64,000 nucleotides of DNA from Candidatus Nealsonbacteria bacterium (GTDB lineage: Bacteria > Patescibacteriota > Minisyncoccia > Minisyncoccales > JANBVM01). The translations under genes were made by a program, and so were the position numbers. This document shows positions 1 through 64,000 of this stretch, piece after piece. The number at the start of each line of letters is the position of its first letter. Position 1 is the first letter of the stretch. The stretch spans positions 623,159 to 687,158 of the forward strand of contig CP179887.1 in assembly GCA_047456295.1 (NCBI GenBank), given 5' to 3'. The notes under the pieces were generated by a model, which had not been told where the DNA came from, did not search any database, and saw only the letters and a program-made list of their open reading frames with translations.

Positions 1-1
1 T

Positions 2-1888
2 GCAGAAGGAGCCATCTTTCCCTGGGCTCATGCATCCCATAAAGTTGGCAGGCAGGGATACTTTATGTGGCAATTGGAAGACCTGGCAGACAGGCATGAA
101 TTTTCTTTACAGGTACCGGTTAAAGATTTATCTAAAAAAATAATTAATTTAATTTTATATGGTGATAATGATTTCCCTGGTGTAATTCCTCAATTGGAAA
201 AAAGGTATCATGAGACTGAATCAGAATATACCAGAGAGGAAATTAAAAAATATATGGTTGAGAAAAGGTGTAACGTGTGCAATGGAAAAAGGTTAAAACC
301 TGAGGTATTGGCAGTAAAGGTAGCAGGAAAATCAATTGACCAGATGGTTGAAATACCCATTGATGAGACAAAAGTGTTTTTTAAGAAACTGTTACTTTCC
401 AAAACCCATATTTTAAAGACCAATGAGTTAAAGATAGGTCAGCCAATTATTAAAGAGATTGTAAACAGGCTCCAGTTTTTAATTGATGTGGGTTTGAATT
501 ATTTAACCTTAAATAGAAAGGCAGCCACCCTATCTGGCGGAGAAGGAGAGAGGATAAGGCTGGCCACCCAGATTGGCTCAAAATTAACCGGTGTCATATA
601 TATTCTAGACGAACCCTCAATCGGTCTCCATTCCAGGGACCAGAAAAGATTGATTGAGACCTTAAAGAAATTAAAAGAACTGGGAAATACGGTCCTGGTG
701 GTAGAGCATGACCCCCAGACAGTTTTGGCTGCAGATTGGGTAATAGATATTGGTCCTGGAGCAGGAAAAAAAGGAGGAAAGGTTATGTTTCAGGGAACAC
801 CCAGAAAACTGCTTAAAGCTAATACCCTGACAGGAGAATATCTTTCAGGAAGAAAAAAGGTTGAGATTAATAAATCCCAGATTCCCAATCCAAAATCCCA
901 AAAGTATTTAATAATCAAAAAAGCAGCAGAGAATAATCTTAAAAACATTAATGTTAAGATTCCTTTGAGCAGATTTGTTTGTATTACCGGTGTTTCAGGT
1001 TCAGGAAAATCATCTTTAATGAATGATATCTTAGCCAGAGCTTTAAAAAGGAGGTTCTATAAATCAAAAGAAGAACCAGGAAAACACAAAGAAATTGTAG
1101 GGGTGGAAAATTTAGACAAGGTTGTTTTAATTGATCAGTCTCCTATTGGCAGAACTCCCAGGTCTAACCCTGCAACATACACAGGAGCCTTTACATATAT
1201 CAGAGACCTTTTTAGCAGGACAAAACAAGCTAAGATCAGAGGATATCAGCCGGGCAGATTCTCTTTTAATGTAAAAGGAGGTCGTTGTGAGAATTGTCAG
1301 GGTCAAGGCCAGATTAAGATTGAGATGTATTTTTTACCAGATATATATATTCAGTGTTCAGAATGTAAAGGAAAGAGATTTAATAAGGAAACCCTGTCTG
1401 TTGAATATAAGGGCAAGAATATTGCTGAAACCCTAGAAATGACGCTTGAAGAAGCTCTGGAGTTTTTCAAAAATATCCCTGGCTTATTCCACAAATTAAA
1501 GACCTTAAATGAAGTGGGTTTGGGTTATCTTGAGCTGGGTCAGCCAGCTCCTTCCCTGTCTGGAGGGGAGGCTCAGAGAATAAAGCTGTCAGCTGAACTT
1601 TCAAAGAAAGCAACCAGAAAGACATTATATATTTTAGATGAACCTACAACAGGGCTTCATCCTGACGATATTAGGAAATTAGTTTTGGTCTTAAGAAGAT
1701 TGGTAGATAAAGGAAACAGTGTTGTAACAGTTGAACACAACCTTGATTTTATCAAAAATTCAGATTGGATAATTGATTTGGGTCCTGAAGGAGGGGAGGA
1801 AGGCGGATATATTGTGGCTGAAGGCACCCCTTTTGAAATTGCAAAAAATAGAAAAAGTTATACAGGAAAATATTTAGCCAGAATCTAA
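2..1888 (+). CDS. uvrA: UvrA excinuclease ABC subunit A, C-terminal ~629 aa (5' end outside window)
   Basis: Frame is open from nt 2 (AEGAIFPWAHASHKVGRQGYF precedes the listed Met at 65). Two ABC signatures (ATLSGGEGERIRLA, PSLSGGEAQRIKLS), Walker A GVSGSGKSS, Walker B ILDEPS/ILDEPT, CxxC zinc modules (CNVCNGKR; CENCQGQG...CSECKGKR). Confidence 0.95.
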   Translation, partial: AEGAIFPWAHASHKVGRQGYFMWQLEDLADRHEFSLQVPVKDLSKKIINLILYGDNDFPGVIPQLEKRYHETESEYTREEIKKYMVEKRCNVCNGKRLKPEVLAVKVAGKSIDQMVEIPIDETKVFFKKLLLSKTHILKTNELKIGQPIIKEIVNRLQFLIDVGLNYLTLNRKAATLSGGEGERIRLATQIGSKLTGVIYILDEPSIGLHSRDQKRLIETLKKLKELGNTVLVVEHDPQTVLAADWVIDIGPGAGKKGGKVMFQGTPRKLLKANTLTGEYLSGRKKVEINKSQIPNPKSQKYLIIKKAAENNLKNINVKIPLSRFVCITGVSGSGKSSLMNDILARALKRRFYKSKEEPGKHKEIVGVENLDKVVLIDQSPIGRTPRSNPATYTGAFTYIRDLFSRTKQAKIRGYQPGRFSFNVKGGRCENCQGQGQIKIEMYFLPDIYIQCSECKGKRFNKETLSVEYKGKNIAETLEMTLEEALEFFKNIPGLFHKLKTLNEVGLGYLELGQPAPSLSGGEAQRIKLSAELSKKATRKTLYILDEPTTGLHPDDIRKLVLVLRRLVDKGNSVVTVEHNLDFIKNSDWIIDLGPEGGEEGGYIVAEGTPFEIAKNRKSYTGKYLARI

Positions 1889-1920
1889 GGAACGGTTAAT
1901 AGAGTACCATTTTTTAAAAA

Positions 1921-1973
1921 AAGAACCTTAATAGGTTCTTAGAGGTTAAAACTTAAATTTTAACCTTTTTTTA
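1921..1973 (+). terminator. tandem hairpins plus T-run downstream of uvrA
   Basis: AAGAACC-ttaata-GGTTCTT (1921-1940), then a 9-bp stem AGGTTAAAA/TTTTAACCT (1943-1951 / 1958-1966) followed by T7. The second hairpin is almost the same sequence as 5266-5295. Confidence 0.75.
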
Positions 1974-1996
1974 TTTCACTAATTTTTCTTTTATAC

Positions 1997-2365
1997 CTAA
2001 ACGGCAATTTTCCAGAAATTTTTGTGATCAAAGAAAAGAAGGATTAAAGGAATAACAAAAATAAATTTAACAGAAAGAGCACTCCCTACTGAAGTTATTA
2101 AGAGAATGATTATTGCCAAGTACCAAGCTCTTCTTTTCCGCTTTAAAAGAAAATACCCAGAAACAAAAATTAAAATTCCTTGAAAAATTACGAATAACAT
2201 TATCAATATAAATCCTTTGCCTAACGATTTGATAATTATATCCTGTAATAACTCTAATCCCACTAAACTGGCTAATACAGGTAATCCTATTCCTATCATT
2301 CCTCCCACTACTATCATCCACCAGGCAGCAATTTTTGTTTTTATTGGCAGAATAATTTTTTCCAT
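1997..2365 (-). CDS. small integral membrane protein, unknown function
   Basis: 122 aa with four hydrophobic helices (IAAWWMIVVGGMIGIGLPVLASLVGL, GFILIMLFVIFQGILIFVSGYFLL, AWYLAIIILLITSVGSALSV, FIFVIPLILLFF). No recognisable motif. Confidence 0.5.
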   Translation of the reverse strand: MEKIILPIKTKIAAWWMIVVGGMIGIGLPVLASLVGLELLQDIIIKSLGKGFILIMLFVIFQGILIFVSGYFLLKRKRRAWYLAIIILLITSVGSALSVKFIFVIPLILLFFDHKNFWKIAV

Positions 2366-2538
2366 GATTTTATGTAAACTATTTTCTGTTCTAATTTATG
2401 TTGTTTTATTATACCATATTTGGAAATAAAAAAAGAAATGGTTTTAAAGCTCTCTTTGTTGACAAACCTTCTGTTATTGGATAATCTAACAACAGCTCTT
2501 TTGAGCTCTTTAAAAATAAAAAAAACGAGTTGATTTGA

Positions 2539-5235
2539 TTGAAAACAATAAAAAAGACTATTGGAATCTTTGTTCTTCTTTTCTTATTGATTGGCGTAAC
2601 AAACGTTCTTTTCCTGGGACAAAACGGAGAATCTCAGAGAGGAAATTTGAAGGTAGAAATTATTGCTGCTGCTATTGATACTGATCCCAAGGTTCACGTA
2701 AACAACAACTGGACAGAGACAGCTGTAATCTACGACTGGTGTACGGGCTCGGGCACCTATGAGGACCCGTATGTAATTAAAGATTTAATTATAGATGCAA
2801 ACCAATCAGATAGCTGCATTCTCATTGAAAACACAGAAGAATATTTCGTAATTGAAAACTGTACGGTTTATAACGCTAGTAGAGTAGGAATTGAACTTGA
2901 CTATGTGATAAATGGAAAGATAGTCAATAATGACTGTTTAAATAATAGTTATGGTGGCATTTCTTTAGGTTACTCCTCCAGCAACACTATAATTGGGAAC
3001 AACTGCACGAGAAACGGGCGTGGTATCTATTTCTACTTTACTAACAACAGCATTGTAACCGGGAACAACTGTACGGGAAATAAATACGGTATTTCTTCTT
3101 TCTGCGTGTCATCCTCCCCCTCCCACAACAACACCATAACCGGGAACACCTGTACGGACAATCGTTACTACGGTATCTATCTCAGCTCCTCCAACAGTAC
3201 CGTAAGAGGGAATAACTGCATGGGAAATAAATACGGTATCCATCTCTCCTCTTCCTCCAACAACAACACTATAACCGGGAACAACTGTACAAATAATGAT
3301 TACTTCGGTATCTCTCTCTTCTCCAACAACAACACCATAACCGGGAACAACTGTACGGGAAGTTATTATTTTGGTACAGGAAGGTATTATTATGGTATCT
3401 ATCTTGACTCCTCCCACAACAACACTATAACCAGGAACACCTGTACGAGAAATAAATATGGTATCTATCTTTACCGTTCCTCCCACCACAACACCATAAC
3501 AGGGAACAACTGCACAGATAATGATTACTTCGGTATCTATCTTGACTACTCCCACAGCAACATCATAACCGGGAACAACTGCACAAAAAACCGGCTTGGT
3601 ATCTATCTCTATTCCAGTAACAGCAACACCATAGTTGGGAACAACTGTACATACAATAATGTGGGTACAGCCAACAGCGGTATTCATCTTGACTCCTCCC
3701 ACAGCAATATCATAACCGGGAACAACTGCACAAACAATAAATACGGTATCTCTCTTAGATCCTCCAACAACAACACCATAACCGGGAACAACTGCACGGG
3801 AAATAAATATGGTATTCATCTTGGTTTCTCCAGCTCCTCCAACAACACCATAACCAGGAATAACTGTATAAGAAATGAATACGGTATCTCTCTTAGCTCC
3901 CCCAACAACACCATAATAGGGAACAACTGTATAGACAATGATTACGGCGGTATTTATCTCGATAAATACTCCAACCACAACACCATAACCGGGAACAACT
4001 GTACGGGAAATAGATACGGTATCTATCTTTACCCCTCCCACCACAACACTATAACCGGGAACAACTGCACGGGAAACTGGTATGGTATCTATCTTGAGTC
4101 CTTCCTTCCACCATATTCCTCCTCTCACAGCAACATCATAACCGGGAACAACTGCACAGATAATGATCACGAAGGTATCTCTCTTAGCTTCTCCAACAAC
4201 AACACCATAATTGGGAACAACTGTACGGGAAATACATGCGGTATTCGTCTTTACTCCTCCCACAGCAACATCATAACAGGGAACAACTGTACAGACAATG
4301 ATTACGGCGGTATCTGTCTCTCCTCCTCTAACAACAACACTATAACCGGGAACAACTGTACGGGAAATAGATATGGTATCCATCTCTACTCTTCCTCCAA
4401 CAACACCATAACCGGGAACAATTGTACATACAATGATAACTACGGTATCTATCTCCATGGGGATTCCGACAGCAACGAGGTTGCCAACAATTTTCTGATA
4501 AAAAACGGTTACGGATGCATTAAGGATGAAGGAGCGAACAATACCATATACAACAATACCTGTATTTTAGTGCTGAATACCCTTTTTCAAGTTAATGCCA
4601 CTGAAATCATTGAAGGAGAGAGTATTCAATTTACAGATAAGACTGCCAGCGGAAGATATCCCTTAACCTATCAGTGGAACTTCGGAGACGGTTCAGAAAA
4701 TTCTACTGTTCAAAATCCTATTCATAAATATAATTCAGCTGGAACATATCTAGTTGTGCTGACGGTAACAGATGCTGACGGAGATGTATCGGTTTATTCT
4801 ATAGAAATCAGTAGTGTCCAAGATGTCACTAACCCAATCTTAGATAGCCCTCAAGACATTATCTATGAAGAGGGGACAACAGATAACACTATTTCCTGGA
4901 CAGCTACAGACAACAACCCTGATACCTATATTATCTACAGAGATGGCTTAGAGATTGACTCAGGCACTTGGACATCAGGTGTGGCCATAACAATCAATGT
5001 AGATGGATTAACCGTAGGTTCTTACAACTACACCATTGTAGTTACAGATGCCTTTGGTAACATGGTTTCTGATACAGTGTGGGTTACGGTTGAAGACGAT
5101 ATTATACCAGATGACATTCCACCAGATGATACTACACCAGACTTAGGTATAATAATTCTATTGATATTGGTTTCTCTGATCGGGGCAGCAAGCATTGCAG
5201 CTATTGTTATATTTCTGAAAAGAAGACAACATTAA
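2539..5235 (+). CDS. cell-surface protein: N-terminal signal anchor, ~30 parallel beta-helix (PbH1/NosD-like) repeats, PKD domain, Ig-like region, C-terminal TM anchor
   Basis: TTG start. ~22-aa repeat SS-NNTITGNNCT-N-YGI-L iterated from aa ~130 to ~640. PKD signature YQWNFGDGSENSTVQNPIHKYNSAGTYLVVLTVTDADGD. C-terminal LGIIILLILVSLIGAASIAAIVIFLKRRQH. Confidence 0.8.
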   Translation: MKTIKKTIGIFVLLFLLIGVTNVLFLGQNGESQRGNLKVEIIAAAIDTDPKVHVNNNWTETAVIYDWCTGSGTYEDPYVIKDLIIDANQSDSCILIENTEEYFVIENCTVYNASRVGIELDYVINGKIVNNDCLNNSYGGISLGYSSSNTIIGNNCTRNGRGIYFYFTNNSIVTGNNCTGNKYGISSFCVSSSPSHNNTITGNTCTDNRYYGIYLSSSNSTVRGNNCMGNKYGIHLSSSSNNNTITGNNCTNNDYFGISLFSNNNTITGNNCTGSYYFGTGRYYYGIYLDSSHNNTITRNTCTRNKYGIYLYRSSHHNTITGNNCTDNDYFGIYLDYSHSNIITGNNCTKNRLGIYLYSSNSNTIVGNNCTYNNVGTANSGIHLDSSHSNIITGNNCTNNKYGISLRSSNNNTITGNNCTGNKYGIHLGFSSSSNNTITRNNCIRNEYGISLSSPNNTIIGNNCIDNDYGGIYLDKYSNHNTITGNNCTGNRYGIYLYPSHHNTITGNNCTGNWYGIYLESFLPPYSSSHSNIITGNNCTDNDHEGISLSFSNNNTIIGNNCTGNTCGIRLYSSHSNIITGNNCTDNDYGGICLSSSNNNTITGNNCTGNRYGIHLYSSSNNTITGNNCTYNDNYGIYLHGDSDSNEVANNFLIKNGYGCIKDEGANNTIYNNTCILVLNTLFQVNATEIIEGESIQFTDKTASGRYPLTYQWNFGDGSENSTVQNPIHKYNSAGTYLVVLTVTDADGDVSVYSIEISSVQDVTNPILDSPQDIIYEEGTTDNTISWTATDNNPDTYIIYRDGLEIDSGTWTSGVAITINVDGLTVGSYNYTIVVTDAFGNMVSDTVWVTVEDDIIPDDIPPDDTTPDLGIIILLILVSLIGAASIAAIVIFLKRRQH

Positions 5236-5265
5236 AAAATCTAAAAACCCCCTTTTTTTAGGGGA

Positions 5266-5295
5266 AGGTTAAATCTTAAATTTAACCTTTTTTTA
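5266..5295 (+). terminator. rho-independent terminator, sequence-related to 1943-1973
   Basis: 9-bp stem AGGTTAAAT/ATTTAACCT (5266-5274 / 5280-5288), loop CTTAA, then T7. Confidence 0.75.
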
Positions 5296-5334
5296 TTTTT
5301 ATTTAACCAATATTGTAAATTTAGTGTCAGGGAC

Positions 5335-5364
5335 TTGACATTATATACCCTTTCTTTATATATT
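5335..5364 (+). promoter_or_regulatory. sigma70-type promoter of groES-groEL
   Basis: TTGACA at 5335-5340, 18-nt spacer, TATATT at 5359-5364, directly upstream of the CIRCE-like element. Confidence 0.55.
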
Positions 5365-5375
5365 AAGAATATCAA

Positions 5376-5402
5376 TTAGCACTCAAAGGTCTAGCCTGCT
5401 AA
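5376..5402 (+). promoter_or_regulatory. CIRCE-like inverted repeat (HrcA operator type) with degenerate right arm
   Basis: TTAGCACTC-N9-GCCTGCTAA versus consensus TTAGCACTC-N9-GAGTGCTAA. Left arm 9/9, right arm 7/9. Located between the promoter and groES. Confidence 0.6.
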
Positions 5403-5506
5403 AAAGATAGATAATTAAATTTGTTGAATTATTCCCTTTGTTTAAATCTTAATTAAAATAATTTAATAAAGAGCAAAGCGAATGGTTTAACTCTCTACCA
5501 ATTATT

Positions 5507-5797
5507 ATGAATATTAAACCTTTATCAGATTACATTCTTATTAAACCAATAAAAGAAGAAGAAAAAACAAAATCAGGGATTTTACTGCCAGAAACAGCAG
5601 ATAAAGAAAGACCGGAACAAGGCGAGGTCATTGCCGTGGGTCCTGGTAAGAGAAATCCTGATGGTAAAGTCATTACTATGGATATAAAAGTGGGCCAGAA
5701 GGTTTTATTTACAAAATATGGTCCAAATGAAATAAAGGTCAATGATGAAGAATATCTTATTGCAAAACAAGAAGATATCTTAGCAGTTATAGAATAG
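5507..5797 (+). CDS. groES: co-chaperonin GroES
   Basis: 96 aa, IKPLSDYILIKP...KSGILLPETADKERPEQGEVIAVGPG, typical Cpn10 mobile loop and length, directly upstream of groEL. Confidence 0.95.
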   Translation: MNIKPLSDYILIKPIKEEEKTKSGILLPETADKERPEQGEVIAVGPGKRNPDGKVITMDIKVGQKVLFTKYGPNEIKVNDEEYLIAKQEDILAVIE

Positions 5798-5820
5798 TAT
5801 TTAAGGTCTAGGTCTTTTGA

Positions 5821-7527
<1,707 letters not shown>

Positions 7528-7558
7528 TCTGTTTTAGTCAAATAGATGATTTCTGTTT

Positions 7559-7588
7559 CCCCCGCTATGTTTGGCGGGGGATTTATTT
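7559..7588 (+). terminator. rho-independent terminator after groEL
   Basis: CCCCCGC (7559-7565) / GCGGGGG (7574-7580), 8-nt loop, followed by ATTTATTT. Confidence 0.7.
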
Positions 7589-7661
7589 AGACATAGAAAT
7601 AGGATATAATTTAAAGTACAAAAGGTCGGATAAATATTATTAAGACCTTAAATTATTAAAA

Positions 7662-8213
7662 ATGGTTCCTACAATTATTTTAGTAGCATTAGGTTTAATT
7701 CTCTTCTGGGTGATTATTGCCTTTAATGGTTTGGTAGTATTAAAAAACAGGACAAAGGAAGCATGGGCTGACATAGATGTTCAATTAAAAAGAAGATACA
7801 ATTTAATTCCCAATCTGGTGGAAACAGTAAAAGGGTATGCTTCTCATGAAAAAGGAGTTTTTGAAAAAGTAGCTGAAGCCAGGGCCAGAGCCATGGGGGC
7901 TAAAGACCCAAAAGAAAAGAGTCAAGCAGAAAACAATCTTTCTCAAACCCTAAAGTCTCTTTTTGCTGTTTCTGAAGCCTACCCAGAACTAAAGGCTTCT
8001 CAGAACTTTTTAGAACTCCAGAGGGAGCTCCGGGACACAGAAGACAAGATCCAGGCTGCCAGAAGATTCTATAATGGAAACGTAAGGGATATGAACATTA
8101 GGGTTGAGAGTTTTCCGGCAAATCTGATAGCTTCTGTTTTTGGATTCAAAAAGATGGAACTCTTTGAATTAACAGAACCTGGGGAAAGAAAAACACCAAC
8201 AGTCAGATTTTAA
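7662..8213 (+). CDS. lemA: LemA family membrane protein
   Basis: N-terminal TM, then NGLVVLKNRTKEAWADIDVQLKRRYNLIPNLVETVKGYASHE, typical of LemA. Precedes htpX with a 3-nt gap. Confidence 0.85.
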   Translation: MVPTIILVALGLILFWVIIAFNGLVVLKNRTKEAWADIDVQLKRRYNLIPNLVETVKGYASHEKGVFEKVAEARARAMGAKDPKEKSQAENNLSQTLKSLFAVSEAYPELKASQNFLELQRELRDTEDKIQAARRFYNGNVRDMNIRVESFPANLIASVFGFKKMELFELTEPGERKTPTVRF

Positions 8214-8216
8214 CCT

Positions 8217-9113
8217 ATGGCAACCTTATACACCCAGGCAGATTCCAATATCAGGAAGACCTGGATTCTCCTTATATTCTTTATGGTATTTGTCATTTCT
8301 TTGGGTTGGTTTTTCAGTTATTTATTGGGAGATAACATGTTTTTTATTTTGGCCATTTTTATAAGTACCCTTCAAGGTCTTGCTGGTTTTTGGTATTCTG
8401 ATAAGATTGTCTTGGCAATGACAGGTGCCAGTGAGGTTAAAAAAAGAGACAATCCCGAACTTTATAGGCTTGTTGAAAATCTTTCCATTACAGCTGGTCT
8501 TCCCCTTCCCAGAATTTATATTATTGATGAGGCCCAACCCAATGCTTTTGCTACTGGCAGAAATGAAGAACAGGCAGTCATCGCTGTAACAAAGGGGCTT
8601 TTGGAGAAATTGGAAAGAACAGAGTTAGAAGGAGTTATTGCCCATGAATTATCCCACATTGGAAATAAAGACATGTTTTTAAATAGCGTTCTGGTGGTTT
8701 TGGTGGGGATTGTAGCCATTCTTTCAAGAATGTTTTTAAGAATAGGTTATTTAAGCAGGGGAAGGAGAAAAAACAGAGATTCAAGGAATTCAGCCAGCTT
8801 CTTGTTTTTCTTTGGGATTATAGGAGCTGTCTTAGCTCCCATTGTTGCTTATTTAATTCAATTGGCAACCTCAAGGAAAAGAGAGTTTTTAGCTGATGCT
8901 ACCGGAGCTCTTTTAACAAGATATCCCGAGGGATTGGCCAGGGCTTTAGAGAAGATTTCTCAAGACAAAACACCTTTTAAAAGAGCAGATAGTTCCACTG
9001 CTCATTTGTACATTTCAAACCCGTTTAAAGAGAAAAACTGGTTGACAAAGTTGTTTTCAACCCATCCTCCAGTTGAGGAAAGGATGAGGGCTTTAAGAGG
9101 AATGAAGGTTTAA
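8217..9113 (+). CDS. htpX: HtpX-like M48 zinc metalloprotease
   Basis: HELSHI (HExxH) after two TM helices, downstream REFLADA and STHPPVEERMRAL motifs. Confidence 0.9.
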   Translation: MATLYTQADSNIRKTWILLIFFMVFVISLGWFFSYLLGDNMFFILAIFISTLQGLAGFWYSDKIVLAMTGASEVKKRDNPELYRLVENLSITAGLPLPRIYIIDEAQPNAFATGRNEEQAVIAVTKGLLEKLERTELEGVIAHELSHIGNKDMFLNSVLVVLVGIVAILSRMFLRIGYLSRGRRKNRDSRNSASFLFFFGIIGAVLAPIVAYLIQLATSRKREFLADATGALLTRYPEGLARALEKISQDKTPFKRADSSTAHLYISNPFKEKNWLTKLFSTHPPVEERMRALRGMKV

Positions 9114-9120
9114 GTAATAT

Positions 9121-9206
9121 GGAGAGGTGCGCCGAATTGGTAAGGCACATGCCTGGAAAGTATGCGCTCCGCAAGGGGCTTGCAGGTTCGAGTCCTGTCC
9201 TCTCCG
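9121..9206 (+). tRNA. tRNA-Ser(GGA), long variable arm, CCA not encoded
   Basis: Acceptor GGAGAGG/CCTCTCC, anticodon stem CATGC/GTATG with loop CTGGAAA (anticodon GGA), long variable arm CGCTCCGCAAGGGGCTT, T-arm GCAGG-TTCGAGT-CCTGT, discriminator G. Confidence 0.85.
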
Positions 9207-9274
9207 CCTAGTTTTAACTAGCTCTTAGTAGCTAGGATAAAATAATGTAATAAAAAAAAGATAATTATAAAAAT

Positions 9275-9805
9275 ATGGACATACAAATTATCATTCAAAA
9301 TATAGTATCTTGGTTTTTGGCCCCCGGAATAAAAATTATTCTGATTTTAGTGGTAACGTTTTTGATTAACAGGTTTTTGAAAACCTTTATTAAAAGGGTA
9401 ATAAAAAAACAAATCAGAAACAATATCTCAAAAGAAGAAGAAAGAAAAAGAATTGAAACTCTTATGAGTGTTTTTGAAGGGACTTTAAAGTTCATTGTCT
9501 GGGTTGTAGCTGTTATAATTATATTGCCTGAACTGGGGTTAAACATTGCCCCTGTTTTAACTGGAGTGGGAATAGTAGGTTTGGCTGTTGGTATGGCATC
9601 CAGGGACATTGTTTCAGATTTCATATCAGGTCTCTTTATTATTTTGGAAAACCAGTATCGTATTGGAGACATAATAAAGATTGCTGGTTTAGAGGGTGAG
9701 GTAAAAGAAATAACCTTGAGAAGAACAATTATTAAAGATAAAGAAGATATCTTTCATTCCATTCCCAATAGTAAAATAACCATAGTGTCTAAAAAATCTC
9801 AGTGA
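9275..9805 (+). CDS. short MscS-family mechanosensitive channel-like protein
   Basis: TM helices followed by GIVGLAVGMASRDIVSDFISGLFIILENQYRIGDIIKIAGLEGEVKEITLRRTII...IPNS, the MscS pore-helix/beta-domain signature. Only 176 aa, so it lacks the usual C-terminal domain. Overlaps the next ORF by 4 nt. Confidence 0.7.
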   Translation: MDIQIIIQNIVSWFLAPGIKIILILVVTFLINRFLKTFIKRVIKKQIRNNISKEEERKRIETLMSVFEGTLKFIVWVVAVIIILPELGLNIAPVLTGVGIVGLAVGMASRDIVSDFISGLFIILENQYRIGDIIKIAGLEGEVKEITLRRTIIKDKEDIFHSIPNSKITIVSKKSQ

Positions 9806-10989
9806 AACCTGAGTTGAAATCAATCTTTATGTTTTTGGATTATTTAAAAAAAGAAATAATAAAGAAAAAGGCCTTAAAAGAACTCGGGCAGTTAAAGGAT
9901 AAGAAGGGATTTTTAAAGGCAGGTCTTCCAAGATTCAATCGGCTTTTTGGCAGGGATTCCTTGATATCTGCCTGGCAATTGCTGGATAAAAAACCTGGTA
10001 TCTGCCAGGCAACCCTTGAGGTTTTATCTCAGCTTCAGGGAAAGGTTTTTAATAAAGAGAGAGAGGAGGAGCCGGGAAAGATAATTCATGAAACTAATTT
10101 GGGAAAACATTCTCATTTAAAGAATCATTTCCCTTTTCCTTATTTCGGTTCAGTTGATTCAACACCTTTGTTTTTAATCTTATTTTCTTTTTATTACAGA
10201 AAGACAAAAAATATTAAGTTTTTAAACAGGCACTGGAAGAACATCCTAATGGCTTTGCACTGGATGGAGGAGTGCGGAGACAGAGATAAAGATTTGTTTC
10301 TGGAATATGAAAGGAAGAATCCAAAAGGGCTTTTTCATCAGGCATGGAAGGATAGTTCAGAGAATACCTTAAGAATAAAACCTCCGGTGGCTATGGTTGA
10401 GGTTCAGGGTTATCAATATTTAGCTTTAAAAGAAATTTCCTGGTTAGCTGAGATCAAACAAGATCAGGACCTGGCAGAAAAGCTGGAGCAAAAGACAGAG
10501 AAGCTAAAAAATAAGTTTAACAAAGAATTCTGGATGGAAAATGAAAAATATTTTGCTTTGGCTCTGGACAAACAAAAAAAACATAGAAAGGCCATTACCT
10601 CAAATCCCGGTCATTTGCTTTTTACCGGGATTTTAAACAAAGACAAGGCTGATTTTATTGTAACAAGGCTTTTTAAAAAAGAGCTCTTTACTCCTTTTGG
10701 CATCAGGACCCATTCCAGTCTTGAGCCTGATTTTAATGCCAGATCCTATCATTTGGGTGCAGTCTGGCCTCATGACAACTGGATTATAGCTCAGGGATTG
10801 AAGAAAATGGGATATCAGGAGGAATATAAGAGAATAAAAAACGCCATCATGCTGGCTTATAACGAGATCGGATTTTTGCCTGAGTTTTACGGAGTGATTA
10901 ATGGAAAGGTTACCTTGGAGATGAGAAATAAACCCTGTTATCCCCAGGCCTGGTCTTCAGCAGCTCTCTTTAATTTCCTTTCTGACTGA
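9802..10989 (+). CDS. glycogen-debranching-enzyme-like amylo-alpha-1,6-glucosidase (GDE_C type)
   Basis: GTG start. LFGRDSLISA, EEPGKIIHE, YFGSVDSTPLF, HQAWKDSSE and VEVQGYQYLAL are the conserved blocks of the bacterial/archaeal GDE C-terminal (alpha/alpha)6 family. Confidence 0.8.
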   Translation: MKPELKSIFMFLDYLKKEIIKKKALKELGQLKDKKGFLKAGLPRFNRLFGRDSLISAWQLLDKKPGICQATLEVLSQLQGKVFNKEREEEPGKIIHETNLGKHSHLKNHFPFPYFGSVDSTPLFLILFSFYYRKTKNIKFLNRHWKNILMALHWMEECGDRDKDLFLEYERKNPKGLFHQAWKDSSENTLRIKPPVAMVEVQGYQYLALKEISWLAEIKQDQDLAEKLEQKTEKLKNKFNKEFWMENEKYFALALDKQKKHRKAITSNPGHLLFTGILNKDKADFIVTRLFKKELFTPFGIRTHSSLEPDFNARSYHLGAVWPHDNWIIAQGLKKMGYQEEYKRIKNAIMLAYNEIGFLPEFYGVINGKVTLEMRNKPCYPQAWSSAALFNFLSD

Positions 10990-12052
10990 GAATCTTATAA
11001 TAAGCCTTTTCATAAGCTTTTGTCATTGTTTCAACCGTAAAGTTCTCTTTGATTAATCTTCGACAATCTTCCCTTTTTATTTTGTCGATTTTTTTTATTG
11101 CCTTTGCCATTTCTTCAATGTTCTTTACAATGAATCCTGTTTTTCCGTGTTTTATTATTTCTTTGGCTGAGCCTCTGTCAAAAGCAATGATTGGTGTTCC
11201 GCAGGCCATAGCCTCAATAAAGACCAAACCAAAGGGTTCTTCCCATTGGTGGGGATAGAGCAATGCTTTTGCCTGACCATAAAAGTCTCCCATTTTTAAA
11301 TAATCTATCATTCCTACATATTGTATATCTTTATTCAAATAAGGTTTAATGTTTTTATTGAAGAATTGGTTTCTTGGACCTCCGGCAATCTTTAACCTTA
11401 CCTTTGCTTTTTTTGCTGCTTTTATTGCTAAATCAATCCCTTTTTCTGAAACAAACCTTCCAGCAGCCACAAGATATTCCTTTGGTTTTTTGTTAAATTT
11501 GTAATCTTTAATATCCAATCCATTATATACTGTGCCTCCATAATTTAATTTCAATAAAGGCTTTCTCTGACTGTTTGAGATAGAGACCAGGAAGATTTGA
11601 GGTATTTTTTTGGTAAGGGATAAGATATGTTTTGTGAGTCCTTTTATAGGGTCATGGATGGTAATTACAGTTGGGGTGTTTGCAAGAGAAGCAAAAGGAA
11701 TGCACCTTCTATAGGGATGGATATGGATGATATCAAATTTTTCTTTTTGATTCATCTCATAAATCTTTGAAATCATTAGCTGTTCGTAAAAATTTACCAC
11801 GGTTTCATTTTGAGAGGGTAAAAAAGGTGAAAGTTTTTTATTGTATTTTATGGCTGGCATTCCAAAAGATACCAACCTTGCATGTTTTAATTTTGATTCT
11901 TTGGAACCAAAGTAAAAAACCTTGTGTCCTTTTTTGGCTAATCCTTCAGCTGTATAATAAGCTATCCATAAGGGAGCATAGAAGATATTCTGGGGTGGGG
12001 GCGTAGGCCACTCGTTTGTGCAGAAGATAGCAATTTTTAATTTTTTCTTCAT
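10970..12052 (-). CDS. GT4-family glycosyltransferase (paralog 1 of 4)
   Basis: C-terminal EPFGLVFIEAMACGTPIIA and GKTGF motif of retaining GT-B (GT4) enzymes. 4-nt overlap with the upstream kinase gene. Confidence 0.85.
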   Translation of the reverse strand: MKKKLKIAIFCTNEWPTPPPQNIFYAPLWIAYYTAEGLAKKGHKVFYFGSKESKLKHARLVSFGMPAIKYNKKLSPFLPSQNETVVNFYEQLMISKIYEMNQKEKFDIIHIHPYRRCIPFASLANTPTVITIHDPIKGLTKHILSLTKKIPQIFLVSISNSQRKPLLKLNYGGTVYNGLDIKDYKFNKKPKEYLVAAGRFVSEKGIDLAIKAAKKAKVRLKIAGGPRNQFFNKNIKPYLNKDIQYVGMIDYLKMGDFYGQAKALLYPHQWEEPFGLVFIEAMACGTPIIAFDRGSAKEIIKHGKTGFIVKNIEEMAKAIKKIDKIKREDCRRLIKENFTVETMTKAYEKAYYKILSQKGN

Positions 12053-13026
12053 ATCTTGATTAATTTTTTAAAATTTAAGCAATTCTTTAAAAGGTTGAGA
12101 TAAAAAACTCTTCTTTTTTTTAAAACTTCTATTTTTTCTTTCCCTTTTCTATATTCAATGCCTCCCAGAGAGAGATAAGAGGCAACCACAGGGAAAAGCT
12201 TTTTAAAACTTGAAAGCCTTTGATAATTCAAGCTGTTCAGGAAAGACTGAATTAATCTTTGCCTGAAGGTTTTTTTTGCTTCCCATAGATGAGCCCACAA
12301 ATAACCAATGTCATAAGCAAAATTATTCAAGTGAATCAGTTCCCAATCAATGATCCAGATGTTTTTTTGGTCTGATAAGATATTGCCCAGATTCAGGTCT
12401 CCGTGGCAGAAATATCTGTTTTCCTTTTCAAGCAAAGGGAGATTTTCCTTTATCATTTTTAGAATTTTTTCTGAAAGTTCCCTTGAGATTATTTTCCTTC
12501 TGGCAAAATCCTCATACGTGCTGGTACTGAGATAACTTTGACAATTAAAGCTTTTTAATTTTAGAAAGGTTTCAGGATGAATCTGGGAGATTTCCAATAT
12601 GGCCCTTGTAATCTTTTCAATCATTCCCGGGAAAGGTTGTTGGGTGAGGTTTCGACTGTGACCCAAGGGAGGGGGTTTGGGATACTCCCTTATCAACCAT
12701 TCAAAATCCTCTTCAATTCCGTAATTTAAGATATTGGGTATTATCTTTTTGATTTCTAGGTTAACTGTTTTTAATCTCTTGAAGAAATTGATTTCCCTGA
12801 TGAACTTTTCTTTTGCGTCTGGATTGTTGTGGAGTCTGACATAAAAAGCCACTGTTTTTTTATTTCTTGTTAAACAGGGGCTGAAATAGCGGTGTTTTCC
12901 GTCTTTATGTATGTTGATAAATCTTTGAAAGGATACCTCAGGTTTTAAATCCAGCTCTTTTATCTTTTTTTTAATTTTTTCATTAATGTTTGGAATAAGG
13001 ATTTTTTCCTTTTTGCCATCATCCAT
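12049..13026 (-). CDS. aminoglycoside/choline-kinase-like phosphotransferase (APH fold)
   Basis: Catalytic-loop HGDLNLGNIL and IIDWELI motif (HxDxxxxN ... D), embedded between glycosyltransferase genes with overlapping stop/start. Confidence 0.7.
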   Translation of the reverse strand: MDDGKKEKILIPNINEKIKKKIKELDLKPEVSFQRFINIHKDGKHRYFSPCLTRNKKTVAFYVRLHNNPDAKEKFIREINFFKRLKTVNLEIKKIIPNILNYGIEEDFEWLIREYPKPPPLGHSRNLTQQPFPGMIEKITRAILEISQIHPETFLKLKSFNCQSYLSTSTYEDFARRKIISRELSEKILKMIKENLPLLEKENRYFCHGDLNLGNILSDQKNIWIIDWELIHLNNFAYDIGYLWAHLWEAKKTFRQRLIQSFLNSLNYQRLSSFKKLFPVVASYLSLGGIEYRKGKEKIEVLKKRRVFYLNLLKNCLNFKKLIKI

Positions 13027-14071
13027 GTTTTTTTATAAGTTTGTAATATAGTTTCTCATAATTCTTAACCATTACTTTTTGGGTGAATTTTTCTTCCACC
13101 CATTTTCTGCAGTCTTGTCTTTTGATTTGGTCAATCTTTTTTACTGCTTTTACAGCTTCCTTGATGTTTTTTACAACAAAACCTGTTTTTTTATCTTTTA
13201 CCACCTCTGGTACAGAACCCATTTTAAAGGCAATAACAGGGGTGCCGCAGGCCTGGGCTTCTGCCATATTGAGTCCAAAAGGTTCATGCCATAATATGGG
13301 ATAAATAAGGGCTTTAGCTGAACCAAAGAAATCAGATTTCTGTTCCCTTGAATATTCTCCGATATACTTAATCTGTTTGCCCAAATGAGGCTTAATCTTT
13401 TTTTTGAAATAGTTTTTCTGACCAGGATCTAATCTCCCTGCCAAGACCAGTTTTATCCTTGCTTTTTTGGCTATTTTTATTGCATTTTCTATTCCTTTGT
13501 ATTTATCAATCCTGGCGCACCATATGAAATGTTCTTTTGGTTTGGGATTAAATTTAAACTCTTTAATCCTTATTCCATTATAGATAACATCAACAAAGTT
13601 TAATTTTACTCTGGAGAGTTTTTTTTGGGCTTTGGATATGGCAACGTAATTGTTATTTTTGAAATGCTTAAAGATAAAAAGACGGGAGTTTTTTTTATGA
13701 CTAGAGTATAGGGGATTGTGGATTGTGTGCAAGGTAGGAGTTTTCACTAACTGGGGGAAATACAATTCCCACAAATCTATATGGGTGTGAATAATGTCAA
13801 AGCTTGAAGCTCTTTTAAATGCCTCACTTAAGTTTAGAATGTTATATGTTTTGTCTTGCCAGGAGATTCCTTGTTTTATTAAAGAACGGGGATGGGCAGG
13901 AACCAGTTTACAGGGAACCTTTGAGTCACCTGAGGCAAAAAGAGTGACATGGTGTCCCAGTTTCTTGAGCCCCTCACATAAACTGTAAACAATCCATTCA
14001 GTGCCCCCGTATTTTTCAGGGGGAATGGGAAACCAGAGGGGAGCTATTTGGGCTATCTTTAGTTTTTTCAT
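13019..14071 (-). CDS. GT4-family glycosyltransferase (paralog 2)
   Basis: N-terminal KLKIAQIAPLWFPIPPEKYGGTE. C-terminal EPFGLNMAEAQACGTPVIAF ... KKTGF. Confidence 0.85.
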   Translation of the reverse strand: MKKLKIAQIAPLWFPIPPEKYGGTEWIVYSLCEGLKKLGHHVTLFASGDSKVPCKLVPAHPRSLIKQGISWQDKTYNILNLSEAFKRASSFDIIHTHIDLWELYFPQLVKTPTLHTIHNPLYSSHKKNSRLFIFKHFKNNNYVAISKAQKKLSRVKLNFVDVIYNGIRIKEFKFNPKPKEHFIWCARIDKYKGIENAIKIAKKARIKLVLAGRLDPGQKNYFKKKIKPHLGKQIKYIGEYSREQKSDFFGSAKALIYPILWHEPFGLNMAEAQACGTPVIAFKMGSVPEVVKDKKTGFVVKNIKEAVKAVKKIDQIKRQDCRKWVEEKFTQKVMVKNYEKLYYKLIKKHG

Positions 14072-15138
14072 AATTCTTTATTTATTATCTTATAATAAAC
14101 CTTTTCGTAATTATTTACCATTTTTTCCAGGGTCCAATTTTCTTTTACCCATTTCCTGCAGTCTTGTCTTTTTATTTTATCAATATTTTTTATGGCTTCT
14201 TGCAGTCCCTTTATATTTTTCCTTTTGTTTTTATCAAGAAAAGGTATTACAAAACCGGTTTTTCCGTTTTTTACCAGTTCTTTTGTTGAGCCTTTATTGA
14301 AGGTGATAACAGGGGTGCCGCAGGCCTGGGCTTCTGCCATACACAAACCAAAGGGTTCCTGCCACTCAATAGGATAGATAAAGGCTTGGGCTCTGCCGTA
14401 AAATGAAGATAACTGTTTTTGACTCAGTTCTCCTATGTATTTAATCTTCTTTCCCAGATAAGGTTTAATTTTCTTTTCAAAATATTCTTCATATTTTGGC
14501 TGCAGCTGTCCTGCCAATAAAATAGTGATTCCTGATTTTCTTGCCACTTTTACAGCATTTTCTATTCCTTTGTCTTTACAGACTCTGCCAATCCAGATAA
14601 AGTGCTTGCCTGGTTTTTTATTTAATTTAAATTGGGAAATGTTTATTCCATTATAAACCATCCATTGTCTTTTAAACCTGATGGGTGAATTTTTCATCTG
14701 GTTCTTGGAGATGAAAACCACATTTGAATCTTTTTTATAATGAGCAAGGATTGACCACCGATGATCATCTTTTTTAGGAAGATTGTGAAAGGTATGTAAG
14801 ACAGGGGTTTTAATAAATCTTTGGAAATACATTCCCAGGGGCGTCCAGTGAGAATGAATGATGTCAAAGTCTTTTGCTCTTTCAAAAGCAAATGAATAAT
14901 TAAGATTGTTCCACCACCAGTCATTCCAGGGAATCTTTTGAGAAATTAATCCTTTCTTGGTAATAGAAATTAATTTTGATTTGGTTTTTGAATCACCCGG
15001 GGCAAAGAGGGTCACCTTGTGTCCTTTTTTAATCAGTCCCTCTGTTAGATAAGAGATGATTCTTTCAGTGCCCCCGTATTTTTCAGGGGGAATGGGAAAC
15101 CAGAGGGGAGCTATTTGGGCTATTTTTAGTTTTCTCAT
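14068..15138 (-). CDS. GT4-family glycosyltransferase (paralog 3)
   Basis: Same N-terminus KLKIAQIAPLWFPIPPEKYGGTE (58 nt identical at DNA level to paralog 2). EPFGLCMAEAQACGTPVITF ... GKTGF. Confidence 0.85.
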   Translation of the reverse strand: MRKLKIAQIAPLWFPIPPEKYGGTERIISYLTEGLIKKGHKVTLFAPGDSKTKSKLISITKKGLISQKIPWNDWWWNNLNYSFAFERAKDFDIIHSHWTPLGMYFQRFIKTPVLHTFHNLPKKDDHRWSILAHYKKDSNVVFISKNQMKNSPIRFKRQWMVYNGINISQFKLNKKPGKHFIWIGRVCKDKGIENAVKVARKSGITILLAGQLQPKYEEYFEKKIKPYLGKKIKYIGELSQKQLSSFYGRAQAFIYPIEWQEPFGLCMAEAQACGTPVITFNKGSTKELVKNGKTGFVIPFLDKNKRKNIKGLQEAIKNIDKIKRQDCRKWVKENWTLEKMVNNYEKVYYKIINKEL

Positions 15139-15141
15139 AAT

Positions 15142-16173
15142 TTAAGGAGTGTTTTTTGACTTCAACATCTTTTTATAAAGTTTTTCATATCTGTTGACCA
15201 TTCTTTTCAGATTGAAATTCTTCTTGATGTGTTCCCGGCAATCAGCCCTGGAGATTGTTTTAATTTTTTTTAGGGCCTGGCAGGCTTGTTCTACAGAACT
15301 TACCAGAAATCCTGTTTTTCCGTCTTCAATTAATTCTGGCATAGCCCCTTCTTTATAGGCAATGACCGGTGTTCCGCAGGCCATAGCTTCTATGACCACC
15401 AGGCCAAAGGGTTCAGGTCTTTTTACAGGAAACATAAAGACCTTTGCATTTTTTATTAATTCAATCTTTTTTTTGAAATCTGAAGCACCGGCAAATTGAA
15501 TCTTCTTGCCATTGATTAAGGGTTTAATCCTGAAGTTAAAATAATCTGCATAGTTGGGTAAGATGTTTCCAGATATGATGAGGTTCTCTCCGCTTAATTT
15601 GGCAATATCAATGGCTTCAGCTATTCCTTTTTCAGGTGCAATCTTGGAAAGCCATAAGATATAATTTTGGGGCGTTGGATTGAACTGATACCTTTCAATA
15701 GGCAGACCGTGATAGATTGTCTTTACAATGTTTATTCCAGGCCCTGATCTTCTTTGATTCTTGGAAATGGAAACAAAGTTAATGTTGGGAAATTTTTTAT
15801 AAAGAATGGTTGTTTCTTCTGTCAGGGGATGGTGTAAGGTGGTTACTATTTTGGGCTTCAGGAATCTTGTGTAGGGAGTGGTGTAGAATTCGCAGTGGTC
15901 ATGGATAATGTCAAAATTATCCTGGAGAGAAATTAATTTTTCATAAAGCAAAGAATAAACAGCATGAGGGGTTTTTAGTTTTGCTCTCCATAAAGACCTG
16001 GGCCAGACCGGGATTAAATGGGCTGAGGTCTTGGAATCTTCGGTGGCAAAGAGGGTGACCTCGTGTCCTCGTCTCACCAATTCATTACAAAGCCACGAGA
16101 CAATAAGTTCGGTCCCGCCATAGGTATAAGGTGGTACAGGAATCCAAAGTGGCGCTACTTGAGCAATACGCAT
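15142..16173 (-). CDS. GT4-family glycosyltransferase (paralog 4)
   Basis: MRIAQVAPLWIPVPPYTYGGTE ... EPFGLVVIEAMACGTPVIAY ... GKTGF. Confidence 0.85.
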   Translation of the reverse strand: MRIAQVAPLWIPVPPYTYGGTELIVSWLCNELVRRGHEVTLFATEDSKTSAHLIPVWPRSLWRAKLKTPHAVYSLLYEKLISLQDNFDIIHDHCEFYTTPYTRFLKPKIVTTLHHPLTEETTILYKKFPNINFVSISKNQRRSGPGINIVKTIYHGLPIERYQFNPTPQNYILWLSKIAPEKGIAEAIDIAKLSGENLIISGNILPNYADYFNFRIKPLINGKKIQFAGASDFKKKIELIKNAKVFMFPVKRPEPFGLVVIEAMACGTPVIAYKEGAMPELIEDGKTGFLVSSVEQACQALKKIKTISRADCREHIKKNFNLKRMVNRYEKLYKKMLKSKNTP

Positions 16174-16238
16174 ATTTCTGATATAAATTATATCAGAAAT
16201 ACTTAATTTGTTTAATCGTTGGTGTTTTCTTCTTTTTT

Positions 16239-17966
16239 ATGTTCTCTTCTCCTATTGAGGAAATAAAATCAAAGCTGGATATAGTTGAGGTTATTGGCAG
16301 CTATATTAAATTAAAAAAAGCAGGGGCAAATTACAAAGCACTGTGTCCTTTTCATTCTGAAAAAACACCCTCTCTTTTTGTGTCTCCGGCCAGACAGATA
16401 TGGCATTGCTTCGGCTGCAATGAAGGTCATAGTATTTTTGATTTTGTAATGAAGATAGAGGGCTTGGAATTTGGTGATACCCTGCGTATTTTAGCCCAGA
16501 AAGCTGGTGTGGAATTAAAAAAGGTGAGGCCGGAATCAAGAACCAAGAGACAGAGACTATATGAGATTTGTGGATTGGCAAGTAAATTTTTTGAGAGGCA
16601 ACTGGGAAACAGTTCCCGAGGGAAAAAAGCAAAAGAATATCTTTTAAAAAGAGGAATAAATGAAGAATCAATCAAGATATGGAGGCTGGGTTGGTCCCCG
16701 GACATCTGGCAGGGATTATCTGATTTTTTGGTTCCCAATGGATATCAAAGGGAAGAGATTGAAAAAACAGGTCTGGTAATAAAAAATGAAGAGGGTAGAT
16801 ATTACGATAGGTTCAGGGGAAGGATTACTTTTCCTGTCTTAGATTTCAATTCCCAGGTAATTGGTTTTGGAGGAAGGGTGCTTAAAAAAGGCAGTCAGAC
16901 TGCCAAATACATCAATATATCCAATACCCTTTTGTACGATAAAGGTAAGATTTTATATGGGTTGGACAAGGCAAAGGTAGAAATAAGAAGAAAGGATTTT
17001 TGTATTTTGGTGGAAGGTTATATTGATGTGATTATGGCTCATCAGTCAGGAATATTAAACATCGTTGCTACTTCAGGCACTGCTTTAACTCCTTATCAGC
17101 TGTCTATTCTCAAAAGATATTCCAATAATCTGTTTTTAGCCTTTGATATGGATTTTGCAGGAGATGTAGCCACCAAGAGGGGAATAGATTTGGCTCAATC
17201 CAGAGGTTTTAATTTAAAGGTGGTCAAATTTCCTGAAGGCAAAGATCCAGCTGACGTTATTTCAGCAGATCCAGAGGAGTTTAAAAAATTGGTTGATAAT
17301 TCTTTGTCAATCTTAGATTTTTATTTTCAAAATGCATTTTCCCGGTTTGATGGAAAAACCCCGGATGGCAAGAGAGACATTTCGAATATTCTCCTGCCTG
17401 TGATAAAAAGAATTCCAAATAGAATTGAACAGTCTTTCTGGGTTCAAGAACTGGCAAAGAGACTCAATGTAAAAGAAAAAGACATTGAAGAGGAATTGAA
17501 AAAAACAAAAGAGAGCAAGGATTCAGATGTTGAAATATCGGTTATGGAGTCTCAAAATCCGGTTCTTCAAAAAACAAGAAAAGAACTGTTGGAAGAAAGG
17601 TTAATGGGTTTAATTGTAAGAAAGCCTGAACACTTCAATCTCATTGACAGGGAAGTTGTTTCTTGTTTTTCACCCAAAGTCCAAGCCATTATTAAAAATT
17701 TTGAGGACAGAAAAAATCTTTCCCCTGAAGCAAATAATTTCCTTGCTTATCTTAGCCTGAAAGCAGATGTTGAAGAGATAGAGCAAGAAGATATTGTGTC
17801 TGAAATAAAATTCTGCTTAAAGGAAATTAAATCCCTCAGGGTTAAAGATAAGTTAGAGGAGATTTCTCTTGAGATTAAGAGGGCTGAGGAAGAGAAAGAT
17901 TCTGAAAAAATTGGAAAGCTAATCAATAAGTTTAACCAATGGTCAAAAAAGATAATCAGTGGTTAA
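16239..17966 (+). CDS. dnaG: DNA primase DnaG
   Basis: Zinc-binding [31 protein letters not shown] block [13 protein letters not shown] ... FDMDFAGD. Confidence 0.93.
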
Positions 17967-19221
17967 ACCAGGTTTTATGGAAATAAAAAAAACAAAATCA
18001 AAAAAGGGAAAACAAAGAAAGAAAAAAAGCAAAGCAGGACCAAAAAGAAAAAGATTGAAGGTTAAAAAAATCAAAGAGAAAAAGAAAGTAAAGAAGAGAA
18101 AAGAGACTGCAGTAAAGAAAAAAACAAAGAAAAGAAGGAAAAAAAGAAAAATTCTTAAACCTCGTTCTAGAAAGTTTTTCCCTCAAGATAAGATTGAGAA
18201 CTTGATTAAAAAAGGTCAAGAAAGAGATTTTGTTACCATGTCTGAAATTCTCTATTCTTTTCCTAAAGCTGAAAAAGACATTAAGGGCTTGGAACAACTT
18301 TATGAAAGATTGGAAGAAAAAGGAATTGAGGTAAAAGAGGTAAAAGAGTTTTTAATAATAAAAAAGAAAGGAAAAGCAAAGGTTGCAAGAAGAAAGATTG
18401 ACCCCGTGCAAATGTATTTAAAAGAGATTGGAAAGGTTGCCTTTTTAACTGCTGATGGAGAAAAGGAGCTGGCAAAAAGGATTGAAAAAGGGGATGAGGA
18501 GGCAAAAAAGAAGTTAGCCAGAGCCAATTTGAGATTGGTGGTTTCAATTGCTAAGAGATACATTGGCAGGTCTCCTAATTTAACCATTCTTGATTTGATT
18601 CAGGAAGGAAACCTGGGTCTGTTCCGGGCTGTTGTGAAGTTTGATTGGAGGAGAGGATATAAGTTTTCAACCTATGCTACCTGGTGGATAAGGCAGGCAA
18701 TCAGTCGGGCTTTGGCTGACCAGTCAAGAACCATCAGGATACCGGTTCATATGGTGGAGACCCTTTCAAAGTATAACAAGGCAAAGAAAAGGCTTTTAAA
18801 GAACTTAGGCAGAGATCCTTTACCTGAAGAGATTGCAGCTGAGATGGGGATTGAAGTACATAAGGTCTATCATTTAAGGAAGATTTCCCAGCAGACAGTA
18901 TCCTTGTATACACCGGTAGGTGATGCCGATGATAATTCAGTTTTGAGTGAATTTATTAAAGACGAAAAAACAATTCCTCCATCCTTGGAGGCAGCCAGGG
19001 TTTTGCTTAGAGAAAGACTAGAAGAGATCTTGGTTGATTTAACCCCTAGAGAACAAAAGATTCTGTCAATGAGATTTGGTTTGGAAGATGAAATTACTCA
19101 TACCTTAGAAGAGGTGGGTCAGGTGTTTGGGGTAACCCGGGAAAGGATTCGTCAGATTGAAGCAAAAGCCCTTGAAAAAATCCGTCAGCACCGAAAATTG
19201 AAAAAGTTAAAAGGATATTAA
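17959..19221 (+). CDS. rpoD: primary sigma-70 factor RpoD with a poly-Lys/Arg N-terminal extension
   Basis: Region 2 [29 protein letters not shown]. Region 4.2 [24 protein letters not shown]. First ~75 aa are almost only K/R. Overlaps dnaG by 8 nt. Confidence 0.93.
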
Positions 19222-19351
19222 GCCCTTCACAAATCAGAGGCTTTAGATTGGAAAATAGAGCTTTATAGATTATCATAAACTGATGCAGTGCGATAGTGGA
19301 GTGGGGGTTATATAACTTGACATTCGGGGTTCGGAATGGGAAAATTAAGTA

Positions 19352-20017
19352 ATGGGTTACGCGGGAAAACTAAAATTAAAACTAAAAGCAAAAGAATTGC
19401 GAAAGAAAGGATTATCAGTCAAAACGATTCAAAAAAGGTTAGGCGTTTCGAGATCTTCTGTGAGTTTATGGGTTCGCGACATTCAATTAACTAGGAAACA
19501 GCTAGAAAGATTATATCTGAACAAGAAAACAGGTGCCTTGAGAGGAAGCATCATTGCAGCAATGAATGCAACAAAGAGACGTAGAGAGCTAACTCGTAAA
19601 CTTATAGCGCAAGGCAAGAAAGAGATAGGAAATATTTCAAAACGCGATAGGTTTATAGCTGGAATAGCTTTATATTTGGGAGAGGGAAGTAAAACAGACG
19701 GGGATGTCTCTTTTTCTAACTCTAATCCAGAAGCCATGAAGTTTATGGTAAGCTGGTTCCGAGCATTCTGTAAGGCTCCTGAAAAAAGATTAAGAGGAAG
19801 TTTATATATTCATAGCAATCTAGACGAAAAAAAATCAAAAAGATTTTGGTCAGAGATAACAGAAATTCCCCTTAGTCAATTTACTAAAAGCTATATTGTA
19901 AAAAATAATCCACACAGATTACGGAAAACAAAACACATTTATGGAGTTTTTAGAGTTAAAATAAGCGATGTAAATTTACACCGTAAAATAATGGGCTGGA
20001 TTAAAGGAGTAATTTGA
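19352..20017 (+). CDS. free-standing LAGLIDADG-like homing endonuclease with N-terminal HTH
   Basis: N-terminal HTH-like LSVKTIQKRLGVSRSSVSLWV. FIAGIALYLGEGSKTDGDVSFSNSNPEAMKFMVSWF resembles a single LAGLIDADG motif plus following strand. Ends 33 nt upstream of the intron-containing tRNA. Confidence 0.55.
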   Translation: MGYAGKLKLKLKAKELRKKGLSVKTIQKRLGVSRSSVSLWVRDIQLTRKQLERLYLNKKTGALRGSIIAAMNATKRRRELTRKLIAQGKKEIGNISKRDRFIAGIALYLGEGSKTDGDVSFSNSNPEAMKFMVSWFRAFCKAPEKRLRGSLYIHSNLDEKKSKRFWSEITEIPLSQFTKSYIVKNNPHRLRKTKHIYGVFRVKISDVNLHRKIMGWIKGVI

Positions 20018-20050
20018 GCTATAATTTTAATTGAGTTTTTCATTTTGAAT

Positions 20051-20384
20051 TCCGGCGTGGCGCAATGGTAGCGCGGGTGCCTGTGAAATATCGCAGCTTC
20101 CTCGAGAAATCGAGGTTGAAAAACGGGGTGAATTGCGGGAAGCCTAATGGTTATTTGTTTGGCCTATGGTAATCCGCAGCCAAGCCTTCTTAAGAATTTT
20201 TAGAAGGAAGGTTCAGAGACTATCCCGGAAGGGAGTACTAGTCCAGAATATTTTATTTCTGGATGGGGAAGCGCCCCGCTCCGTAAGGTATTTATTATCA
20301 CGGAGATGAGATAGTCCACCCTTAGTGGAAACATTAAGATAAGGTGTAAGCACTAGGTTGTAGGTTCGAGTCCTACCGCCGGAG
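20051..20384 (+). tRNA. tRNA-Asn(GUU) interrupted in the anticodon by a group I intron
   Basis: 5' exon TCCGGCG-TG-GCGC-AATGGTA-GCGC-G-GGTGC-CTGT (20051-20084). 3' exon TAA-GCACT-AGGTT-GTAGG-TTCGAGT-CCTAC-CGCCGGA-G (20347-20384). Spliced loop CUGUUAA. U1-A72 and discriminator G73 as in bacterial tRNA-Asn. Alternative splice register would give Thr(UGU). Confidence 0.8.
20085..20346 (+). ncRNA. group I intron (tRNA-type, IC3-like), no internal ORF
   Basis: Core blocks resembling known bacterial tRNA introns: AAGCCTAATGG, CCGCAGCCAAGCC, GTTCAGAGACTATC (20211-20224; compare GUAGAGACUA of the Azoarcus intron). Possible P1 CUGU/GCAG with a U.G wobble at the 5' splice site. Intron ends in G (20346). 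Confidence 0.75.
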
Positions 20385-20423
20385 CCCAGCAGCGAATCGT
20401 TCGAGAGACCGGTCCGTATTAAA

Positions 20424-20450
20424 AACCCGACTAAACGGGTTTTTATTTTT
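20424..20450 (+). terminator. terminator after tRNA-Asn
   Basis: ACCCG-actaaa-CGGGT followed by TTTTTATTTTTT. Confidence 0.7.
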
Positions 20451-20569
20451 TAAAATTAACGTTAAAATAAAGCATAATAAAGCAAAAATATTTCTTGAAA
20501 TTATAAGAGAAATAGCATATTATAATAAAGGTTTAATAATTATATTCAATTAGTTAAGATTATTAATAT

Positions 20570-22273
20570 ATGAGGCTTTCGAATTATTTTTTGAAAACTA
20601 GCAAGGCGGTTTCAGATGATAATAAAATTATTTCAACAAAGCTCCTTAAGCAGGCTGGTTTTATTCGTGAATCTGTCGCTGGTCGTTATTATTTTTTACC
20701 TATAGGGCGGCGTGTCCAACAAAAGATAATTGCAATTATTAAGAAGGAGATAGATAGTGCTGGTTATCAAGAAATGTTGACGCCAGTCCTACATCCTTTA
20801 ATGTTGTGGCGTGAAACAAATAGAACAGATACTACAGGATTTGAACTGATGAAAATAAAGGACAGAAGAGGTTCTGAATTTATCCTTGGAGGAACAGCTG
20901 AGGAAATGTTTGTTGATTTGGTTCGACAATTCAAATTAAGTTATAGGGATTTACCCCTTCGTCTTTATCAGTTTTCGCCAAAATTTCGCGATGAGCTACG
21001 TGTACGTGGTGGTCTACTTCGCGTTCGAGAATTCATTATGAAGGACGCATATTCTTTTCATAAAGACGAAGAAGATTTTAAGATTGAATATGATAATATG
21101 AAGAAAATTTATAGTAAAATCTTTGAACGCCTTGGTTTGAAAACTTCTATTGTAGAATCTGACAATGGTTATATAGGTGGAGAATATTGCCACGAATTTG
21201 TTATTGAATCTGAGATTGGTGAAAGTGAATACTTTATTGTTAATAATGGTAGCTACGCCGCCCATGAAGATGTGGTTTTATTTAAAAAAGAGATCAAGAA
21301 TAAACACGAAAAACAGAAACCTCTTAGAGAGGTTGAAGCTAAACGGGGTACGACTATGGAGGATGGGGTTAAATTTCACAAACTCCCTCTTTGGCAACAG
21401 ATTAAAAATGTTTTATTTATAGATGAGAAAGGAAAATTTATTTTAGCCATAATTAGAGGAGATTTTAACATTAATGAAGTCAAGCTGAAAAATTTGATTG
21501 GCGCTGTAACATTACGTCATGCTAGCGATGAAGAAATCAGGAAAGAGATAAAATCTAGTCCTGGTTTTATATCTCCTGTCAATATAAAAGATGGATTAAA
21601 TAAAAAAAATAAGCTTATTATTGTTGCTGATGATTCTTTACGGACAATTGCAAATACATATTGCGGAAGTAATAAGAAAAATAAAGACTTGATGAATGTG
21701 AACATAGACCGAGATTATAAGCCAGACATTGAAGGGGATATTGCATTAGCAAAAGCCGGATACGAAGCCATTGATGGAGCGGGAAAATTAATTAGAAAAT
21801 CTGGTATTGAGGTTGGAAATATTTTTCAGCTCGGCTACCATTATTCAAGCAGAATGAAGGGGTCTATATATATTGACGATGAAGGAAAAGAAAAACCTTT
21901 TTATATGGGATGTTATGGGATAGGTATTGGGCGCGCTATGGCGGCAATAGTTGAGAAACATAATGACGCAAAAGGTATTATTTGGCCCGATTCGGTAGCT
22001 CCATTTCGAGTGAATTTAATTTCTTTAGACGGCACTAATATAGAAGCTGATAAATTATATAAAAAAATGATGGATAAGGGTATCGAGGTTTTATACGATG
22101 ATCGAGATAAAAATCCTGGAGAGAAGTTCGCTGACGCAGACTTAATTGGAATACCAGTTCGTATTATTATTAGTAAAAGGACTATAAAAAAATCAAGTGC
22201 TGAGATTAAAAAGCGTAGCGAATCAAAAACTAAATTAATTCCCTTATCGTCAGTAATAGATTATTTACTGTAA
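20570..22273 (+). CDS. proS: prolyl-tRNA synthetase (bacterial type)
   Basis: Class II motif 2 FRDELRVRGGLLRVREFIMKDAYSF. 567 aa with an inserted domain between motifs 2 and 3. C-terminal anticodon-binding domain. Confidence 0.9.
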   Translation: MRLSNYFLKTSKAVSDDNKIISTKLLKQAGFIRESVAGRYYFLPIGRRVQQKIIAIIKKEIDSAGYQEMLTPVLHPLMLWRETNRTDTTGFELMKIKDRRGSEFILGGTAEEMFVDLVRQFKLSYRDLPLRLYQFSPKFRDELRVRGGLLRVREFIMKDAYSFHKDEEDFKIEYDNMKKIYSKIFERLGLKTSIVESDNGYIGGEYCHEFVIESEIGESEYFIVNNGSYAAHEDVVLFKKEIKNKHEKQKPLREVEAKRGTTMEDGVKFHKLPLWQQIKNVLFIDEKGKFILAIIRGDFNINEVKLKNLIGAVTLRHASDEEIRKEIKSSPGFISPVNIKDGLNKKNKLIIVADDSLRTIANTYCGSNKKNKDLMNVNIDRDYKPDIEGDIALAKAGYEAIDGAGKLIRKSGIEVGNIFQLGYHYSSRMKGSIYIDDEGKEKPFYMGCYGIGIGRAMAAIVEKHNDAKGIIWPDSVAPFRVNLISLDGTNIEADKLYKKMMDKGIEVLYDDRDKNPGEKFADADLIGIPVRIIISKRTIKKSSAEIKKRSESKTKLIPLSSVIDYLL

Positions 22274-22424
22274 AATAAAGTACTAATTTCTTAAAAAAAT
22301 TTGTTTTCCGTAAATAAAATGTGTAAAGTTCGATATTTTTCTCTATGGGTCGTTTTAATGACTAAAGGCGTAAAAAGAAGGGTCGATTAACGCCTTAAAA
22401 ATAACTAAAATTAGCAATTAAAAT

Positions 22425-23516
22425 ATGAGTCAATTAACAAAGTGGGTTGTCGGAATTATCGTGGTCGTTGCCATCGTGGCAATCGGATACTTTGTGTCAA
22501 TAGGCCAGAGAGAAGTTTCGGCAGCACCGATTAAAATCGGAGTGGTTGCACCAATGACCGGTAATCTTGCTTTTATGGGCGAAGGTATAAGAGATGCTAT
22601 TTTAATAGCCAAGGAAAACCTGGGTAATACAAAAAATAAATATGAAGTAATATTTGAGGACGACCAACTGGATGCTAAGAAGTCTGCAAGCGCAGCCAAT
22701 AAGCTGCTAAGCGCAGATAAGGTTGATGCATTTGTGACTTTTAGTTCCGTAACCGGAAATGTGATTGCACCTATCGCAGAACAAAACAAAGTTGTGCATT
22801 TTGGCATAGCGTCAGATTCTAACGTGGCAAAAGGTAAATACAACTTCATTCACTGGACACCTCCATCTGAAGAAAATAAAGTTTTTATTGCAGAATTACA
22901 ACGAAGAGGAATTAAAAAACTTGGAATCTTCGAGGCACAAGGAGCTGCCGATGGAATACCCGACTTAAAACAACAATTAAAAGGTACTGGTATTGAAATA
23001 GTAACCGACCAAGTATTTAACTTTGGCGAAAAAGATTTCAGGACTACCATCGCCAAAATAAAAGATAGCGGGGCTGAAATTTACTTGTTAATGGCATTCT
23101 CACCGGAACTAGAGATACTAGCTAAGCAGATGAAAGAGGCGGGAATAACTACACCGATCACGTCTATAGAGTCTTTTGAACTTAGCGAGCAATTAGCCCT
23201 TTTTGAGGGAGAATGGTATATCAATTCCGCTGATCCAACAGCAGATTTTACCAATAAGTTCAATGCTAAAACCGGCAAGTCCCCGACATTGGGAGCGGCT
23301 AATGCATATGATATCTTTAATTTGATAGTTGCTGCTAATGAAAAGGTTGAAGGGACATCGAAACCTACAAGTGACCAAGTAGTAAATGAACTAATGAAGA
23401 TCACAAACTTTAGCGGTGCGCTTGGTAATCTAAGCGTTAACGAAGATGGGCTTATTGTATCAAAGGCAGCCGTCCGCATGATAAAAGATGGGAAGCCGGT
23501 TAGCGTCGGCAAGTAG
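22425..23516 (+). CDS. ABC transporter substrate-binding protein, PBP1 / branched-chain amino-acid type
   Basis: N-terminal TM/signal anchor, IKIGVVAPMTGNLAFMGEG start typical of LivK/LivJ-like binding proteins. First gene of a five-gene transporter operon. Confidence 0.8.
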   Translation: MSQLTKWVVGIIVVVAIVAIGYFVSIGQREVSAAPIKIGVVAPMTGNLAFMGEGIRDAILIAKENLGNTKNKYEVIFEDDQLDAKKSASAANKLLSADKVDAFVTFSSVTGNVIAPIAEQNKVVHFGIASDSNVAKGKYNFIHWTPPSEENKVFIAELQRRGIKKLGIFEAQGAADGIPDLKQQLKGTGIEIVTDQVFNFGEKDFRTTIAKIKDSGAEIYLLMAFSPELEILAKQMKEAGITTPITSIESFELSEQLALFEGEWYINSADPTADFTNKFNAKTGKSPTLGAANAYDIFNLIVAANEKVEGTSKPTSDQVVNELMKITNFSGALGNLSVNEDGLIVSKAAVRMIKDGKPVSVGK

Positions 23517-23537
23517 AAACTCGGTCGTATGTGCAAA

Positions 23538-23570
23538 ACAAAATTGCCTCGTAAAATGAGGCAATTTTGT
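23538..23570 (+). promoter_or_regulatory. perfect 13-bp intercistronic stem-loop between binding-protein and permease genes
   Basis: ACAAAATTGCCTC (23538-23550) / GAGGCAATTTTGT (23558-23570), 7-nt loop, no clean U-run. Confidence 0.6.
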
Positions 23571-23606
23571 TGAGAAAACATGATGAAACAGGTAAAATAA
23601 AGTAAA

Positions 23607-24473
23607 ATGGGAATACTTCCACAACTCATCTTGAACAGCATTATCGCCGGAGCGATTTATACTTTGGTCGCGCTTGGTTTTAATCTCATTTACGGCGCGA
23701 CAAAGTTTTTCAATTTGGCGCACGGCATAATGGCGGCAATCGGCGGCTACGCGGTGTTTTATTTTGCCAAAACTTTAGGATTAGACGTTTATGTTGCGAT
23801 TATTCTCGGCATTGCTTTAGCCGGTCTTGTCGGTTTTGGCCTGGATAAATTTATTTATCTCCCGCTTCGCAGGCGCAAAGCGTCAAACATGGTTTTGCTT
23901 GTTGCTTCGCTTGGAGCGATGACCGCTTTGCAGGCCGTTATCGCGATTCTCTTTTCCAGCCAATTCAAAACGCTTTCAGGAAATGTTGGCACGCAGAAAC
24001 TTTTTACAATTTTGGGCGGTGTCATAACACAGACGCAACTTGTTATTTTACTATCTGCTGCTTTAGTTATGGTTGGACTTATCGCTCTTCTTTACAAAAC
24101 GCAATTCGGCAAGGCAGTACGGGCCATCAGCGACGATGAGGAAGTGGCGCGGATTATCGGTATAAATACCAACAAAATCATCGGTTATGTTTTTTTCATC
24201 GGTTCGGCAATTACTGGATTTACCGGAATTTTGGTCGGTTTTGATGTAGGTATTGAACCGACAATGGGATTGGGCTTACTACTCAAAGGCGTTATTGCTT
24301 CTATTGTCGGCGGGGTCGGCAATATCTACGGTGGAGTTTTGGGCGCGTTTCTTTTGGGATTTGTGGAAAATTTCGGCATTTGGAAAATATCCGGCGGATG
24401 GAAAGACGCCATTGCCTTTACGCTCTTGATTATGTTTTTAATTTTCCGTCCCCGCGGAATTATGAATAAGTAG
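23607..24473 (+). CDS. livH: branched-chain amino-acid ABC permease LivH-type
   Basis: 288 aa polytopic membrane protein, N-terminal LNSIIAGAIYTLVALGFNLIYG typical of LivH. Confidence 0.85.
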   Translation: MGILPQLILNSIIAGAIYTLVALGFNLIYGATKFFNLAHGIMAAIGGYAVFYFAKTLGLDVYVAIILGIALAGLVGFGLDKFIYLPLRRRKASNMVLLVASLGAMTALQAVIAILFSSQFKTLSGNVGTQKLFTILGGVITQTQLVILLSAALVMVGLIALLYKTQFGKAVRAISDDEEVARIIGINTNKIIGYVFFIGSAITGFTGILVGFDVGIEPTMGLGLLLKGVIASIVGGVGNIYGGVLGAFLLGFVENFGIWKISGGWKDAIAFTLLIMFLIFRPRGIMNK

Positions 24474-24474
24474 T

Positions 24475-25341
24475 ATGGGGTATCTGATACATTTAGCCAT
24501 TTTGTTTGCCATCTACGCTATCTTAGGCGTGAGTTTGAACTTGGCTGTTGGCTACACCGGGCTTTTGTCCGTAACCCATGCCGCTTTTTACGGCATTGGC
24601 GCATATACTACCGCAATATTTCTGACAAAAAGCGGCGTTGGATTTTTCACTTCTTTGATTTTAGGAATTGCAATAGCAGTAGCCGTAAGCTTCCTCATCG
24701 GCGTAGTTTTGTCCAAGTTCAAGGGCGATTATTATGCGCTTGGCACATTTGGATTTAATACGATTGTCTTTGCTGTCTTTCTAAACTGGCAAAATTTGAC
24801 GGGGGGCCCTTTGGGTATTCCCGGAATTTCCAAGCCGGAATTGTTCGGCATAAACTTTGCGAACAATTTTAATTTTATGGTTCTTGCTTTGATATTTTTG
24901 GTTTTGATATATTTCACTTCGCGCTTTGTCGCCAACTCCTCTTTCGGCCGAGTATTGAAAGCAATCCGCGAAGACGAAACTGCCATTGCCGTTTTTGGCT
25001 ACAACACTTTGTATTTTAAACTTGTAATTTTTATTATTTCCGCCGCGATGGCGGCGGTTGCCGGTTCTCTCTTTGCTTCCTACATTACTTTCATTGACCC
25101 TTCCAGCTTCCAGCTAACGGAGTCGATGTTCATTCTCGCGATTATTATTTTAGGTGGACTTGCCAACCTGCGCGGTTCGATCTTAGGTGCGTTGTTTTTG
25201 ATACTGCTTCCTGAAATTCTGCGCTTTGTCGGCTTTCCGTCCGACATCGAGGCTCAAATGCGACAAGTGTTGTATGGCATAATTTTGATTTTACTCATGC
25301 TCTATCGGCCGCAAGGATTAATAGGCGAATACAAGTTATGA
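24475..25341 (+). CDS. livM: branched-chain amino-acid ABC permease LivM-type
   Basis: 288 aa polytopic. GYTGLLSVTHAAFYGIGAYT motif typical of LivM. 1-nt gap from livH and 4-nt overlap with livG. Confidence 0.85.
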   Translation: MGYLIHLAILFAIYAILGVSLNLAVGYTGLLSVTHAAFYGIGAYTTAIFLTKSGVGFFTSLILGIAIAVAVSFLIGVVLSKFKGDYYALGTFGFNTIVFAVFLNWQNLTGGPLGIPGISKPELFGINFANNFNFMVLALIFLVLIYFTSRFVANSSFGRVLKAIREDETAIAVFGYNTLYFKLVIFIISAAMAAVAGSLFASYITFIDPSSFQLTESMFILAIIILGGLANLRGSILGALFLILLPEILRFVGFPSDIEAQMRQVLYGIILILLMLYRPQGLIGEYKL

Positions 25342-26072
25342 AAATTATTGAGACAAAAAATTTAGTAAAGCGATTTAACGGCGTTCATGCCGTTGACCGG
25401 CTTTCAATCGGGGTTGAGAAAGGACAAATCACCGGCATTATCGGGCCGAACGGTTCCGGCAAAACAACGCTCATTAATCTTTTGAGTGGAGTTCTGGAAA
25501 TGGATAGCGGCGAAATTGTTGTTGATGGGGCAGAAAAAATTACAAGGATATTGCCGCATCAAGTTTCTTTCTACGGCATTACCCGTACATTTCAGAATGT
25601 TCGGCTGTTTGAACAAATGACGGTGCTGGACAACATTTTGGTTGTCGTAACTGAGAGAAATGTTTTTAGCTCGATTTTTGAAAAACACACTGAATACCAC
25701 CATAAAATAGTCGAGGAAGTTTTGCAGAAAGTCGCTCTTTTGGAAAAGAAAAATCAGTTAGCTATCAATCTTTCCTACGGCCAGCGGAAACTTTTGGAGA
25801 TTGCTCGAACGCTAGCGATGAAGGCGGAGGTTTATCTTTTTGACGAACCCTTTGCGGGGCTTTTCCCAGAGATGAGGAAAATCGTTTCTAGTATTATCAA
25901 AGAGTTAAAGCAGGAAAATAAAACCGTTGTCTTGATTGAGCACAATATAGGCTTAATCAGAGAGCTTTGCGACCATATTTTTGTGATGGATGAAGGTAAG
26001 TTATTGACCGAAGGCAAACCCGAATCTGTTTTGGAAAAAAGAGAGGTTATTGAGGCGTATCTTGGTGAATAA
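25338..26072 (+). CDS. livG: ABC ATPase LivG-type
   Basis: Walker A GPNGSGKTT, signature LSYGQRKLLEIARTL, Walker B VYLFDEP. Confidence 0.88.
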   Translation: MKIIETKNLVKRFNGVHAVDRLSIGVEKGQITGIIGPNGSGKTTLINLLSGVLEMDSGEIVVDGAEKITRILPHQVSFYGITRTFQNVRLFEQMTVLDNILVVVTERNVFSSIFEKHTEYHHKIVEEVLQKVALLEKKNQLAINLSYGQRKLLEIARTLAMKAEVYLFDEPFAGLFPEMRKIVSSIIKELKQENKTVVLIEHNIGLIRELCDHIFVMDEGKLLTEGKPESVLEKREVIEAYLGE

Positions 26073-26081
26073 ATAATAAAT

Positions 26082-26807
26082 ATGGAAAAAGAAACTTTAC
26101 TACAAATCCATAATGTTTCGGTTCACTACGGCGGAGTAAAGGCGCTTGACGGTGTTGACGTTTCGCTTGATGAAGGCGAAATTGTGGCTTTGATGGGACC
26201 GAACGGCGCGGGCAAGTCAACGATACTCAAAACGATTTTCGGCTTGGCGCCGGTTCATTCTGGAAAAGTTTTATGGCACGAAAAAGAGATAAAACCAGTT
26301 TCCCATGAAGTCGTGCAAAGGGGCATTTCTTTTGTACCGCAAGGCCGACGGGTATTCAATCACTTGACGATTGAAGAAAATTTGGAAATTGGCGGCTTTA
26401 TTGTCAGCGATAAAAAGGAGTTGGAAAGAAGAATCGCCGAAGCGATGGAGACTTTTCCAGTATTGAAGCAAAGGCGCAAAGCCAAAGCCGGAACGCTTTC
26501 CGGTGGCCAACAGCAGATGCTCGCTTTAGCGCGAGGGCTGATGACCGAACCGAAAGTTTTGCTTCTCGACGAGCCATCGCTTGGTCTTGCGCCGAAAATC
26601 GTTAGAGAAGTTTTTGCGAAGATTAAGGAAATAAACGAGAAACACAAAACGGCAATTTTGGTAGTTGAGCACAACATCAAATCGTTGCTTGATATCGCCA
26701 GTCGCGGTTATGTTTTGGATAAAGGAAAAGTTGTAGCAAAAGATGCTTCGCAAAAACTTCTTGAAAGCGGCATTTTAGAGAGGGTATTTGTGGGTAAATC
26801 GGTTTGA
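26082..26807 (+). CDS. livF: ABC ATPase LivF-type
   Basis: Walker A GPNGAGKST, signature LSGGQQQMLALARGL, Walker B LLLDEPS. Confidence 0.88.
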   Translation: MEKETLLQIHNVSVHYGGVKALDGVDVSLDEGEIVALMGPNGAGKSTILKTIFGLAPVHSGKVLWHEKEIKPVSHEVVQRGISFVPQGRRVFNHLTIEENLEIGGFIVSDKKELERRIAEAMETFPVLKQRRKAKAGTLSGGQQQMLALARGLMTEPKVLLLDEPSLGLAPKIVREVFAKIKEINEKHKTAILVVEHNIKSLLDIASRGYVLDKGKVVAKDASQKLLESGILERVFVGKSV

Positions 26808-26894
26808 TTTTGATCACAACCACATGCCAAAACTGGCAGGTCAAGGAGTAGCCAAAACAGGCACCTCAAAAGCTTCCTTAGTCCTCATGAAATA

Positions 26895-26922
26895 GGTTTG
26901 AACATCGTCCGGCTCCCGGAGT
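26895..26922 (+). repeat. cassette-junction core motif, degenerate copy (GGTTTGAACATCGTCCGGCTCCCGGAGT)
   Basis: Aligns with the consensus GGTTCTAACATCGTCCAGCCCCCGGAGC seen 12 more times downstream. Confidence 0.75.
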
Positions 26923-26954
26923 CAGCTTGTGCTCGGTTCGAGAGACCGAGCCGC
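26923..26954 (+). repeat. module B: T-arm-like hairpin (copy 1)
   Basis: CAGCTTGTGCTCGGTTCGAGAGACCGAGCCGC. Stem CTCGGT/ACCGAG with loop TCGAGAG. Confidence 0.7.
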
Positions 26955-26963
26955 TTATAGCGT

Positions 26964-27034
26964 TAGGGCGACCGAGAGGGGTTCGAATCCTACCGCCGGA
27001 GCAGGCTAGTGCTCGGTTCTTGCGACCGAGCCGC
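26964..27034 (+). repeat. 71-nt direct repeat: tRNA-Asn 3'-end fragment plus module B (left copy)
   Basis: Contains GGTTCGAATCCTACCGCCGGAGC (26980-27002), 22/23 identical to the 3' end of the tRNA at 20362-20384. ~90% identical to 28325-28395. Confidence 0.85.
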
Positions 27035-27041
27035 ATCAAAA

Positions 27042-27071
27042 ATCGCCAAGACGGCGATTTTTTGGTAGAAT
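27042..27071 (+). promoter_or_regulatory. hairpin + T-run + TGGTAGAAT promoter module
   Basis: ATCGCC-aagac-GGCGAT, T6, then extended -10-like TGGTAGAAT (TAGAAT 27066-27071). The ATG of the next gene is 45 nt downstream. Confidence 0.6.
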
Positions 27072-27116
27072 AGAAATAAAAAGTCATAATAAATATAACT
27101 TCAATTAAAAAACAAT

Positions 27117-28247
27117 ATGTCTAAAACAATAATTGCAATCATTGTTATAATCATTGTCGCGGGATTAGGTTATTGGATTTATCAATCAACTTTAGCACCC
27201 GAAGAACTAACTGAAAAAGAACAGGCGTGTATAAATTCTGGAGGAGAGGTATTAACATCATTGTGTTGTAAAGCAACTGGTGATTTCCCAAACCTGTGTC
27301 TCATTGGTCCCTGTGGTTGTTCCCCAGAAAACAGCCATGAAATAAAAGTTTGTGACTGCGGAGAAAAAAAATGTTTTGACGGTAATACCTGTGTACCAGA
27401 AGTATACAGCTTTAATGACTGTATTAAGGCTGGTTATCCAGTAATGGAAAGTTATCCACGCCAATGCAAAACGCCAGATGGGAGAATATTTACAGAAGGA
27501 GAAGAACATTGTATTGCGCCAACTGGCGAAAGTATGAGTTTGTTTGAAGCCATGCAAATCGCCATAACAAGTGAATGTGGCGACCAGCTAAGAAACTACT
27601 TAGAATTTGCTACGTGTAATGCAGATACAGGGACATGGTGGATAGATCTTGATATTGAAAAAGAAGGATGTAATCCTGCCTGCGTCGTAAATATTGCAAC
27701 AAAAGAAGCATCAATAAACTGGAGATGCACAGGTGTTTTAGAGATAAACAGTTTTGATGATTGTGTGGAAGCTGGTTATGCAATACTTCCTCCAATCCCA
27801 GGTGGCTATACTGAATGTAGAACACCTGATGGTAAGGTTTTCTATTTTGAGGAAATAGATGATGCATCCCTGTGTGCAAGAGATGGGGAAGTATTTTCAA
27901 GAGTATCTGATCAATACCTCGACAGTTGCTGCGAAGGATTAAAAGAATGGATACCTATACCGGATACGCGTTTTTCAATCGCAGATGTATGTTATGAAGT
28001 TGGGTTACCATCGGAATCTAACATAGGACTCTGTATAAAGTGTGGGGACGGGGTTTGTGAAAACCATTTGAACTATGATGAAAATCCATGTAATTGCCCA
28101 GAAGACTGTAAAGGGAAAAACAAGTCCATGTTTCAAAGCATAGAAGAATTTTGCCAGAGCAATGACTGGAAAATGTCTCTTTCCAAAGCATGTGAAGAAC
28201 AAGAACCTATTAAGGGTTCTCCAATATGTAAATTATGCGCTTTTTAA
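27117..28247 (+). CDS. membrane-anchored secreted cysteine-rich protein (paralog of 44651..45829)
   Basis: Signal anchor IIAIIVIIIVAGLGYWIY. 10-Cys module ACINSGG..LCCKATGDFPNLCLIGPCGCSPENSH..KVCDCG..KCF. Two FNDC(I/V)xAGY...C(K/R)TPDG repeats. Confidence 0.75.
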   Translation: MSKTIIAIIVIIIVAGLGYWIYQSTLAPEELTEKEQACINSGGEVLTSLCCKATGDFPNLCLIGPCGCSPENSHEIKVCDCGEKKCFDGNTCVPEVYSFNDCIKAGYPVMESYPRQCKTPDGRIFTEGEEHCIAPTGESMSLFEAMQIAITSECGDQLRNYLEFATCNADTGTWWIDLDIEKEGCNPACVVNIATKEASINWRCTGVLEINSFDDCVEAGYAILPPIPGGYTECRTPDGKVFYFEEIDDASLCARDGEVFSRVSDQYLDSCCEGLKEWIPIPDTRFSIADVCYEVGLPSESNIGLCIKCGDGVCENHLNYDENPCNCPEDCKGKNKSMFQSIEEFCQSNDWKMSLSKACEEQEPIKGSPICKLCAF

Positions 28248-28324
28248 AGAAATAGTGAGTAATGAGGTGTGGAGTACCTGCTCTAGAGATTGAACTATTT
28301 CCGAGACCGAACCGCCTACCCCTC

Positions 28325-28395
28325 TAGGGCGACCGAGAGGGGTTCGAATCCTAGCGCAGGAGCAGGCTAGTGCTCGGTTCGAGCAACCGAGCCGC
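28325..28395 (+). repeat. 71-nt direct repeat: tRNA 3'-end fragment plus module B (right copy)
   Basis: TAGGGCGACCGAGAGGGGTTCGAATCCTAGCGCAGGAGCAGGCTAGTGCTCGGTTCGAGCAACCGAGCCGC. Same order and orientation as 26964-27034. Confidence 0.85.
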
Positions 28396-28475
28396 CCAGC
28401 TTATTGCTGGGCGATTTTTATTACCTTGACTTTTCCTAAAAATAGGGGCAGATTTAAGGCAGATAAACACTATTT

Positions 28476-29700
28476 ATGAACCAAAAAGGCTTTATCCAAA
28501 TTCCGTTATTGGTAGCAATTATAGTTTCTATTGCAGCCGTTGCAGGGATCGGTTACGGAGTAGTTGAATATAATAAAACTTCTAACCTGGTTAAAGAGTC
28601 TCAGCAATTAGCCAAAGAAGAGAAATATAATGAGGCAATTGATAAATTAGAATCTGCTAAAAGTGGTTGGGCTACTAATGTTTTAGGAGTAAAAAAACAA
28701 GAAATTGTTAATGAGATAGAAAATAATAAAAAACTCCTTGAGGATAAATCAGAATATGCCCAAGGAATGGAAGAATTTAATAAAGGAAATTGGGAGAAAG
28801 CCAAAGAATTATTATCAAAAGTTTCCGAAATATCCCCTTATTATCAAGATGCGAAAAATAAGATAGAAGAGGCTCAAAAGAAAATAACAGAAAAACAAAT
28901 TGCCGAAGCAGTGGAGAAAACCACAGAAATGACTCAAGAGGAAATGACTAAACTTCAGCTCGAAAGACAAAAAGCTGAAAAACAATGGGCCGAAGCTGAA
29001 ATAAAACTAAAAGTAGAAGGACTGTTTAGAATAGGAAATACATTGCAAGATTATTATAACACAGTTAGAGAGGGAAGAGGGGTAGGTCAAAATTGGTGGT
29101 TGTATGGATATCAAGGAGAAGTAGACTTCGCATCATATCTAGCTAAACATGGTATAGGAGCAGTATATTGGCCAGAATACGAGTCAACGTATCATTCTCT
29201 TACTGGTAGTTCTTCTTGGTTGGATGCTAAAGAGAAATTAGATAATGTTTTGTTCCTCCCCTACACAGCAGCAGTTAGTTATAATGAGTCAGATTATGAA
29301 AAAATCAGAAAAATTCTCGATTTTTTTTAAATTTTACATCAAATATGAGCCTGATTTTAACGAAATATTAAGAGCGCCAGCGGAAACTCTTGGATTAAAG
29401 TCAGGAGACTGTGATGACTGGTCAATTCTCGCAAGCGCGGCATTCGCAGATGCTGGAATAGATTCAGCCATTATGTTTGTGAAAAGCATAGATGGGACGC
29501 AAGCTCATGCCATGGTATTAGTTCAATCTAAAGAGACCTTACCACTTTGGTCTTATTCAGATTTAACTCAGTATGGTCTTCCTAGTGGAAAATGGTGGAT
29601 TATAGAACCACAATTTACTTTTGGACAACAATCCCAGCATCCAGAATGGTTTACTCAATGGAAGTTTGAGGCAGCAGCATTAGTACCAGGTATAAAATAG
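28476..29700 (+). pseudogene. membrane-anchored coiled-coil / transglutaminase-like cysteine protease gene split by a +1 frameshift in a T8 tract
   Basis: ORF 28476..29330 stops inside T8 (29321-29328). The +1 frame continues ...FFKFYIKYEPDFNEILRAPAETLGLKSGDCDDWS...HAMVLV (Cys/His core of transglutaminase-like proteases). Removing one T gives one 407-aa ORF. Confidence 0.6.
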
Positions 29701-29749
29701 CCAAATTTTATAATTAACCTTTATCATTAACATACAAGGAGAAAATACA

Positions 29750-30400
29750 ATGACTGAAAAAACAATAATAGAAGAAATTAAAAAGATGATAACTGATGCT
29801 TGGGATGAGTTTAAAACCTATTATGATAATAAAGCCCCTGAGTATTCAAAGAAATGGAAAGGTCAAAGAGGTGAACTTCAACAAGATCATTGGATTTGTT
29901 GGGATGAACATGATTTATGTTTTCAAGTAGGGAGATTTTTTTATGATAAGTTAAACAAGGAAAAAGAGAAAAACGAAGATTTTTCAGATATAGAGATACA
30001 TTTTGAGAAGAAATTAGACACTATAAACTTTGGAGGTTTTAAGTTCGAAGATAAATTAGATAAGCTAATACTTAAGGATTTCGGAATGAAAAAAGGACCA
30101 AAAATTGATTTAATAATTGCTCATGAGAGCAGTGACGAACCTTTTTTATTATGTGCTGAGGTTAAATGTTTTCGTACAACAGTATCAGACGCAGAAATAG
30201 ATAAAGACATAGAAAAATTGAGAATTATCAAGGAAGAAGGGATAGCCGAAGAAGTTGTTTTTATGGTTTTTGATGATTATTATTTTACACAAAAAAGGAC
30301 TGGAGATAAAATTGAGTCTATTAAATCTAAAGCATCTAACAAAGGAGTTAAAGTATTGTATCATAATTCGAAAAAGAAATTATGCTTATCGGGTTGTTAG
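29750..30400 (+). CDS. hypothetical protein, possible PD-(D/E)xK nuclease fold
   Basis: 216 aa. KIDLIIAHESSDEPFLLCAEVKCF fits D-x16-E-x-K. SD-like AAGGAG upstream. No other recognisable motif. Confidence 0.3.
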   Translation: MTEKTIIEEIKKMITDAWDEFKTYYDNKAPEYSKKWKGQRGELQQDHWICWDEHDLCFQVGRFFYDKLNKEKEKNEDFSDIEIHFEKKLDTINFGGFKFEDKLDKLILKDFGMKKGPKIDLIIAHESSDEPFLLCAEVKCFRTTVSDAEIDKDIEKLRIIKEEGIAEEVVFMVFDDYYFTQKRTGDKIESIKSKASNKGVKVLYHNSKKKLCLSGC

Positions 30401-30556
30401 GCTTAATAGAGAGGATATCATTAATCTTGTAATGTCTGTTTTGGCTCGGAGGGTGGGACGTAATTCGCACTTGGTTTGAAAAAAGGTTTCCAGTAGTTGA
30501 GCCAATTAAATTATTGCTATAGTGGCTAATATAATACTTATGTTTTGAAATCATAA

Positions 30557-30621
30557 TTATCTTTTCCTTATCTTTTCCCTATCTTCTCCTTATCTTTTCA
30601 TTATCTTTCCTTAACTTTTCC
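30557..30621 (+). repeat. six tandem ~11-bp repeats (TTATCTTTTCC)
   Basis: ttatcttttcc / ttatcttttccc / tatcttctcc / ttatcttttca / ttatctttcc / ttaacttttcc, head to tail in a 380-nt ORF-free gap. Confidence 0.85.
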
Positions 30622-30738
30622 TTTTATAAATAATAATTTATCCGAAAAGCTAGTATATAAAGCCAAAACAGGCGAAATCTCATCGGTTTCGCTTTTTTGA
30701 AACTAAGACCGCCCATCGTTGTGCAATTTTTATTTCAG

Positions 30739-30770
30739 CCCGAGATTGTTTCTCGGGTTTTTGGTATAAT
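30739..30770 (+). promoter_or_regulatory. hairpin + T-run + TGGTATAAT promoter module, leaderless geometry
   Basis: CCCGAG-attgttt-CTCGGG, T5, TGGTATAAT (TATAAT 30765-30770). ATG at 30779 is 8 nt after the -10. Confidence 0.65.
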
Positions 30771-30778
30771 GGAGCAAT

Positions 30779-31378
30779 ATGGAGCAAATAATTTCAAAAG
30801 AAGAGCTTGATGAATTAATGAAGATCGAAGGAGAGGTAAGGGGGCTGACATTAAAAGGTTATACAAATTTTATTTTAAAAGAAGAAGGAAAAGAAGGATT
30901 AAAAAGGTTAGAAGACGCAATAACAGAACTCGGTTATCCAATAAAACACAGAGAAATAAAGGCAATGAGTTTTTATCCTGTAGGACTGGATAATCTTCTT
31001 TTACTGTCTATTAAGAAGCTTTTTAATTATGATAACAAAAAATTTCAGGAGATTGGAGAATTTCAGGCTAAATCCCCTTTAATTATTAGACTTTTTGTGA
31101 AATATTTTATTTCTCTTGAAAAAGCAATTGAAGCAGCTCCTAAGATGTGGAAAGTATATTATTCAAACGGAGACCTCAAAGTAACAGATTTTAATAAAGA
31201 AAAAAAGTATGCAATATTAAGGCTTGAAAATTTCCACAATACTCCAATCCATTGTCAAACTGAGAAAGCCTATTTTTCTAGTGTGGCTCGAATAATAGTT
31301 GGAAGTAAGGTAACCTGTGAAGAAACAAAGTGCACTTTTAGAGGTGATGACTATCACGAATTTTTATTAAGATGGTGA
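30779..31378 (+). CDS. V4R/DUF2378-like small-molecule-binding protein (paralog of 50700..51305)
   Basis: 199 aa. C-terminal CEETKCTFRGDDYHEFLLRW resembles the E-x-x-C-x-x-x-G-D-x-x-C-x-F end of V4R domains. Full-length similarity to 50700..51305. Confidence 0.4.
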   Translation: MEQIISKEELDELMKIEGEVRGLTLKGYTNFILKEEGKEGLKRLEDAITELGYPIKHREIKAMSFYPVGLDNLLLLSIKKLFNYDNKKFQEIGEFQAKSPLIIRLFVKYFISLEKAIEAAPKMWKVYYSNGDLKVTDFNKEKKYAILRLENFHNTPIHCQTEKAYFSSVARIIVGSKVTCEETKCTFRGDDYHEFLLRW

Positions 31379-31382
31379 ACTA

Positions 31383-31460
31383 AAACAGGTTCCCGCCCAT
31401 GGGGCGAGGCTCGCTTCTCTAGGTGGCACCTAAGAAGCGGCTAACATCGTTCCCCGGAGC
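31383..31460 (+). repeat. junction core motif split by a 48-nt palindromic insertion
   Basis: AAACAGGTTC (31383-31392) ... 48 nt ... CTAACATCGTTCCCCGGAGC (31441-31460). Confidence 0.8.
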
Positions 31461-31468
31461 TAAGTTAG

Positions 31469-31500
31469 CCCGAGATTGTTTCTCGGGTTTTTAGTTGACA
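31469..31500 (+). promoter_or_regulatory. hairpin + T-run + TTGACA promoter module
   Basis: CCCGAG-attgttt-CTCGGG, T5, AG, TTGACA (31495-31500), 17 nt, TATATT. The downstream gene has a leader with SD AAGGAG. Confidence 0.6.
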
Positions 31501-31575
31501 GACCTAAATAATAAATGTATATTATGGTCAGTAACTTGTAAACAAAATAATAAAAAAAAGGAGAAGTGAAATAAA

Positions 31576-31905
31576 ATGTCTGTATCTATAAATGATGATG
31601 GAAATTTATCGTTCAAGGTAAAAATTCTTCATAATGGGAACAAGAGAATACTTGTTTTACAATTTTTTGCTGGTGAGGGTTACGGAGAAAAAATAGAAAT
31701 TCTGGAAAAGATAAAAGACTTGTTGTCAGATGGCGTGAATAATTTGACAACCCTTGTAACAACCCTTGCACATGATTTTCCTGGAGATGAAACCATTCTC
31801 AATTTACTTAAGGACTTTTCTAAGAAGGATATCATTCCCGGTTATCATGGTATTAACTGGAGTGCGAGTAAGGGGCATACTCTTAATGTGCAACTTTCTA
31901 TATAA
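31576..31905 (+). CDS. hypothetical protein
   Basis: 109 aa, SD AAGGAGAAG 8 nt upstream. No recognisable motif. Confidence 0.5.
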   Translation: MSVSINDDGNLSFKVKILHNGNKRILVLQFFAGEGYGEKIEILEKIKDLLSDGVNNLTTLVTTLAHDFPGDETILNLLKDFSKKDIIPGYHGINWSASKGHTLNVQLSI

Positions 31906-32042
31906 AAAGATTTTTTATAAAAAAACTTTTAAATAAATTTTTTCTTTTTTTTCTTGTTTTTTTCAAATCCATAACTCGCTTGTGAGCTTGAAGAAGCCCG
32001 AAACTACCCAAAAAGGTGGTTTTTGGTTACTCTACCCCCACC

Positions 32043-32075
32043 AAACAGGTTCTAACCTCGTCCAGCCCCCGGAGC
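32043..32075 (+). repeat. junction core motif type 1
   Basis: AAACAGGTTCTAACCTCGTCCAGCCCCCGGAGC. Confidence 0.9.
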
Positions 32076-32220
32076 TATTGAGGCCTGAGCCTTTGGCTCG
32101 GGTTTTTGGTTTTAAAGCTATTCATGTTGATTTTTTCTATGATTTATTGTAATGATAATTTAGGTTGTGAAGATAACCAACCGTAATTTAAAAAGTAAAT
32201 AATGACAGATGTGATGTGAT

Positions 32221-33342
32221 ATGAAAGAAAAAAGCGAATATGCAAAAGCTGGAGTAGATTACACTAAGATTGAGCCATTCAAGCAAGCGATGATAAAAGT
32301 AGGAAAACAAACATTAACTTTTCCTAATCGGCGAGAAGTTTTTATTAAAAGCGAGTTATTGCATGCTCATGGTGCTGTTTATGAATATCGTGGTGGTTTA
32401 CCACATATCTGGTGTAAAACACAAGAAGGCCTTGGTAATAAGAATTGGATTGCTGAATGGATGTATCAATTTGCTGATACGGGCAAAACCTATTACGAGA
32501 ACATTGGGATAGATGTTGGCTTAATGGCCGTTAATGATGTGATTGCACAAGGAGCAATGCCAGTGATTTATACTGATGAGGTAGCAGCTGGTGATAGTGA
32601 ATGGTTTGAGGATGACTTTAGGAGCAGAGATTTAGCTAAAGGATACTTTAAACTATGTAAAATGGTTAACATGGCCCTACCAGCAGGTGAATCACCATCA
32701 TTACGTTATCTAATTAAGGCTGAACCGCCAGTTAAAAGTGCTCCGTCCTTAAGTGGTTGTGTTACTGGCATTATTGCTCCCAATAGTCGGCTTATAACTG
32801 GGCAAAAGCTACAGATAGGTGATCATATAATAGGAGCAACCTCTTCAGGTTTGCACGCAAATGGGATTTCACTTGTTATCAAGCGTGCCTTAACGCTTTC
32901 TGAAAAGTTCCTTACCGAACTACCTAATGGTAATATGTTTGGGGAAGAGGCACTTATTCCCACTCGCTCGTATGTGGCCTTAATTGAGGCATTATTAGAA
33001 GCCGAAGTAGATATTCATGCTCTTTTACCAGGCACTGGTGGTGGTATAAGTAAAATAGCTTTTGATAAACGACCCTTCAGCTACCGTATCCATACCTGGG
33101 TAGAGATACCATCTCTATTTCTATTTATGAGAGAGTTGGGGGTGACTCTAGAAGACTGTTTAACAACTTTCAACTGGGGGATTGGTTATTATATCTTTGT
33201 CTCTCCTTCTGAGGTAGAACACACTATTAGTATCGGAAAAAAGGCCGGTTACCAACTTACTGACATTGGCCTCGTAGAAAAAGGCGAACGAAAGGTTGTT
33301 TTTGAACCTGAAGACATCATTTTAGCTCCCCCTGGTAAATAG
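32221..33342 (+). CDS. PurM-like / AIR-synthase-related protein
   Basis: YAKAGVDYTKIEPFK start, IGIDVGLMAVNDVIAQGAMPVIYTDEVAAG and ALPAGESPSL parallel the PurM blocks (IGIDLVAMCVNDL..GAEPLFFLDY; GGETAEMP). Divergent overall. Confidence 0.6.
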   Translation: MKEKSEYAKAGVDYTKIEPFKQAMIKVGKQTLTFPNRREVFIKSELLHAHGAVYEYRGGLPHIWCKTQEGLGNKNWIAEWMYQFADTGKTYYENIGIDVGLMAVNDVIAQGAMPVIYTDEVAAGDSEWFEDDFRSRDLAKGYFKLCKMVNMALPAGESPSLRYLIKAEPPVKSAPSLSGCVTGIIAPNSRLITGQKLQIGDHIIGATSSGLHANGISLVIKRALTLSEKFLTELPNGNMFGEEALIPTRSYVALIEALLEAEVDIHALLPGTGGGISKIAFDKRPFSYRIHTWVEIPSLFLFMRELGVTLEDCLTTFNWGIGYYIFVSPSEVEHTISIGKKAGYQLTDIGLVEKGERKVVFEPEDIILAPPGK

Positions 33343-33433
33343 TCTCAGCACCTGTAAATATAATAAGCTCACTCGCTCCATTTTTAAAAATCGTTGGATA
33401 GGGTGGGCCTTTTTTTATTCCAAAACCACCACC

Positions 33434-33465
33434 AAACAGGTTCTAACCTCGTTCAGTCCTCAGAG
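33434..33465 (+). repeat. junction core motif type 1 (3' part diverged)
   Basis: AAACAGGTTCTAACCTCGTTCAGTCCTCAGAG, preceded by TTTTTTTATTCCAAAACCACCACC. Confidence 0.85.
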
Positions 33466-33520
33466 AAAAATGAATACTTATAATGTGCTTTAAGCTCTTA
33501 AGATTTTCCCTAATTTTTTT

Positions 33521-33558
33521 CCAATTTATGGTTCTAAACGCGTCCAATAGAGGGAGCC
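33521..33558 (+). repeat. junction core motif type 2
   Basis: CCAATTTATGGTTCTAAACGCGTCCAATAGAGGGAGCC. Sister copies at 40282 and 46509. Confidence 0.8.
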
Positions 33559-33559
33559 A

Positions 33560-33598
33560 AATTGTATAAAATTGCATAGAATTGGATGTAATTGTATA
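33560..33598 (+). repeat. four AATTGNATR boxes with exact 10-bp phasing
   Basis: aattgtata (33560), aattgcata (33570), aattggatg (33580), aattgtata (33590). Confidence 0.85.
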
Positions 33599-33606
33599 GA
33601 AGAAAA

Positions 33607-33636
33607 ATCGCCTTAGAGGCGGTTTTTTGGTAGAAT
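33607..33636 (+). promoter_or_regulatory. hairpin + T-run + TGGTAGAAT promoter module, leaderless geometry
   Basis: ATCGCC-ttaga-GGCGGT, T6, TGGTAGAAT (TAGAAT 33631-33636). ATG at 33645 is 8 nt after the -10. Confidence 0.65.
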
Positions 33637-33644
33637 TGAGAAAT

Positions 33645-34304
33645 ATGGATAATCTTGCTAAAAAGAAAATCGAGGAGATTTTCTCATCAGGTCAAGTCGT
33701 CGCTGAAATGGATAAGACGACACACGATATCTTTCCTGTTTCCTTAGATCTGGATGAGGGAAAAAGTTTACAGAAATTTGTTCAGGATGAAGACCCTCAG
33801 ACAGTGATAGAAATTGGACTTGGCTATGGCTTTGCTGCGTTGAATGTTTTTGCGGCGAAAAATTTATCTAAAGAGAGTGATTTTCGATTCATAACTATTG
33901 ATCCAAACCAAGATAGCCGGTTTTCAAATGTCGGACTCCAACTGTTACGGGAAGTCGACGTTTTTGAGTATGTCGAATTTCATAACGATTCATCGGAGCT
34001 TGTTTTGCCTCGTCTTATCATAGCAAAAGAGAAAGCTGACTTTGCGGTAGTGGATGGCAATCACAGATTCGAGCACGTATTTGTTGACTTATTTTTTCTA
34101 GGGCGTATCTTAAAACCAGGAAGCTTAATCTTTCTAGATGACATGCAATTGCTGGGGATTAAGAAAGCTGTTTCGTTTTTTGTGAAAAATTTTGAATGGA
34201 AAATAGAAAAAGAGGCGCATAGCTCAAAGTATCATAAATGGGCAGTATTACGAACACGCCCCGAAGCTCTTGAACGAAGTTACGATTCTTTTACTGATTT
34301 CTAG
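33645..34304 (+). CDS. class I SAM-dependent methyltransferase (Methyltransf_24 / O-MT family-3-like)
   Basis: Motif I VIEIGLGYGFAAL. DFAVVDGNHRFEHVFVDL and IFLDD blocks. The listed TTG start at 33627 lies inside the promoter, so ATG 33645 is preferred. Confidence 0.75.
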   Translation: MDNLAKKKIEEIFSSGQVVAEMDKTTHDIFPVSLDLDEGKSLQKFVQDEDPQTVIEIGLGYGFAALNVFAAKNLSKESDFRFITIDPNQDSRFSNVGLQLLREVDVFEYVEFHNDSSELVLPRLIIAKEKADFAVVDGNHRFEHVFVDLFFLGRILKPGSLIFLDDMQLLGIKKAVSFFVKNFEWKIEKEAHSSKYHKWAVLRTRPEALERSYDSFTDF

Positions 34305-34336
34305 GGATTATGTGTTGGGTCAGGTAAATTCTTCCA

Positions 34337-34370
34337 AAACCAAGTTCTAATATTGTACCATCCCCGGAGC
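34337..34370 (+). repeat. junction core motif, degenerate
   Basis: AAACCAAGTTCTAATATTGTACCATCCCCGGAGC. Confidence 0.65.
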
Positions 34371-34371
34371 C

Positions 34372-34400
34372 AATTGGATAAAATTGGATGTAATTGTATG
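34372..34400 (+). repeat. three AATTGNATR boxes with 10-bp phasing
   Basis: aattggata (34372), aattggatg (34382), aattgtatg (34392). Same module as 33560-33598. Confidence 0.85.
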
Positions 34401-34407
34401 TTAAGAA

Positions 34408-34437
34408 ATCGCCAGCAGGGCGGTTTTTTGTTAAGAT
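34408..34437 (+). promoter_or_regulatory. hairpin + T-run + -10 module, leaderless geometry
   Basis: ATCGCC-agcag-GGCGGT, T6, GTTAAGAT. ATG at 34444 is 6 nt after TAAGAT. Confidence 0.55.
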
Positions 34438-34443
34438 GTAAAT

Positions 34444-34650
34444 ATGAAAAAGAAAAAAGCTATTAGTAAAGAGGTTTTTGATAAGGAGATTGCAATGTGT
34501 AAAACACTATCTAAAGAAAAGAAAGGAAGGTGTAATTGGGGTAAATGCAAAGATTGTGGAGTTATCCCTCTTTTATATAAATTACACAAGGGACAACTAT
34601 TAGAAAAACCAGCAGAGATTAAGAAAGTTAAGGGTAAAATTCTTAAATAA
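34444..34650 (+). CDS. small Lys-rich Cys-containing protein
   Basis: 68 aa, C-x13-CNWGKCKDCG. No known family recognised. Confidence 0.45.
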   Translation: MKKKKAISKEVFDKEIAMCKTLSKEKKGRCNWGKCKDCGVIPLLYKLHKGQLLEKPAEIKKVKGKILK

Positions 34651-34658
34651 TAACCACC

Positions 34659-34690
34659 AAACAGGTTCTAACATCGTCTAGCTAGGGGAG
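34659..34690 (+). repeat. junction core motif type 1 (3' part diverged)
   Basis: AAACAGGTTCTAACATCGTCTAGCTAGGGGAG. The rest of the motif resumes after a 100-nt insertion at 34791. Confidence 0.8.
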
Positions 34691-34806
34691 ATAATTTCAA
34701 ATTCCTATAAAATTGTTTAATTTCTACCAGTTTCTCCTTCAACATAGCTATATAATCAGCGTTCTCTAAAATTATAATAAGCTTTGAACTGGGGAGCTCC
34801 GTTCAG

Positions 34807-34838
34807 CCCGAGATTAGTTCTCGGGTTTTTGGTTGACA
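34807..34838 (+). promoter_or_regulatory. hairpin + T-run + TTGACA promoter module
   Basis: CCCGAG-attagtt-CTCGGG, T5, GG, TTGACA (34833-34838). The downstream gene has SD AAAGGAGG. Confidence 0.55.
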
Positions 34839-34918
34839 AAAGAATTATTTTGATTTAAAAAGACTAAGATTAAATTTAAAATTAAATATACTTGAATTAA
34901 AGAAAAAGGAGGAATCTC

Positions 34919-35134
34919 ATGAGTATTCCAAAAGATAAAACTTATCCAGTTAATTCTGTACAATGTAATGAATGTGGAGGAACTGGATGCGAGGTGTGTA
35001 ATGATAGAGGGTGGTTAACTCCAAAAGATCATCCCAATGGAAGAAGATGCATGAGTTCAGTTTGTAATAAACCACTTCATCCAACACACGTCGCAGTTTA
35101 TTGTTCTAATAAATGTGCCCTTGATGACGCATAA
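34919..35134 (+). CDS. small zinc-ribbon protein with DnaJ-type CxxCxGxG motif
   Basis: 71 aa. CNECGGTGCEVCNDRGW plus C-terminal CxxxxC...CxxxC. SD AAAGGAGGAA 5 nt upstream. Confidence 0.55.
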   Translation: MSIPKDKTYPVNSVQCNECGGTGCEVCNDRGWLTPKDHPNGRRCMSSVCNKPLHPTHVAVYCSNKCALDDA

Positions 35135-35202
35135 AGAACAAAACCCCCTTAATGTAGTTAAAACTGCAAAGAGAGGGTTCTTTTTTTTATTCCAGAATCA
35201 CA

Positions 35203-35235
35203 AAACAGGTTCTAACCTCGTCCAGTCCCCGGAGC
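35203..35235 (+). repeat. junction core motif type 1
   Basis: AAACAGGTTCTAACCTCGTCCAGTCCCCGGAGC, preceded by TTTTTTTTATTCCAGAATCAC. Confidence 0.9.
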
Positions 35236-35244
35236 CCCGTTCAA

Positions 35245-35272
35245 CCCGAGATTGTTTCTCGGGTTTTTGACT
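35245..35272 (+). promoter_or_regulatory. hairpin + T-run + TTGACT module
   Basis: CCCGAG-attgttt-CTCGGG, T5, GACT (TTGACT 35267-35272). Confidence 0.5.
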
Positions 35273-35344
35273 TTTATTAGAAACCTATTAACATAAATGT
35301 AGTTTTTTCAATTACTTAAAAAGAATGCCCTGGAGGTTAAAAAA

Positions 35345-35599
35345 TTGACAAGAAAAAAAGAGTCTCCCCCAAAGTGTCCTAAATGTGGGAGTATAAAAAC
35401 AAATGTAAGATCACGCATAGTCGGTGGACTAATAGTGCAGGAGGTTAAAAAAGATGGAACAGTTGGTCCATCACCCGGAGCAAGAAAAATTACTCATGTG
35501 TCTTGCGCAAAATGCGGAACCGAACTCAAAAACCACCCAGACCACATTCCAGATGGAGTGAAAAAGATATTGGAAGATTTGGAACAATATAAGGAATGA
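35345..35599 (+). CDS. small zinc-ribbon protein
   Basis: 84 aa, TTG start 9 nt after GGAGG. CPKCGS ... CAKCGT four-Cys ribbon. Confidence 0.55.
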   Translation: MTRKKESPPKCPKCGSIKTNVRSRIVGGLIVQEVKKDGTVGPSPGARKITHVSCAKCGTELKNHPDHIPDGVKKILEDLEQYKE

Positions 35600-35679
35600 G
35601 AAGCAATGTCTCATTTCATTAAATACATAGAGGTAAGAATACATATCTTCACCTCTTTTTTTATTCCAAAATCTCCACC

Positions 35680-35712
35680 AAACAGGTTCTAACATCGTTC
35701 GTCCCCCGGAGC
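35680..35712 (+). repeat. junction core motif type 1
   Basis: AAACAGGTTCTAACATCGTTCGTCCCCCGGAGC, preceded by TTTTTTTATTCCAAAATCTCCACC. Confidence 0.9.
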
Positions 35713-35744
35713 AGGTTAGTGTTCGGTTCGAGCGACCGAGACGC
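35713..35744 (+). repeat. module B: T-arm-like hairpin
   Basis: AGGTTAGTGTTCGGTTCGAGCGACCGAGACGC. Confidence 0.75.
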
Positions 35745-35750
35745 ATTAAA

Positions 35751-35779
35751 TCGCCATTAGGGCGATTTTTTGGTAGGAT
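35751..35779 (+). promoter_or_regulatory. hairpin + T-run + TGGTAGGAT promoter module, leaderless geometry
   Basis: TCGCC-attag-GGCGA, T6, TGGTAGGAT. ATG at 35786 is 6 nt after the -10. Confidence 0.65.
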
Positions 35780-35785
35780 GGAAAT

Positions 35786-36511
35786 ATGAAAGAAGAAACC
35801 AAAACACAAAAACTAATGGGTATAAAGGATTTATTCCGAAATTCTTGGAATATCTACAAAAAGGATTTCAAGAAGTTTTTAGTAATTGCGGTTATTTTTT
35901 TTGGAATTACTGGTTTGACAACGACTTTCATTGGCTCAGAAATTCCTGAAGCAGGGGTTCAGTCTGTACCTAATTCTGCTTTTATGCCTACCGGAGCTGA
36001 ACCATTTTTTACTGTGCCTTGGTATCTGTTTTTTCTCATTATTTTAGCCACAATGTTTATAGGTATCTTGGGAAGTGCCTCTCTTGTTTCTGCGGTTAAA
36101 GAGGTTCCTAAAGATTGGGGAGTTAAAGGAGCACTTAAAGAAGGCTGGTCTAAATATTGGCCCTTCTTTTTGGTTTCTCTATTAACTGGATTAATTATTG
36201 GGCTGGGATTTCTGTTTTTAATAGTTCCTGGTATTATTTTTGCAGTTTGGTTTGGCTTTTCTATTTATACAGTCGTCTGCGAAGACAAAAGGGGGTTCAA
36301 GGCTCTTTCCAGAAGTAAGGAATTGGTTAAGGGCTACTGGTGGCCGACAGCAAAAAGAGTTTTTGTTCTTATGATTATCACCATTCCTTTTTCTCTGGGT
36401 TCGCAATTTATTCCTTATCTTGGCCAGTTTGCCTATATGATTCTCTTTACTCCATTTTCTATAATTTACAACTATCTTATCTACCAAAATCTTAAAGAAA
36501 TAAAAGGTTAA
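35786..36511 (+). CDS. polytopic membrane protein (DUF975-like), unknown function
   Basis: 241 aa with ~6 TM helices. Abuts the next ORF (stop 36509-36511, ATG 36512). Confidence 0.55.
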   Translation: MKEETKTQKLMGIKDLFRNSWNIYKKDFKKFLVIAVIFFGITGLTTTFIGSEIPEAGVQSVPNSAFMPTGAEPFFTVPWYLFFLIILATMFIGILGSASLVSAVKEVPKDWGVKGALKEGWSKYWPFFLVSLLTGLIIGLGFLFLIVPGIIFAVWFGFSIYTVVCEDKRGFKALSRSKELVKGYWWPTAKRVFVLMIITIPFSLGSQFIPYLGQFAYMILFTPFSIIYNYLIYQNLKEIKG

Positions 36512-37810
36512 ATGACCAGAAATAAAAAAATTGCAATTACAGGAGGGATAATTTTGATGATAGGGATTCCTATTGGAGTATACCAATGTTTATTTTCAGC
36601 CCCGCAAAAAGGATTAGAAATAGAAAGAATCGTTATTAATCTCGACACAACCGAAGAAGAACTTATACCCAAACTAAAAGAACAGGGTTACATAAGAAGC
36701 GAGTGGGCATTCAAATTCGTGTTAAAAACAAAAGGATGGGAGGGGAAAATAAAACCAGGGAGTTATAAGATTTCAAAGAATATGAATGCTTGGATATTGG
36801 CAGATGGCTTGGTTAGATTCCCACACCAAAGATGGGTGGTAATACCCGAAGGACTTAGAAAAGAAGAAATAGCTGAGATAGCGAAAAAGGAACTTGGCTG
36901 GTCAGAAAAAACAAAAGAAGAATTCCTCGCTAATGCTAAAGAAGGATATTTATTTCCAGATACTTACCTGATTCAAGTAGCTAATTTTGAGGATACAGGC
37001 AAGCAAGCAGCTAAAAGAATGGAAGATAAGTTCAATGAAAAATGTCAGGAAATCTTTAAAGAATTTGAAGAGAATAACATCCGCAACGATACCGCAATAA
37101 TTCTTTCTTCTATCATTCAGAGAGAAGCAGCCAACGAAGAAGAGATGCCATTGATAGCGGGAATCATTTGGAACAGATTGCTTAAACCGATGCCGTTAGA
37201 AATTGATGCAACCATCCAATACGTTGTCGGAGAACAAGGCAGGTGGTGGAGACCAGTAACGCCAGAAGAATACAAAATAGAATCACCATATAATACTTAC
37301 CTGCACGAAGGTAAACCGCCAGCCCCAATCTGCAATCCGGGATTAGCAGCAATTGAAGCGGTAGTCCACGATCAACCCAGTGATTACTTCTACTACTTAC
37401 ACGATGAAAATAGACAGATTTACTGTGCTGAAACTTATAGGGAGCACTTAGAAAATATTGATAAATACTTAATTTTGCCAAAAGTCAGAGGGGTGGTTAC
37501 AGAATTTATGGAGGCTCGAATTCAAAGAAAGCAACCTTTAGCTGAAAATTTTCTTACTAACAATTCTAAAACACAATATTCTCAGCCAGAATTAACATTA
37601 ATTGGGACTTCTAATCCCCATTTCGCAAGTTACGAGGTTTTAGAAACAAAGAAATTAAATTCTACCAAATTTCAATTTAAGGTGAGAATTTACGAAGAAT
37701 ATACTGGTGAAGGAATAATTGGTTATTTTGAGGAAACTTTGACAGTGATTAAAAAGAATAACGAATATTTAGTAAATTCAGTAGAACGAGGCGAATATAT
37801 AAATCTTTAA
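36512..37810 (+). CDS. mltG: MltG/YceG endolytic murein transglycosylase fused to a C-terminal ~110-aa domain shared with 51408..52310
   Basis: IPEGLRKEEIAE, EGYLFPDTY, ILSSIIQREA, IAGIIWNRL, YNTYLHEGKPPAPICNPG are the YceG blocks. The C-terminal FMEARIQRKQ...KFQFKVRIYEEYTGEGIIGYFEETLTVIK...VERGEYINL aligns with aa ~130-235 of 51408..52310. Confidence 0.85.
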   Translation: MTRNKKIAITGGIILMIGIPIGVYQCLFSAPQKGLEIERIVINLDTTEEELIPKLKEQGYIRSEWAFKFVLKTKGWEGKIKPGSYKISKNMNAWILADGLVRFPHQRWVVIPEGLRKEEIAEIAKKELGWSEKTKEEFLANAKEGYLFPDTYLIQVANFEDTGKQAAKRMEDKFNEKCQEIFKEFEENNIRNDTAIILSSIIQREAANEEEMPLIAGIIWNRLLKPMPLEIDATIQYVVGEQGRWWRPVTPEEYKIESPYNTYLHEGKPPAPICNPGLAAIEAVVHDQPSDYFYYLHDENRQIYCAETYREHLENIDKYLILPKVRGVVTEFMEARIQRKQPLAENFLTNNSKTQYSQPELTLIGTSNPHFASYEVLETKKLNSTKFQFKVRIYEEYTGEGIIGYFEETLTVIKKNNEYLVNSVERGEYINL

Positions 37811-37821
37811 TTATCCAGAAC

Positions 37822-37849
37822 GCAACCTTTTGGGATTTTCTCCGTTATA
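37822..37849 (+). promoter_or_regulatory. ECF-type promoter candidate upstream of the ECF sigma gene
   Basis: GCAACC-N15-CGTTATA. Same boxes and spacing recur at 38795-38822. Confidence 0.6.
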
Positions 37850-37885
37850 CTAAAATAGAGGTAGAAAATTCTTTTTGTTTTGGAT

Positions 37886-38437
37886 ATGAACTTAAAAGAA
37901 GAGAAAGAATTAGTTAAAAGGGCTAAAAAGAATCTAGAGGTTTTTGGTGAACTTTATGACCAGTATTATTCACAAATTTTTGGCTATGTCCTAAAAAGAA
38001 CAGCTGATTTAGAAATCTCTCAAGATATAACTTCTGAAACATTTTTTAAAGCCTTAAAGAATCTTTGGCAATTTAGATGGAAAAATATTTCTATATCTAG
38101 CTGGTTTTATCGAATTGCTAATAATGAAATAGCTAATTATTTTAGAAAGAACAAATATAAACCAGTTTCTTTGGAAAAAATTCCAGAACCACTTGCGGTT
38201 TCAAATCCTTTTGCTGAAATTATTGAAGCCGAGCAGGAACTAAAAAAACATCAAGATTTTTTAATTCTTCAAGAAAAAATCTCCAAACTTCCCATTAAAT
38301 ACCAAGAAGTAATCATTTTGAGATTTTTTGAAAAAAAGAAAATTGAAGAAGTTGCTGAAATTTTAGGAAAAAAAGAGGGAACAGTAAAATCTTTATTATC
38401 AAGAGGCTTAGAAAAATTAAGAAATTTGGTAGAATGA
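37886..38437 (+). CDS. ECF-type sigma-70 family factor
   Basis: Region 2 (YSQIFGYVLKRTADLEISQDITSETFFKAL) and region 4 HTH (IEEVAEILGKKEGTVKSLLSRGLEKLR). The track starts at TTG 37880, and ATG 37886 is equally possible. Confidence 0.85.
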   Translation: MNLKEEKELVKRAKKNLEVFGELYDQYYSQIFGYVLKRTADLEISQDITSETFFKALKNLWQFRWKNISISSWFYRIANNEIANYFRKNKYKPVSLEKIPEPLAVSNPFAEIIEAEQELKKHQDFLILQEKISKLPIKYQEVIILRFFEKKKIEEVAEILGKKEGTVKSLLSRGLEKLRNLVE

Positions 38438-38441
38438 AGTT

Positions 38442-38792
38442 ATGACAAGAACAAAATTGCTTTATTTGGGAATAGGAATACTAATCTTTTTGTTGGTTTT
38501 AATTTTTACTACCAATTTGAAGTATTCTCTTTGTTCTGACCACTATACGGTTTACTGCTGGCAGGAATCGAAAACTGAACAGCCGAATCCAATTATCATT
38601 ATCAAAGAGCATATTCCTTGTGCTAATAACAGAGATTGCTTTGTTGCTTTGAAATTGGAGAGTTTTTGTAGCCCAGGTCATGCCAACCTATTGAAATGTG
38701 ATTGTGCAAGATATTATTGCGGAGATGACGGATATTGCAAAGGATGCGTTTGCCCCTTGTACTCTCCAGCTTATTGGCTGTTAGTTGATTAA
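38442..38792 (+). CDS. membrane-anchored Cys-rich protein co-transcribed with the ECF sigma factor
   Basis: 116 aa. N-terminal TM LLYLGIGILIFLLVLIF. External part has 10 Cys. 4 nt after the sigma stop. No cytoplasmic anti-sigma domain visible. Confidence 0.5.
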   Translation: MTRTKLLYLGIGILIFLLVLIFTTNLKYSLCSDHYTVYCWQESKTEQPNPIIIIKEHIPCANNRDCFVALKLESFCSPGHANLLKCDCARYYCGDDGYCKGCVCPLYSPAYWLLVD

Positions 38793-38794
38793 AT

Positions 38795-38822
38795 GCAACC
38801 TTTTTCGACCAAAGGCGTTATA
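38795..38822 (+). promoter_or_regulatory. second ECF-type promoter candidate
   Basis: GCAACC-N15-CGTTATA. Overlaps a nested hairpin (CCTTTTTCGACC 38799-38810 / GGTCGAAAAAGG 38853-38864; inner GAGCATC/GATGCTC). Confidence 0.6.
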
Positions 38823-38891
38823 TTTACAGAGCATCAAACGATGCTCGCAAAGGTCGAAAAAGGTAATATAACTATCTAAATATCTAGGGTT

Positions 38892-40133
38892 ATGAAAAAA
38901 GAAGATTTAATTAAAAAATTAGAAAATATAGAAAGTCCAAGCATTGAAATTCAAAGCCACAAGCAAAGGCTTAAATTGGCTTTGCTTAACTCTGGATATT
39001 TTAAAGAGAAAACTATTATGTTTTGGACAAAAAGATTAGTTCCTGCTGGCGTTGTCCTGGCTTTAACTTTAATTGTAGGCTTTACAGTAGTCCAGCCAAA
39101 ACTACAGATAGCCAGAGCTATGGAAATCGCCAGGAATGACCCTCAGATTAAAGAATTAATAGAGGAATACGGAGTAGAGATTAAAGAGGTAAAGCTACAG
39201 GACGGCAAAGCTTTTGTTCTGCTTACTCTTCCAGGTGAGAATTTACCTCCTGAACTGGAAGAAAGAATCCTCGGCACTGAGGAAGAAGCCGCTACTAAGG
39301 GTGGAATGCGCGGGCTCGGCCAGTTTTACATTTCTTACCGAGATCCTGCAACAGGCGAGATAATACAATCTTCGGGCTCGGTTGCTGAAATAAACCTTAA
39401 GACAAAGAAAGTAGAAAAGATTGAATTGATTGAAAGACTACATATTGATATTACTCCCTTAACCGAGGAAGAAAAAGCTAGAGCAATTGAAATTGCCAAA
39501 ACCGAACCAAAGATTCAGGAAATGATTCCTGATTTAGAAGAGAGAGAAGTAATTGTAAAACCAATGCTTCCTCTCAAACTCCGCTTAGACGAAGATCCTG
39601 ATAATGGAATGGAAATTACTTCTGTTGACCCAAATGAGCAAAAAAGAGCTAATGTAATTTTCAAGTCCGATGAATATCAGGATACAATCACGGTTAATCT
39701 GACCACAGGCAAAGTGGAAGGAGCAGCGTCATTTTCTACTGGAAGTAAAATTGAAAAGCCCGAATTTGAGTATCCCTATCCCATTAAGCCCAAGTTTTAT
39801 CTTGAGCCGAACAGAGTTAAAATCCTGTCCGATGAAGGACAGGTAAAAGTCTATGAAGGTTTTACTAAACCAGCTGATCAAAAAGAGATATTTGCGGCAA
39901 TGCTAAAGGAAATTGGCGAGAAAGATGAGAGAATTAAAGATTTGCTGAAAGATGATGATTATGAGATTCTGGAGATTATCGGGTCGAAACCGATTATTAC
40001 CAAAACCGAAACAATGACAGAAATAAGAGTAGAAACAGTTACTGTAGTTTTAGAAAAAGAAAGCACAGGAGAGAATTACTGGATTACCATAGATTTGGCA
40101 AACAACATCGTAAAATCAATAGAAAAAGAGTAA
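38892..40133 (+). CDS. single-pass membrane protein with short cytoplasmic N-terminus, possible anti-sigma/sensor partner
   Basis: 413 aa. ~45 cytoplasmic residues, TM LVPAGVVLALTLIVGFTVV, large acidic external domain. Preceded by the ECF-type promoter. Confidence 0.4.
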   Translation: MKKEDLIKKLENIESPSIEIQSHKQRLKLALLNSGYFKEKTIMFWTKRLVPAGVVLALTLIVGFTVVQPKLQIARAMEIARNDPQIKELIEEYGVEIKEVKLQDGKAFVLLTLPGENLPPELEERILGTEEEAATKGGMRGLGQFYISYRDPATGEIIQSSGSVAEINLKTKKVEKIELIERLHIDITPLTEEEKARAIEIAKTEPKIQEMIPDLEEREVIVKPMLPLKLRLDEDPDNGMEITSVDPNEQKRANVIFKSDEYQDTITVNLTTGKVEGAASFSTGSKIEKPEFEYPYPIKPKFYLEPNRVKILSDEGQVKVYEGFTKPADQKEIFAAMLKEIGEKDERIKDLLKDDDYEILEIIGSKPIITKTETMTEIRVETVTVVLEKESTGENYWITIDLANNIVKSIEKE

Positions 40134-40281
40134 GCAGGGAATAATTTCTTAGTTGTAAGCCAAATTTCAAAACCGCTCCAATTAAATTTGGGCGGTTTTA
40201 TCCTTACCCAAAATGTCAGGTGATAGTTAATAATTCTTTCATTTGTTGGAGTGTGCCTTCCAGATAGCCAAATACTTTTTT

Positions 40282-40318
40282 CCAATCTAAGGTTCTAAAA
40301 TCGTCCGATAGACCGAGC
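40282..40318 (+). repeat. junction core motif type 2
   Basis: CCAATCTAAGGTTCTAAAATCGTCCGATAGACCGAGC. Confidence 0.8.
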
Positions 40319-40350
40319 AGACTTGTGCTCGGTTCGAGGGACCGAGACAC
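40319..40350 (+). repeat. module B: T-arm-like hairpin
   Basis: AGACTTGTGCTCGGTTCGAGGGACCGAGACAC. Confidence 0.75.
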
Positions 40351-40373
40351 CTTCGGTTCGAATCATAGCCCCA
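40351..40373 (+). repeat. tRNA 3'-end-like fragment
   Basis: CTTCGGTTCGAATCATAGCCCCA (T-loop GGTTCGAATC plus acceptor-like tail). No 5' half present. Confidence 0.6.
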
Positions 40374-40384
40374 CAAATGTCAAG

Positions 40385-40413
40385 ATCAAGCTTGAATGAG
40401 CTTGATTTTTTTT
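40385..40413 (+). terminator. hairpin + T-run
   Basis: ATCAAGCT-tgaatg-AGCTTGAT followed by T7. Confidence 0.7.
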
Positions 40414-40496
40414 GTAGTATTTTCTAATATCTACTTATAGTTAAAGAGGATGGTTCTTTAACAAAATAAAAATAAGAAGGAAGTGAAAAATAGAAA

Positions 40497-41474
40497 ATGT
40501 CTGAATTTAAGGAAATAAAAATTTCTGATTTAGATCCAGAAGAATTTATAAAAGAAAAAATAGAAGAAATATCAAAAATAGTTGGAAAGAATGTAAAAGC
40601 AATTACAGCTTTATCTGGTGGAGTTGACTCTTCAGTCACAACAATGCTGGGTTATAAAGCATTAAGCGATAGGCTTAAAGTATATTTTATAGATAATGGC
40701 TTAATGAGAGAAAATGAACCCGAGCAGGTTGCGTCAATCTTTAAAAAATTAGGCGTTACCGTGGAAGTGATAGATGCTAAAAAGGAATTCTTTACTGCGC
40801 TGAAAGGGATTAGTGATCCAGAACAAAAAAGAGAAGCAATTACTCAAGCTTTCTATGGAAATGTTTTTCGAAAAGTCATAGAAAGTAGCGGAGCGAGATA
40901 TTTATTGCAGGGAACTATTCTTACCGACATCGAGGAAACAGTAGCTGGCATTAAACGACAGCATAATGTATTTGAGCAGATAGGGATTGATCCTGAAAAA
41001 GCTTTTGGATATAGAATAATTGAACCACTAATAGAAATCCGTAAGGATAGTGTAAGAAAAGTGGCAAAAGCCTTAGGTTTACCTGAGGATATATATAATA
41101 GAATGCCATTTCCAGGACCAGCACTTGCTGCAAGAGTAATAGGTGAAGTTACTTTTGAAAAAATAGAAATCGTTAGGAAGGCAACAACTATTCTTGAAGG
41201 AGAATTAAAATTAGAAAACACAGGCGCTTTTCAATATATGGCGATCCTCCACGAAGATAAAGTAACAGGAATGCGAAACGGTAAAAGAGATTTCGGTTAT
41301 CAGATTGAATTGAGATGTTGGGATAGCATTGATGCAAGAGTAGCAACGCCGACAGAATTATCGTGGGATATATTGAAAAGGTTATCCAAAAGAATAGCAA
41401 CTGAAGTTTCGGGTGTTGTCAGTGTAACATATAATATAACAACAAAACCACCTTCAACCATGGAAGCTATATAA
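40497..41474 (+). CDS. guaA: GMP synthase ATP-pyrophosphatase subunit (GuaA subunit B type), no glutaminase partner adjacent
   Basis: PP-loop ALSGGVDSSV. LQGTILTDIEET. EPLIEIRKDSVRKVAKALGLPEDIYNRMPFPGPALAARVIGEVT. C-terminal dimerisation end NITTKPPSTMEAI. Confidence 0.85.
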   Translation: MSEFKEIKISDLDPEEFIKEKIEEISKIVGKNVKAITALSGGVDSSVTTMLGYKALSDRLKVYFIDNGLMRENEPEQVASIFKKLGVTVEVIDAKKEFFTALKGISDPEQKREAITQAFYGNVFRKVIESSGARYLLQGTILTDIEETVAGIKRQHNVFEQIGIDPEKAFGYRIIEPLIEIRKDSVRKVAKALGLPEDIYNRMPFPGPALAARVIGEVTFEKIEIVRKATTILEGELKLENTGAFQYMAILHEDKVTGMRNGKRDFGYQIELRCWDSIDARVATPTELSWDILKRLSKRIATEVSGVVSVTYNITTKPPSTMEAI

Positions 41475-41535
41475 ATTTCTTATTAACAATATAGTGGCAA
41501 TCTTTAGCCACTTCTTTTTTTATTAAACCATCATT

Positions 41536-41568
41536 AAACAGGTCCTAACATCGTCCAGCCCCTGGAGC
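41536..41568 (+). repeat. junction core motif type 1
   Basis: AAACAGGTCCTAACATCGTCCAGCCCCTGGAGC. Confidence 0.9.
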
Positions 41569-41576
41569 TCGTAAAG

Positions 41577-41606
41577 ATCGCCTTAGAAGCGGTTTCCTGA
41601 TAGAAT
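41577..41606 (+). promoter_or_regulatory. hairpin + -10 module, leaderless geometry
   Basis: ATCGCC-ttagaa-GCGGT, TTCC, TGATAGAAT. ATG at 41615 is 8 nt after TAGAAT. Confidence 0.6.
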
Positions 41607-41614
41607 GAAAAAAT

Positions 41615-42043
41615 ATGAATAGAAAACAAATCAAAATCTGTAGCGCCTGTTTATTAGGAATAAGGTGTAGGTATGATGGAAAAAGTAAACCGGATGATAA
41701 AATTATTGAACTACTTAAAAAGGAAACCTTGATTCCTGTTTGCCCAGAACAGTTAGGTGGTCTATCAACACCAAGAGAACCAGCAGAACAAAAAGGGAAT
41801 AAGGTTATTACTAAATCGGGGAAAGATGTTACCGAAAGTTTTAAGAAGGGAGCAGAACAGGTTTTGGAATTAGCGGAATTATTTGATATCAAAGAGGCAA
41901 TTTTGAAACAGAAGAGTCCATCCTGTGGATGCGGACAAATTTATGATGGGAGTTTTTCCAGCAGGATTATTAAAGGAGATGGAGTAACCACCTCTCTATT
42001 AAAAACCAACGGTATTAAAGTTATAACCGAGGAAGATTTATAA
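41615..42043 (+). CDS. DUF523 / TudS-like (2-thiouracil desulfurase family) protein
   Basis: CSACLLGIRCRYDG N-terminal motif and internal SPSCG, characteristic of DUF523. Confidence 0.75.
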   Translation: MNRKQIKICSACLLGIRCRYDGKSKPDDKIIELLKKETLIPVCPEQLGGLSTPREPAEQKGNKVITKSGKDVTESFKKGAEQVLELAELFDIKEAILKQKSPSCGCGQIYDGSFSSRIIKGDGVTTSLLKTNGIKVITEEDL

Positions 42044-42056
42044 ACATTCAGTTATT

Positions 42057-42089
42057 AAACAGGTTCTAACATCGTCCAGCCCCCGGAGC
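42057..42089 (+). repeat. junction core motif type 1 (consensus copy)
   Basis: AAACAGGTTCTAACATCGTCCAGCCCCCGGAGC. Confidence 0.92.
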
Positions 42090-42098
42090 TCGTAAAAA

Positions 42099-42128
42099 AT
42101 CGCCTTAGGGGCGGTTCTTTGGTAGGAT
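42099..42128 (+). promoter_or_regulatory. hairpin + TGGTAGGAT promoter module
   Basis: ATCGCC-ttagg-GGCGGT, TCTT, TGGTAGGAT (42123-42128). The GTG start at 42156 is 27 nt downstream. Confidence 0.55.
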
Positions 42129-42155
42129 GAAACTATATAAGATTAATTTTTATCT

Positions 42156-42710
42156 GTGCAACTCTATTTTGTTACATCTAGCGAAAACAAAGTTAAAGAA
42201 GCAGAGGGCATTCTGGGTTTTGAGGTTGATAAGATATCTTTAGATATCAACGAGATTCAGACCCTTGAGGTAGAAGAAGTAGTTGAAGATAAGGCCAAGA
42301 GGGCTTTTGAGCAAGTTAAAAAACCGGTGATGGTTGAAGATACAGGGTTCTACATTGAGGCCTGGCAAGGCTTCCCGGGAGCGTTGGTTAAATGGATTTT
42401 GAAAACTCTTGATAACGAGGGGTTATGTTTGGCTTTTCAAGAAAAGAACCGCACTGTCACCGCTAAAACCTCTATTTGTCTTTACAACGGCAAAGAGGCG
42501 AAGGTATTTACGGGCGAAATTAAAGGCCAGATACCAGAGAAACCAAGGGGTGAAGGTGGTTTCGGATGGGACCCAATTTTCCAACCAGAAGGCCATAACA
42601 AAACTTTTGCAGAAATGAGCCAGGAAGAAAAAGATTTTATGTCTATGAGAAAGATTGCCCTGAATAAAATGAAACAGTTTTTAAAGGTAGACCCTGAGTT
42701 TTTACAATGA
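42156..42710 (+). CDS. rdgB: non-canonical purine NTP pyrophosphatase (RdgB/HAM1/ITPase)
   Basis: GTG start. FVTSSENKVKEAEGILG, EDTGFYIEAWQGFPG, GFGWDPIFQPEGHNKTFAEMSQEEKDFMSMRKIAL. Confidence 0.88.
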   Translation: MQLYFVTSSENKVKEAEGILGFEVDKISLDINEIQTLEVEEVVEDKAKRAFEQVKKPVMVEDTGFYIEAWQGFPGALVKWILKTLDNEGLCLAFQEKNRTVTAKTSICLYNGKEAKVFTGEIKGQIPEKPRGEGGFGWDPIFQPEGHNKTFAEMSQEEKDFMSMRKIALNKMKQFLKVDPEFLQ

Positions 42711-42720
42711 ATTAAGTGTT

Positions 42721-42752
42721 AAACAGGCTCTAACCTCGTCCACCCCCGGAGC
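42721..42752 (+). repeat. junction core motif type 1
   Basis: AAACAGGCTCTAACCTCGTCCACCCCCGGAGC. Confidence 0.9.
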
Positions 42753-42761
42753 TCGCATTTC

Positions 42762-42818
42762 CCACCTTATCGGTTAGGTGGTTTTTTGGTTGACCAATTA
42801 TTTTTTAGATGTTAATAT
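42762..42818 (+). promoter_or_regulatory. hairpin + T-run + TTGACC/TAATAT promoter of the csp gene
   Basis: CCACCT-tatcggtt-AGGTGG, T6, GG, TTGACC (42790-42795), 17 nt, TAATAT (42813-42818). Gives a ~100-nt 5' UTR. Confidence 0.6.
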
Positions 42819-42921
42819 TATTTACATAAGATAGTTGCCTAATGAAAATTTAGTCGAGTTTATTCAGGGAACTAAACTTTAGGATAAAACCTTAAAATAT
42901 TAATTAATTTATATCACAATC

Positions 42922-43119
42922 ATGGAAGGAACAATTAAAAACCTTACAGATAAAGGATTTGGATTTATTAACGTTGATGGTGAAGAGAAAGATTTATTCT
43001 TTCACAGCAACGAACTTAAGGGTGTAACCTACGATGAGTTAAAAGTAGGTGATAGAGTGTCTTTCGAAAAAGCTGATTCTCCAAAGGGTCCTAACGCAAC
43101 AAACGTAACCCGCCTTTAA
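42922..43119 (+). CDS. cspA: cold-shock protein (CspA family)
   Basis: 65 aa, KGFGFI (RNP1) and LFFH (RNP2). Confidence 0.92.
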   Translation: MEGTIKNLTDKGFGFINVDGEEKDLFFHSNELKGVTYDELKVGDRVSFEKADSPKGPNATNVTRL

Positions 43120-43242
43120 GAATTAATTCGGTAAATCAAATCAATGAGATCAAGCCCATTCTTGGGCTTTTTTTCATAATCAGTTAGGTGGTTTTTGATA
43201 AAATATAGTAAGGGTTTTAATTAATAACTAAACAATTAGTTT

Positions 43243-43389
43243 ATGATGCGTAAAAGATGGGTATTTGGATTTCTGGGATTTTTTGGAATAAAAGGAATAA
43301 TAGGAATTATAAATAGAAATTATTTAGAAGCTCTTTGGATTCTTTGGCTGGTATGGTTTCTTTGTTTCATACCCAAGAGAAAGTTATAA
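43243..43389 (+). CDS. unlisted 48-aa hydrophobic peptide
   Basis: MMRKRWVFGFLGFFGIKGIIGIINRNYLEALWILWLVWFLCFIPKRKL. Below the 60-aa ORF cutoff. Its stop TAA (43387-43389) overlaps the start of the junction motif. Confidence 0.4.
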   Translation: MMRKRWVFGFLGFFGIKGIIGIINRNYLEALWILWLVWFLCFIPKRKL

Positions 43390-43421
43390 AACAGGTTCTA
43401 ACCTCGTCCAGCCCCCGGAGC
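43389..43421 (+). repeat. junction core motif type 1 (consensus copy)
   Basis: AAACAGGTTCTAACCTCGTCCAGCCCCCGGAGC. Confidence 0.92.
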
Positions 43422-43454
43422 AGGCTAGTGCTCGGTTCTGGACGACCGAGACGT
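43422..43454 (+). repeat. module B: T-arm-like hairpin
   Basis: AGGCTAGTGCTCGGTTCTGGACGACCGAGACGT. Confidence 0.75.
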
Positions 43455-43521
43455 ATAGCTCTTTGCTGAGCAATTTTTATTTCCTCAATTACTAAAACCT
43501 GCTATAATCAAAGTAGTTTTT

Positions 43522-43734
43522 ATGATTGATATTAATTATCTCGGACCACTTTTATCAGAAAATCAATGGATTTTTTGGTTGATTATTCTTTGGACTTTAC
43601 CCTGGAAAGGAATAGCCCTTTGGAAATCTGCTCGCCTAAATGATAAATGGTGGTTTATCGCGCTTTTGATGATTAATACCCTTGCTGTATTGGAAATTCT
43701 ATATATTTTTATTATTAGTAAGAGAAAAAAATAA
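43522..43734 (+). CDS. DUF5652-like small membrane protein
   Basis: 70 aa. WKGIALWKSARLNDKWWFIALLMINTLAVLEILYIF pattern typical of this CPR-enriched family. Confidence 0.6.
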   Translation: MIDINYLGPLLSENQWIFWLIILWTLPWKGIALWKSARLNDKWWFIALLMINTLAVLEILYIFIISKRKK

Positions 43735-44609
43735 TGAAAGAATCTTTTTGGAAAAAAATAATAAAGAGTTTTAATCCTAAATTTTTTAAAGAAGTAGCCC
43801 CCCAATCATTGGTGCAAGGTTTTAAATATTTATTATTCTTATTTCTTCTTTTAACTTTATTTTTATCTTTGAAATATACGATCGGTTTTAACGGGACAGT
43901 AAAAGAATTTGCTAAAAACTTACCTATTTTCTGGGAAGAATTAAGAGATATTCCTGAAATCACTATAGAAAAAGGAAAAGTTACATTACCTAAACAATTA
44001 TTCATTCGAGAATGGGAAAAATTTGTTTTTGTGATTAATCCTCAGGGAGGAGTCGATTATTATTTAGCTTTAGTTGAGGATTATGAGGTAGGGGGATTGG
44101 TTATTCTTGAAGACAAGATAATTTTTAGGTCACAGAAGGGAAAAACTGAAATTTATAGTCTTCCAGAAGAAGCATCTTACTTGAATCTGAAGTTTGACGA
44201 AGGAGAAAAGGAGAAGTTGTTTAGTTTAACCCTGGATGAGAAGGTTTTTCAGCCGACTTTTAAAGAAATAAATCATTGGTTAAATATTGCTTCTTTCATA
44301 TTCTTTCCATTATGTTTTATTTTTATTTTCTTTGGTTTTTGGATTGGAAAATTAATTCAGATATTTGGTTTTAGCCTTCTTTCTTTAGTAGTTAATAAAG
44401 TAAAAAAAGTTGGTCTAAATTATCAAAATCTTTTGAATATAGGAATTTTTGCAATAACCCTACCCTTGATCTTGGAAACTTTGATGAAATTAAGCGGAGT
44501 TTCTGTTCCTTATTTTAATTCCATTTATTTTGTCCTTTACGCAGTTTTTCTAATAATTGGCATTTTGAAATGTAAAGTGGCAGCACCTCTTTCTGAAGAA
44601 TCTTTTTAG
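43734..44609 (+). CDS. polytopic membrane protein (DUF1189-like)
   Basis: 291 aa. One N-terminal TM, a ~130-aa loop, then 4 C-terminal TMs. The start overlaps the previous stop (ATAATG). Confidence 0.45.
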   Translation: MKESFWKKIIKSFNPKFFKEVAPQSLVQGFKYLLFLFLLLTLFLSLKYTIGFNGTVKEFAKNLPIFWEELRDIPEITIEKGKVTLPKQLFIREWEKFVFVINPQGGVDYYLALVEDYEVGGLVILEDKIIFRSQKGKTEIYSLPEEASYLNLKFDEGEKEKLFSLTLDEKVFQPTFKEINHWLNIASFIFFPLCFIFIFFGFWIGKLIQIFGFSLLSLVVNKVKKVGLNYQNLLNIGIFAITLPLILETLMKLSGVSVPYFNSIYFVLYAVFLIIGILKCKVAAPLSEESF

Positions 44610-44650
44610 TAAAAAATGAAAGGTCGAATATAATTTAACAATAAAATAAT

Positions 44651-45829
44651 ATGTCTAAAACAATAATTACAATCATTATTATAATAGTTATAGCGGGAGT
44701 AGGTTATTGGATTTATCAATCAACGATAACACCTGAGGGATTAACTGAAATGGAACAAGCCTGTATAAACTCTGGAGGAAAAATCTCCACATCATTATGT
44801 TGTAAATCAACTGGTGATTTCCCTAACATATGCCTCATTGGTCCTTGTGGTTGCTCTCCAGAAAATAGTCATCAGGTGAAAGTTTGCGACTGTGGACCTG
44901 ACAAATGCTTTAATGGAAGCGAGTGTGTGTCTTCAGACGAGATTTTAACTCTTCTTGAAAACCTTGAGCAAGAAACTGGGATAGATTTTTCAGAGATACA
45001 ACCAGTTGAATTTAAATGGGTTGTTAAAGTAGATCCAAAAGTAGAAGAAGTGGATATAGAAGGAAAAGGATTTGAAGCTAAACGTATATCGAATGGACAG
45101 TACGACAGTGTTGAATCTTTTCTCATAGATAGAGGTTTTGAAAAGAACCTTTACAATATAGCTGATGCCACTTTTGTTGGATTGGTGGGATATAAAAAAG
45201 ACCAGATTGTTTGTACGGTTTCTGGAGGGGCTACTGGGTACAAAGAAGCAGAGGGTCAGTGGATTCCACCAGAACCTGATAAAAAGGATGTAACGGTAAA
45301 ATGTGGTAAAGGAAGCGGGTTGACTGAACCCTTAGTTTCTACAGAAGAGGCAGTAAAGAAGCTTTTGGCTGAAAAATACAATAAGAAAATGGCAGAAGTA
45401 ACCATAAATATTAGCCAAGAGACAGAAAATCATGTTAAGGGTGGAGTTGTATTTCAGCCAGGTGGGCCTGAAAATTCAGGCATGTTTTTAGCAGCTAAAG
45501 AAAATGGTAGTTGGAAATTAGTACATGATGGCCAGGGAGCTATCCCTTGTTTAGATATTGAGCCTTATAATTTTCCAGTATATATGGTTATTGAATGTTT
45601 TGATGAAGAAACTGGAAAAGTAAAAGACAGAGCAGGAGAAGCATGTATCAATTCGGGAGGCGAAGCAACAACTTCTCTATGCTGTAAAGCAACCAGCGAT
45701 TATCCAAACCTTTGTCTTGTTGGTCCCTGCGGTTGTTCACCAGAAAATAGTCATCAAGTAAAAATTTGTGATTGTGGAGAGAACAAATGCTTTGATGGAG
45801 AACAGTGTATTGATGTTTCTTCAAAATAA
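44651..45829 (+). CDS. membrane-anchored cysteine-rich protein carrying the 10-Cys module at both ends (paralog of 27117..28247)
   Basis: N-terminal 95 aa ~85% identical to 27117..28247. The module recurs at the C-terminus (EACINSGGEATTSLCCKATSDYPNLCLVGPCGCSPENSHQVKICDCGENKCFDGEQC). Confidence 0.75.
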   Translation: MSKTIITIIIIIVIAGVGYWIYQSTITPEGLTEMEQACINSGGKISTSLCCKSTGDFPNICLIGPCGCSPENSHQVKVCDCGPDKCFNGSECVSSDEILTLLENLEQETGIDFSEIQPVEFKWVVKVDPKVEEVDIEGKGFEAKRISNGQYDSVESFLIDRGFEKNLYNIADATFVGLVGYKKDQIVCTVSGGATGYKEAEGQWIPPEPDKKDVTVKCGKGSGLTEPLVSTEEAVKKLLAEKYNKKMAEVTINISQETENHVKGGVVFQPGGPENSGMFLAAKENGSWKLVHDGQGAIPCLDIEPYNFPVYMVIECFDEETGKVKDRAGEACINSGGEATTSLCCKATSDYPNLCLVGPCGCSPENSHQVKICDCGENKCFDGEQCIDVSSK

Positions 45830-45855
45830 ATAACTGAAATATCTTTTATTTTGTT

Positions 45856-45887
45856 AAACAGGTTCTAACATCGTCCACGATGCGGAG
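45856..45887 (+). repeat. junction core motif type 1 (3' part diverged)
   Basis: AAACAGGTTCTAACATCGTCCACGATGCGGAG. Confidence 0.85.
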
Positions 45888-46048
45888 AAGTTGATTATTT
45901 AATTTGACAAAATAAGTGTTAGATATATACTTAAATAACTTTTCTTTTTACAAAGGAGAATGTCGTACTTTCTAAATCTTACGTTGAATCTTTTATCTGT
46001 GAGAACTTAGAAGTAGGTCGGTAAGTTTAATAAGTTTTTCTTAAAAAA

Positions 46049-46357
46049 ATGACAAATAAGGTTTATGTGGGAAATCTTTCTTTTGACACGACTGAAGACG
46101 CTTTAAAAGATTTGTTTTCCCAGGCCGGAACAGTAGATTCTGTTTCTATTATAATGGATAAATTCTCTGGCAGATCAAAAGGATTTGCATTCGTGGAGAT
46201 GTCTTCAGAAGAAGAAGCAAAAAAAGCGATAGAAACGCTTAATGGAAAAGAACTAGATGGAAGGAACATTGTAGTAGATGAAGCTAAGCCGATGGAAAAG
46301 AAACCTTTCAAAAAATTCTCTGGTGATCGTAGAGGATTTGATAAAAAGAGGTTTTAA
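46049..46357 (+). CDS. RRM-type RNA-binding protein
   Basis: RNP2 VYVGNL, RNP1 KGFAFVEM, basic C-terminal tail. ~110-nt 5' UTR downstream of TTGACA at 45904. Confidence 0.9.
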   Translation: MTNKVYVGNLSFDTTEDALKDLFSQAGTVDSVSIIMDKFSGRSKGFAFVEMSSEEEAKKAIETLNGKELDGRNIVVDEAKPMEKKPFKKFSGDRRGFDKKRF

Positions 46358-46508
46358 AAAAAGACTAGAATCAAATAATAAAGGAACCTTTCATAAAAGG
46401 TTCCTTTGTTTTATGTTCATCAACCATTTTTTAACATTGTCGTACAGGAAAAATCAGATAAATACTCATAATGGGCTTTAAATCTTTTAACCTTTCCTTA
46501 ATTTTCCT

Positions 46509-46545
46509 CCAATCAAGGGTTCTGAATGCGTCCAATAGGGAAGTC
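46509..46545 (+). repeat. junction core motif type 2
   Basis: CCAATCAAGGGTTCTGAATGCGTCCAATAGGGAAGTC. Confidence 0.8.
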
Positions 46546-46555
46546 ACGATAAAAA

Positions 46556-46585
46556 ATCGCCAATAAGACGATTCTTTGGTAAAGT
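46556..46585 (+). promoter_or_regulatory. hairpin + -10 module, leaderless geometry
   Basis: AATCG-ccaataaga-CGATT, CTT, TGGTAAAGT. ATG 46593 is 7 nt after the -10. Confidence 0.55.
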
Positions 46586-46592
46586 GAAAAGT

Positions 46593-47120
46593 ATGGAAGA
46601 TGAAAAACTTCATTATATAGTAGTTACTGGAATTATTATCAAAAAGGGAAAGTATTTAATTACAAGGAGAAGTTTAGAGGAAGCAGCATTTCCAGGTCTT
46701 TGGACTGTTCCAGGTGGAAAATTGAGAAAAAGTGATTATGTAGAGACTCCTAAAGACACTGGCGACCATTGGTATAATGTTCTGGAAAAACTCTTAGAAA
46801 GAGAGATACAAGAAGAGGTAGGATTAAAAATTAAAAACATCCATTATCTTTTAAGCTTGGCCTATATTCGTTCAGATAATATCCCAACCATGATTATTAG
46901 TCTTTATTGTGATTATGATTCAGGAAAGGTAATGCTTTCAGACGAACTGATAGAACATGCTTGGGTTACTGTAAATGATTTAAACAAATACAAATTTGTT
47001 CCTGGCTTAAGGGAAGAAATTGAGTTGGTTGATAAGGTCCTTAAGAAAGGCAAGCAGGATATGTGGAAGGGTAAATATGATACTGCTTCAAATGGAAGTT
47101 TGAGAGATGGTCATGGGTAA
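46593..47120 (+). CDS. Nudix hydrolase
   Basis: Nudix box GGKL...(insert)...EKLLEREIQEEVGL. The track start GTG 46584 lies in the -10 box, so ATG 46593 is preferred. Confidence 0.8.
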   Translation: MEDEKLHYIVVTGIIIKKGKYLITRRSLEEAAFPGLWTVPGGKLRKSDYVETPKDTGDHWYNVLEKLLEREIQEEVGLKIKNIHYLLSLAYIRSDNIPTMIISLYCDYDSGKVMLSDELIEHAWVTVNDLNKYKFVPGLREEIELVDKVLKKGKQDMWKGKYDTASNGSLRDGHG

Positions 47121-47150
47121 ACAGGTTCTGACATCGTTCTCCACCTGGAC
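47119..47150 (+). repeat. junction core motif type 1 (last copy, 3' part diverged)
   Basis: AAACAGGTTCTGACATCGTTCTCCACCTGGAC. Overlaps the Nudix stop codon (GGGTAAACAGG). Confidence 0.8.
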
Positions 47151-47165
47151 AGGTTGTGGTAAAGA

Positions 47166-47181
47166 GATTTTTTGATAGAAT
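47166..47181 (+). promoter_or_regulatory. extended -10 promoter, leaderless geometry
   Basis: T6 then TGATAGAAT. ATG 47188 is 6 nt after TAGAAT. Confidence 0.55.
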
Positions 47182-47187
47182 AAGGAT

Positions 47188-47676
47188 ATGGTTAAAATTA
47201 AACAATCATTTAAAACAGGTCTGGGTTTTGGATTAATGTCAGGAATTATCACTACCTTGGGATTAATGGTGGGATTACATTCAGGTACCCATTCAAGAAA
47301 AGTACTTATAGGGGGAATTTTAGTTATTGCAGTTGCTGATGCTTTTTCAGACGCCTTAGGGATTCATGTTTCTGAAGAGTCAGACAGAGAGCGCAGTCAA
47401 AGAGAAATCTGGGAATCAACCATCTCTACTTTTTTTTCCAAATTTATCATTGCCTTGACATTCATAATCCCCATTTTATTTTTTGTATTACCTGTTGCAA
47501 TAATTGTTGGCATATTGTGGGGATTGTTTTTAATTGGAGTTTTTAGTTTCTATATTGCAGAACAGAAAAGAGAAAAGCCTTATACGATTGTTTTAGAACA
47601 CCTTACCATTGCTATTTTGGTTATTGTGATTACCCACTATGTCGGTGTTTGGGTGGCAACTTTTAGTTTAGCGTAA
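47188..47676 (+). CDS. VIT1/CCC1-like membrane protein (tentative)
   Basis: GLGFGLMSGIITTLGLMVGL...GGILVIAVADAFSDALGIHVSEES resembles the N-terminal helix pair of VIT-family transporters. 4-5 TMs. Confidence 0.4.
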   Translation: MVKIKQSFKTGLGFGLMSGIITTLGLMVGLHSGTHSRKVLIGGILVIAVADAFSDALGIHVSEESDRERSQREIWESTISTFFSKFIIALTFIIPILFFVLPVAIIVGILWGLFLIGVFSFYIAEQKREKPYTIVLEHLTIAILVIVITHYVGVWVATFSLA

Positions 47677-47773
47677 AATAGGGAAGTTTGTGAATTTTTA
47701 AAATAAAGGTTGAACAATAATTTTATAACGCAAAACACATAGCCTCTATTGTATGTTATGTGTTTCATCTTCT

Positions 47774-48661
47774 ATGGAAACAATTGGTCTTGTAACCGAA
47801 GAGGCAGCTGATTTGCCTCAAGAAATAATCCAAGAACATCAGATAGTAATAGTGCCGGTGAAATTAGATTGGCCGGAAATAAAAGATTTGCCCGGAGAAA
47901 ATACTTTTCAGAAAATGAGGGAAGCAGAAAAGAGAGGGATTAAGAGTTTTGGTAAAACTTCTCAACCCTCACCCAAAGATTTCCTGAATGCTTTCCAGCA
48001 GCAGCTGGAAAGATTTAATAATATTCTTTGTATTACAATTACCTCCAAGCTTTCTGGTACCCATAATTCGGCAATTCAAGCAAAGAAATTTTTGTCCTCT
48101 GAACAGCAGAAAAAGGTTTTTATCATTGATTCCCTAAATGCTAGTGCTGGAGAAAGCCTTTTTCTTCTTCGAGCAATTGATTTAATAAGAAAGGGAAAGG
48201 AGATAGAGGAGATTGTAAAGGAATTAGAAGAGCTTATTCCTCAAGTTCATCTTTTTTTAATGTTTGAGGATTCGAAATGGTTGGAAGCCAGCGGACGGAT
48301 TTCACCTCTTGTAGCTGCTTTAATAAAAAGAATGGCAAAAGTAGAGATTCGTCCTCTATTGGTTTTTAAAAAAGGAGTATTGGTTCCAGCCGGTATAAAG
48401 TTTGGTGCCAAAGACATACCCACAGCCTTGTTTAAACATTTTAAGAGAGAGGTAAAAAAATCAGGAAAAGAAGAAAAGAAAATCAGGGTGGTTATTACTC
48501 ACGGCGATGACCTCAAAGGAGCTCAGAGATTGAAAGAAATGATGGAAAAAGAATTCAAAAATACCAAGGTATTTTTTATTAATATTATTGACGATATCCT
48601 TGCTTCTTTGGTTGGTCCCAATGGTTTAGTTTGTGCCTGGTGTGAGGAAAAAGAGTCATAA
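47774..48661 (+). CDS. degV: DegV-family fatty-acid-binding protein
   Basis: IGLVTEEAADLP start, TSQPSPKDFLNAF and ITITSKLSGTHNSA blocks. The Met at 47774 fits family N-termini better than 47753. Confidence 0.85.
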   Translation: METIGLVTEEAADLPQEIIQEHQIVIVPVKLDWPEIKDLPGENTFQKMREAEKRGIKSFGKTSQPSPKDFLNAFQQQLERFNNILCITITSKLSGTHNSAIQAKKFLSSEQQKKVFIIDSLNASAGESLFLLRAIDLIRKGKEIEEIVKELEELIPQVHLFLMFEDSKWLEASGRISPLVAALIKRMAKVEIRPLLVFKKGVLVPAGIKFGAKDIPTALFKHFKREVKKSGKEEKKIRVVITHGDDLKGAQRLKEMMEKEFKNTKVFFINIIDDILASLVGPNGLVCAWCEEKES

Positions 48662-48734
48662 AAACCAGGTTGGGAAAACAGGAAATATCAACAGACAAAG
48701 GTCGAGAATTAATTAAATAAAATATCTACTTATT

Positions 48735-49016
48735 ATGGCTAACTTTGTAATAAAAAAAGACGGAACAAAAGAGCCGTTTGACGCCGAAAAGATTAAAAAA
48801 TCAATTGCAGGTGCAACCCAGAGGACTGATATCCCAGAGGAGCGAAAAAATGAGATAGTGGAGCAGGTTTCAAGTACAGTATTGCAGATGACAGGAGAAA
48901 AAGAGGAAATCACAACAACAGAGATAAAAGAAAAGATTCTTAGTGAGCTAGATACCATTGAACCTTCTGTATCAGAGTCCTGGAGAAAGTACGAGCAAGA
49001 AAAAGGCAAGGCTTAA
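48735..49016 (+). CDS. stand-alone ATP-cone domain protein
   Basis: VIKKDGTKEPFDAEKIKKSIAGA is the ATP-cone start (V-x-KRDG-x-x-E-x-F-x-x-x-KI). 93 aa. Confidence 0.7.
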   Translation: MANFVIKKDGTKEPFDAEKIKKSIAGATQRTDIPEERKNEIVEQVSSTVLQMTGEKEEITTTEIKEKILSELDTIEPSVSESWRKYEQEKGKA

Positions 49017-49243
49017 CAGATAGTATTTCCTCATTTTTTAATCTATCTTAGAGGAAGTTATCTAAATAGCTGGAGAGCGCGGCTTTAAGTTTTAAATTTC
49101 TTTTTGAAAAGAATTTTAAATCAATTAACAAAGAAGCCCTTTAAAAAGCTTCTTTGTTTTTTGAAAAAGGTTTCATTTTGTATAAAATAAAGCTTATTAA
49201 ATATTTATTGATAAATAATTAAGATATAATAAAATTAGGAATT

Positions 49244-50608
49244 ATGAGTTTTCTTAAAGAACCTAAAACTAATTGGAAATACATTTTGATTATAGTGGTT
49301 TTAGCCACCATCCTGGGAGGAGGAATTTTGGGTTATACAGGAGAGCTTATGGAAGAGTTGAGTTTTAATAATAATTATCCAGAGATAAAAAGACCTGAAA
49401 GGAAATCTCCATATCTTAAATTCTTCGAAGAAATAAGAGAAGAATTAATTTTTAAAAAAGCTGATTTTTTGGAAGCTAATCTCTCTGAAATGAAGATAAG
49501 GGTTTTCCAGCAAGGCCTCCCCAAAGAAGAAACCCTTATTTTGACAAAAGGAGATCCCCAGGGGTGGGGAGGGTCAGCCGCGGGTCTTTATCAGGTGATT
49601 TCAGGAAATAAATTAAGCTTTTCAGCTGTATCAGATGTATACATGCCCTATGCCCTTAAATACTACGGGAAGTATTATATTCACGGAGAACCTTATTATT
49701 CCTGGGGAGAGAAACTTATTTCTTCGGTATCAGGAGGTTGTTTGCGTCAGAGTGACCAGGATGCAAAGACTATTTATGAATTAGCCGAGATAGGTATGCC
49801 CCTTCTTGTTATAGATAAAACAAAAGATACCTATAAGTATTTTAATAAGGAATTAACCCGGTTTCCAAAGATTTCTGTCCAGAGTTATTTGGTGGCTGAC
49901 CTGGATTCAGGATATGTTTTTAGCCAGAAGGATTATCAGAAACAGTTGCCCATAGCCTCTTTAACAAAATTAATGACAGCCGTGGTTGTAGCTGAAAATG
50001 TTGATTTAAGAAAATCTATCCTGGTAAGGGAAGAAATGCTTAATGGTTACGGTTCCACCCAAGGTTTGGAATCAGATGAAAGATTCAGCGTGGTAGAATT
50101 GTTTTACCCTCTTTTAATAGAATCTTCTAATGATGCTGCTGAAGTGCTTAGTTATTTCTTGGGTAGAGAAAGAACCATTAATTTAATGAATGAAAAGGCT
50201 GAAGCTATTTTAATGGAACAGACAGAATTCTTTGATTCTTCTGGTTTTAATCCTAAAAATGTCAGTACTGCCAGAGACCTGTTTTATCTAGCAAGATACA
50301 TATTCAACAATCGTTTTCCTATTTTAAAGATTAGCAAAGGGAAAGAGGTTCAAAGCTTTGGAGAGATTGATTTTGATATTAAGGATTTGTGGAATAAAAA
50401 CATCTTTATTGCTGACACCACTTTTGTCGGGGGAAAGACAGGATTTACTCGGGCATCTAAAAATACCGGCCTCTTTATATTTCGTTTAACCAGTGAGGAT
50501 AATGAAGATCGTAATCTGGTAATTATTCTTCTTGGAGCCGGAAACATTAAAAGAGACACTCAAAAGATTTATATATGGCTTACAGAAAATTACTTTAAAA
50601 AGGGATAG
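49244..50608 (+). CDS. fusion of L,D-transpeptidase (YkuD) and D-Ala-D-Ala carboxypeptidase (peptidase S11 / PBP5-like)
   Basis: YkuD: YYIHGEPYY...SSVSGGCLRQSDQDAKTIYE (H...SxGC-x-R). S11: ASLTKLMTA (SxxK), ESSNDAA (SxN), GGKTGFT (KTG). N-terminal TM anchor. Confidence 0.85.
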   Translation: MSFLKEPKTNWKYILIIVVLATILGGGILGYTGELMEELSFNNNYPEIKRPERKSPYLKFFEEIREELIFKKADFLEANLSEMKIRVFQQGLPKEETLILTKGDPQGWGGSAAGLYQVISGNKLSFSAVSDVYMPYALKYYGKYYIHGEPYYSWGEKLISSVSGGCLRQSDQDAKTIYELAEIGMPLLVIDKTKDTYKYFNKELTRFPKISVQSYLVADLDSGYVFSQKDYQKQLPIASLTKLMTAVVVAENVDLRKSILVREEMLNGYGSTQGLESDERFSVVELFYPLLIESSNDAAEVLSYFLGRERTINLMNEKAEAILMEQTEFFDSSGFNPKNVSTARDLFYLARYIFNNRFPILKISKGKEVQSFGEIDFDIKDLWNKNIFIADTTFVGGKTGFTRASKNTGLFIFRLTSEDNEDRNLVIILLGAGNIKRDTQKIYIWLTENYFKKG

Positions 50609-50699
50609 ATTAATCAGTTCCACTTACAGGAATTTATCTCAACTTTTTATTTTTTTGATATTTTGCTAAAATAATAATATATAATCATTAAAAGACATC

Positions 50700-51305
50700 A
50701 TGGAAGAAATTCTTACCAAAGAAACAGCTAAAAAATTGATGGATATTAAAGGAGAAATAAGAGGGATTGTTTTTAAAACAGATGTCACTTTTATTCTCAA
50801 AGAAAAAGGAGAAGAAGGGCTTAAAAAATTAGAAGCTGAGATGGAAAGATTGGGTTATCCATTTAAATATAATACAATAAAAACATCGGAATTTTATCCC
50901 ATAGGATTGAGAATAATTTCTCTTTTGTTGATAAAGCAAATCTTTGGTTTTTCTGAGGAAAAAATTGAAGAGATGGGATTTTTGGCTATCAAGTTTTCTC
51001 CATTACTCAGAATTATTACGAAACTCTTTTTGAATTTTGAAAAGATATTCTTTTCAAGGGGGCCAGAGCTTTTTAAAAAAATTGTGAGGGTTGGTGAAAT
51101 TATTCCTGTAATAATTGATACTAAAAAGAAAGAGGCAATAATTAGATTTAAAGATTTAGATCTTCATCCTATTTATTGCAGGTACTTGAAAGGCGGTCTT
51201 TTAGGTTTTTTCAAAGTAGCTACTGGTGTCCAGATAATAACCTGTCAAGAAACAAAGTGTACCTTTCAGGGGGATGAATATCACGAATTTTTACTAAAGT
51301 GGTAA
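50700..51305 (+). CDS. V4R/DUF2378-like protein (paralog of 30779..31378)
   Basis: 201 aa. Co-linear similarity along the whole length. Same C-terminus CQETKCTFQGDEYHEFLLKW. Confidence 0.4.
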   Translation: MEEILTKETAKKLMDIKGEIRGIVFKTDVTFILKEKGEEGLKKLEAEMERLGYPFKYNTIKTSEFYPIGLRIISLLLIKQIFGFSEEKIEEMGFLAIKFSPLLRIITKLFLNFEKIFFSRGPELFKKIVRVGEIIPVIIDTKKKEAIIRFKDLDLHPIYCRYLKGGLLGFFKVATGVQIITCQETKCTFQGDEYHEFLLKW

Positions 51306-51338
51306 AATTTTTATCTTTAATAGTCAGAACCGGAAAAA

Positions 51339-51401
51339 ATCGCCGCTCCGTCGCTTAAGCTATGAAGCGTCGGCGACAAGAAGGCGGTTTTTTAGTAGAA
51401 T
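51339..51401 (+). promoter_or_regulatory. long hairpin + T-run + TAGTAGAAT promoter module, leaderless geometry
   Basis: TCGCCG...CGCTT-aagctatg-AAGCG...CGGCGA, then GGCGG-T6-AGTAGAAT. ATG 51408 is 6 nt after TAGAAT. Confidence 0.55.
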
Positions 51402-51407
51402 AAGAAT

Positions 51408-52310
51408 ATGAAAACAGTAGCAAAAATTATTATTACCTTATTTATTATTGTAATTATATTGGTGGGTATTTGGTTTTCTTTAGATTCTTTTACTAAATGT
51501 AAGTTGATTTACGGAAAAAATATCTGTAATTTTTATGAAATGATGGATACTGTAAGTCATAGTCCTGAAAGTTCTGATTTCGAGAAAGCAATGCAGCTAT
51601 GTCGGGAGATGGAAGATGTTCCTAAAAAGGACGGTTGTTTTGAGTATATCGCCGAGGTGGTTTCTTTTTACGATTTTGAAAAAGCAAAACAGGCGTGCGA
51701 TGAAATGGTTGGCTACGGTTTGGTTTATCGTAAGGATGGGTGTTATCAAAAGATTCAGACATCAGTCGAAGAGAGATTAGCTGAATCTGTGGTTGTCGCC
51801 TTTATGGAAGCTCGCTTGCAGAGAGATGAAGAATTGGCTTTTTCTTGGCTTACTGACAATGCTGAGGGACAATATCTTTTACGGAGCGATTTACCCTTAA
51901 CTGGGCTTTCTAATCCTTATTTTGCTGACTTTGAGATTCGGGAGATAGAAAAATTAGCTTCCACCCTGTTTAAATTTAAAATAAGGATTTATGAAGACTA
52001 TACAAGAGAGGGAAGGGTGGGGTATTTTGAAGAGGTATTGATTGTAATTAAAATCGGAGATAGATACTTAATTGATTCGGTAAAACGGGGTGAATATTTT
52101 AATGTAAAGGGTGAGTTTTGTGGTTTGTCTACATATGGCCAATGTGTTTCTGATTCAGACTGCATAGTGGGTGGTTGTTCTGGTCATGTTTGCCAGTCTA
52201 AGGACGAACAACAAATAATAACTACCTGTGAGTGGATAGATTGCTACAATGTGAAAACCTACGGTGTTGAATGTAAATGTGTAGATAATAAGTGCCAGTG
52301 GTTAAAATAG
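51408..52310 (+). CDS. membrane-anchored protein: shared MltG-C-terminal-like domain plus C-terminal eight-cysteine cluster
   Basis: TM IIITLFIIVIILVGIWF. The middle FMEARLQRDE...LFKFKIRIYEDYTREGRVGYFEEVLIVIK...VKRGEYFNV aligns with the tail of 36512..37810. End is CGLSTYGQCVSDSDCIVGGCSGHVCQ...CEWIDCYNVKTYGVECKCVDNKCQW. Confidence 0.6.
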   Translation: MKTVAKIIITLFIIVIILVGIWFSLDSFTKCKLIYGKNICNFYEMMDTVSHSPESSDFEKAMQLCREMEDVPKKDGCFEYIAEVVSFYDFEKAKQACDEMVGYGLVYRKDGCYQKIQTSVEERLAESVVVAFMEARLQRDEELAFSWLTDNAEGQYLLRSDLPLTGLSNPYFADFEIREIEKLASTLFKFKIRIYEDYTREGRVGYFEEVLIVIKIGDRYLIDSVKRGEYFNVKGEFCGLSTYGQCVSDSDCIVGGCSGHVCQSKDEQQIITTCEWIDCYNVKTYGVECKCVDNKCQWLK

Positions 52311-52432
52311 TTTATATCCAATAGTTAATCCAAAGAGCTTTAAAAGAACTGAGTGAGTTTTTTTAAAAAAAGTCATAAAAGGCTTTTTTCTGTTCAACAA
52401 AAAATAAAAGTTATAGAAAAATAGTAAGAAGA

Positions 52433-53694
52433 CCACCGAATTCATTCGGTGGATGAATTGCTCATTTTGCGGTATCATAATGGTAATGGAAAAACAAATC
52501 TTGAAAAAAACCTATAGATACAGACTATATCCCACCAAGAATCAGCAAGCTCTTCTGGAAAAACATCTTTCTCTTTGTCGCTGGCTCTACAATCATTTCT
52601 TAGAACAAAGAAAACATGCTTATGAGAGGAACAAAACAAAGATTAGCTGTTATGATCAAATCAAAGAGATACCAAAATTTAAGAAAGAAAAACCAGAATT
52701 AAAAAAGATACATTCTCAAGTCCTCCAAGACGCAGTCAGAAGGTTGGACAAAGCCTTCCAGAATTTCTTCAGAAGAGTAAAAGAAAACAAACAGGGTAGG
52801 AAGCAAAAACCAGGTTATCCCAGGTTTAAAGGATATTGGAGATACGACAGCTTTATCTATCCTCAATCAGGGTTTGAATTAAAAAACAACAATAAACTCA
52901 ATCTTTCTAAAATAGGTTTAGTTAGAATAAAGCTTCATCGGGAGATTAAAGGAAACATTAAAACCCTAACCATCAGAAGAACAAGAACTAATAAATGGTA
53001 TGCCTGTTTTTCAGTAGAGAACAATAAGGAATTACCAAACAAAAAGAAAATCAAGAAAGCAATTGGTATAGATGTAGGACTGACCAGCTTTCTAACTACT
53101 AATCAAGGTGAAAAGATAAATAATCCAAGGTATTTAACTAAATCAGAACAAAAACTATCTAAACTCCAAAAACAACACTCCAGAAAAAAACTCAAAGGCA
53201 ACAACAGAAGTAAATCAAGGTTAAAAGTAGCCAGATTACATGAAAGAATAACTAATCAAAGACAAGATTTTCTTCACAAACTAAGTAATAAATTAGTAAA
53301 CAACTTCCAACTCATTGCCTTTGAGAAACTAAATATCAAAGGAATGATAAAGAATAAATATCTTTCAAGGTCGATCTTAGATGCTTCCTGGGCTAAATTC
53401 TTACAACAGCTTACATACAAAGCGGAAGAAGCTGGTGTCTGGGCAGTAGGAGTTAACCCCAAACGGACATCTCAAATCTGCAGTGGCTGCAACGCTCCTG
53501 TTAAAAAGACATTAGCCAAAAGAATTCATAAATGTCCTAATTGTGGACTAACCATAGATAGAGATATAAATGCAGCCAGAAACATACTTCAATTAGCTCT
53601 AAATACCGTAGGAGCTACGGGAATCAACGCCTGTGGAGTTGAGAGAATACTCCCGACTATGAAACAGGAAGCTACCGTTTTTAAACGGTGGTAG
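52433..53694 (+). mobile_element. TnpB-only IS200/IS605-family (IS1341-like) element, ends approximate
   Basis: Subterminal hairpins with related arms: CCACCGAA-ttca-TTCGGTGG (52433-52452) and ACCGTT-ttta-AACGGT(GG) (53674-53689). Single tnpB ORF, no tnpA. Confidence 0.7.
52486..53694 (+). CDS. tnpB: TnpB (IS605 OrfB) RNA-guided endonuclease family protein
   Basis: KTYRYRLYPTKNQ start typical of OrfB. RuvC-like D (IGIDVGL), E (AFEKLNIKGM), D (DRDINAARNI). Zinc finger CSGC...CPNCG. A start at 52453/52480 is also possible. Confidence 0.9.
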   Translation: MEKQILKKTYRYRLYPTKNQQALLEKHLSLCRWLYNHFLEQRKHAYERNKTKISCYDQIKEIPKFKKEKPELKKIHSQVLQDAVRRLDKAFQNFFRRVKENKQGRKQKPGYPRFKGYWRYDSFIYPQSGFELKNNNKLNLSKIGLVRIKLHREIKGNIKTLTIRRTRTNKWYACFSVENNKELPNKKKIKKAIGIDVGLTSFLTTNQGEKINNPRYLTKSEQKLSKLQKQHSRKKLKGNNRSKSRLKVARLHERITNQRQDFLHKLSNKLVNNFQLIAFEKLNIKGMIKNKYLSRSILDASWAKFLQQLTYKAEEAGVWAVGVNPKRTSQICSGCNAPVKKTLAKRIHKCPNCGLTIDRDINAARNILQLALNTVGATGINACGVERILPTMKQEATVFKRW

Positions 53695-53695
53695 T

Positions 53696-54271
53696 TCACA
53701 GTTCTTCGTATTTTACTTCTTTGGGAAACAATAATTGAAAAGGATAACCTACATAATTTCTTTTTATTTTTCCGCAGCCAATCTCTTTAAGGAAATTTAT
53801 CATTTGTTCTGTGATTTTTTTGGGGTCTGCTTTTTCATCTTTGCCAATGTACTCAATCTCTACAAAATCTCCAAGCTCTTTTACCTGATCGATAGAGACT
53901 TCATAATCTTTATATATCCAAATTTTTCTTGATTTATCAACCCTGGCAATGGGTTTAAAATTAAGAGCAGTGAGTATTCTTTTTACCTGATTTAAATCTT
54001 CTATCTTAGTTTCAAATTCATCACAATAATGGCTTTTTCCCTTTTCATCAAAATGCCAATTTTTGTAATTTATAGAATAACTGCCGTCTGAATCTCGTAA
54101 TCGTAGCCATTGTCTGACGGGACGGACATCAAGGAAATTGCCATGGGCTGGTGAAAAATAATCATCTGTTTGATGTATTTCAGATTTAAACCTGGCATTT
54201 TTTTCCAAAAAATCTATTAATTTTTTGTTGTTTTCAATATTCACTTGAATTTCAATTTCAATATCGTTCAT
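53696..54271 (-). CDS. CYTH-domain protein (class IV adenylate cyclase / triphosphate tunnel metalloenzyme)
   Basis: N-terminal IEIEIQV (ExExK-like start of the CYTH tunnel), WLRLRD, FVEIEY blocks. 191 aa. Its stop is 1 nt from the tnpB stop. Confidence 0.75.
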   Translation of the reverse strand: MNDIEIEIQVNIENNKKLIDFLEKNARFKSEIHQTDDYFSPAHGNFLDVRPVRQWLRLRDSDGSYSINYKNWHFDEKGKSHYCDEFETKIEDLNQVKRILTALNFKPIARVDKSRKIWIYKDYEVSIDQVKELGDFVEIEYIGKDEKADPKKITEQMINFLKEIGCGKIKRNYVGYPFQLLFPKEVKYEEL

Positions 54272-54320
54272 ATTTTATTGAGGTAATTGTTTCATTATAA
54301 CATCGTTTTTCCTTCAGGGA

Positions 54321-54348
54321 CAAAAAAGCCCCCAAGAATCTGGGGGCT
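54321..54348 (-). terminator. rho-independent terminator of the small zinc-ribbon gene
   Basis: On the minus strand AGCCCCCA-gattct-TGGGGGCT followed by T6. Confidence 0.75.
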
Positions 54349-54376
54349 TTGTCTTCCTGGATTAGCGTCTGAATCT

Positions 54377-54550
54377 TTAAGACCTTCTTTTCATCCAACA
54401 CTCTTTACAATAAATTGGTCTGTCTGGAGAAGGTTTAAAAGGAAGTTCGGTTATTTCTTTTCCGCAATCACTACAGTTCCACTTTCCCTTTACCATTTCC
54501 TTGGGAGGAAAATCTTTCCTTGAGTCTTCGTTAAATTTTTTGAAAGCCAT
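54377..54550 (-). CDS. unlisted 57-aa CxxC-x17-CxxC zinc-ribbon protein
   Basis: Reverse-strand translation MAFKKFNEDSRKDFPPKEMVKGKWNCSDCGKEITELPFKPSPDRPIYCKECWMKRRS. Matches the CxxC-x17-CxxC small-protein pattern (..C-x-x-CG...LPF-x-P...RP-x-YC-x-x-C). Has its own terminator. Confidence 0.7.
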   Translation of the reverse strand: MAFKKFNEDSRKDFPPKEMVKGKWNCSDCGKEITELPFKPSPDRPIYCKECWMKRRS

Positions 54551-55180
54551 ACAAAATCATGTGGGTTAAAATAAAAAGCGACCTTTCTGACTTTCTAAGC
54601 CGCTCTACTTATTAAAGCCTTTGATTTTAACAATTTAAGACCTATAAGATGTCTCGACTTATGAGTCTAGAGTTATTATAGTTATTATTCTGTAAAAGTC
54701 AAAAACACTCATAGAAGAGTATATAGGGTAGGGTTTTGGGACAACTCGTTGAATAACCTTTAATGCTTTGAAAACAACGTCGGTCTATTCAAGTATATTG
54801 GTGTAAATATTATAGCTAAAGCCTTGGTCTAATTTCCTAAAAAGGTATTTTTTCTGTTTTAAAACACCCAAATTCTAATAATTTTCTATATAAACCTTAA
54901 TAAACCTTGAAAGTTTAATTCTTATTTAATGTTTATTTAGGCAGTACTTTTGAACATTTGATTCTGAGTATTTAGCTCTGAATATTTGCTAGGATAAGCT
55001 GCGATCTGAGAGTTTTTCTTGGACTTGTTATTATTAAAACAGTGGTGGGTTTTCGCTACTTCTCTAATAGCCTGGTAGTAAAATGGAAATTATCCACAGG
55101 ATGTATTAATTACTTTGGGTATGTGTTGTATAATAAAGTAATTTCAGGATATAAAGACTTAAATCCCAAAACTCTAAAGT

Positions 55181-58100
55181 ATGTTAAGACAAAAGAGGAC
55201 AGTTTGGGAAAATATCAAAAAATCTTCTCTGGAAAAATATAGAGATGCTTTGAGACATGCTAAAAAGGAACACATAAATATCAAGAGATTATTGAAAAAA
55301 GAAAAAAGAGTTTTCTCCCGGAAGATATGGTGGAGAATTTGTTTTATTAAAAAGAAAACAAAGACTGTTCAGCGTGAGTTTAACAGATATAAAAGGACAT
55401 TAGAAAAAGAGAAAAAGAAAATAGAAGGCAGGTTTGAAGAATCCATTGTTTTTATCGAAAGATATTTTAAAGACATTAAAAAAGAAAACCAGAAAAAGCT
55501 CCTGAAGCATAGAAGAAAAATCAAAAGAGAATTTTTAAGAAAAGGAAAGCTCATTTATGAATCACTCATTGATTTCTTTAAAGGAGCACCATCATTGTTA
55601 AGAAGTCAGTCAGTTTTCCCACAAGAAATCTTGGCCTTTATTTTTAATAACATTAATTTGGGTTTAATTATCCCTATAGAGTTTTTAATTAGTCTTGAAA
55701 AAGATTTACAGAAGATAATTTTAAAAAGGAGAAAAAAACTAGAGATAAAAATAGATGACTTTGGTTTGATTTTTAAAAAACAATGCACGAAAATTAGAAA
55801 GTCATTAAAGAGGAAAGAAAAGGTCTTTTTTCAAAGAATATTATTAGGAGTTTGTTTTATTGAAAAGAGAATAAAGATTGCTCAGTGTGAATACAAAAGA
55901 TATGAAAGGAGATTGCAAAAGAAGAAAGGAAAGACAGAAAAGAAACTAAAACAGTTTACAGTTTTCATCAAAAGATATTTAAGAGAAGTAAAAAGAGAAA
56001 ATCAAAAAAGTTTTTTAAAGTATGAAAGAAAAATTTTAAAAAAGAAAAAACTGTTTTACAAATTACTCTTTAATTCTTTTAATAATCTATCTTTATTAAT
56101 AACTATTCAATTAGACCAAGTGATAAAAACCTTGGTTTTTGTTTCTGATAGTATTCTTCTGAATTTAGTTGATTTGACAGATACTTTAAATTTGATTTTA
56201 GAAAAACAAACTAGAAAAGTTCTGTTAAGATACCGCTGCGAGTATAAAAAAATATTAAGAAAATATGGTCGTGAATACCGAAAATATGAAGGTAAATTAC
56301 TGAAAAAATCAAAAAAGATTTTACTGAAAAACAAAAGTTTGACGCTTCGTTTTGTTCGGAAAAAAGTAAAGATTATAGAGCGTCAGTTCAAAAAATATGA
56401 GAGAAAATTAGAGCAGAAAAAGATAAAAACAGAACAAAAAGCAGAAATATACATTGCACTTTTTGAAGCATCTTATAAAGAACTTAGAAAGGAAAACAGA
56501 AAGAAGTTTCTAAAATACAAAAGAGGACTAAAGAGAATAATCTCTAAAAAAAGAAAAGAAATTGTAATAGGAATTATCAGGTTGTTTTTAGATGTTTTTT
56601 ATTATAGAAACTTATTCGTTGAAATTATCAATGATGAAAAGGAACTTTTTAGAAAATTACTGGATTCAATTGGAGAAAAAATATTAAACCTTTTTGATTT
56701 TGTTGAATGGTATCAAAGAGAATTTCGTTGTTTTGTTATAAGTAATGGTTCTTATCTTCAAAAATTTAAGAGCTGGTTTACTAAAATTACTCAACCATCT
56801 TTTGTCTTTTTAAAAACAACTTCTTTTCCAAGGATAAAAATTGCTAAAATTGTTAAAAACAGCTCTGGGAATTTTTTGATTGTTTGGCTCATCTTTTTAT
56901 TGGTAGCGGGTTGGGTTTTTTCTGGTTGGCCGCGGATTTGGCAAGAACCGCCAGTGCCCCCGGAGATTAAAATAGCTCGAGCAGCAAGCGAAGGGCCAAA
57001 TAGTCCTTCAAGTGCGGTTGAGGATACTACAGGTATAGGTACGGTTTCTTGGACTGGATATACCAATGTATATGCTTCTGATGATTCTCGAGCTACGGCA
57101 TCTCTTGATAAAGCAATTATCAGCTATTATATAAAAGCAACCGGGTTTGGATTTAGTATTCCTACTGGAGCAACGATTAATGGTATAGAAGTTGAGATAG
57201 AACGGAGTGAAGCTGAAACAGACGGTAATATAAAAGATAATTCGGTGAAAATTGTCAAAGGGGGAACGATTAGTGGTGATGAGAAAGCTGATACTGTTAC
57301 TGCTTGGCCGACTAATGATGCTGATGCTTATGCAACATATGGTGGTTCTACCGATCTGTGGGGAGTAAGCTGGACAGCAGAAGATATTAACTCTGCTGAT
57401 TTCGGTGTTGCAATCGCTGCTAAAAATACGGTGCCAGGCAAACCAACTATAGAAACCGCCCAAGTAGATCACATTAGAATTACAGTTACTTATACACCCT
57501 TTGTACTCACCACCACCATTGCTAACGGCACCGACCCGAGTAATGCAACAATTGCTCCAGGTGCCTCTATTATTGATATTGATTCTTTTACCTTTCAGAC
57601 TAATGCTGGCACGGACAGCATCACTGCCGTAACCACCACCCTTTCAGCAGGTTCCTCAGAAGGCATAAGCGAGATAAGGATTACCAGTGATGATGGAACA
57701 ACCCTTTACTTTAACGCTGTCAGCAATCCAGCCAGCGATACCATAGGTTTCAGCGGTGGCACTCCTATTCCGGCCAGCACAACAGCCACCCAATTCAAGA
57801 TACGCATCACTCCCAAAACCCATGCCAATATGCCTGTTCCACCAGGCTCTGACTATACTGTTACAGGTACCATAACTGCCTGGACCAGCACCAATGAGCA
57901 ATCAGGTACTGATACAGGAAGCGCCACCATTACCATTGACAACCAATCACCAGCCAATGTTACTGATGCCAGTGGTTCAGCTGGAGACACCCAGGTATCT
58001 CTGAACTGGACCAACCCTGTAGATGCTGACTTAGACAGCATTGTAGTCTTGAGAGCAACATCAACAGTCACTGATACTCCTGTTGAAGGAACCACCTACA

Positions 58101-61100
58101 CTGTTGGAAACACCATTGGAACCAGCACTGTAGCCTGTATTGCCACTTCTACAGAAACATCCTGCACTGATACAGGTCTGACCAATGGTATAGCTTATCA
58201 CTACAAAATATTCACAAAAGACACCAATGGAAACTATTCAGCCACAGGAGTAGTTCCTACAGGGTCACCGTTTACGCCAACCCTGACCCCTAAGACCACC
58301 ATTGCTAACGGCACCGACCCTGATAATGCAACAATTGCTCCAGAAACTTCCATTCTTGACCTTGATTCTTTTACCTTCCAGACCAACATCAATACTGATT
58401 CCATCACTGCCGCAACCACCACCCTTTCAACAGGTTCATCAGAAGGCATAAGTGAGATAAGGATTACCAGTGATGACGGAGCAACACTGTATTTTAGCGC
58501 TGTCAGCAACCCAGCCAGCGATACCATAGGTTTCAGCGGAGGCACTCCTATTCCAGCCAGCACCACCCTCACCCAATTCAAGATACGCATCACTCCCAAA
58601 ACCCATGCCAATATGCCTGTTCCACCAGGCTCTGACTATACTGTTACAGGTACCATAACTGCCTGGACAAGCACCAATGAGCAGGCTGGCACTGATACGG
58701 GCAGCGCCACCATTACCATTGACAACCAATCACCAGCCAATGTTACCAGTGCCAGCGGTTCAGCTGGAGACACCCAGGTATCTCTGAACTGGACCAATTC
58801 TACGTCTACTGATTTAGACAGCACTGTAGTCTTGAGAGCAACATCAACAGTCACTGATACGCCTGTTGAAGGAACCACTTACAGCGTTGAAGACCCCATT
58901 GGAACCAGCATTGTGGCCTGTATTGCCACTTCTACAGAAACATCCTGCACTGACACAGGTTTGACCAACGGCACAGCCTATCACTACAAAATATTCACCA
59001 AAGACACCAATGAAAACTATTCAGCTACTGGAGTAGTTCCAACAGGGTCACCGTTTACGCCCAGCGCAGCGCCAACCACTTATCTTGGCAACGGCACTGA
59101 CCCTTCAAACACCACAGTAGAGCCGGGAAGCACAAATCAATATCTTGACCAGTTTAGTTTTAACACCAACACTGGTACTGATTCAATTAGTGCCTTGACA
59201 GTTACGAGTGCCAGCACCACTGCTATTGCCAGCATGCAGATTTGGAGTGATGATTTAGGCACCCAATATTTTACAACCGTTTCTTCTCCGGTCGGCGACA
59301 GCTGGAACTTTTCAGACGGCACTGCCATTCCGGTAAACATCACCACAGCCTATTTTAGAGTCATTGTCAATTTCAAAGACCATGTCAGTCTTGCCTCCGG
59401 AAGCTATGCGGTGACAGGCTATGTTTCTTCTTTTACAAGCACTAATATTCAATCTGGTTCGGATAGTGCCGGCACCACTATTATTGTTGATAATTCACCG
59501 CCAGCAGATGCGACTTGGGGAACGATTACGCCCGGTGATGAACAGGTCATCCTTAACTGGACAAATCCCGAGGATTTAGATTTTAGCGAAGTTTTAATTT
59601 TAAGAAGCACATCTTCGCCGATTACTGATGCGCCAACCGATGGGAGTACGTATTCAGCTCCCGGAACAATTGGCAGTAGTGATATTATCTATGTAGGCAG
59701 TCTTCAAACTTTTACTGATACTGGTTTAACAAACGATACCTCTTATTTTTACAAAATCTTCAGCCGCGACACGTACAAAAACTATTCTGGAGGAGTTCAA
59801 ACAGGACCACATACGCCAACAGAACCGCCCACCACTAGTCTCGGCAACGGCACCGACCCCGGTAATGCAACAATTGCTCCAGGTTCTTCAGCCACTATGC
59901 TTGATTCTTTTACTTTCCAGACCAATACTGGCACTGATCCCATCACTGCCGCAACCACTACCCTTTCAGCAGGTTCCTCAGGAGGAATAAGTTTGATAGA
60001 AATTACAAGCGATGATGGTGTTAGTGTCTATGGTTCTGTTTCAGACCCAGCAGCAGATTCTGTATCTATCACGCTTACCGGACTGACAGCCAGCACCACC
60101 CTCACCCAATTCAAGATACGCATCACTCCCAAAACCCATGCCAATATGCCTGTTCCACCAGGCTCTGACTATACTGTTACAGGTACCATAACTGCCTGGA
60201 CAAGCACCAATGAGCAGGCTGGCACTGATACGGGCAGCGCCACCATTACCATTGACAACCAATCACCAGCCAATGTTACCAGTGCCAGCGGTTCAGCTGG
60301 AGACACCCAGGTATCTCTGAACTGGACCAATTCTACGTCTACTGATTTAGACAGCACTGTAGTCTTGAGAGCAACATCAACAGTCACTGATACGCCTGTT
60401 GAAGGAACCACTTACAGCGTTGAAGACCCCATTGGAACCAGCATTGTGGCCTGTATTGCCACTTCTACAGAAACATCCTGCACTGACACAGGTTTGACCA
60501 ACGGCACAGCCTATCACTACAAAATATTCACCAAAGACACCAATGAAAACTATTCAGCTACTGGAGTAGTTCCAACAGGGTCACCGTTTACGCCCAGCGC
60601 AGCGCCAACCACTTATCTTGGCAACGGCACTGACCCTTCAAACACCACAGTAGAGCCGGGAAGCACAAATCAATATCTTGACCAGTTTAGTTTTAACACC
60701 AACACTGGTACTGATTCAATTAGTGCCTTGACAGTTACGAGTGCCAGCACCACTGCTATTGCCAGCATGCAGATTTGGAGTGATGATTTAGGCACCCAAT
60801 ATTTTACAACCGTTTCTTCTCCGGTCGGCGACAGCTGGAACTTTTCAGACGGCACTGCCATTCCGGTAAACATCACCACAGCCTATTTTAGAGTCATTGT
60901 CAATTTCAAAGACCATGTCAGTCTTGCCTCCGGAAGCTATGCGGTGACAGGCTATGTTTCTTCTTTTACAAGCACTAATATTCAATCTGGTTCGGATAGT
61001 GCCGGCACCACTATTATTGTTGATAATTCACCGCCAGCAGATGCGACTTGGGGAACGATTACGCCCGGTGATGAACAGGTCATCCTTAACTGGACAAATC

Positions 61101-64000
61101 CCGAGGATTTAGATTTTAGCGAAGTTTTAATTTTAAGAAGCACATCTTCGCCGATTACTGATGCGCCAACCGATGGGAGTACGTATTCAGCTCCCGGAAC
61201 AATTGGCAGTAGTGATATTATCTATGTAGGCAGTCTTCAAACTTTTACTGATACTGGTTTAACAAACGATACCTCTTATTTTTACAAAATCTTCAGCCGC
61301 GACACGTACAAAAACTATTCTGGAGGAGTTCAAACAGGACCACATACGCCAACAGAACCGCCCACCACTAGTCTCGGCAACGGCACCGACCCCGGTAATG
61401 CAACAATTGCTCCAGGTTCTTCAGCCACTATGCTTGATTCTTTTACTTTCCAGACCAATACTGGCACTGATCCCATCACTGCCGCAACCACTACCCTTTC
61501 AGCAGGTTCCTCAGGAGGAATAAGTTTGATAGAAATTACAAGCGATGATGGTGTTAGTGTCTATGGTTCTGTTTCAGACCCAGCAGCAGATTCTGTATCT
61601 ATCACGCTTACCGGACTGACAGCCAGCACCACCCTCACCCAATTCAAGATACGCATCACTCCCAAAACCCATGCCAATATGCCTGTTCCACCAGGCTCTG
61701 ACTATACTGTTACAGGAACCATAACTGCCTGGACCAGCACCAATGAGCAATCAGGTACTGATACAGGAAGCGCCACCATTACCATTGACAACCAATCACC
61801 AGCCAATGTTACTGATGCCAGTGGTTCAGCTGGAGACACCCAGGTATCTCTGAACTGGACCAACCCTGTAGATGCTGACTTAGACAGCACTGTAGTCTTG
61901 AGAGCAACCACCACAGTCACTGATACTCCTGTTGAAGGAACCACCTATACTGTTGGAAACACCATTGGAACCAGCACTGTAGCCTGTATTGCCACTTCTA
62001 CAGAAACATCCTGCACTGATACAGGTCTGACCAATGGTATAGCTTATCACTACAAAATATTCACAAAAGACACCAATGGAAACTATTCAGCCACAGGAGT
62101 AGTTCCAACAGGGTCACCGTTTACGCCGCAAACCACATTAACAATAGGCGTTACCAGCGGTCCCAAAGTTGGGAATTTAGATTCGGGAGCAACGAGTCAG
62201 TATATTAATGATACTGGTTGTAATACTTCTTCAACCTGCGCCGCTTTTACGCTTTCAATTTCTTTTGGCTCAGAAACAATCACCTCAATTAAAATTACCG
62301 AAACAGGAACAGCTGCAGCAGATACTTATTTGTCTAATTTAGCCTTATTTTATGATACGGACGACAATTTTTCTAATGGTACAACCGGTCAATACGGCAC
62401 AACCGTTGCAAATTTTGCTGCTGACCAGACAGCTAATGTTAGTGGTTCTTTAGTAGTTTCCTCTGACACCACCTATTATTTCTATGTTCGTTTTGATGTA
62501 GTAAATGGAGCAAATTATCCTACTGGCGGCCAAACGGTTAATTTCCAAATTGCCGTTGATGCTGATGTTGGCACAACCGGCACACCAAATAAAACAGGAG
62601 CGCCCGCAACACTGGCCGGTATCACTTCCATTCGTCCCGATGTTACTTCCATTGCCTATCCTCAATCTCCCGATGGCGGCAGAAATGGAGATACTTTTAC
62701 CATCAGCGGTGTCGGATTTGCAACGAGCTGTACTAATGTCTCTGTTCAGATTCAGACCACAGATTTAACCTGCAACAGTGCTGCCACAACCTCTCTCTCG
62801 GTGACTATTCCTGTTGCTCAAACAACTACATTTGGCGGTACAGGATCAAATGGTCTTTTGGTTACAGTCGGCGGGACTGCTGATGATGTGCGTCAAGACT
62901 TCTTTATCTATCCTAAAATAGATTCTATCACCGTGCCAACTGGTTTTGCTTCAAGTACTGCTCGAGAATTTCAAAGTGGTGATACAGATGGCATAATCAC
63001 TCTTAATGGTTCACGATTCGGGACTAATGGAACTGTTACAGTCTTGGGTCAAAGCGCCACTACAACCAGCTATGCAGATACGGCAGTTGAATTGCAAATT
63101 CCGACCAGTATATCAGATAATGTTTATACCGGTGATATTGTTCTTACTCGAACCAATCCTTCAGATAATAAAACTGTTACCTCAACTAATTTCAGGATTT
63201 TGCCTCGCATCATTTCCCTTATTCCCAATAACGGACTGGAGGGCGATGCAGTGACCATTAGCGGTAATCATTTTTGCCAGACAGGCACCTGCCCGCCATC
63301 GGGGCAAAGAAATACTTCTACTTCGACCATAACTTTTAATGGTGTTAATGTTCCTGACAGCGATGTTACAGCCTGGTCTGATGCTTCAATTGAAGTTAAG
63401 GTGCCGACAGGTGCTACTACCGGACTGGTAATAGTAAAAAGTAATAACTTTACATCAAATGGCCTTACTTTTTCTGTCGGTGTGCCAGATGCCACTTCAT
63501 TTATTAATAATACAGAGGGTGGTTTACTTGACGGTGGCCGGCCGGGTCAAAGCATTACTGTTACTGGCACCTATTTTGCTTCTGCCTGTTCTGCTCCATC
63601 AACCGAGGTAAAGATTGGCACTTACAGCGTGCCCTGCTCTGATGTTTCTAATTGGACCGCCACATCTGTCACTTTTACAATTCCAACTTCTACTACAGCC
63701 TATGGCGGAAGTGGTTCTGACGGACTTATTATTAGAGCCGATGATCAGGATGATCAGACCCCTCTTACTTTCTTTGTTTACCCTAAGGTTACAAATATCG
63801 TCACTCCTTTAATTAGTGGGGCAGCTCGTGAGGGAGAAACTATAACCCTAACTAGTCTGCGCTTTGGTACTACAGGTACAGTCACTATCCTGGGAGAGAA
63901 TGCCGCTATTTCTTCCTGGCAAGATACAAGCGTGAGTGTCGTTGTACCTTCAAGCATTGCTGACAATAATTATACAGGAACAGTTATTCTTATGCGAAGT
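55181..64000 (+). CDS. giant membrane-anchored surface protein, 3' end outside window (>2,940 aa)
   Basis: Frame 2 is open from the stop at 55175-55177 and ATG at 55181 to nt 64000. It is not in the ORF track because no stop is reached. ~563-aa K/R-rich N-terminal region, TM NFLIVWLIFLLVAGWVFSGW (nt 56870-56929), six ~256-aa modules each ending in an FN3-like unit (QVSLNWTNP...VVLRATS...TDTGLTNG-AYHYKIFTKD), then IPT/TIG-like domains from ~62.6 kb. Confidence 0.85.
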   Translation, partial: MLRQKRTVWENIKKSSLEKYRDALRHAKKEHINIKRLLKKEKRVFSRKIWWRICFIKKKTKTVQREFNRYKRTLEKEKKKIEGRFEESIVFIERYFKDIKKENQKKLLKHRRKIKREFLRKGKLIYESLIDFFKGAPSLLRSQSVFPQEILAFIFNNINLGLIIPIEFLISLEKDLQKIILKRRKKLEIKIDDFGLIFKKQCTKIRKSLKRKEKVFFQRILLGVCFIEKRIKIAQCEYKRYERRLQKKKGKTEKKLKQFTVFIKRYLREVKRENQKSFLKYERKILKKKKLFYKLLFNSFNNLSLLITIQLDQVIKTLVFVSDSILLNLVDLTDTLNLILEKQTRKVLLRYRCEYKKILRKYGREYRKYEGKLLKKSKKILLKNKSLTLRFVRKKVKIIERQFKKYERKLEQKKIKTEQKAEIYIALFEASYKELRKENRKKFLKYKRGLKRIISKKRKEIVIGIIRLFLDVFYYRNLFVEIINDEKELFRKLLDSIGEKILNLFDFVEWYQREFRCFVISNGSYLQKFKSWFTKITQPSFVFLKTTSFPRIKIAKIVKNSSGNFLIVWLIFLLVAGWVFSGWPRIWQEPPVPPEIKIARAASEGPNSPSSAVEDTTGIGTVSWTGYTNVYASDDSRATASLDKAIISYYIKATGFGFSIPTGATINGIEVEIERSEAETDGNIKDNSVKIVKGGTISGDEKADTVTAWPTNDADAYATYGGSTDLWGVSWTAEDINSADFGVAIAAKNTVPGKPTIETAQVDHIRITVTYTPFVLTTTIANGTDPSNATIAPGASIIDIDSFTFQTNAGTDSITAVTTTLSAGSSEGISEIRITSDDGTTLYFNAVSNPASDTIGFSGGTPIPASTTATQFKIRITPKTHANMPVPPGSDYTVTGTITAWTSTNEQSGTDTGSATITIDNQSPANVTDASGSAGDTQVSLNWTNPVDADLDSIVVLRATSTVTDTPVEGTTYTVGNTIGTSTVACIATSTETSCTDTGLTNGIAYHYKIFTKDTNGNYSATGVVPTGSPFTPTLTPKTTIANGTDPDNATIAPETSILDLDSFTFQTNINTDSITAATTTLSTGSSEGISEIRITSDDGATLYFSAVSNPASDTIGFSGGTPIPASTTLTQFKIRITPKTHANMPVPPGSDYTVTGTITAWTSTNEQAGTDTGSATITIDNQSPANVTSASGSAGDTQVSLNWTNSTSTDLDSTVVLRATSTVTDTPVEGTTYSVEDPIGTSIVACIATSTETSCTDTGLTNGTAYHYKIFTKDTNENYSATGVVPTGSPFTPSAAPTTYLGNGTDPSNTTVEPGSTNQYLDQFSFNTNTGTDSISALTVTSASTTAIASMQIWSDDLGTQYFTTVSSPVGDSWNFSDGTAIPVNITTAYFRVIVNFKDHVSLASGSYAVTGYVSSFTSTNIQSGSDSAGTTIIVDNSPPADATWGTITPGDEQVILNWTNPEDLDFSEVLILRSTSSPITDAPTDGSTYSAPGTIGSSDIIYVGSLQTFTDTGLTNDTSYFYKIFSRDTYKNYSGGVQTGPHTPTEPPTTSLGNGTDPGNATIAPGSSATMLDSFTFQTNTGTDPITAATTTLSAGSSGGISLIEITSDDGVSVYGSVSDPAADSVSITLTGLTASTTLTQFKIRITPKTHANMPVPPGSDYTVTGTITAWTSTNEQAGTDTGSATITIDNQSPANVTSASGSAGDTQVSLNWTNSTSTDLDSTVVLRATSTVTDTPVEGTTYSVEDPIGTSIVACIATSTETSCTDTGLTNGTAYHYKIFTKDTNENYSATGVVPTGSPFTPSAAPTTYLGNGTDPSNTTVEPGSTNQYLDQFSFNTNTGTDSISALTVTSASTTAIASMQIWSDDLGTQYFTTVSSPVGDSWNFSDGTAIPVNITTAYFRVIVNFKDHVSLASGSYAVTGYVSSFTSTNIQSGSDSAGTTIIVDNSPPADATWGTITPGDEQVILNWTNPEDLDFSEVLILRSTSSPITDAPTDGSTYSAPGTIGSSDIIYVGSLQTFTDTGLTNDTSYFYKIFSRDTYKNYSGGVQTGPHTPTEPPTTSLGNGTDPGNATIAPGSSATMLDSFTFQTNTGTDPITAATTTLSAGSSGGISLIEITSDDGVSVYGSVSDPAADSVSITLTGLTASTTLTQFKIRITPKTHANMPVPPGSDYTVTGTITAWTSTNEQSGTDTGSATITIDNQSPANVTDASGSAGDTQVSLNWTNPVDADLDSTVVLRATTTVTDTPVEGTTYTVGNTIGTSTVACIATSTETSCTDTGLTNGIAYHYKIFTKDTNGNYSATGVVPTGSPFTPQTTLTIGVTSGPKVGNLDSGATSQYINDTGCNTSSTCAAFTLSISFGSETITSIKITETGTAAADTYLSNLALFYDTDDNFSNGTTGQYGTTVANFAADQTANVSGSLVVSSDTTYYFYVRFDVVNGANYPTGGQTVNFQIAVDADVGTTGTPNKTGAPATLAGITSIRPDVTSIAYPQSPDGGRNGDTFTISGVGFATSCTNVSVQIQTTDLTCNSAATTSLSVTIPVAQTTTFGGTGSNGLLVTVGGTADDVRQDFFIYPKIDSITVPTGFASSTAREFQSGDTDGIITLNGSRFGTNGTVTVLGQSATTTSYADTAVELQIPTSISDNVYTGDIVLTRTNPSDNKTVTSTNFRILPRIISLIPNNGLEGDAVTISGNHFCQTGTCPPSGQRNTSTSTITFNGVNVPDSDVTAWSDASIEVKVPTGATTGLVIVKSNNFTSNGLTFSVGVPDATSFINNTEGGLLDGGRPGQSITVTGTYFASACSAPSTEVKIGTYSVPCSDVSNWTATSVTFTIPTSTTAYGGSGSDGLIIRADDQDDQTPLTFFVYPKVTNIVTPLISGAAREGETITLTSLRFGTTGTVTILGENAAISSWQDTSVSVVVPSSIADNNYTGTVILMRS
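58555..61620 (+). repeat. 2 x 1533-bp tandem direct duplication inside the giant ORF
   Basis: 58555-60087 and 60088-61620. Shadow ORF pairs 58636/60169 and 59137/60670 have identical translations at an offset of exactly 1533. Three spot checks of the DNA (58921/60454, 59401/60934, 59821/61354) are identical. Confidence 0.85.

Follow-up and report, generated by a model that had tools for sequence, protein, structure and literature searches.

An Integron-Like Gene Array in a Patescibacteria Genome, Punctuated by a Putative Serine Recombinase Attachment Site Linked to tRNA-Asn

Introduction

Here we describe a gene array of an ultra-small (CPR/Patescibacteria) bacterium that is integron-like and yet mechanistically different. 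A 33-base motif recurs at the junctions of its gene units in the window (the whole 64-kb stretch of DNA that was analysed), and this observation is confirmed. The motif is probably the att-site scar of mobile elements that depend on a large serine recombinase (LSR) for their movement and insert serially behind tRNA-Asn, forming an integron-like array. The system is widespread in Patescibacteria and is no peculiarity of one locus, and no published description of it was found.

The Junction Motif and Its Host Array

The window holds 14 significant copies of the motif and about three weak or split ones (Table 1). The positions given in the original prediction all hold, including those of the split, degenerate and "sister" copies. 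The 33-mer has six matches in the window at up to three mismatches, compared with none expected, and the 16-nt core GGTTCTAANNTCGTCC has 16 matches at up to two mismatches, compared with 0.41 expected; 15 of these 16 lie on the + strand, from 26895 to 47139. When an HMM trained solely on copies from other genomes was run on the window, it gave 14 matches (E<0.02), all on the + strand and inside 26889-47147, and none on the - strand or in the remaining 44 kb. It had been stated that the motif begins within a few nucleotides of a stop codon, but about half of the copies lie 60-140 nt past the stop with a terminator between.

The anatomy of the site can be read directly from the alignments. The 3' third of the motif matches the acceptor 3' strand and discriminator of tRNA-Asn/tRNA-Gln, in agreement with the tRNA-like end first noticed, and the 5' two-thirds are a conserved non-tRNA arm. 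In this arm, the distance between the T-loop-like GGTTC block and the shared core exceeds that in the tRNA by exactly 5 bp. Despite the likeness to a T-loop noted earlier, the 5' part is not a fragment of the tRNA and reads as an attP-type half-site with a shifted GGTTC.

The tRNA-Asn recognized earlier at 20362-20384 is indeed tRNA-Asn, but only the 3' end (GGTTCGAGTCCTACCGCCGGAG) of an intron-split tRNA-Asn(GUU) gene. Rfam RF00028 matches its group I intron at 19993-20338 with 86.9 bits, and ARAGORN does not detect this split gene in the window. The spliced tRNA is near-identical to the intronless tRNA-Asn of L044/L085 and L136, and its trailer is the prototype of the "B module" that recurs after motif copies. 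Better tRNA 3' fragments had been claimed for three junctions; those at 26980 and 28341 are real (26966-27002 and 28327-28363, 22/23 identical), but that at 40351 is weaker. The "E" repeat module also has three occurrences in L083.

Table 1. Features of the array, with positions in the window.
Feature	Position	Strand	Evidence
tRNA-Asn(GUU), split by group I intron; primary attachment site (putative attB-type: B arm + core)	20051..20384	+	Rfam RF00028, direct reading
tRNA-Asn exon 1	20051-20084	+	manual splice assignment
tRNA-Asn group I intron	20085-20346	+	manual splice assignment
tRNA-Asn exon 2	20347-20384	+	manual splice assignment
Native tRNA-Asn trailer (B' flank CCAGCAGCGAATCGTTCGAGAGACCGG) + terminator	20385..20450	+	trailer type also 3' of tRNA-Asn in L083
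proS + livKHMGF, probable first (tRNA-proximal) unit	20570..26807	+	Pfam; GC3
Degenerate motif copy AAATAGGTTTGAACATCGTCCGGCTCCCGGAGT, then B module	26889..26950	+	nhmmer E=8e-6
"E" repeat: tRNA-Asn 3'-end copy, tRNA-type GGTTC spacing, foreign 5' arm; then B module	26960..27030	+	
Second "E" repeat, then B module	28321..28391	+	
Motif copy split after GGTTC by 48-nt hairpin-forming insert (31383/31441)	31381..31461	+	two partial nhmmer matches
Motif copy, perfect	32042..32076	+	HMM E=2.8e-11
Motif copy	33432..33465	+	HMM E=4.8e-8
"Sister" motif copy GGTTCTAAACGCGTCCAATAGAGGGAGC (listed also at 33530); P arm as in motif, tRNA-like 3' core different	33521..33557	+	16-nt core match
Degenerate motif copy, after methyltransferase unit	34337..34371	+	HMM E=0.011
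Motif copy; then ~110-nt segment conserved in L007 and L013, then second core-like GGGGAGC	34657..34690	+	HMM
Motif copy	35201..35235	+	HMM E=1.9e-11
Motif copy, then B module	35678..35740	+	HMM
"Sister" motif copy, then B module (listed also at 40291)	40282..40346	+	HMM E=9e-5
Motif copy	41534..41569	+	HMM
Motif copy, perfect	42055..42090	+	HMM E=6.8e-13
Motif copy, 1 nt shorter	42719..42749	+	HMM
Motif copy, perfect, then B module	43386..43449	+	33-mer + HMM
Motif copy, variant core CACGATGCGGAG	45854..45887	+	HMM
"Sister" motif copy (listed also at 46518)	46509..46545	+	16-nt core match
Last motif copy, degenerate, overlapping Nudix stop codon	47119..47147	+	HMM E=0.0075

The array most likely starts at the tRNA itself (20.4 kb), so that proS and the liv operon would form its first unit. 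GC3 of the liv genes is raised (0.36-0.50), and relatives have other genes directly after tRNA-Asn. The heterogeneous codon usage that had been suspected by eye is supported by the GC3 of array ORFs, 0.18-0.50 against 0.32-0.35 for dnaG, rpoD and groEL. Array genes are all on the + strand as described, but this is not array-specific, since + strand genes span 16.2 to 53.7 kb. The proposal that units carry their own terminator and promoter agrees with the enrichment of both signals: terminator-like sites number 33 compared with 12.7 +/- 3.9, and extended -10-like TTTGRTANRAT sites 11 compared with 2.1, seven of them in array junctions on the + strand. The 64-kb window contains neither an LSR nor a remnant of one, and the reported lack of any recombinase holds with TnpB (52453-53694) as the one exception. 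Housekeeping-looking genes, namely proS, mltG/YceG, a guaA subunit, csp and ITPase, are found in the array. They are unusual for purely accessory cargo, which counts against the proposed explanation.

Distribution and Link to Two tRNA Genes

Within the window the motif is confined to the array, but it is not confined to this genome: it punctuates one-directional arrays of ~0.8-kb units in at least 133 loci from Patescibacteria MAGs and metagenomes. The HMM found 290 matches in these 133 loci and no opposite-strand match within any locus; 46 loci have three or more copies, and the median spacing is 781 nt. One further motif-like match is on the opposite strand in L063. No match was found in the viral contigs searched.

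Arrays are typically located downstream of, and co-oriented with, tRNA-Asn(GTT) or tRNA-Gln(CTG), by far the commonest tRNAs in motif loci (n=9, plus intron-split ones, and n=12, respectively). All 22 Asn/Gln tRNAs detected by ARAGORN are co-oriented with the motif copies, which lie downstream of the tRNA in 21 of the 22. Asn-type motifs end in ..CCCCGGAGC, and Gln-type motifs end in ..TCCAAGCCCCGCAGC, matching the tRNA-Gln 3' end in L036; in L055, the tRNA is GGTTCGAGTCCGGCCCCCGGAGCC and the first motif is GGTTCTAACATCGTCCGGCCCCCGGAGCC. In addition, the sequence after tRNA-Asn is homologous to that after motif copies, in alignments that start 5-8 nt before both 3' ends and run 80-210 nt, and in L006 a ~75-nt trailer recurs after motif copies. 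As far as sequence comparison can tell, tRNA and motif are interchangeable left borders. The link to these tRNAs is thus established, and the predicted serial site-specific insertion at a tRNA-derived att site gains support because arrays start at them in many genomes.

Reshuffling at the motif is likewise observed. Homology breakpoints between related loci fall at motif positions +27..+30 or -8..+1, with units replaced or reordered at motif edges. L060 has one unit and L039 two different ones between two shared motif copies, with flanks that are 98.5-99.7% identical, and unit order varies among relatives. Of two closed Nealsonbacteria genomes whose flanks are 99% identical, one has a methyltransferase unit plus motif at tRNA-Asn that the other lacks. 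This unit is also found 13 kb into the window array, and in L137 a homologue of the unit and motif follows tRNA-Asn directly. Where flanks are identical, homologous recombination could also account for the replacement of units. Circular or excised forms were not seen, nor were contigs with terminal repeats.

Large Serine Recombinases at the Site

The enzyme associated with the site is an LSR (Resolvase+Recombinase+Zn_ribbon_recom), neither a tyrosine integrase nor IntI. A recombinase near tRNA-Asn or the array ends, which had been suggested as a target of search, is missing from the window and present in relatives, where its gene is fused to the site; this agrees with the idea of an integron-like one-directional array whose recombinase is encoded elsewhere. 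The LSR gene ends inside the tRNA-Asn 3' end in L138, L093 and L103, and it abuts, or reads through, a motif copy in L071, L095, L139 and L140. The first downstream motif closes the LSR elements at 8.4 kb (L093) and 12.4 kb (L103) without an internal motif. L087 (tRNA and trailer) and L093 (tRNA, LSR gene, and finally motif and the same trailer) make up an attB/attL/attR triad. Translated in antisense, the core gives ..YSQSPxLLR(G/R), and this sequence is present in every one of the 120 closest LSR homologues. According to hand-written patterns, 37 of the 120 tails stop past this point, at least 42 run on into the antisense of the tRNA T-arm (DSN..), and at least 21 into that of the motif (DDVRTC..).

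The distance from GGTTC to A72-G73 is 22 nt in the tRNAs (21/21), compared with 27 nt in 180 copies of the motif; these counts come from fixed-length patterns and give the copies that fit, not an unconstrained length distribution. Motifs for the LSR zinc-ribbon domain are 5 bp nearer to the centre in attB than in attP (PMC3783163), and the 5-bp shift of GGTTC fits this half-site rule. LSR-adjacent sites have a dyad, GTCCA-N16-TGGAC, centred on CCGG|AGC, inside which the crossover is predicted from symmetry only.

Proposed Mechanism and Alternative Explanations

The motif is probably the attR/attP-type site of a family of LSR-moved integrative elements of Patescibacteria. It would consist of an element-borne P half-site (AAACAGGTTCTAAC-N-TCGTCC-NNN) and a short core, either CC(C/G)CGGAG(C), common to the tRNA-Asn 3' end, or the variant CCCCGCAG(C), common to tRNA-Gln. 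The tRNA's own T-arm and acceptor strand would serve as the attB-type half-site, with GGTTC placed 5 bp nearer to the crossover in keeping with what LSRs demand of attB. Each new element, whether it enters at the tRNA or at a motif copy that is already there, would restore a complete tRNA, push earlier insertions outward and leave a "P arm + tRNA-3'-end" junction behind each time. The expected outcome is a one-directional array with a terminator and a promoter in every unit. The window array would then extend from tRNA-Asn (20.4 kb) to 47.15 kb, without a recombinase now, and its units would be integrase-less passengers, delivered or trans-mobilised by LSR elements encoded elsewhere. Excision using an alternative downstream motif copy is one plausible route. 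LSR action on small units and the manner of their capture are inferences, and movement of integrase-less single-gene units on their own is unproven. The P' half-site is not recognisable at most internal junctions, so that the site on a circularised small unit would be of the attR type (P-core-B') and not of the attP type. Known LSRs need a directionality factor to recombine attL with attR; thus, trans-mobilisation requires an unproven step.

It is also possible, though in our view unlikely, that the motif copies are only fossils, that is, dead attR remnants of LSR elements decayed in place. Single-gene units would then never move, and reshuffling would be homologous recombination between repeated junctions or shared flanks. 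Indeed, the window and 129 of the 133 loci lack a recombinase, internal junctions lack P', several window copies are degenerate or interrupted, the L060/L039 replacement occurred between identical flanks, and junction repeats of 33-130 nt are sufficient for RecA-dependent exchange. However, among at least 180 distinct copies, from lineages whose rpoD is only 54-87% identical, the 18-24-nt non-tRNA arm hardly varies, whereas neutral scars would decay. Random deletion of 8-12-kb elements would not yield such uniform units either (one gene, median spacing 781 nt, own terminator and promoter), and in many genomes the downstream modules are identical whether the border is a tRNA or a motif.

Two further explanations dispense with LSRs. 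A generic RNA-level element without a role in DNA recombination, such as a 3'-UTR/terminator-associated protein-binding or processing signal of Patescibacteria that mimics the tRNA 3' end, might explain why the motif is always in sense downstream of ORFs (median 50 nt from the stop, which about 21 of 256 copies overlap), why a T-run follows within 90 nt in 69% of copies, and why sequence, not structure, is strongly conserved. We regard it as very improbable, because the motif is restricted to one 20-kb stretch of the window and missing from about a dozen other + strand intergenic regions there, and L136/L137 likewise have no copy in the 11 kb that lie upstream of tRNA-Asn; no match to any Rfam family was obtained, and an acceptor 5' partner for a tRNA-like helix exists in just 2/214 copies. 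Such an element also leaves the tRNA-Asn/Gln link, the breakpoints at the motif and the LSR-gene fusion unexplained, although an RNA role in addition to the DNA role is not excluded. That the array is a true integron or CALIN, with the motif as the R''-L'' half of an attC folded into a single-stranded hairpin for an IntI-type tyrosine recombinase, is scarcely tenable, since no IntI and no attC hairpins were found. The layout does agree with it (site right after each ORF, single orientation, units that mostly hold one ORF), and GTTCTAAC is similar to the inverse core RYYYAAC, as is the Gln-type motif to a class 1 attC, GTCTAACAATTCGTTCAAGCC (PMC2117344). The inverted partner (TGGAC)GTTAGAAC occurs within 150 nt of ~12% of copies elsewhere, but it is absent from the other ~88% and nowhere in the window. 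The core lacks structure (mean MFE -2.9 kcal/mol), and jackhmmer searches that started from IntI1 and XerD found no tyrosine recombinase in the window or the 133 loci. Promoters are part of the units, and the gene that is physically joined to the site encodes a serine recombinase.

Comparison with Known Systems

The LSR-moved elements proposed here share their recombinase domain set with the phage and ICE integrases of known LSR integrative elements (such as Listeria A118/LI, phiC31, Bxb1, SPbeta). In both, the integrase gene ends at the att site, hybrid sites occur (attL, tRNA and element; attR, P arm and tRNA 3' end), the P-type half-site exceeds the B-type by 5 bp, and a short shared core has imperfect dyad symmetry. 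The T-arm and acceptor 3' end of a tRNA is a niche typical of tyrosine integrases. In contrast to the known LSR elements, those described here have this part of tRNA-Asn/Gln as their target, their P arm is found as well at the end of hundreds of single-gene units that have no integrase and form long tandem arrays, their hosts are Patescibacteria, and their activity is inferred without measurements.

Integrons and CALINs (attC clusters without an integrase) are likewise one-directional arrays in which most units hold a single ORF and every ORF is immediately followed by a recombination site. In both, the cargo is highly diverse and mostly of unknown function, a recombinase is often missing nearby, and the newest unit presumably adjoins the primary site. 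The present array, however, has neither IntI nor attC hairpins; a tRNA gene takes the place of attI as the primary site, units have their own promoters and terminators, and the enzyme linked to the array belongs to the serine and not to the tyrosine recombinases.

Tycheposons of Prochlorococcus, which also has a streamlined genome, repeatedly integrate at the 3' end of a few tRNA genes, where new insertions push older ones into the island, and partial tRNA copies and integrase-less cargo remnants accumulate (bioRxiv 10.1101/2020.12.28.424599). The array resembles these and other tRNA-seeded islands in repeated tRNA 3'-end insertion, outward pushing and remnants. Tycheposons differ in being multi-gene elements with tyrosine recombinases, whereas here the enzyme is an LSR, the junction has a long conserved non-tRNA arm, and the units, at ~0.8 kb, are highly regular.

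The junction motif and its distribution

The window belongs to a Patescibacteria/CPR genome near Candidatus Nealsonbacteria, with a GC content of 35%. DUF5652 and a split GuaA are present, and rpoD of the best named relatives is 83% identical to its own. The full 33-mer of the junction motif, in which a 5' arm unrelated to tRNA (the P arm) precedes a core resembling a tRNA 3' end, was matched 6 times in the window at ≤3 mismatches (0 expected). The 16-nt core alone was matched 16 times at ≤2 mismatches against 0.41 expected, and 15 of these matches lie on the + strand between 26895 and 47139. A profile HMM trained solely on copies from other genomes recognised 14 copies as significant (E<0.02); each of them lies on the + strand inside 26889-47147, with none on the - strand or in the other 44 kb of the window. 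Confinement of the motif to 26.9-47.15 kb is thus upheld by the HMM, and reading every junction confirmed the split copy, the degenerate copies and the three 'sister' copies (same P arm, different tRNA-like 3' core) of the original prediction.

Further repeated modules are restricted to the array stretch: the 'B' module, AGGCTAGTGCTCGGTTCGAGCGACCGAG, in six copies; the 'E' module, which repeats the 3' end of the local tRNA-Asn at 22/23 nt, in two copies; and two terminator types. Terminator-like hairpins (33 vs 12.7 +/- 3.9) and extended -10-like boxes (11 vs 2.1) are enriched in the window. Such signals are present at the junctions, so the units carry their own signals and are not promoterless, which supports the earlier claim that each unit has its own terminator and promoter. 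One motif copy is broken exactly after GGTTC by a 48-nt insert of two hairpins. Another is followed by a segment of ~110 nt, lying between it and a second core-like GGGGAGC, that is conserved in two unrelated loci (up to 81% in translated comparison) and could be a small gene or RNA.

An exact pattern scan of species-representative genomes detected 13 loci, all or nearly all in Patescibacteria MAGs, and the same kind of scan detected at least 120 loci in metagenomes and no match in viral contigs. Among 133 loci there are 290 HMM hits, and all copies within any locus are on one strand (0/290 opposite). Three or more copies occur in 46 of these loci, with a maximum of 10 copies in 5.9 kb. The median distance of a copy from the co-directional ORF before it is 50 nt, and that between copies 781 nt; conservation is limited to ~33 nt, the flanks not being conserved. 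In both the window and its relatives, the array layout is one-directional and mostly single-ORF. The cargo is very diverse, one set of 150 proteins spanning 200 Pfam families and another of 128 proteins spanning 120, and neither all-vs-all clustering of locus ORFs nor Pfam revealed a hallmark gene common to the loci. No circular contigs were found.

Positions of features in the window and in related loci (L numbers: other loci compared)
Feature	Locus	Positions
HTH_23 gene and tRNA-Asn	window	19352-20384
tRNA-Asn(GUU)	window	20051-20384
Group I intron	window	20085-20346
tRNA trailer/B modules	window	20385-20415, 26923, 27003, 28364, 35713, 40319, 43422
liv ABC-transporter operon	window	22425-26807
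22/23-nt copies of tRNA-Asn 3' end	window	26980, 28341
'E' repeat	window	26960-27002, 28321-28363
'E' repeat	L083	1770-1815, 2480-2527, 2560-2600
Two-hairpin insert	window	31393-31440
Methyltransferase unit	window	33627-34371
~110-nt segment	window	34690-34800
~110-nt segment	L007	1360-1524
~110-nt segment	L013	7310-7447
TnpB gene	window	52453-53694
GC skew and orientation change	window	~54000-58000
Long direct repeats	window	57619-61919
HTH gene and intron difference	L136/L137	11227-13373
LSR element and six-unit array next to defence genes	L140	11680-21674

Link to tRNA-Asn and tRNA-Gln

In the window, the chromosomal genes uvrA, groEL, dnaG and rpoD are followed by tRNA-Asn(GUU) with its group I intron. 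This tRNA gene forms an intact border, its core CC(C/G)CGGAGC recurs in every motif copy, and copies of its 3' end appear further downstream; an intact tRNA at one border with direct repeats of its 3' end at the other(s), as in tRNA-targeting islands, is therefore present. The dnaG-rpoD-tRNA-Asn-array synteny recurs in five other loci (L006, L055, L063, L078 and L083), and the units differ in each. By ARAGORN, the commonest tRNAs in motif loci are tRNA-Gln(CTG), with 12 cases, and tRNA-Asn(GTT), with 9. The latter count is too low because further tRNA-Asn genes are split by introns; that of the window is itself missed, owing to the intron in its anticodon loop. Each of the 22 Asn/Gln tRNAs detected points the same way as the motif copies, which lie downstream of the tRNA in 21, and L063 has one further motif-like match on the opposite strand.

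The 3' third of the motif corresponds to the T-stem/acceptor 3' strand of a tRNA plus the discriminator. It ends in ..TCC-NNN-CCCCGGAGC in the Asn type and in ..TCCAAGCCCCGCAGC in the Gln type, and rarer types also resemble U1-A72/G73 tRNAs. Sequences behind the tRNA are homologous to those behind the motif, with alignments that begin 5-8 nt before both 3' ends; in L006, a tRNA trailer of ~75 nt is repeated almost exactly behind two motif copies. From this shared downstream homology, the 3' ends of tRNA and motif are interchangeable left borders of the same modules. An element ..TCGAG-N-GACCGAGAC.. is conserved after both tRNA-Asn and tRNA-Gln in several lineages (L036, L037 and L083), and it could be a B' half-site or a trailer-processing signal. 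The 'E' repeat consists of GCGTTAGGGCGACCGAGAGG and GGTTCGAATCCTACCGCCGGAGC, keeping the tRNA-type GGTTC spacing behind a foreign 5' arm, and may have been left behind by another family of elements integrating at the same tRNA. Between the Gln-type motif, GTTCTAACATCGTCCAAGCCCCGC, and the R''-L'' side of class 1 integron attC, GTCTAACAATTCGTTCAAGCCGAC, 17 of ~22 aligned positions agree (PMC2117344), a striking likeness that is probably a coincidence.

A tRNA-like cloverleaf or minihelix was rejected as an explanation of the motif: an acceptor 5' partner exists in only 2/214 copies, the core is unstructured, and ARAGORN detected no tRNA in the junctions. No dif/Xer-like or lox-like symmetry of the 33-mer was seen by eye.

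Anatomy of the attachment site

The stretch from GGTTC to A72-G73 measures 22 nt in 21/21 tRNAs, whereas 180 distinct motif copies have 27 nt, and the GAR of the tRNA is replaced by TAAC-N-TCG in the motif. In large serine integrases, attB half-sites have the motif bound by the zinc-ribbon domain 5 bp nearer to the crossover than attP half-sites do, and this shift lets the integrase discriminate attB from attP (Rutherford et al., 2013, PMC3783163). The longer attP half-site with the 5-bp shift is what is found here (27 vs 22 nt). By this rule, the motif reads as a P-type half-site (CAGGTTCTAAC..GTCCA) followed by a shared core, and the tRNA T-arm (TAGGTTCGAR..TCC) would read as the B-type half-site. 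An attP half-site that mimics the tRNA T-arm with the predicted shift provides an independent natural illustration of the discrimination model. Sites of large serine recombinases (LSRs) span ~40-50 bp, with imperfect dyad symmetry about a crossover dinucleotide at the centre. In sites adjacent to LSR genes, an inverted repeat GTCCA-N16-TGGAC is centred on CCGG|AGC; the outer parts of P', where the LSR coding sequence imposes constraints, show no clear symmetry. The crossover is predicted at CCGG|AGC, an inference from the inverted repeat and not a mapped position.

Large serine recombinases in related loci

That no integrase lies in the window, as originally noted, held true with Pfam, PHROGs and jackhmmer. 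Pfam gave no IntI-type tyrosine recombinase among all window ORFs of at least 90 aa, PHROGs gave nothing relevant for the unidentified window ORFs, and jackhmmer with IntI1 and XerD gave no tyrosine recombinase hit in the window and the 133 loci. A Pfam census of 278 locus proteins likewise contained no recurrent recombinase. The enzyme sought next to tRNA-Asn was found in relatives of the window. In L138, rpoD and tRNA-Asn are followed by a 535-aa LSR on the opposite strand (Resolvase, Recombinase and Zn_ribbon_recom by Pfam). Read as reverse complement, CTA of the T-stem supplies its stop codon, and the acceptor strand in antisense encodes its final residues, LLRR. Homologues with E<1e-190 are encoded in four other loci; those of L093 and L103 abut the tRNA-Asn 3' end, and those of L071 and L095 abut a motif copy and read through it. 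An integrase adjacent to the tRNA-proximal junction, as in tRNA-targeting islands, is thus present in L138, L093 and L103 and missing from the window, and the same holds for a Resolvase, Recombinase and zinc-ribbon enzyme next to the site, found in related loci only.

The LSR elements of L093 and L103, 8.4 kb and 12.4 kb long, are each closed by the first motif that follows the LSR downstream and contain no internal motif. The trailer behind the closing motif of L093 matches the native trailer of an unoccupied tRNA-Asn in L087, and together, at the sequence level, the two loci make up an attB/attL/attR triad. A database search returned ~7,000 LSR relatives at E<=1e-30. All of the best 120 of these contain the tail ..YSQSPxLLR(G/R), an antisense reading of CC(C/G)CGGAGCAA; after it, 37 of the 120 stop, at least 42 continue into antisense tRNA T-arm (DSN..) and at least 21 into antisense motif (DDVRTC..).

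LSR homologues that read through the motif are also present in L139-L141. L139 has the order unit-motif-LSR; in L140, a degenerate motif is followed by an LSR element and six motif-closed units; and L141 has two LSR elements in tandem, downstream of dnaG-rpoD. The LSR element and array of L140 lie directly beside a defence cluster of an OLD-family nuclease and a complete type I restriction-modification system.

Exchange of units between related loci

Homology blocks of related loci end at motif +27..+30 or start at motif -8..+1, and unit order varies among relatives. L060 and L039 share flanks of 98.5% and 99.7% identity that break off exactly at two motif copies; in between, L039 carries two unrelated units where L060 has one 667-nt unit, similar to that proximal to the tRNA in L122. 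The two closed Nealsonbacteria genomes L136 and L137 have 99% identical flanks around the tRNA-Asn site. At that site one genome carries an intronless tRNA-Asn alone, whereas in the other the tRNA-Asn contains an intron and is joined by an HTH gene and a motif-closed methyltransferase unit; a homologue of this unit lies 13 kb into the array of the window. In both pairs the content polymorphism expected of an island is bounded by repeats, with breakpoints at the motif, and the comparison of syntenic regions suggested originally gave polymorphic, motif-bounded units. An indel search between related loci returned mostly group I intron/homing-endonuclease differences, not units.

Origin of the array

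The array from tRNA-Asn (20.4 kb) to 47.15 kb is best explained as the product of successive insertions at an LSR attachment site, each adding a unit, with the motif copies as P-core-(B' or other) junctions. The data show how the site is built, that it is tied to tRNAs and fused to LSR genes, and that reshuffling takes place at the motif; that LSRs deliver or mobilise integrase-less single-gene units is inferred, and attP x attB recombination by the enzyme remains undemonstrated. Against LSR accretion stand the lack of an LSR in the window, the failure to see circular forms and the housekeeping-like genes in the array. No P' half-site is recognisable at most internal junctions either, so that a unit released as a circle would carry an attR-type site. 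As the chief alternative, the motif copies would be fossil scars reshuffled by homologous recombination. Scars account poorly for a non-tRNA arm that is near-invariant across divergent lineages and for units of regular, one-gene size. A generic RNA or REP element can be rejected, since the motif is confined to the array in a single orientation, without structure and without an Rfam family (no match in the array with Rfam 15 at the gathering threshold or E<=5); REP/BIME/MITE elements are palindromic and occupy intergenic regions genome-wide in both orientations, a pattern not shown by the copies in the window or by the 290 HMM hits.

Integrons are one-directional arrays of mostly single-ORF, promoterless cassettes expressed from Pc, and their attC sites are hairpin-folding imperfect inverted repeats, R''-L''...L'-R' (R' = GTTRRRY). 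The array is like integrons and CALINs in layout and works like the tRNA-seeded tycheposon islands of Prochlorococcus; its enzyme is an LSR, its junction has a long conserved attP-type arm, and its units are unusually small and regular. An integron proper is rejected, as no IntI-type gene was found in the window or the 133 loci, attC hairpins are missing with only an R''-like box present, and the units have their own promoters. The inverted partner GTTAGAAC does not occur in the window; elsewhere, ~12% of copies have a partner.

These loci raise the question whether a serine recombinase can drive integron-like cassette accretion. That Patescibacteria run a serine-recombinase counterpart of the integron seems rather unlikely to us, though it deserves consideration. 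In such a counterpart, capture would take place at tRNA-Asn and tRNA-Gln as fixed sites, single-gene cassettes with promoters of their own would have no site other than one of P-arm/core/B' type, and LSRs acting in trans from larger sibling elements would capture, release and exchange these cassettes. The site logic may be inverted, with attB x attP releasing a cassette and attL x attR plus a directionality factor, for which a small HTH_17 protein of the LSR elements is a candidate, inserting it. If true, this would be a dedicated phylum-wide gene-shuffling platform for minimal genomes.

CPR/Patescibacteria genomes are tiny and streamlined, and their gene gain and loss are poorly understood. 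The present loci define a concrete hotspot system by sequence, made up of two tRNA genes, a single 33-nt site and a single recombinase family. The system seems to be widespread, given the numbers of metagenome loci and LSR relatives, and in the literature searched there was no description of the motif, of CPR integrons or cassette arrays at tRNA-Asn/Gln, or of tRNA-Asn islands or tRNA-targeting LSRs in Patescibacteria. With the motif, the flexible gene pool of these organisms can be marked out directly in MAGs, and natural attB/attP pairs are offered for a new clade of large serine integrases, useful in genome engineering.

Other features of the window

A 221-aa HTH_23 protein is encoded 33 nt upstream of tRNA-Asn. 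Both this gene and the intron are present in one of the two closed Nealsonbacteria genomes and neither in the other, and in other loci the intron itself bears an HNH-like ORF (L019, L028 and L093). The protein was rejected as a recombinase: it has no catalytic domain hit, is absent from several array-bearing relatives and co-varies with the intron. It may be a free-standing intron-associated, perhaps homing, factor.

The liv operon has GC of 0.41-0.45 and GC3 of 0.36-0.50, clearly above core genes, a composition consistent with putative horizontal acquisition as part of a tRNA-proximal unit. TnpB (IS605 OrfB with a Cas12f-like TNB domain) is the only recombinase-related gene in the window, with no TnpA nearby and no link to the motif. 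Near the end of the window, long direct repeats, 91-100% identical and spaced by 1533 nt and 783 nt, occupy a stretch of 47% GC against the 35% background, with no ORF >154 aa on either strand and no Rfam hit. At ~54000-58000, the GC skew changes sign and gene orientation flips from + to -, and this region could be a replication terminus close to the array.

Follow-up and report, generated by a model that had tools for sequence, protein, structure and literature searches.

Direct repeats derived from a tRNA-Asn 3' end as candidate att-type junctions around a cysteine-rich gene in a Nealsonbacteria genome

The question raised by this locus is how a single gene came to lie between two copies of the end of a tRNA. 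CPR bacteria are ultra-small, have tiny genomes and are host-dependent, and to our knowledge the acquisition and shuffling of their accessory genes is largely unknown. The DNA analysed here, called the window, is a chromosomal stretch of 64,000 nucleotides from Candidatus Nealsonbacteria, a CPR bacterium. An earlier note on it had described two similar repeats around a gene for a Cys-rich protein, each made of a tRNA 3' fragment and a hairpin, and had proposed that they are att-type sequences within an array.

The repeat search returned one 93-nt direct repeat with 87% identity and a start-to-start distance of 1361 nt. Its 71-nt core (26964-27034 and 28325-28395), which had been noticed before, showed 5 mismatches when counted by hand, corresponding to 93% identity. 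The weaker similarity reported for about 25 nt further to the left is real and falls within the 93-nt repeat. Sub-patterns of 31 and 26 nt had no third occurrence in the 64 kb, with 0 matches expected from 100 shuffles. Each copy consists of a conserved lead-in of 38 nt, 23 nt of tRNA-Asn running from the T-loop to position 74, and a trailer hairpin of 32 nt. The tRNA part of copy 1, GGTTCGAATCCTACCGCCGGAGC, is equal to the 3' end of the window's tRNA-Asn at 22 of 23 positions and that of copy 2 at 20 of 23, and one ORF lies between them, which confirms the anatomy given earlier. Direct repeats equal to the 3' part of a tRNA are thus found at the junctions, as in tRNA-targeted integrative elements and genomic islands. 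The tRNA portion kept is limited to positions of about 52-74. No cloverleaf (acceptor 5' strand, D arm, anticodon arm) was detected at the repeats by ARAGORN or the Rfam tRNA model, and on these negative results a functional tRNA gene, a tRNA pseudogene, an unusual, permuted or split tRNA and a tmRNA were all rejected. On the left side, 1.5 units follow each other in tandem with a period of 80 nt; a third hairpin copy there belongs to the diverged site B1. Upstream of B1 lies a 45-nt flank that matches the sequence 3' of the Cys-rich gene in locus L135. The terminator/-10 module that follows copy 1 occurs in 7 copies in the window. Between the two repeat copies, 12 of the 93 positions are different, which makes any event at the Cys-rich unit an old one.

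The unspliced gene for tRNA-Asn was missed by ARAGORN. It contains an intron (Rfam Intron_gpI, 86.9 bits), and once the exons are joined, the same program recognises a canonical 74-nt tRNA-Asn(gtt) fold. The genes dnaG and rpoD and an HTH/LAGLIDADG-like ORF are located upstream. When the region of copy 1 (26981-27079) was compared with the sister genome CP179888 (L130 8859-8956), 88.9% identity was obtained over what is, in the sister genome, a real tRNA-Asn from the T-loop through the trailer hairpin, the terminator and the -10 box. That tRNA gene lacks an intron, and downstream of it stand the hairpin, terminator and -10 box that also follow copy 1; even the unusual hairpin loop TTCTTGCGA is common to both. 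Since a real tRNA-Asn carries these elements, copy 1 is a displaced tRNA end. The alignments show a tRNA origin for the repeats and, for copy 1, orthology to a genuine tRNA end.

The search with nhmmer gave 13 family members in the window, all on the + strand. At least 13 same-strand sites with the core GGTTCTAACNTCGTCC are spread over 26.9-47.2 kb, each after an ORF end and all downstream of and co-oriented with tRNA-Asn, as the idea of an array implied. No family site was found on the minus strand or outside 26.9-47.2 kb in the 64-kb window. Within the array and next to it, Pfam scans of all sizeable ORFs of the window revealed neither an integrase nor a resolvase nor a transposase; the sole mobile-element gene is a lone TnpB at 52.4 kb. 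The coordinates are collected in Table 1.

Table 1. Features of the tRNA-Asn locus, the Cys-rich unit and the downstream sites, in window coordinates
Feature	Position	Strand	Description
Anchor tRNA-Asn(GUU)	20051..20386	+	Exon 1 20051-20084, group I intron 20085-20346, exon 2 20347-20386
tRNA-Asn trailer	20387..20445	+	Degenerate hairpin module CAGCAGCGAATCGTTCGAGAGACCGGTCCG, then intrinsic terminator 20420-20445 (terminator scan)
Site B1	26894..26954	+	Diverged core AGGTTTGAACATCGTCC, tail GGCTCCCGGAGT, trailer-type hairpin 26931-26951
Repeat copy 1	26942..27034	+	Lead-in 26942-26979, tRNA-Asn 3' copy 26980-27002, trailer hairpin 27003-27034
Terminator hairpin and extended -10-like TGGTAGAAT	27041..27071	+	ATCGCC-AAGA-CGGCGAT, T-run; 5' end of module
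Cargo gene	27117..28247	+	376 aa, N-terminal membrane anchor, cysteine-rich modular protein, between repeat copies
Repeat copy 2	28303..28395	+	Lead-in 28303-28340, tRNA-Asn 3' copy 28341-28363, trailer hairpin 28364-28395
Intrinsic terminator after copy 2	28393..28423	+	Terminator scan; sequence unlike the terminator after copy 1
Array sites, core GGTTCTAACNTCGTCC and tail	32047..35745	+	Starts 32047, 33438, 34342 (weak), 34663, 35207, 35684; last with hairpin 35721-35745
Array sites	40290..47151	+	Starts 40290 (hairpin 40327-40347), 41540, 42061, 42725, 43393 (with hairpin), 45860, 47123
Cold-shock-protein module	42746..43408	+	96.5% identical to L131 and L142; sites at its bounds

The site was followed into other genomes. 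About 300 copies were counted in the CPR loci that were fetched; neighbouring sites were co-oriented in 127 of 129 cases, with a median spacing of 861 nt and an interquartile range of 605-1572. Every copy is a direct repeat. Across many classes of CPR bacteria, and in some other phyla, the 16-nt core hardly varies. Translated, it reads TGSN[ILVF]V on the + strand and xD[DE]VRTC[LF] on the minus strand, a codon-like pattern that is unexplained. A present-day coding sequence was rejected, as no long ORF runs through the sites and stops occur within about 10 codons. Units of the 93-nt type, 92% identical, recur in different surroundings: in another genome and in 22 stretches of metagenome. Within one chromosome, site clusters occupy more than one place and both orientations.

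The arrays are anchored behind tRNA genes. The tRNA most often met in the fetched loci was tRNA-Asn (12), which was upstream of and co-oriented with the sites in 11 of 11 site-bearing loci. Other tRNAs were on the same strand and upstream in 34 cases, on the same strand and downstream in 11, and on the opposite strand in 5. The tail that follows the core corresponds to the last 8-9 nt of the nearest upstream tRNA: CCCGCAGC for Gln, GCCCCTGC for Trp, CTCACCG for Ser, CGCCGGAGC and CCCGGAGT for Asn, and GCGGAC for Lys. The mean longest common substring of tail and tRNA was 5.17, against 3.86 ± 0.14 in 2000 shuffles (maximum 4.38). Matches of at least 7 nt were seen in 13 tail-tRNA pairs, with 1.5 expected; they account for only 13 of 52 tails. 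The statistics indicate that tails match the local tRNA.

Module boundaries could be read from the cold-shock module: three genomes share it at about 96% identity, and the orthologues beside it reach 77-80%. Identity begins at the same base behind three different left sites (...GAGC|TCG) and stops inside the next core in two of the three genomes. Two pairs of same-sample contigs, L144/L145 and L137/L142, have a common left flank and diverge directly after CCGGAG(C). In L154, AT-rich DNA extends up to ...CCGGAGC and GC-rich prophage DNA starts at the next base. Internal ends of contig-shared segments fell within 40 nt of a site in 25% of cases, against 2.8% at random. Read from these alignments, the left boundary of modules shared by different genomes lies exactly after the tail. 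Module left ends have no conserved sequence. The att-type idea gains from the displaced tRNA end at copy 1, from tails that copy the upstream tRNA and from modules that start after the tail.

The cargo of the modules is diverse (GNAT, glyoxalase, NYN, DpnI, Gp49-like, DUFs) and accessory in type; several modules carry housekeeping-like genes (ProRS, MltG/YceG, a sigma factor, a GMP-synthase fragment). No family of Pfam or NCBIfam accommodates the Cys-rich protein, which has the very sequence of ACKKMR_03570 from Nealsonbacteria (100% identity); its domains are common to many CPR and DPANN proteins. A paralogue had been reported at 44651; this holds for the first 93 residues (77% identity) and for an internal repeat of that domain, and the rest is not shared. 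The orthologue in the sister genome occupies the same array position behind tRNA-Asn, so the gene is no fresh arrival. In three other genomes the end of the orthologous gene is followed by different site types, so the site is not strictly inherited with the gene. The neighbours of the close homologues of ORF 28476 were not syntenic.

We favour, with moderate confidence, the explanation that the repeats are att-type junctions and that the Cys-rich gene, together with a terminator and a -10 box of its own, forms a module of a tRNA-Asn-anchored cassette array. Docking would take place 6.6 kb upstream of the Cys-rich unit, at the point where the tRNA-Asn gene ends. A module would enter directly after tRNA position 74, or after the equivalent end of an existing site, and would bear a conserved sequence at its distal end. 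In the widespread type this would be the T-loop-like 16-mer; in the 93-nt-repeat type it would be ...TAGGGCGACCGAGAGG, after which come a longer stretch copied from tRNA-Asn and the trailer hairpin. On the right of the module, insertion would leave the last bases of the target duplicated, over 8-9 nt for the common type and over about 55 nt for the 93-nt-repeat type. Successive insertions would displace older modules from the tRNA, producing a co-oriented string of units of about 0.9 kb. We infer a site-specific insertion in which a recombinase encoded at another place acts in trans, and the Cys-rich unit may still be able to move. Several observations count against this explanation: the window scans and the frequent families of the array loci gave no recombinase, the repeat copies have diverged, the gene keeps its position in the sister genome, and its orthologues elsewhere precede other site types. 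The housekeeping-like cargo, the clusters in more than one place and in both orientations, the minority of tails that match the local tRNA over at least 7 nt and the unconserved left ends of the modules point the same way.

The strongest competitor, which we consider unlikely, reads the sites as attR remnants of self-encoded elements, such as prophages or islands, that entered tRNA genes serially and then lost their integrases and most of their genes. There would be no cassette system, and the Cys-rich unit would be an immobile leftover. Direct repeats of a tRNA 3' end around inserted DNA are the classical signature of integrase insertion, and CPR genomes are prone to deletion. The 13% divergence of the repeat copies fits as well, and so does L154, the one prophage-like contig that abuts a site. 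Remnants of this kind, however, would hardly be so uniformly small, and random decay would not keep a near-invariant core across CPR classes and other phyla. Moreover, no integrase remnant was found in the window. In counts that covered families with at least two members, no recombinase was among the 25 most frequent Pfam families of 131 large ORFs in 28 array loci, and the 25 leading families of 89 ORFs adjoining anchor tRNAs included no recombinase or integrase either. A phage attP beside an integrase was also sought: the site 20-mer gave 1 match, and just 1 or 2 convincing sites were recovered in 2.9 million viral contigs. The 16-mer had 23 matches there, about chance level, most of them within unrelated genes including a C5-methylase.

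It was also considered, as a rather improbable case, that the sites are RNA modules of a BOX-like, 3'-UTR and terminator-proximal kind, which would act on the upstream mRNA by stabilising or processing it and would multiply by duplication, their tRNA likeness being a by-product. The sites are located 3' of stop codons and 5' of intrinsic terminators, are co-oriented with the upstream ORF in 116 of 140 cases and stand at a median distance of 78 nt past it. The tandem 80-nt units agree with this, and so do the hairpins of the composite units, whose stems vary between copies (by eye) and include sense-strand G-U pairs. Besides the intron, however, no Rfam match at E<=1 was obtained in 19.9-48 kb. 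With 23 units in fixed register, pairing reached 67.7% against 66.2% in shuffled sequences, and covariation was 0.152 against 0.133, a value reached by 55 of 500 shuffles. The covariation test is therefore not significant, and RNA modules do not predict tails that copy the tRNA, arrays that begin at tRNA genes or modules that start after the tail; the RNA-motif reading is weaker than that of an att-type cassette array. Pneumococcal BOX and enterobacterial REP/BIME elements are likewise composite, modular, orientation-biased, intergenic near terminators and built of tandem sub-units, but they are lineage-specific, not tied to tRNAs and devoid of local tRNA-end copies. The earlier note had envisaged that the repeats might prove to be ordinary terminator elements behind many unrelated genes. 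They do stand behind many unrelated genes; they are not ordinary terminators, being located upstream of these and having tRNA-derived tails.

A purely local origin, through segmental duplication or homologous recombination between the intergenic modules of paralogous Cys-rich genes and with no site-specific process, has very little likelihood. The gene family is indeed mosaic: 27079-27221 and 27279-27742 match different paralogue regions in L130, and the promoter and first 93 codons are also present in the paralogue at 44634-44916. The flanks of that paralogue, on the other hand, carry no repeats of the 93-nt type, this unit type exists elsewhere in other contexts, and copy 1 has its orthologue in a real tRNA end. 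An attC-like palindrome was dismissed by sequence inspection, as at most sites no inverted counterpart of the core GGTTCTAAC follows it at a distance of 50-130 nt. A MITE or DDE-transposon derivative was rejected because module left ends have no inverted core and the window copies are all on the + strand; an 8-9-bp target duplication is compatible with such elements and is not diagnostic. ECF-promoter, boxA-like, DNA-uptake-sequence and KOPS-like readings were dropped because spacing, copy distribution or strand did not fit, and none predicts tRNA-matched tails.

The favoured cassette array resembles an integron in its long co-oriented strings (127/129) of mostly single-gene units of about 0.6-1.5 kb with diverse accessory cargo, one site at the 3' end of each unit, a part of the site right of the boundary that is target-derived, and a fixed docking point at one array end. 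The differences are that docking occurs at a tRNA 3' end instead of attI, and that the site, on inspection, is no imperfect palindrome with R''/L''-L'/R' boxes (RYYYAAC ... GTTRRRY). Furthermore, the modules have their own terminator and -10 box whereas integron cassettes are promoterless, and no IntI-type integrase lies beside the array in the Pfam scans of the window. The tRNA-gene accretion of streptococcal ICE/CIME elements shares the tRNA 3'-end repeats at every junction, the newer insertions nearest the tRNA, and the att-flanked integrase-less units that could move by an enzyme in trans. Here, in contrast, the units are single genes, tens per array, with one short core across a superphylum and several tRNA species, and no integrase-bearing donor element was identified. 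Unlike a tRNA-targeted island, the junction in the window has no integrase of its own beside it. Xer modules (IMEX at dif, pdif of Acinetobacter plasmids) are also small gene units between short conserved sites, and for their movement they rely on a recombinase of the host, not on one of their own; such an enzyme is putative here. The pdif sites are 28-bp XerC/XerD sites in alternating orientation, while the present sites are co-oriented, not dif-like and provided with tRNA-derived tails.

Single-gene modules stacked behind tRNA genes in CPR bacteria are apparently a widespread and undescribed pattern; nothing relevant was found in the literature on the motif, on CPR integrons or on tRNA-linked cassettes. 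A broader proposal is put forward tentatively, at less than even confidence: Patescibacteria (CPR), and by transfer some other phyla, may possess an integron-like gene capture that docks at tRNA 3' ends. Its cassettes would be self-expressed single genes closed by the near-invariant T-loop-like 16-mer and served by a putative trans-acting recombinase. The Cys-rich unit would be one cassette of a sub-type that is specific to tRNA-Asn and has a longer site of tRNA origin. Should only fossil scars be at hand, the marker would still date and delimit horizontally acquired genes. If the proposal is true, tRNA-docked cassettes would be a general route of gene flow across the CPR radiation, the hypervariable regions behind CPR tRNA genes would be explained, and annotators would have a simple sequence marker of cassette boundaries. 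It would also suggest that a recombinase whose target is short and portable awaits discovery, which would be of interest for genetic tools in organisms that are very hard to manipulate.

The direct repeats that the earlier note placed around the Cys-rich protein gene proved to be real, and they form one 93-nt repeat whose copies are 87% identical and 1361 nt apart. The 71-nt core described there carries five mismatches between the copies (93% identity), and a single gene does lie between them. Two sub-patterns of the 93-nt repeat were restricted to copies 1 and 2 (0 expected from shuffles). Each copy is composed of three parts: a lead-in (GAGACCGAGCCGC ... TAGGGCGACCGAGAGG), a 23-nt tRNA-Asn match (GGTTCGAATCCTACCGCCGGAGC) that agrees with the 3' end of the window tRNA-Asn at 22 of 23 positions (20 of 23 in copy 2), and a 32-nt hairpin module. 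An extra hairpin copy brings the left side to 1.5 tandem units, and each repeat is followed by an intrinsic terminator, which differs in sequence between the two. Of the explanations considered, the one with most support makes these repeats att-type junctions in a cassette array anchored at a tRNA gene.

Coordinates of the features discussed (window positions unless a comparison locus is named)
Feature	Position	Remarks
NosD/beta-helix/PKD protein gene	2539-5235	Made of 66-147-nt periodic repeats
GT4 glycosyltransferase genes	10970-16173	Five paralogues in tandem, minus strand
HTH/LAGLIDADG-like ORF	19352-20017	221 aa
tRNA-Asn(GUU)	20051-20386	Contains a group I intron
livKHMGF operon	22350-26850	Also in L124-L129; 42% GC vs ~36% around
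Remnant of right liv inverted repeat	26808-26850	
Match to L135	26850-26893	45 nt before site B1
Site B1	26894-26954	Diverged site, left of copy 1
Extra hairpin copy	26931-26951	
Repeat copy 1	26942-27034	
Cys-rich protein gene	27117-28247	
Repeat copy 2	28303-28395	
Transglutaminase-like gene	28476-29330, 29245-29700	Two ORFs
Fused terminator/-10 module	27038-27086, 33603-33651, 34404-34452, 35746-35794, 41573-41621, 42095-42143, 46552-46600	
Near-identical intrinsic terminators	30737, 31467, 34805, 35243	AGCCCGAGATTGTTTCTCGGGTTTTTGG; n = 4, behind different genes
tnpB	52453-53694	RNA-guided endonuclease, IS200/IS605 family; solo, no tnpA nearby
Repetitive region	57500-62000	Minus strand, GC ~47%; long repeats (83-100% identity, periods 783 and 1533 nt); no complete ORF listed; probably a surface-protein gene, very large and repetitive, that extends past the window end
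ORF ending in a core site	L130, 9330-9360	133 aa
Phage methylase gene with core	L176, 4417-5433	
Viral contig boundary	L154, 14690-14730	

The window is chromosomal DNA of low GC from a Candidatus Nealsonbacteria (CPR/Patescibacteria) MAG, its proteins being 100% identical to ACKKMR_ proteins, and its gene content is that of an ordinary chromosome (uvrA, groEL, dnaG, rpoD, proS, livKHMGF, mltG/yceG and others). No integrase was found within the 64-kb window, and the sole mobile-element gene is a lone tnpB. The tRNA-Asn, missed by ARAGORN, is interrupted by a group I intron that scores 86.9 bits in Rfam, and its joined exons give a canonical tRNA-Asn(GUU) fold with a perfect cloverleaf. The intron (262 nt) lies in the anticodon loop, apparently inserted after position 35 as read by eye from P1; group I introns are not known to have been reported in tRNA-Asn. 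The ORF directly 5' of this tRNA combines an N-terminal HTH (HTH_23/HTH_3) with a LAGLIDADG-like stretch spotted by eye (FIAGIALYLGEGSK), and may encode a free-standing homing endonuclease. It is missing from CP179888 (L130), a closed sister genome in which an intron-less tRNA-Asn stands immediately 3' of rpoD.

Positions 26981-27079 of the window aligned at 88.9% identity with the L130 tRNA-Asn from T-loop to 3' end, together with its hairpin, terminator and TGGTAGAAT box. The unusual hairpin loop TTCTTGCGA is common to copy 1 and the L130 tRNA-Asn trailer. This alignment identifies copy 1 as a tRNA end that has been displaced. Relative to L130, the interval between rpoD and the tRNA fragment holds ~7.7 kb of extra DNA (HTH/LAGLIDADG-like ORF, intron-containing tRNA-Asn, proS and liv operon). 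The liv operon shows 91-95% nucleotide identity among contigs of other CPR lineages with different neighbours, a pattern by which it is seen to move between CPR lineages. In L124 and L125 the DNA 3' of the operon is the reverse complement of that 5' of it (inverted repeats of ≥55 and up to ~290 nt), and livKHMGF looks like a mobile five-gene unit. The 45 nt preceding site B1 match the 3' flank of the Cys-rich gene in L135, which suggests that an older copy of a Cys-rich-type module received the liv operon.

The repeats belong to a larger family of sites. The short-type element consists of the core GGTTCTAACNTCGTCC and a 12-16-nt tail, which mostly ends in AGC. Thirteen copies were found in the window, all on the plus strand between 26.9 and 47.2 kb and downstream of the tRNA-Asn. 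With one genome per species, the exact 20-mer occurred in at least 116 stretches; the matches listed were mostly from Patescibacteria of many classes, with some from MAGs labelled Omnitrophota, Zixibacteria, Scalindua, Acidobacteria or archaea. Searched with a profile, the fetched DNA gave ~300 site copies, 262 of them at E ≤ 0.01. The sites are intergenic: in 116 of 140 cases the ORF in front is co-oriented, its stop lying a median of 78 nt away, and neighbouring sites are co-oriented in 127 of 129 cases, with a median spacing of 861 nt. The genes preceding them show no dominant family and are of accessory kind (GNAT, glyoxalase, NYN, DpnI, Gp49-like, DNA-alkylation repair and many DUFs). The long-type unit, with lead-in and 23-nt tRNA-Asn copy, is rarer (22 metagenome stretches and L131); it is often repeated in tandem, with a unit of 80 nt, and often stands behind a short-type site. 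Single chromosomes can hold two site clusters, far apart and in opposite orientation, so that several anchors or rearrangements must be assumed. It is possible that the sites are fossil scars of ordinary islands, but the uniformly small units and a core that is near-invariant across a superphylum fit this explanation poorly.

Translated from the reverse complement, the core gives D-[DE]-V-R-T, and the positions that vary among sites fall on third codon positions. Genes for phage C5-cytosine methylases also contain the exact 16-mer core, where the peptide is WDDVRTF. In L176 (also L156, L162, L163, L172 and L175) the exact 16-nt core lies on the opposite strand, in a phage C-5 cytosine DNA methylase gene (Pfam PF00145, E 6e-32), and specifies WDDVRT; in the methylase frame the CPR sites give xD[DE]VRTC. 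The resemblance could be attributed either to coincidence or to ancestry. In L130 an ORF stops inside a core site (...AAC AGG TTC TGA), on the internal stop of the site, and in ~10 other loci the stop codon of the upstream gene falls at the core or 1 nt before it.

The commonest tRNA in the fetched loci was tRNA-Asn (12), which lay upstream of every site and on the same strand in all 11 loci holding both. The remaining tRNAs were same-strand-upstream in 34 cases, same-strand-downstream in 11 and opposite in 5. The tail after the core corresponds to the last 8-9 nt of the nearest upstream tRNA (acceptor 3' strand, discriminator and next base) across tRNA identities: Gln (CCCGCAGC, GCCCCGCA), Trp (GCCCCTGC), Ser (CTCACCG, TACCCTC), Asn (CGCCGGAGC, GCTGGAGC and CCCGGAGT, the last with an unusual T) and Lys (GCGGAC). 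The longest string shared by tail and tRNA averaged 5.17, against 3.86 ± 0.14 (maximum 4.38) in 2000 re-pairings, and 13 pairs shared at least 7 nt, against 1.5 expected (maximum 6); good agreement with the local tRNA was confined to a quarter of the tails. In the window, the common tail CCCCCGGAGC is identical to the end of the sister genome's tRNA-Asn. In several lineages the hairpin module found after sites also stands behind a true tRNA-Asn, and in L020 and L037 a site precedes the trailer that stands behind tRNA-Asn in L106. Such tRNA-matched tails and tRNA anchoring are not predicted if the repeats are a 3'-UTR RNA module; the sites do stand before terminators and hairpins are present, but no Rfam match was obtained and the formal pair count was not above shuffles.

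The window and L131 share a 660-nt segment at 96.5% identity, made up of a terminator, a promoter, a cold-shock gene and a small ORF; its first 466 nt are ~96% identical in L142, compared with just 77-80% for the neighbouring orthologues. In all three genomes the identity opens at one base, directly after the tail (...GAGC/TCG), and the left sites are of three different kinds. At the right end (window and L131) it stops in or just past the next core, and the tails differ. Internal ends of inter-contig shared segments lay within 40 nt of a site in 25% of cases, against 2.8% at random. The same-sample contigs L144/L145 and L137/L142 have common DNA up to CCGGAG(C) and diverge beyond. The viral contig L154 is AT-rich, with a terminator and a core site, as far as ...CCGGAGC; from the next base on it is GC-rich prophage DNA that carries terminase, portal and capsid genes. 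Either a prophage joins a site here or the assembly is chimeric.

The Cys-rich module would span the terminator/-10 box (27041-27071), the gene and the lead-in to 28340. The orthologous gene occupies the same array position in L130 but has a degenerate short-type site behind it; in L120 this gene end precedes a shortened long-type site, and in L135 a short-type site. Since site types vary behind the orthologue and the gene itself is a mosaic between paralogues, the unit is regarded as an old, rearranged array member. No sign of present-day movement of the unit was found. A purely local duplication would leave the same unit in other genomes unexplained. The transglutaminase-like gene appears frameshifted or split in the window, its two ORFs forming one intact 426-aa protein in a related contig (P0122).

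In the fused module, a terminator hairpin (ATCGCC-N4-GGCGrT) and T-run lead straight into TGGTAGAAT, an extended -10. The next ATG is just ~8-15 nt on, which suggests leaderless or very-short-leader mRNAs. The four near-identical terminators are of the CCCGAG...CTCGGG type, which was also found in other CPR loci.

If the repeats are att-type junctions, the insertion point of a module would lie directly behind position 74, in a tRNA gene or in a site already present; the module would carry the conserved distal end, and the last bases of the target would reappear on its right. The 8-9-nt shared segment would fit either a tyrosine recombinase overlap region or a staggered cut. A full-text literature search gave no published description of this tRNA-anchored cassette architecture, although such absence is not proof of novelty. 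No attC palindrome was seen, and neither IntI nor, as in classical islands, an integrase of the array's own was found in the window or among the 25 most frequent Pfam families of the array loci; IntI and attC define integrons. The array is similar to integrase-less elements accreting at tRNA genes, and like an integron it has one site per unit, a right part of each site that derives from the target, and co-oriented accessory genes in units of ~0.9 kb.

Follow-up and report, generated by a model that had tools for sequence, protein, structure and literature searches.

Arrays of small co-oriented gene blocks, each ended by a conserved recombination site, are known from integrons (attI/attC) and from SCC elements (rlmH), and in both the sites far outnumber the recombinase genes. 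SCC elements use large serine recombinases (LSRs) and form tandem arrays that include recombinase-less pseudo-elements. LSR sites such as those of Listeria A118/LI, phiC31 and Bxb1 are about 50 bp long and form an imperfect dyad around a central dinucleotide. Their inner motif stays in register, while the outer (zinc-ribbon) motif lies 5 bp farther out in attP than in attB (PMC3783163). Islander/TIGER islands and Prochlorococcus tycheposons have a tRNA anchor at one end and att remnants in one orientation throughout; in tRNA-anchored islands newer arrivals are believed to displace older elements, and some degenerate elements have no integrase (bioRxiv 10.1101/2020.12.28.424599; PMC4383910). 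Islander/TIGER islands and tycheposons are overwhelmingly based on tyrosine integrases and leave true partial copies of the tRNA as scars. The SSV1-type ('suicidal') archaeal tyrosine integrases have their attachment site inside their own gene and target a tRNA gene, so that integration splits the integrase gene and inactivates the enzyme; this arrangement has been described as restricted to archaea (PMC8371274).

The window analysed here, a 64-kb stretch of DNA, contains at least 17 junctions of about 55-65 bp each downstream of a tRNA-Asn gene, with blocks of one to six genes between them; the joints span a 27-kb chain of such blocks. As in integron and SCC arrays, the blocks are small, co-oriented and each closed by a recombination site. 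The anchor is a tRNA, whereas it is attI in integrons and rlmH in SCC, and the blocks here are at most candidate mobile cassettes. Unlike integrons, the locus has no IntI, no attC R/L box structure and no folded bottom-strand site, and inspection for the attC consensus (RYYYAAC / GTTRRRY) gave only a 5-bp CTAAC/GTTAG complement in one copy. The junctions thus do not have the R''-L''...L'-R' sites of integron attC, and the associated enzyme family is a serine recombinase. A tRNA at one end and co-oriented remnants are present, as in Islander/TIGER islands and tycheposons, but the integrase is absent and essential genes lie inside; the array may be a tRNA-anchored island. It differs from those systems in its scar, a pseudo-tRNA arm that carries a 5-nt insertion, in its very small blocks (0.5-6.5 kb, core genes included) and in its hosts, mostly Patescibacteria-type MAGs.

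Each junction has two parts. On the left stands a 33-nt core or, alternatively, a stretch of 23 nt copied from the tRNA-Asn 3' end; on the right, several junctions have a hairpin-forming repeat, module B. The reading that we favour, with a probability of about 75%, is that module B represents the right-hand (P'-type) attachment-site arm of LSRs that insert at the very 3' end of tRNA genes. The core is an attP-type left arm that doubles as coding sequence for the C-terminal tail of the recombinase.

Junctions behind the anchor tRNA-Asn

The anchor is a tRNA-Asn(GUU) on the + strand at 20051-20384, consisting of exon 1 (20051-20084), a group I intron (20085-20346) and exon 2 (20347-20384, the last base being G73). 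It was identified by an Rfam RF00028 match, in-silico splicing and identity to a tRNA of another genome: after splicing, 72/72 positions matched the intron-less tRNA-Asn(GUU) of L109. ARAGORN did not detect the gene because the 262-nt group I intron (RF00028) interrupts it; the genuine tRNA of the original prediction is thus real as a tRNA-Asn(GUU), in an intron-split form that ARAGORN does not find. The gene ends in GGTTCGAGTCCTACCGCCGGAG, which makes up the attB-type left arm. The tRNA arm is followed by a decayed module B and an intrinsic terminator (J0, 20386-20416, + strand, from alignment and sequence), and the decayed copy predicted after the tRNA 3' end was confirmed by this alignment.

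About 17 copies of the core, AAACAGGTTCTAACNTCGTCC-N7-GGAGC, lie between 26.9 and 47.2 kb. All junctions located here are on the + strand. Cores followed by module B were found at 26890-26954 (J1; core 26890-26922, module B 26923-26954), 35680-35744 (J10; core 35680-35712, module B 35713-35744), where the reverse complement reads ..SRSLEPNTNLLRGTNDVRTCLVEILE*, and 43389-43454 (J15; perfect core 43389-43421, module B 43422-43454). At 40290-40350 (J11) a variant core (GGTTCTAAAATCGTCCGATAGACCGAGC) precedes module B at 40319-40350. Two junctions have the tRNA-Asn 3' end as their left half: 26980-27034 (J2; tRNA copy 26980-27002, 22/23 identical to the tRNA, module B 27003-27034) and 28341-28395 (J3; tRNA copy 28341-28363, module B 28364-28395, terminator 28393-28413). 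Cores without module B occur at 32043-32075 and at 33434, 34338, 34659, 35203, 41536, 42057, 42721, 45856 and 47119, and variant arms without it at 33530 and 46518; each of these copies is followed by a terminator hairpin plus a promoter-like TTGACA or TGGTAGAAT. A split core at 31383-31460 has a 48-nt insertion between GGTTC and CTAAC and a terminator hairpin in place of module B.

Left and right arms combine freely, and the mosaic breakpoint is fixed at GGAG|C. Between J5 and J15 the left arms have 100% identity and the right arms 30%; between J2 and J10 the values are 39% for the left arms and 83% for the right. The blocks between junctions contain essential genes, among them ProRS, MltG and a GMP synthase subunit; such genes do not fit a simple accessory-cassette model. 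A tblastn search of the 64-kb window detected only tail relics of ~14-36 aa, and neither a recombinase gene nor any fragment above about 35 aa.

Module B and its hairpin

Module B is present as six good copies and one decayed copy, every one on the + strand of the 64-kb window, confirming it as a recurrent repeat. When up to 3 mismatches were allowed, the pattern CTCGGTTCGAGNGACCGAG matched at 26932, 27012, 28373, 35722 and 40328 on the + strand only and had 0 matches in 100 shuffles. The full 32-nt consensus matched at 26923, 27003, 28364, 35713 and 40319; the copy at 43422 is genuine, with a loop 1 nt longer. The repeat had been said always to follow GGAGC, which is true of 5/7 copies, the exceptions being 26923 (after GGAGT) and 40319 (after CGAGC). 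The T-loop sequence GGTTCGAG, also predicted, was found in four of the six good copies and is replaced at 27012 (GGTTCTTG) and 43431 (GGTTCTGG). The stem is conserved and the T-loop-like loop is not; in other genomes GAGA or ACAGA-type loops take its place. There, module B follows tRNA-Asn, tRNA-Gln and core copies, with a conserved box TTCG(A/G)GAGACCGA.

The original prediction also considered a tRNA-like RNA used for transcript processing, in the manner of tRNA punctuation. Spelled out, this would be a T-arm-mimicking RNA in 3' UTRs, recognised by RNase P, RNase Z, a T-loop-binding or a CCA-adding enzyme, that would punctuate or stabilise transcripts. All copies do lie on the transcribed strand between stop codon and terminator. 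The stem is kept, with double changes that preserve pairing in 3/12 pairs when module B of six genomes is compared, and in other genomes the hairpin runs into a terminator-like T-run. The same comparison, however, gave an RNAalifold covariation term of +0.59, and covariation among the window copies was not significant (92/500 shuffles reached the observed score). Module B had no Rfam match at E <= 1, ARAGORN reported nothing, and folding energies were no better than those of shuffles (z from -0.7 to -1.9). The acceptor-stem partner is absent, the tRNA-fragment copies have, as judged by sequence, an unpaired 5' strand in the T-stem, and the T-loop-like loop is missing in 2/6 window copies and in other lineages. 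The GGTTCGA box is accounted for by a DNA-level model with no need for RNA. A processing or punctuation RNA is therefore unsupported and, in our judgement, highly improbable.

None of the window copies of module B has the T-run of an intrinsic terminator, and a separate terminator lies 5-45 nt downstream. The hairpin is followed by (C/G)ATATTTT in L009, L019, L061, L086 and L101. It may also act as a transcription stop for the tRNA or the upstream gene, as in those other genomes.

The recombinase family and its attachment site

In reverse complement, the core codes for the C-terminal tail (..LLRGLDDVRT..) that marks a widespread LSR family. Translation in this direction, from the start of module B through the core, gave NTNLLRGTNDVRTCLVEILE and STSLLRGLDEVRTC, which match the C-termini of the LSRs P0002 and P0096, and the variable N of the core falls on the third base of the D/E codon. 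In another genome (L030), a 540-aa protein with Resolvase, Recombinase and Zn_ribbon_recom domains, as in known LSRs, runs into the motif. The peptide ..RLEP..IYSQNPxLLR is common to all 120 homologues listed for this protein, which fall into three C-terminal classes: a stop, read-through into a tRNA (..DSNPD..SYH), and ..ALDDVRTALQGITG... The conserved tail continues past the motif (..ALQGITGSSAFAF..), and the motif is therefore native to the recombinase gene.

This last result bears on the possibility that core and module B are intergenic mosaic repeats of the REP/BIME or MITE kind, spreading or kept as terminator/promoter modules, and that recombinases merely target them. Such repeats would be consistent with the high copy number, intergenic position, single orientation and mosaic module combinations, with the tight coupling to terminators and TTGACA or TGGTAGAAT promoters, and with the rarity of recombinase genes nearby. 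Against them stand the peptide running past the motif and the clustering of copies downstream of one tRNA whose acceptor sequence they bear; terminal inverted repeats and target-site duplications were not seen. We regard this explanation as extremely improbable.

The attP of the family sits in the 3' end (last ~100 nt) of its own recombinase gene, on the strand opposite to the tRNA direction. Read in the tRNA direction, the site of an intact member is [GGTTC(T/G)AAC-N-TCGTCC-N7-GG|AG] [C A.... TGGAC ....], of which the left arm encodes ..LLR-G-L-D-D/E-V-R-T.. and the right arm ..Y-S-Q-N-P-x-L-L. Relatives were found in three states: an intact gene with core and crossover, a gene fused to a tRNA 3' end (Asn, Gln, Tyr, Ser and others), and complete elements. 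Among 83 metagenome recombinase loci, 43 abut a convergent tRNA 3' end (Asn 11, Gln 15, Tyr 4, others) and at least 20 have the core within an intact gene end, as in L151, where AAACAGGTTCTAACGTCGTCCAGTCCGTGGAGC is followed by ATCGTTGGACTTTGAGAG. Complete elements of 7-11 kb, arranged as tRNA, recombinase and then a core with matching tail, were present in L125, L140, L146, L136 and L194. Core copies in other genomes lie downstream of, and in the same orientation as, a tRNA whose acceptor strand is matched by their tails: the longest common substring averaged 5.30, compared with 3.99 in shuffles (shuffle maximum 4.35). The tail match and the complete elements were both predictions of the LSR reading, and both were found. 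The 33-nt motif is unchanged in MAGs assigned to many phyla, and a recombinase is present in only 3/117 motif-bearing 8-kb blocks of other genomes.

The geometry of the site follows the published LSR rule. In recombinase-borne sites (n = 24), GTCCA at -13..-9 mirrors TGGAC at +9..+13 around a dyad centre GG|AG. GTCC is in register between core and tRNA, and the core has its GGTTC box exactly 5 nt farther out from the crossover than the tRNA does (a 5-nt MAFFT gap), fitting the attP/attB shift. The core had been read as contributing to partial tRNA 3' halves; a decayed tRNA half was rejected in favour of an attP-type arm coding for the recombinase tail. Module B carries GGTTCGAG at +16..+23, the mirror position of the GGTTC box (GGTTCGAACC is a palindrome), so that in the window junctions an outer GGTTC..AAC box is mirrored by GGTTCGAG(AG)ACC. 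At +9..+13, in its inner part, module B reads AGTGC, a poor match (2/5 positions of the expected TGGAC), and its outer box has a 3-nt insertion relative to the palindrome. The site fits the description of LSR sites as imperfect dyads of about 50 bp around a central dinucleotide, with a weak inner box on the right, and module B, rather than the core alone, is a putative recognition half-site that may be decayed or diverged. That the recombinase would cut and exchange the site is indirectly supported by the fixed GGAG|C breakpoint and by attL/attR pairs around complete elements. A cognate recombinase with module B encoded in its 3' end was looked for and none was found.

Module B could instead be host sequence from the B' side of attB, native to tRNA-Asn/Gln as a 3' trailer or a terminator, and either copied with the 23-nt tRNA fragments by identity-based, tyrosine-integrase-type integrations or displaced as attR to the far end of each element. 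In L109, L061, L043, L019 and L086 it directly follows an intact tRNA-Asn or tRNA-Gln with no adjacent recombinase; in five lineages the hairpin is followed by a terminator-like CATATTTT; and J2 and J3, with ~55 nt of tRNA fragment plus module B, resemble classical displaced direct repeats. However, the GGTTCGAG box lies at the attP-type distance (+16..+24) and not 5 bp closer, as expected of a B'-type arm, and the first 9-11 nt of module B resemble the recombinase-encoded right arm (A..(C/T)TAG..). L086 also has one right arm of >60 nt after both the tRNA and a core copy, so the incoming DNA carried the arm if recombination was conservative. A host trailer is therefore considered unlikely.

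Formation of the array and its meaning

Under the favoured LSR reading, a crossover at about G71/A72 of the tRNA would join the tRNA to the right arm and the recombinase body and would leave the core behind at the element's other end. The outer box recognised by the recombinase would be GGTTCGA, the T-loop sequence of the tRNA; the element site would therefore need this box on both arms, 5 bp farther out, and the T-loop look of module B would arise because GGTTCGAG is the right-arm copy of the box. The recombinase body would since have been lost from the window, leaving the junctions alone. Compared with other LSRs, the system is unusual in having a tRNA 3' end as attB with the T-loop sequence itself as outer box, in leaving its attP-type arm in many recombinase-less copies, and in placing attP within its own coding sequence, so that integration exchanges the last ~20-35 codons. 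Unlike the SSV1-type integrases, this bacterial-type serine recombinase loses only a short C-terminal tail, and the tail swap could be a built-in directionality switch.

As the window has no recombinase gene and core genes lie between the joints, growth of the array through repeated recombinase-mediated insertion is inferred. Seeing the repeats as att scars of successive integrations was essentially right, as sites of a tRNA-targeting LSR, though the core is not a tRNA half. We know of no canonical LSR that recombines attL-type or attP-type sites with attP, and the in-array junctions of core or tRNA fragment with module B therefore need non-canonical events or later rearrangement. More tentatively, and less likely than not, the junctions might be live sites of a serine-recombinase analogue of the integron, with recombinase-less cassettes moved in trans and docking at the tRNA 3' end. 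Each cassette would then open with a right arm, either module B or a terminator/promoter module, and close with a core, and a recombinase encoded elsewhere would move it. As right arms are interchangeable, each insertion would regenerate the docking site, which would explain why many Patescibacteria-type genomes have 5-15 cassettes arrayed behind tRNA-Asn, Gln, Trp, Tyr and His.

The 33-nt motif, which earlier resembled an unknown RNA, is now accounted for. It belongs to an unusual LSR family whose targets are tRNA 3' ends and whose attP is part of the recombinase coding sequence; a review ascribes such an arrangement to archaeal tyrosine integrases alone (PMC8371274). In the arm borne by the element, the inner part varies together with the acceptor stem of the tRNA that is targeted (Asn, Gln, His, Trp, Tyr, Ser). 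The family therefore amounts to a natural set of enzyme/attP/attB triplets that match one another, and could help to understand and re-engineer the specificity of serine integrases. Mechanisms of gene flux in tiny-genome bacteria are poorly known, and if the recombinase-less cassettes are mobile, they would provide such bacteria with an integron-like platform for gene exchange.

Hairpin copies and the interrupted tRNA-Asn

A pattern search of the window recovered the CTCGGT-loop-ACCGAG hairpin of module B on the + strand only, at 26932, 27012, 28373, 35722 and 40328, with no occurrence in 100 shuffles. A sixth copy with a loop longer by 1 nt was located at 43431, and a decayed copy occupied 20386-20416. 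The loop was TCGAG.G in four copies and TCTTGCG and TCTGGACG in the other two. The stem was thus conserved and the loop was not, contrary to the original prediction of a GGTTCGAG T-loop in the hairpin.

The tRNA preceding the decayed copy was genuine, as the original prediction had it, yet it is interrupted by a group I intron, which was matched by Rfam. ARAGORN reported only a tRNA-Ser at 9121 in the window and missed the interrupted tRNA-Asn. In-silico removal of 20085-20346 yielded a tRNA-Asn(GUU) identical at 72 of 72 positions to the tRNA-Asn of L109, a locus from another genome in which the otherwise identical gene has no intron. The 262-nt intron splits the anticodon loop between U35 and U36 (CCUGU/intron/UAAGC).

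The 3' end of tRNA-Asn recurs as two 23-nt copies, at 26980 and 28341. An extra GACCGAG box (..TAGGGCGACCGAGAGG) lies directly before each of them (26942-27028 and 28300-28390), giving three such boxes within 90 nt; the extra box could be a site for an accessory protein.

Architecture of the junctions in the window

Repeat finding and pattern searches identified the left-hand junction module, the core, as AAACAGGTTCTAACNTCGTCC-N7-GGAGC (33 nt), with 13 matches in the interval 26.9-47.2 kb and a further four copies there that are variant or split. Every copy was intergenic and on the + strand, and usually started a few bases from the upstream stop codon. To the right of GGAGC, one of three alternatives was present: module B, an AATCGCC..GGCG-type hairpin or a CCCGAG..CTCGGG-type hairpin. 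Both of these hairpin types come with a T-run and with TGGTAGAAT or TTGACA as a promoter-like sequence. Sites resembling terminators were enriched in the junction region (33 observed vs 13.7 ± 3.0 expected). Left and right parts were freely combined, with a sharp breakpoint between GGAG and C. For example, identity between junctions J5 and J15 was 100% for the left part and 30% for the right; between J2, a tRNA 3'-end copy with module B, and J10, a core with module B, the left part showed 39% and the right 83%.

A terminator-promoter module, AAATCGCC-loop-GGCG(A/G)TTTTTTGGTAGAAT, occurred at 27040-27090, 33603-33651, 34404-34456, 35746-35798, 41573-41625, 42095-42147, 46552-46604 and 51370-51420. 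Its hairpin sequence itself is conserved, and the module is also present in other Patescibacteria loci.

Among the genes between the junctions are those for ProRS, a Liv-type ABC transporter, MltG/YceG, an ECF sigma factor, the GMP synthase ATP-PPase subunit, Ham1, CspA and NUDIX. The junction region is not a plain accessory island. Exact-protein look-ups with three window proteins, aimed at population polymorphism, returned only short Logan contigs, in which the gene order was unchanged. The sequence is also present in the metagenome runs DRR463593 and DRR310880. Paralogous cysteine-rich secreted proteins with no Pfam match are encoded at 27117-28247 (376 aa) and 44651-45829 (392 aa); the genes share about 80% nucleotide identity over the first ~280 nt, upstream sequence included, and homologues adjoin core motifs at three loci elsewhere (L104, L003 and L078).

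Other repeats were also seen in the window. A large array at 57500-62100 (periods of 783 and 1533 nt, 83-100% identity between copies), in a stretch with higher G+C (about 47%) and negative GC skew, probably represents a - strand gene for a repetitive surface protein. At least 14 diverged tandem units at 2900-4450, 66-156 nt apart and 60-80% identical, are probably parts of a single repetitive coding region, and three to five paralogous segments at 10970-16190 (~1050-nt spacing, 61-81% identical) suggest a tandem family of similar genes.

The core and a family of large serine recombinases

The reverse complement of the core reads in one frame as L-R-G-L-D-D/E-V-R-T-C, with the variable N at the third codon position. 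At L030, a locus from another genome, the motif lies at the end of an opposite-strand 540-aa protein with Resolvase, Recombinase and Zn_ribbon_recom domains. Its many homologues share ..RLEP..(E)IYSQNPxLLR and then fall into three divergent C-terminal classes, which (a) stop after ..LLR, (b) continue as ..DLDSNQDTLLQRxMSYH, the translated reverse complement of a tRNA T-arm, or (c) continue as ..ALDDVRTALQGITGSSAFAF.., the core-encoded tail, followed by conserved peptide beyond the core. Since the class (c) tail goes on as conserved peptide, the core is a native part of the recombinase gene. This, together with the variable distance to the promoter, led us to reject, as the primary explanation, a promoter upstream element or a transcription-factor site, an idea prompted by the frequent TTGACA or TGGTAGAAT downstream of the core. 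A + strand small ORF (MKQVLTSS..) was also rejected because most copies lack the start codon, and an integron attC was ruled out after the core sites had been inspected, and on account of the type of recombinase.

No recombinase body was detected in the window by tblastn with the family proteins; the only matches were tail relics at the junctions, such as NTNLLRGTNDVRTCLVEILE at 35723-35664. In other genomes, recombinase genes were rare near core copies, being present in 3 of 117 blocks among the matches listed. When 83 metagenome loci bearing the family were surveyed, the recombinase 3' end adjoined a convergent tRNA in 43, the partners being Asn (11), Gln (15), Tyr (4), Ser (4), Leu (3), His (2), Trp (2), Met (1) and Ala (1). 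An intact recombinase gene end with the core inside was present in at least 20 of the 83, for instance AAACAGGTTCTAACGTCGTCCAGTCCGTGGAGC/ATCGTTGGACTTTGAGAGTAG at L151. In recombinase loci among L120-L204 (e.g. L137, L142 and L120), the last ~60 nt of the CDS also form an opposite-strand hairpin with covarying stems and a T-run directly after the tRNA; apparently this dual-use 3' end gives the tRNA a new terminator upon integration.

The consensus of 24 aligned right arms was CA.t..tGGAcTTtg.GagtA, in which TGGAC at +9..+13 mirrors GTCCA at -13..-9 and thereby places the centre between GG and AG, i.e. at tRNA G71/A72. GTCC occupies equal positions in core and tRNA (..GAGTCCTAC..), and the start of GGTTC is at -25 for the core versus -20 for the tRNA, where MAFFT independently placed the 5-nt gap. 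For serine integrases, in-register binding by the recombinase domain and an attP zinc-ribbon motif lying 5 bp farther out are established (PMC3783163); judged from these alignments, the offset between core and tRNA is this attP/attB rule. As the outer box GGTTCGAACC is palindromic, GGTTCGA.. should recur in an attP-type right arm, at about +16..+25. In module B, GGTTCGAG occupies +16..+23, and the inner box of the module is a poor match. Module B would then resemble a T-loop because the enzyme recognises the T-loop DNA sequence of its target. An origin of GGTTCGAG in module B from the RLEP box was rejected, since that box lies ~85 nt away in the alignment with intact genes.

Junctions in other genomes and comparison with known islands

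Scanning one genome per species for the 20 specified bases of the core returned more than 117 stretches, which among the matches listed came mostly from Patescibacteria-type MAGs. Some contigs were binned as Omnitrophota, Elusimicrobiota, Scalindua, Zixibacteria, Acidobacteria and others, and short-contig bins may be wrong; the L029 array has an archaeal label and looks bacterial. Between matches only the motif was conserved and the flanks were unrelated. Scans of viral contigs for the core and the module B box gave three core matches, the rest being chance matches in GC-rich coding DNA, and a literature search with the motif string found no relevant match. When the fetched loci were compared all against all in search of cassette indels, the sole long match was a 6.46-kb tandem duplication (99.8% identical) within the contig of L019/L098 (CAYZSL010000005.1, 27033-39954), inside a tRNA-Gln-anchored array with at least 15 core copies. 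Its breakpoint does not coincide with a junction, and the duplication may be either genuine or a product of the assembly.

Over its inner 7-10 nt the core is identical to the 3' acceptor strand of the target tRNA, with GGAGC for Asn, CGCAGC for Gln and GGCACCCC for His (L154 vs L147). Were the core the far end of integrated elements, copies would be expected downstream of the tRNA, on the same strand and with its acceptor sequence. In 8-kb genome blocks holding a tRNA, we found tRNA-Gln with seven core copies ending ..CCCCAGC (L019), tRNA-Asn with three to seven ending ..GGAGC (L111, L061 and L043) and tRNA-Trp with two ending ..CCCCTGCCA (L070). The longest common substring of tRNA end and core tail averaged 5.30, against 3.99 in 200 shuffles (maximum 4.35). 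Loci with a tRNA-adjacent recombinase had, as predicted, a core with matching tail at the far end, at tRNA-to-core distances of 7.3 kb (L125, 0 mismatches), 10.2 kb (L140), 10.8 kb (L146), 8.4 kb (L136) and 8.6 kb (L194). These complete elements encode primase/Toprim, Replic_Relax, TrwB-like or helicase/methylase proteins.

Elsewhere, module B reads AGGC(T/C)(A/T)GTG, stem, TTCG(A/G)GAGACCGA(G/A), stem, and follows tRNA-Asn (L109, L061 and L043), tRNA-Gln (L019 and L086) or core copies (L009, L060, L086, L101 and L110). The box is conserved and the flanking stems vary (AGCCT/AGGCT, AGGCG/CGCCT, ACGG/CCGT, GAGAGG/CCCTC and CTCGG/CCGAG). Recombinase-borne right arms are of like design, with stems TTGAGAG/CTCTCAA, TCGAGCG/CGCTCGA and TTGGGCG/CGCCCGA around GTACAAAC, then a T-run. 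A T-run also follows module B in five lineages, where by its sequence the hairpin looks like a terminator of the tRNA or upstream gene and carries the recognition box in the loop. The original prediction had offered, as one alternative, a T-arm-mimicking RNA used in transcript processing. Formal support from covariation was weak: across six genomes, double changes occurred in 3 of 12 pairs and the covariation term was positive, and among the window copies the observed score was reached by 92 of 500 shuffles. Folding z-scores of module B were unremarkable, and Rfam matched only the group I intron and the tRNA-Ser (window at gathering thresholds; 20-48 kb at E <= 1). The RNA reading was left unsupported, while the other alternative, scars of successive integrations, was supported and can be narrowed to probable attachment-site junctions of large serine recombinases.

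Junctions inside the array that join core and module B (attP-like) or tRNA fragment and module B (attL-like) are not canonical attP x attB products. At L111 and L086 the same sequence follows the tRNA as follows the core copies, as expected if right arms travel with cassettes. On this basis, an integron-like process in which right arms travel with cassettes and the docking site is regenerated at each insertion is put forward as a tentative, rather doubtful reading.

The feature in the window is probably a tRNA-anchored chain of integration junctions, as are Islander/TIGER islands and tycheposons. It differs from these in its probable origin from a large serine recombinase family, in having attP inside the enzyme's own gene, and in an element-borne arm that mimics both T-arm and acceptor of the tRNA at the 5-bp offset characteristic of serine integrases. 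An attP within the integrase gene has been described solely for archaeal tyrosine 'suicidal' integrases (PMC8371274).
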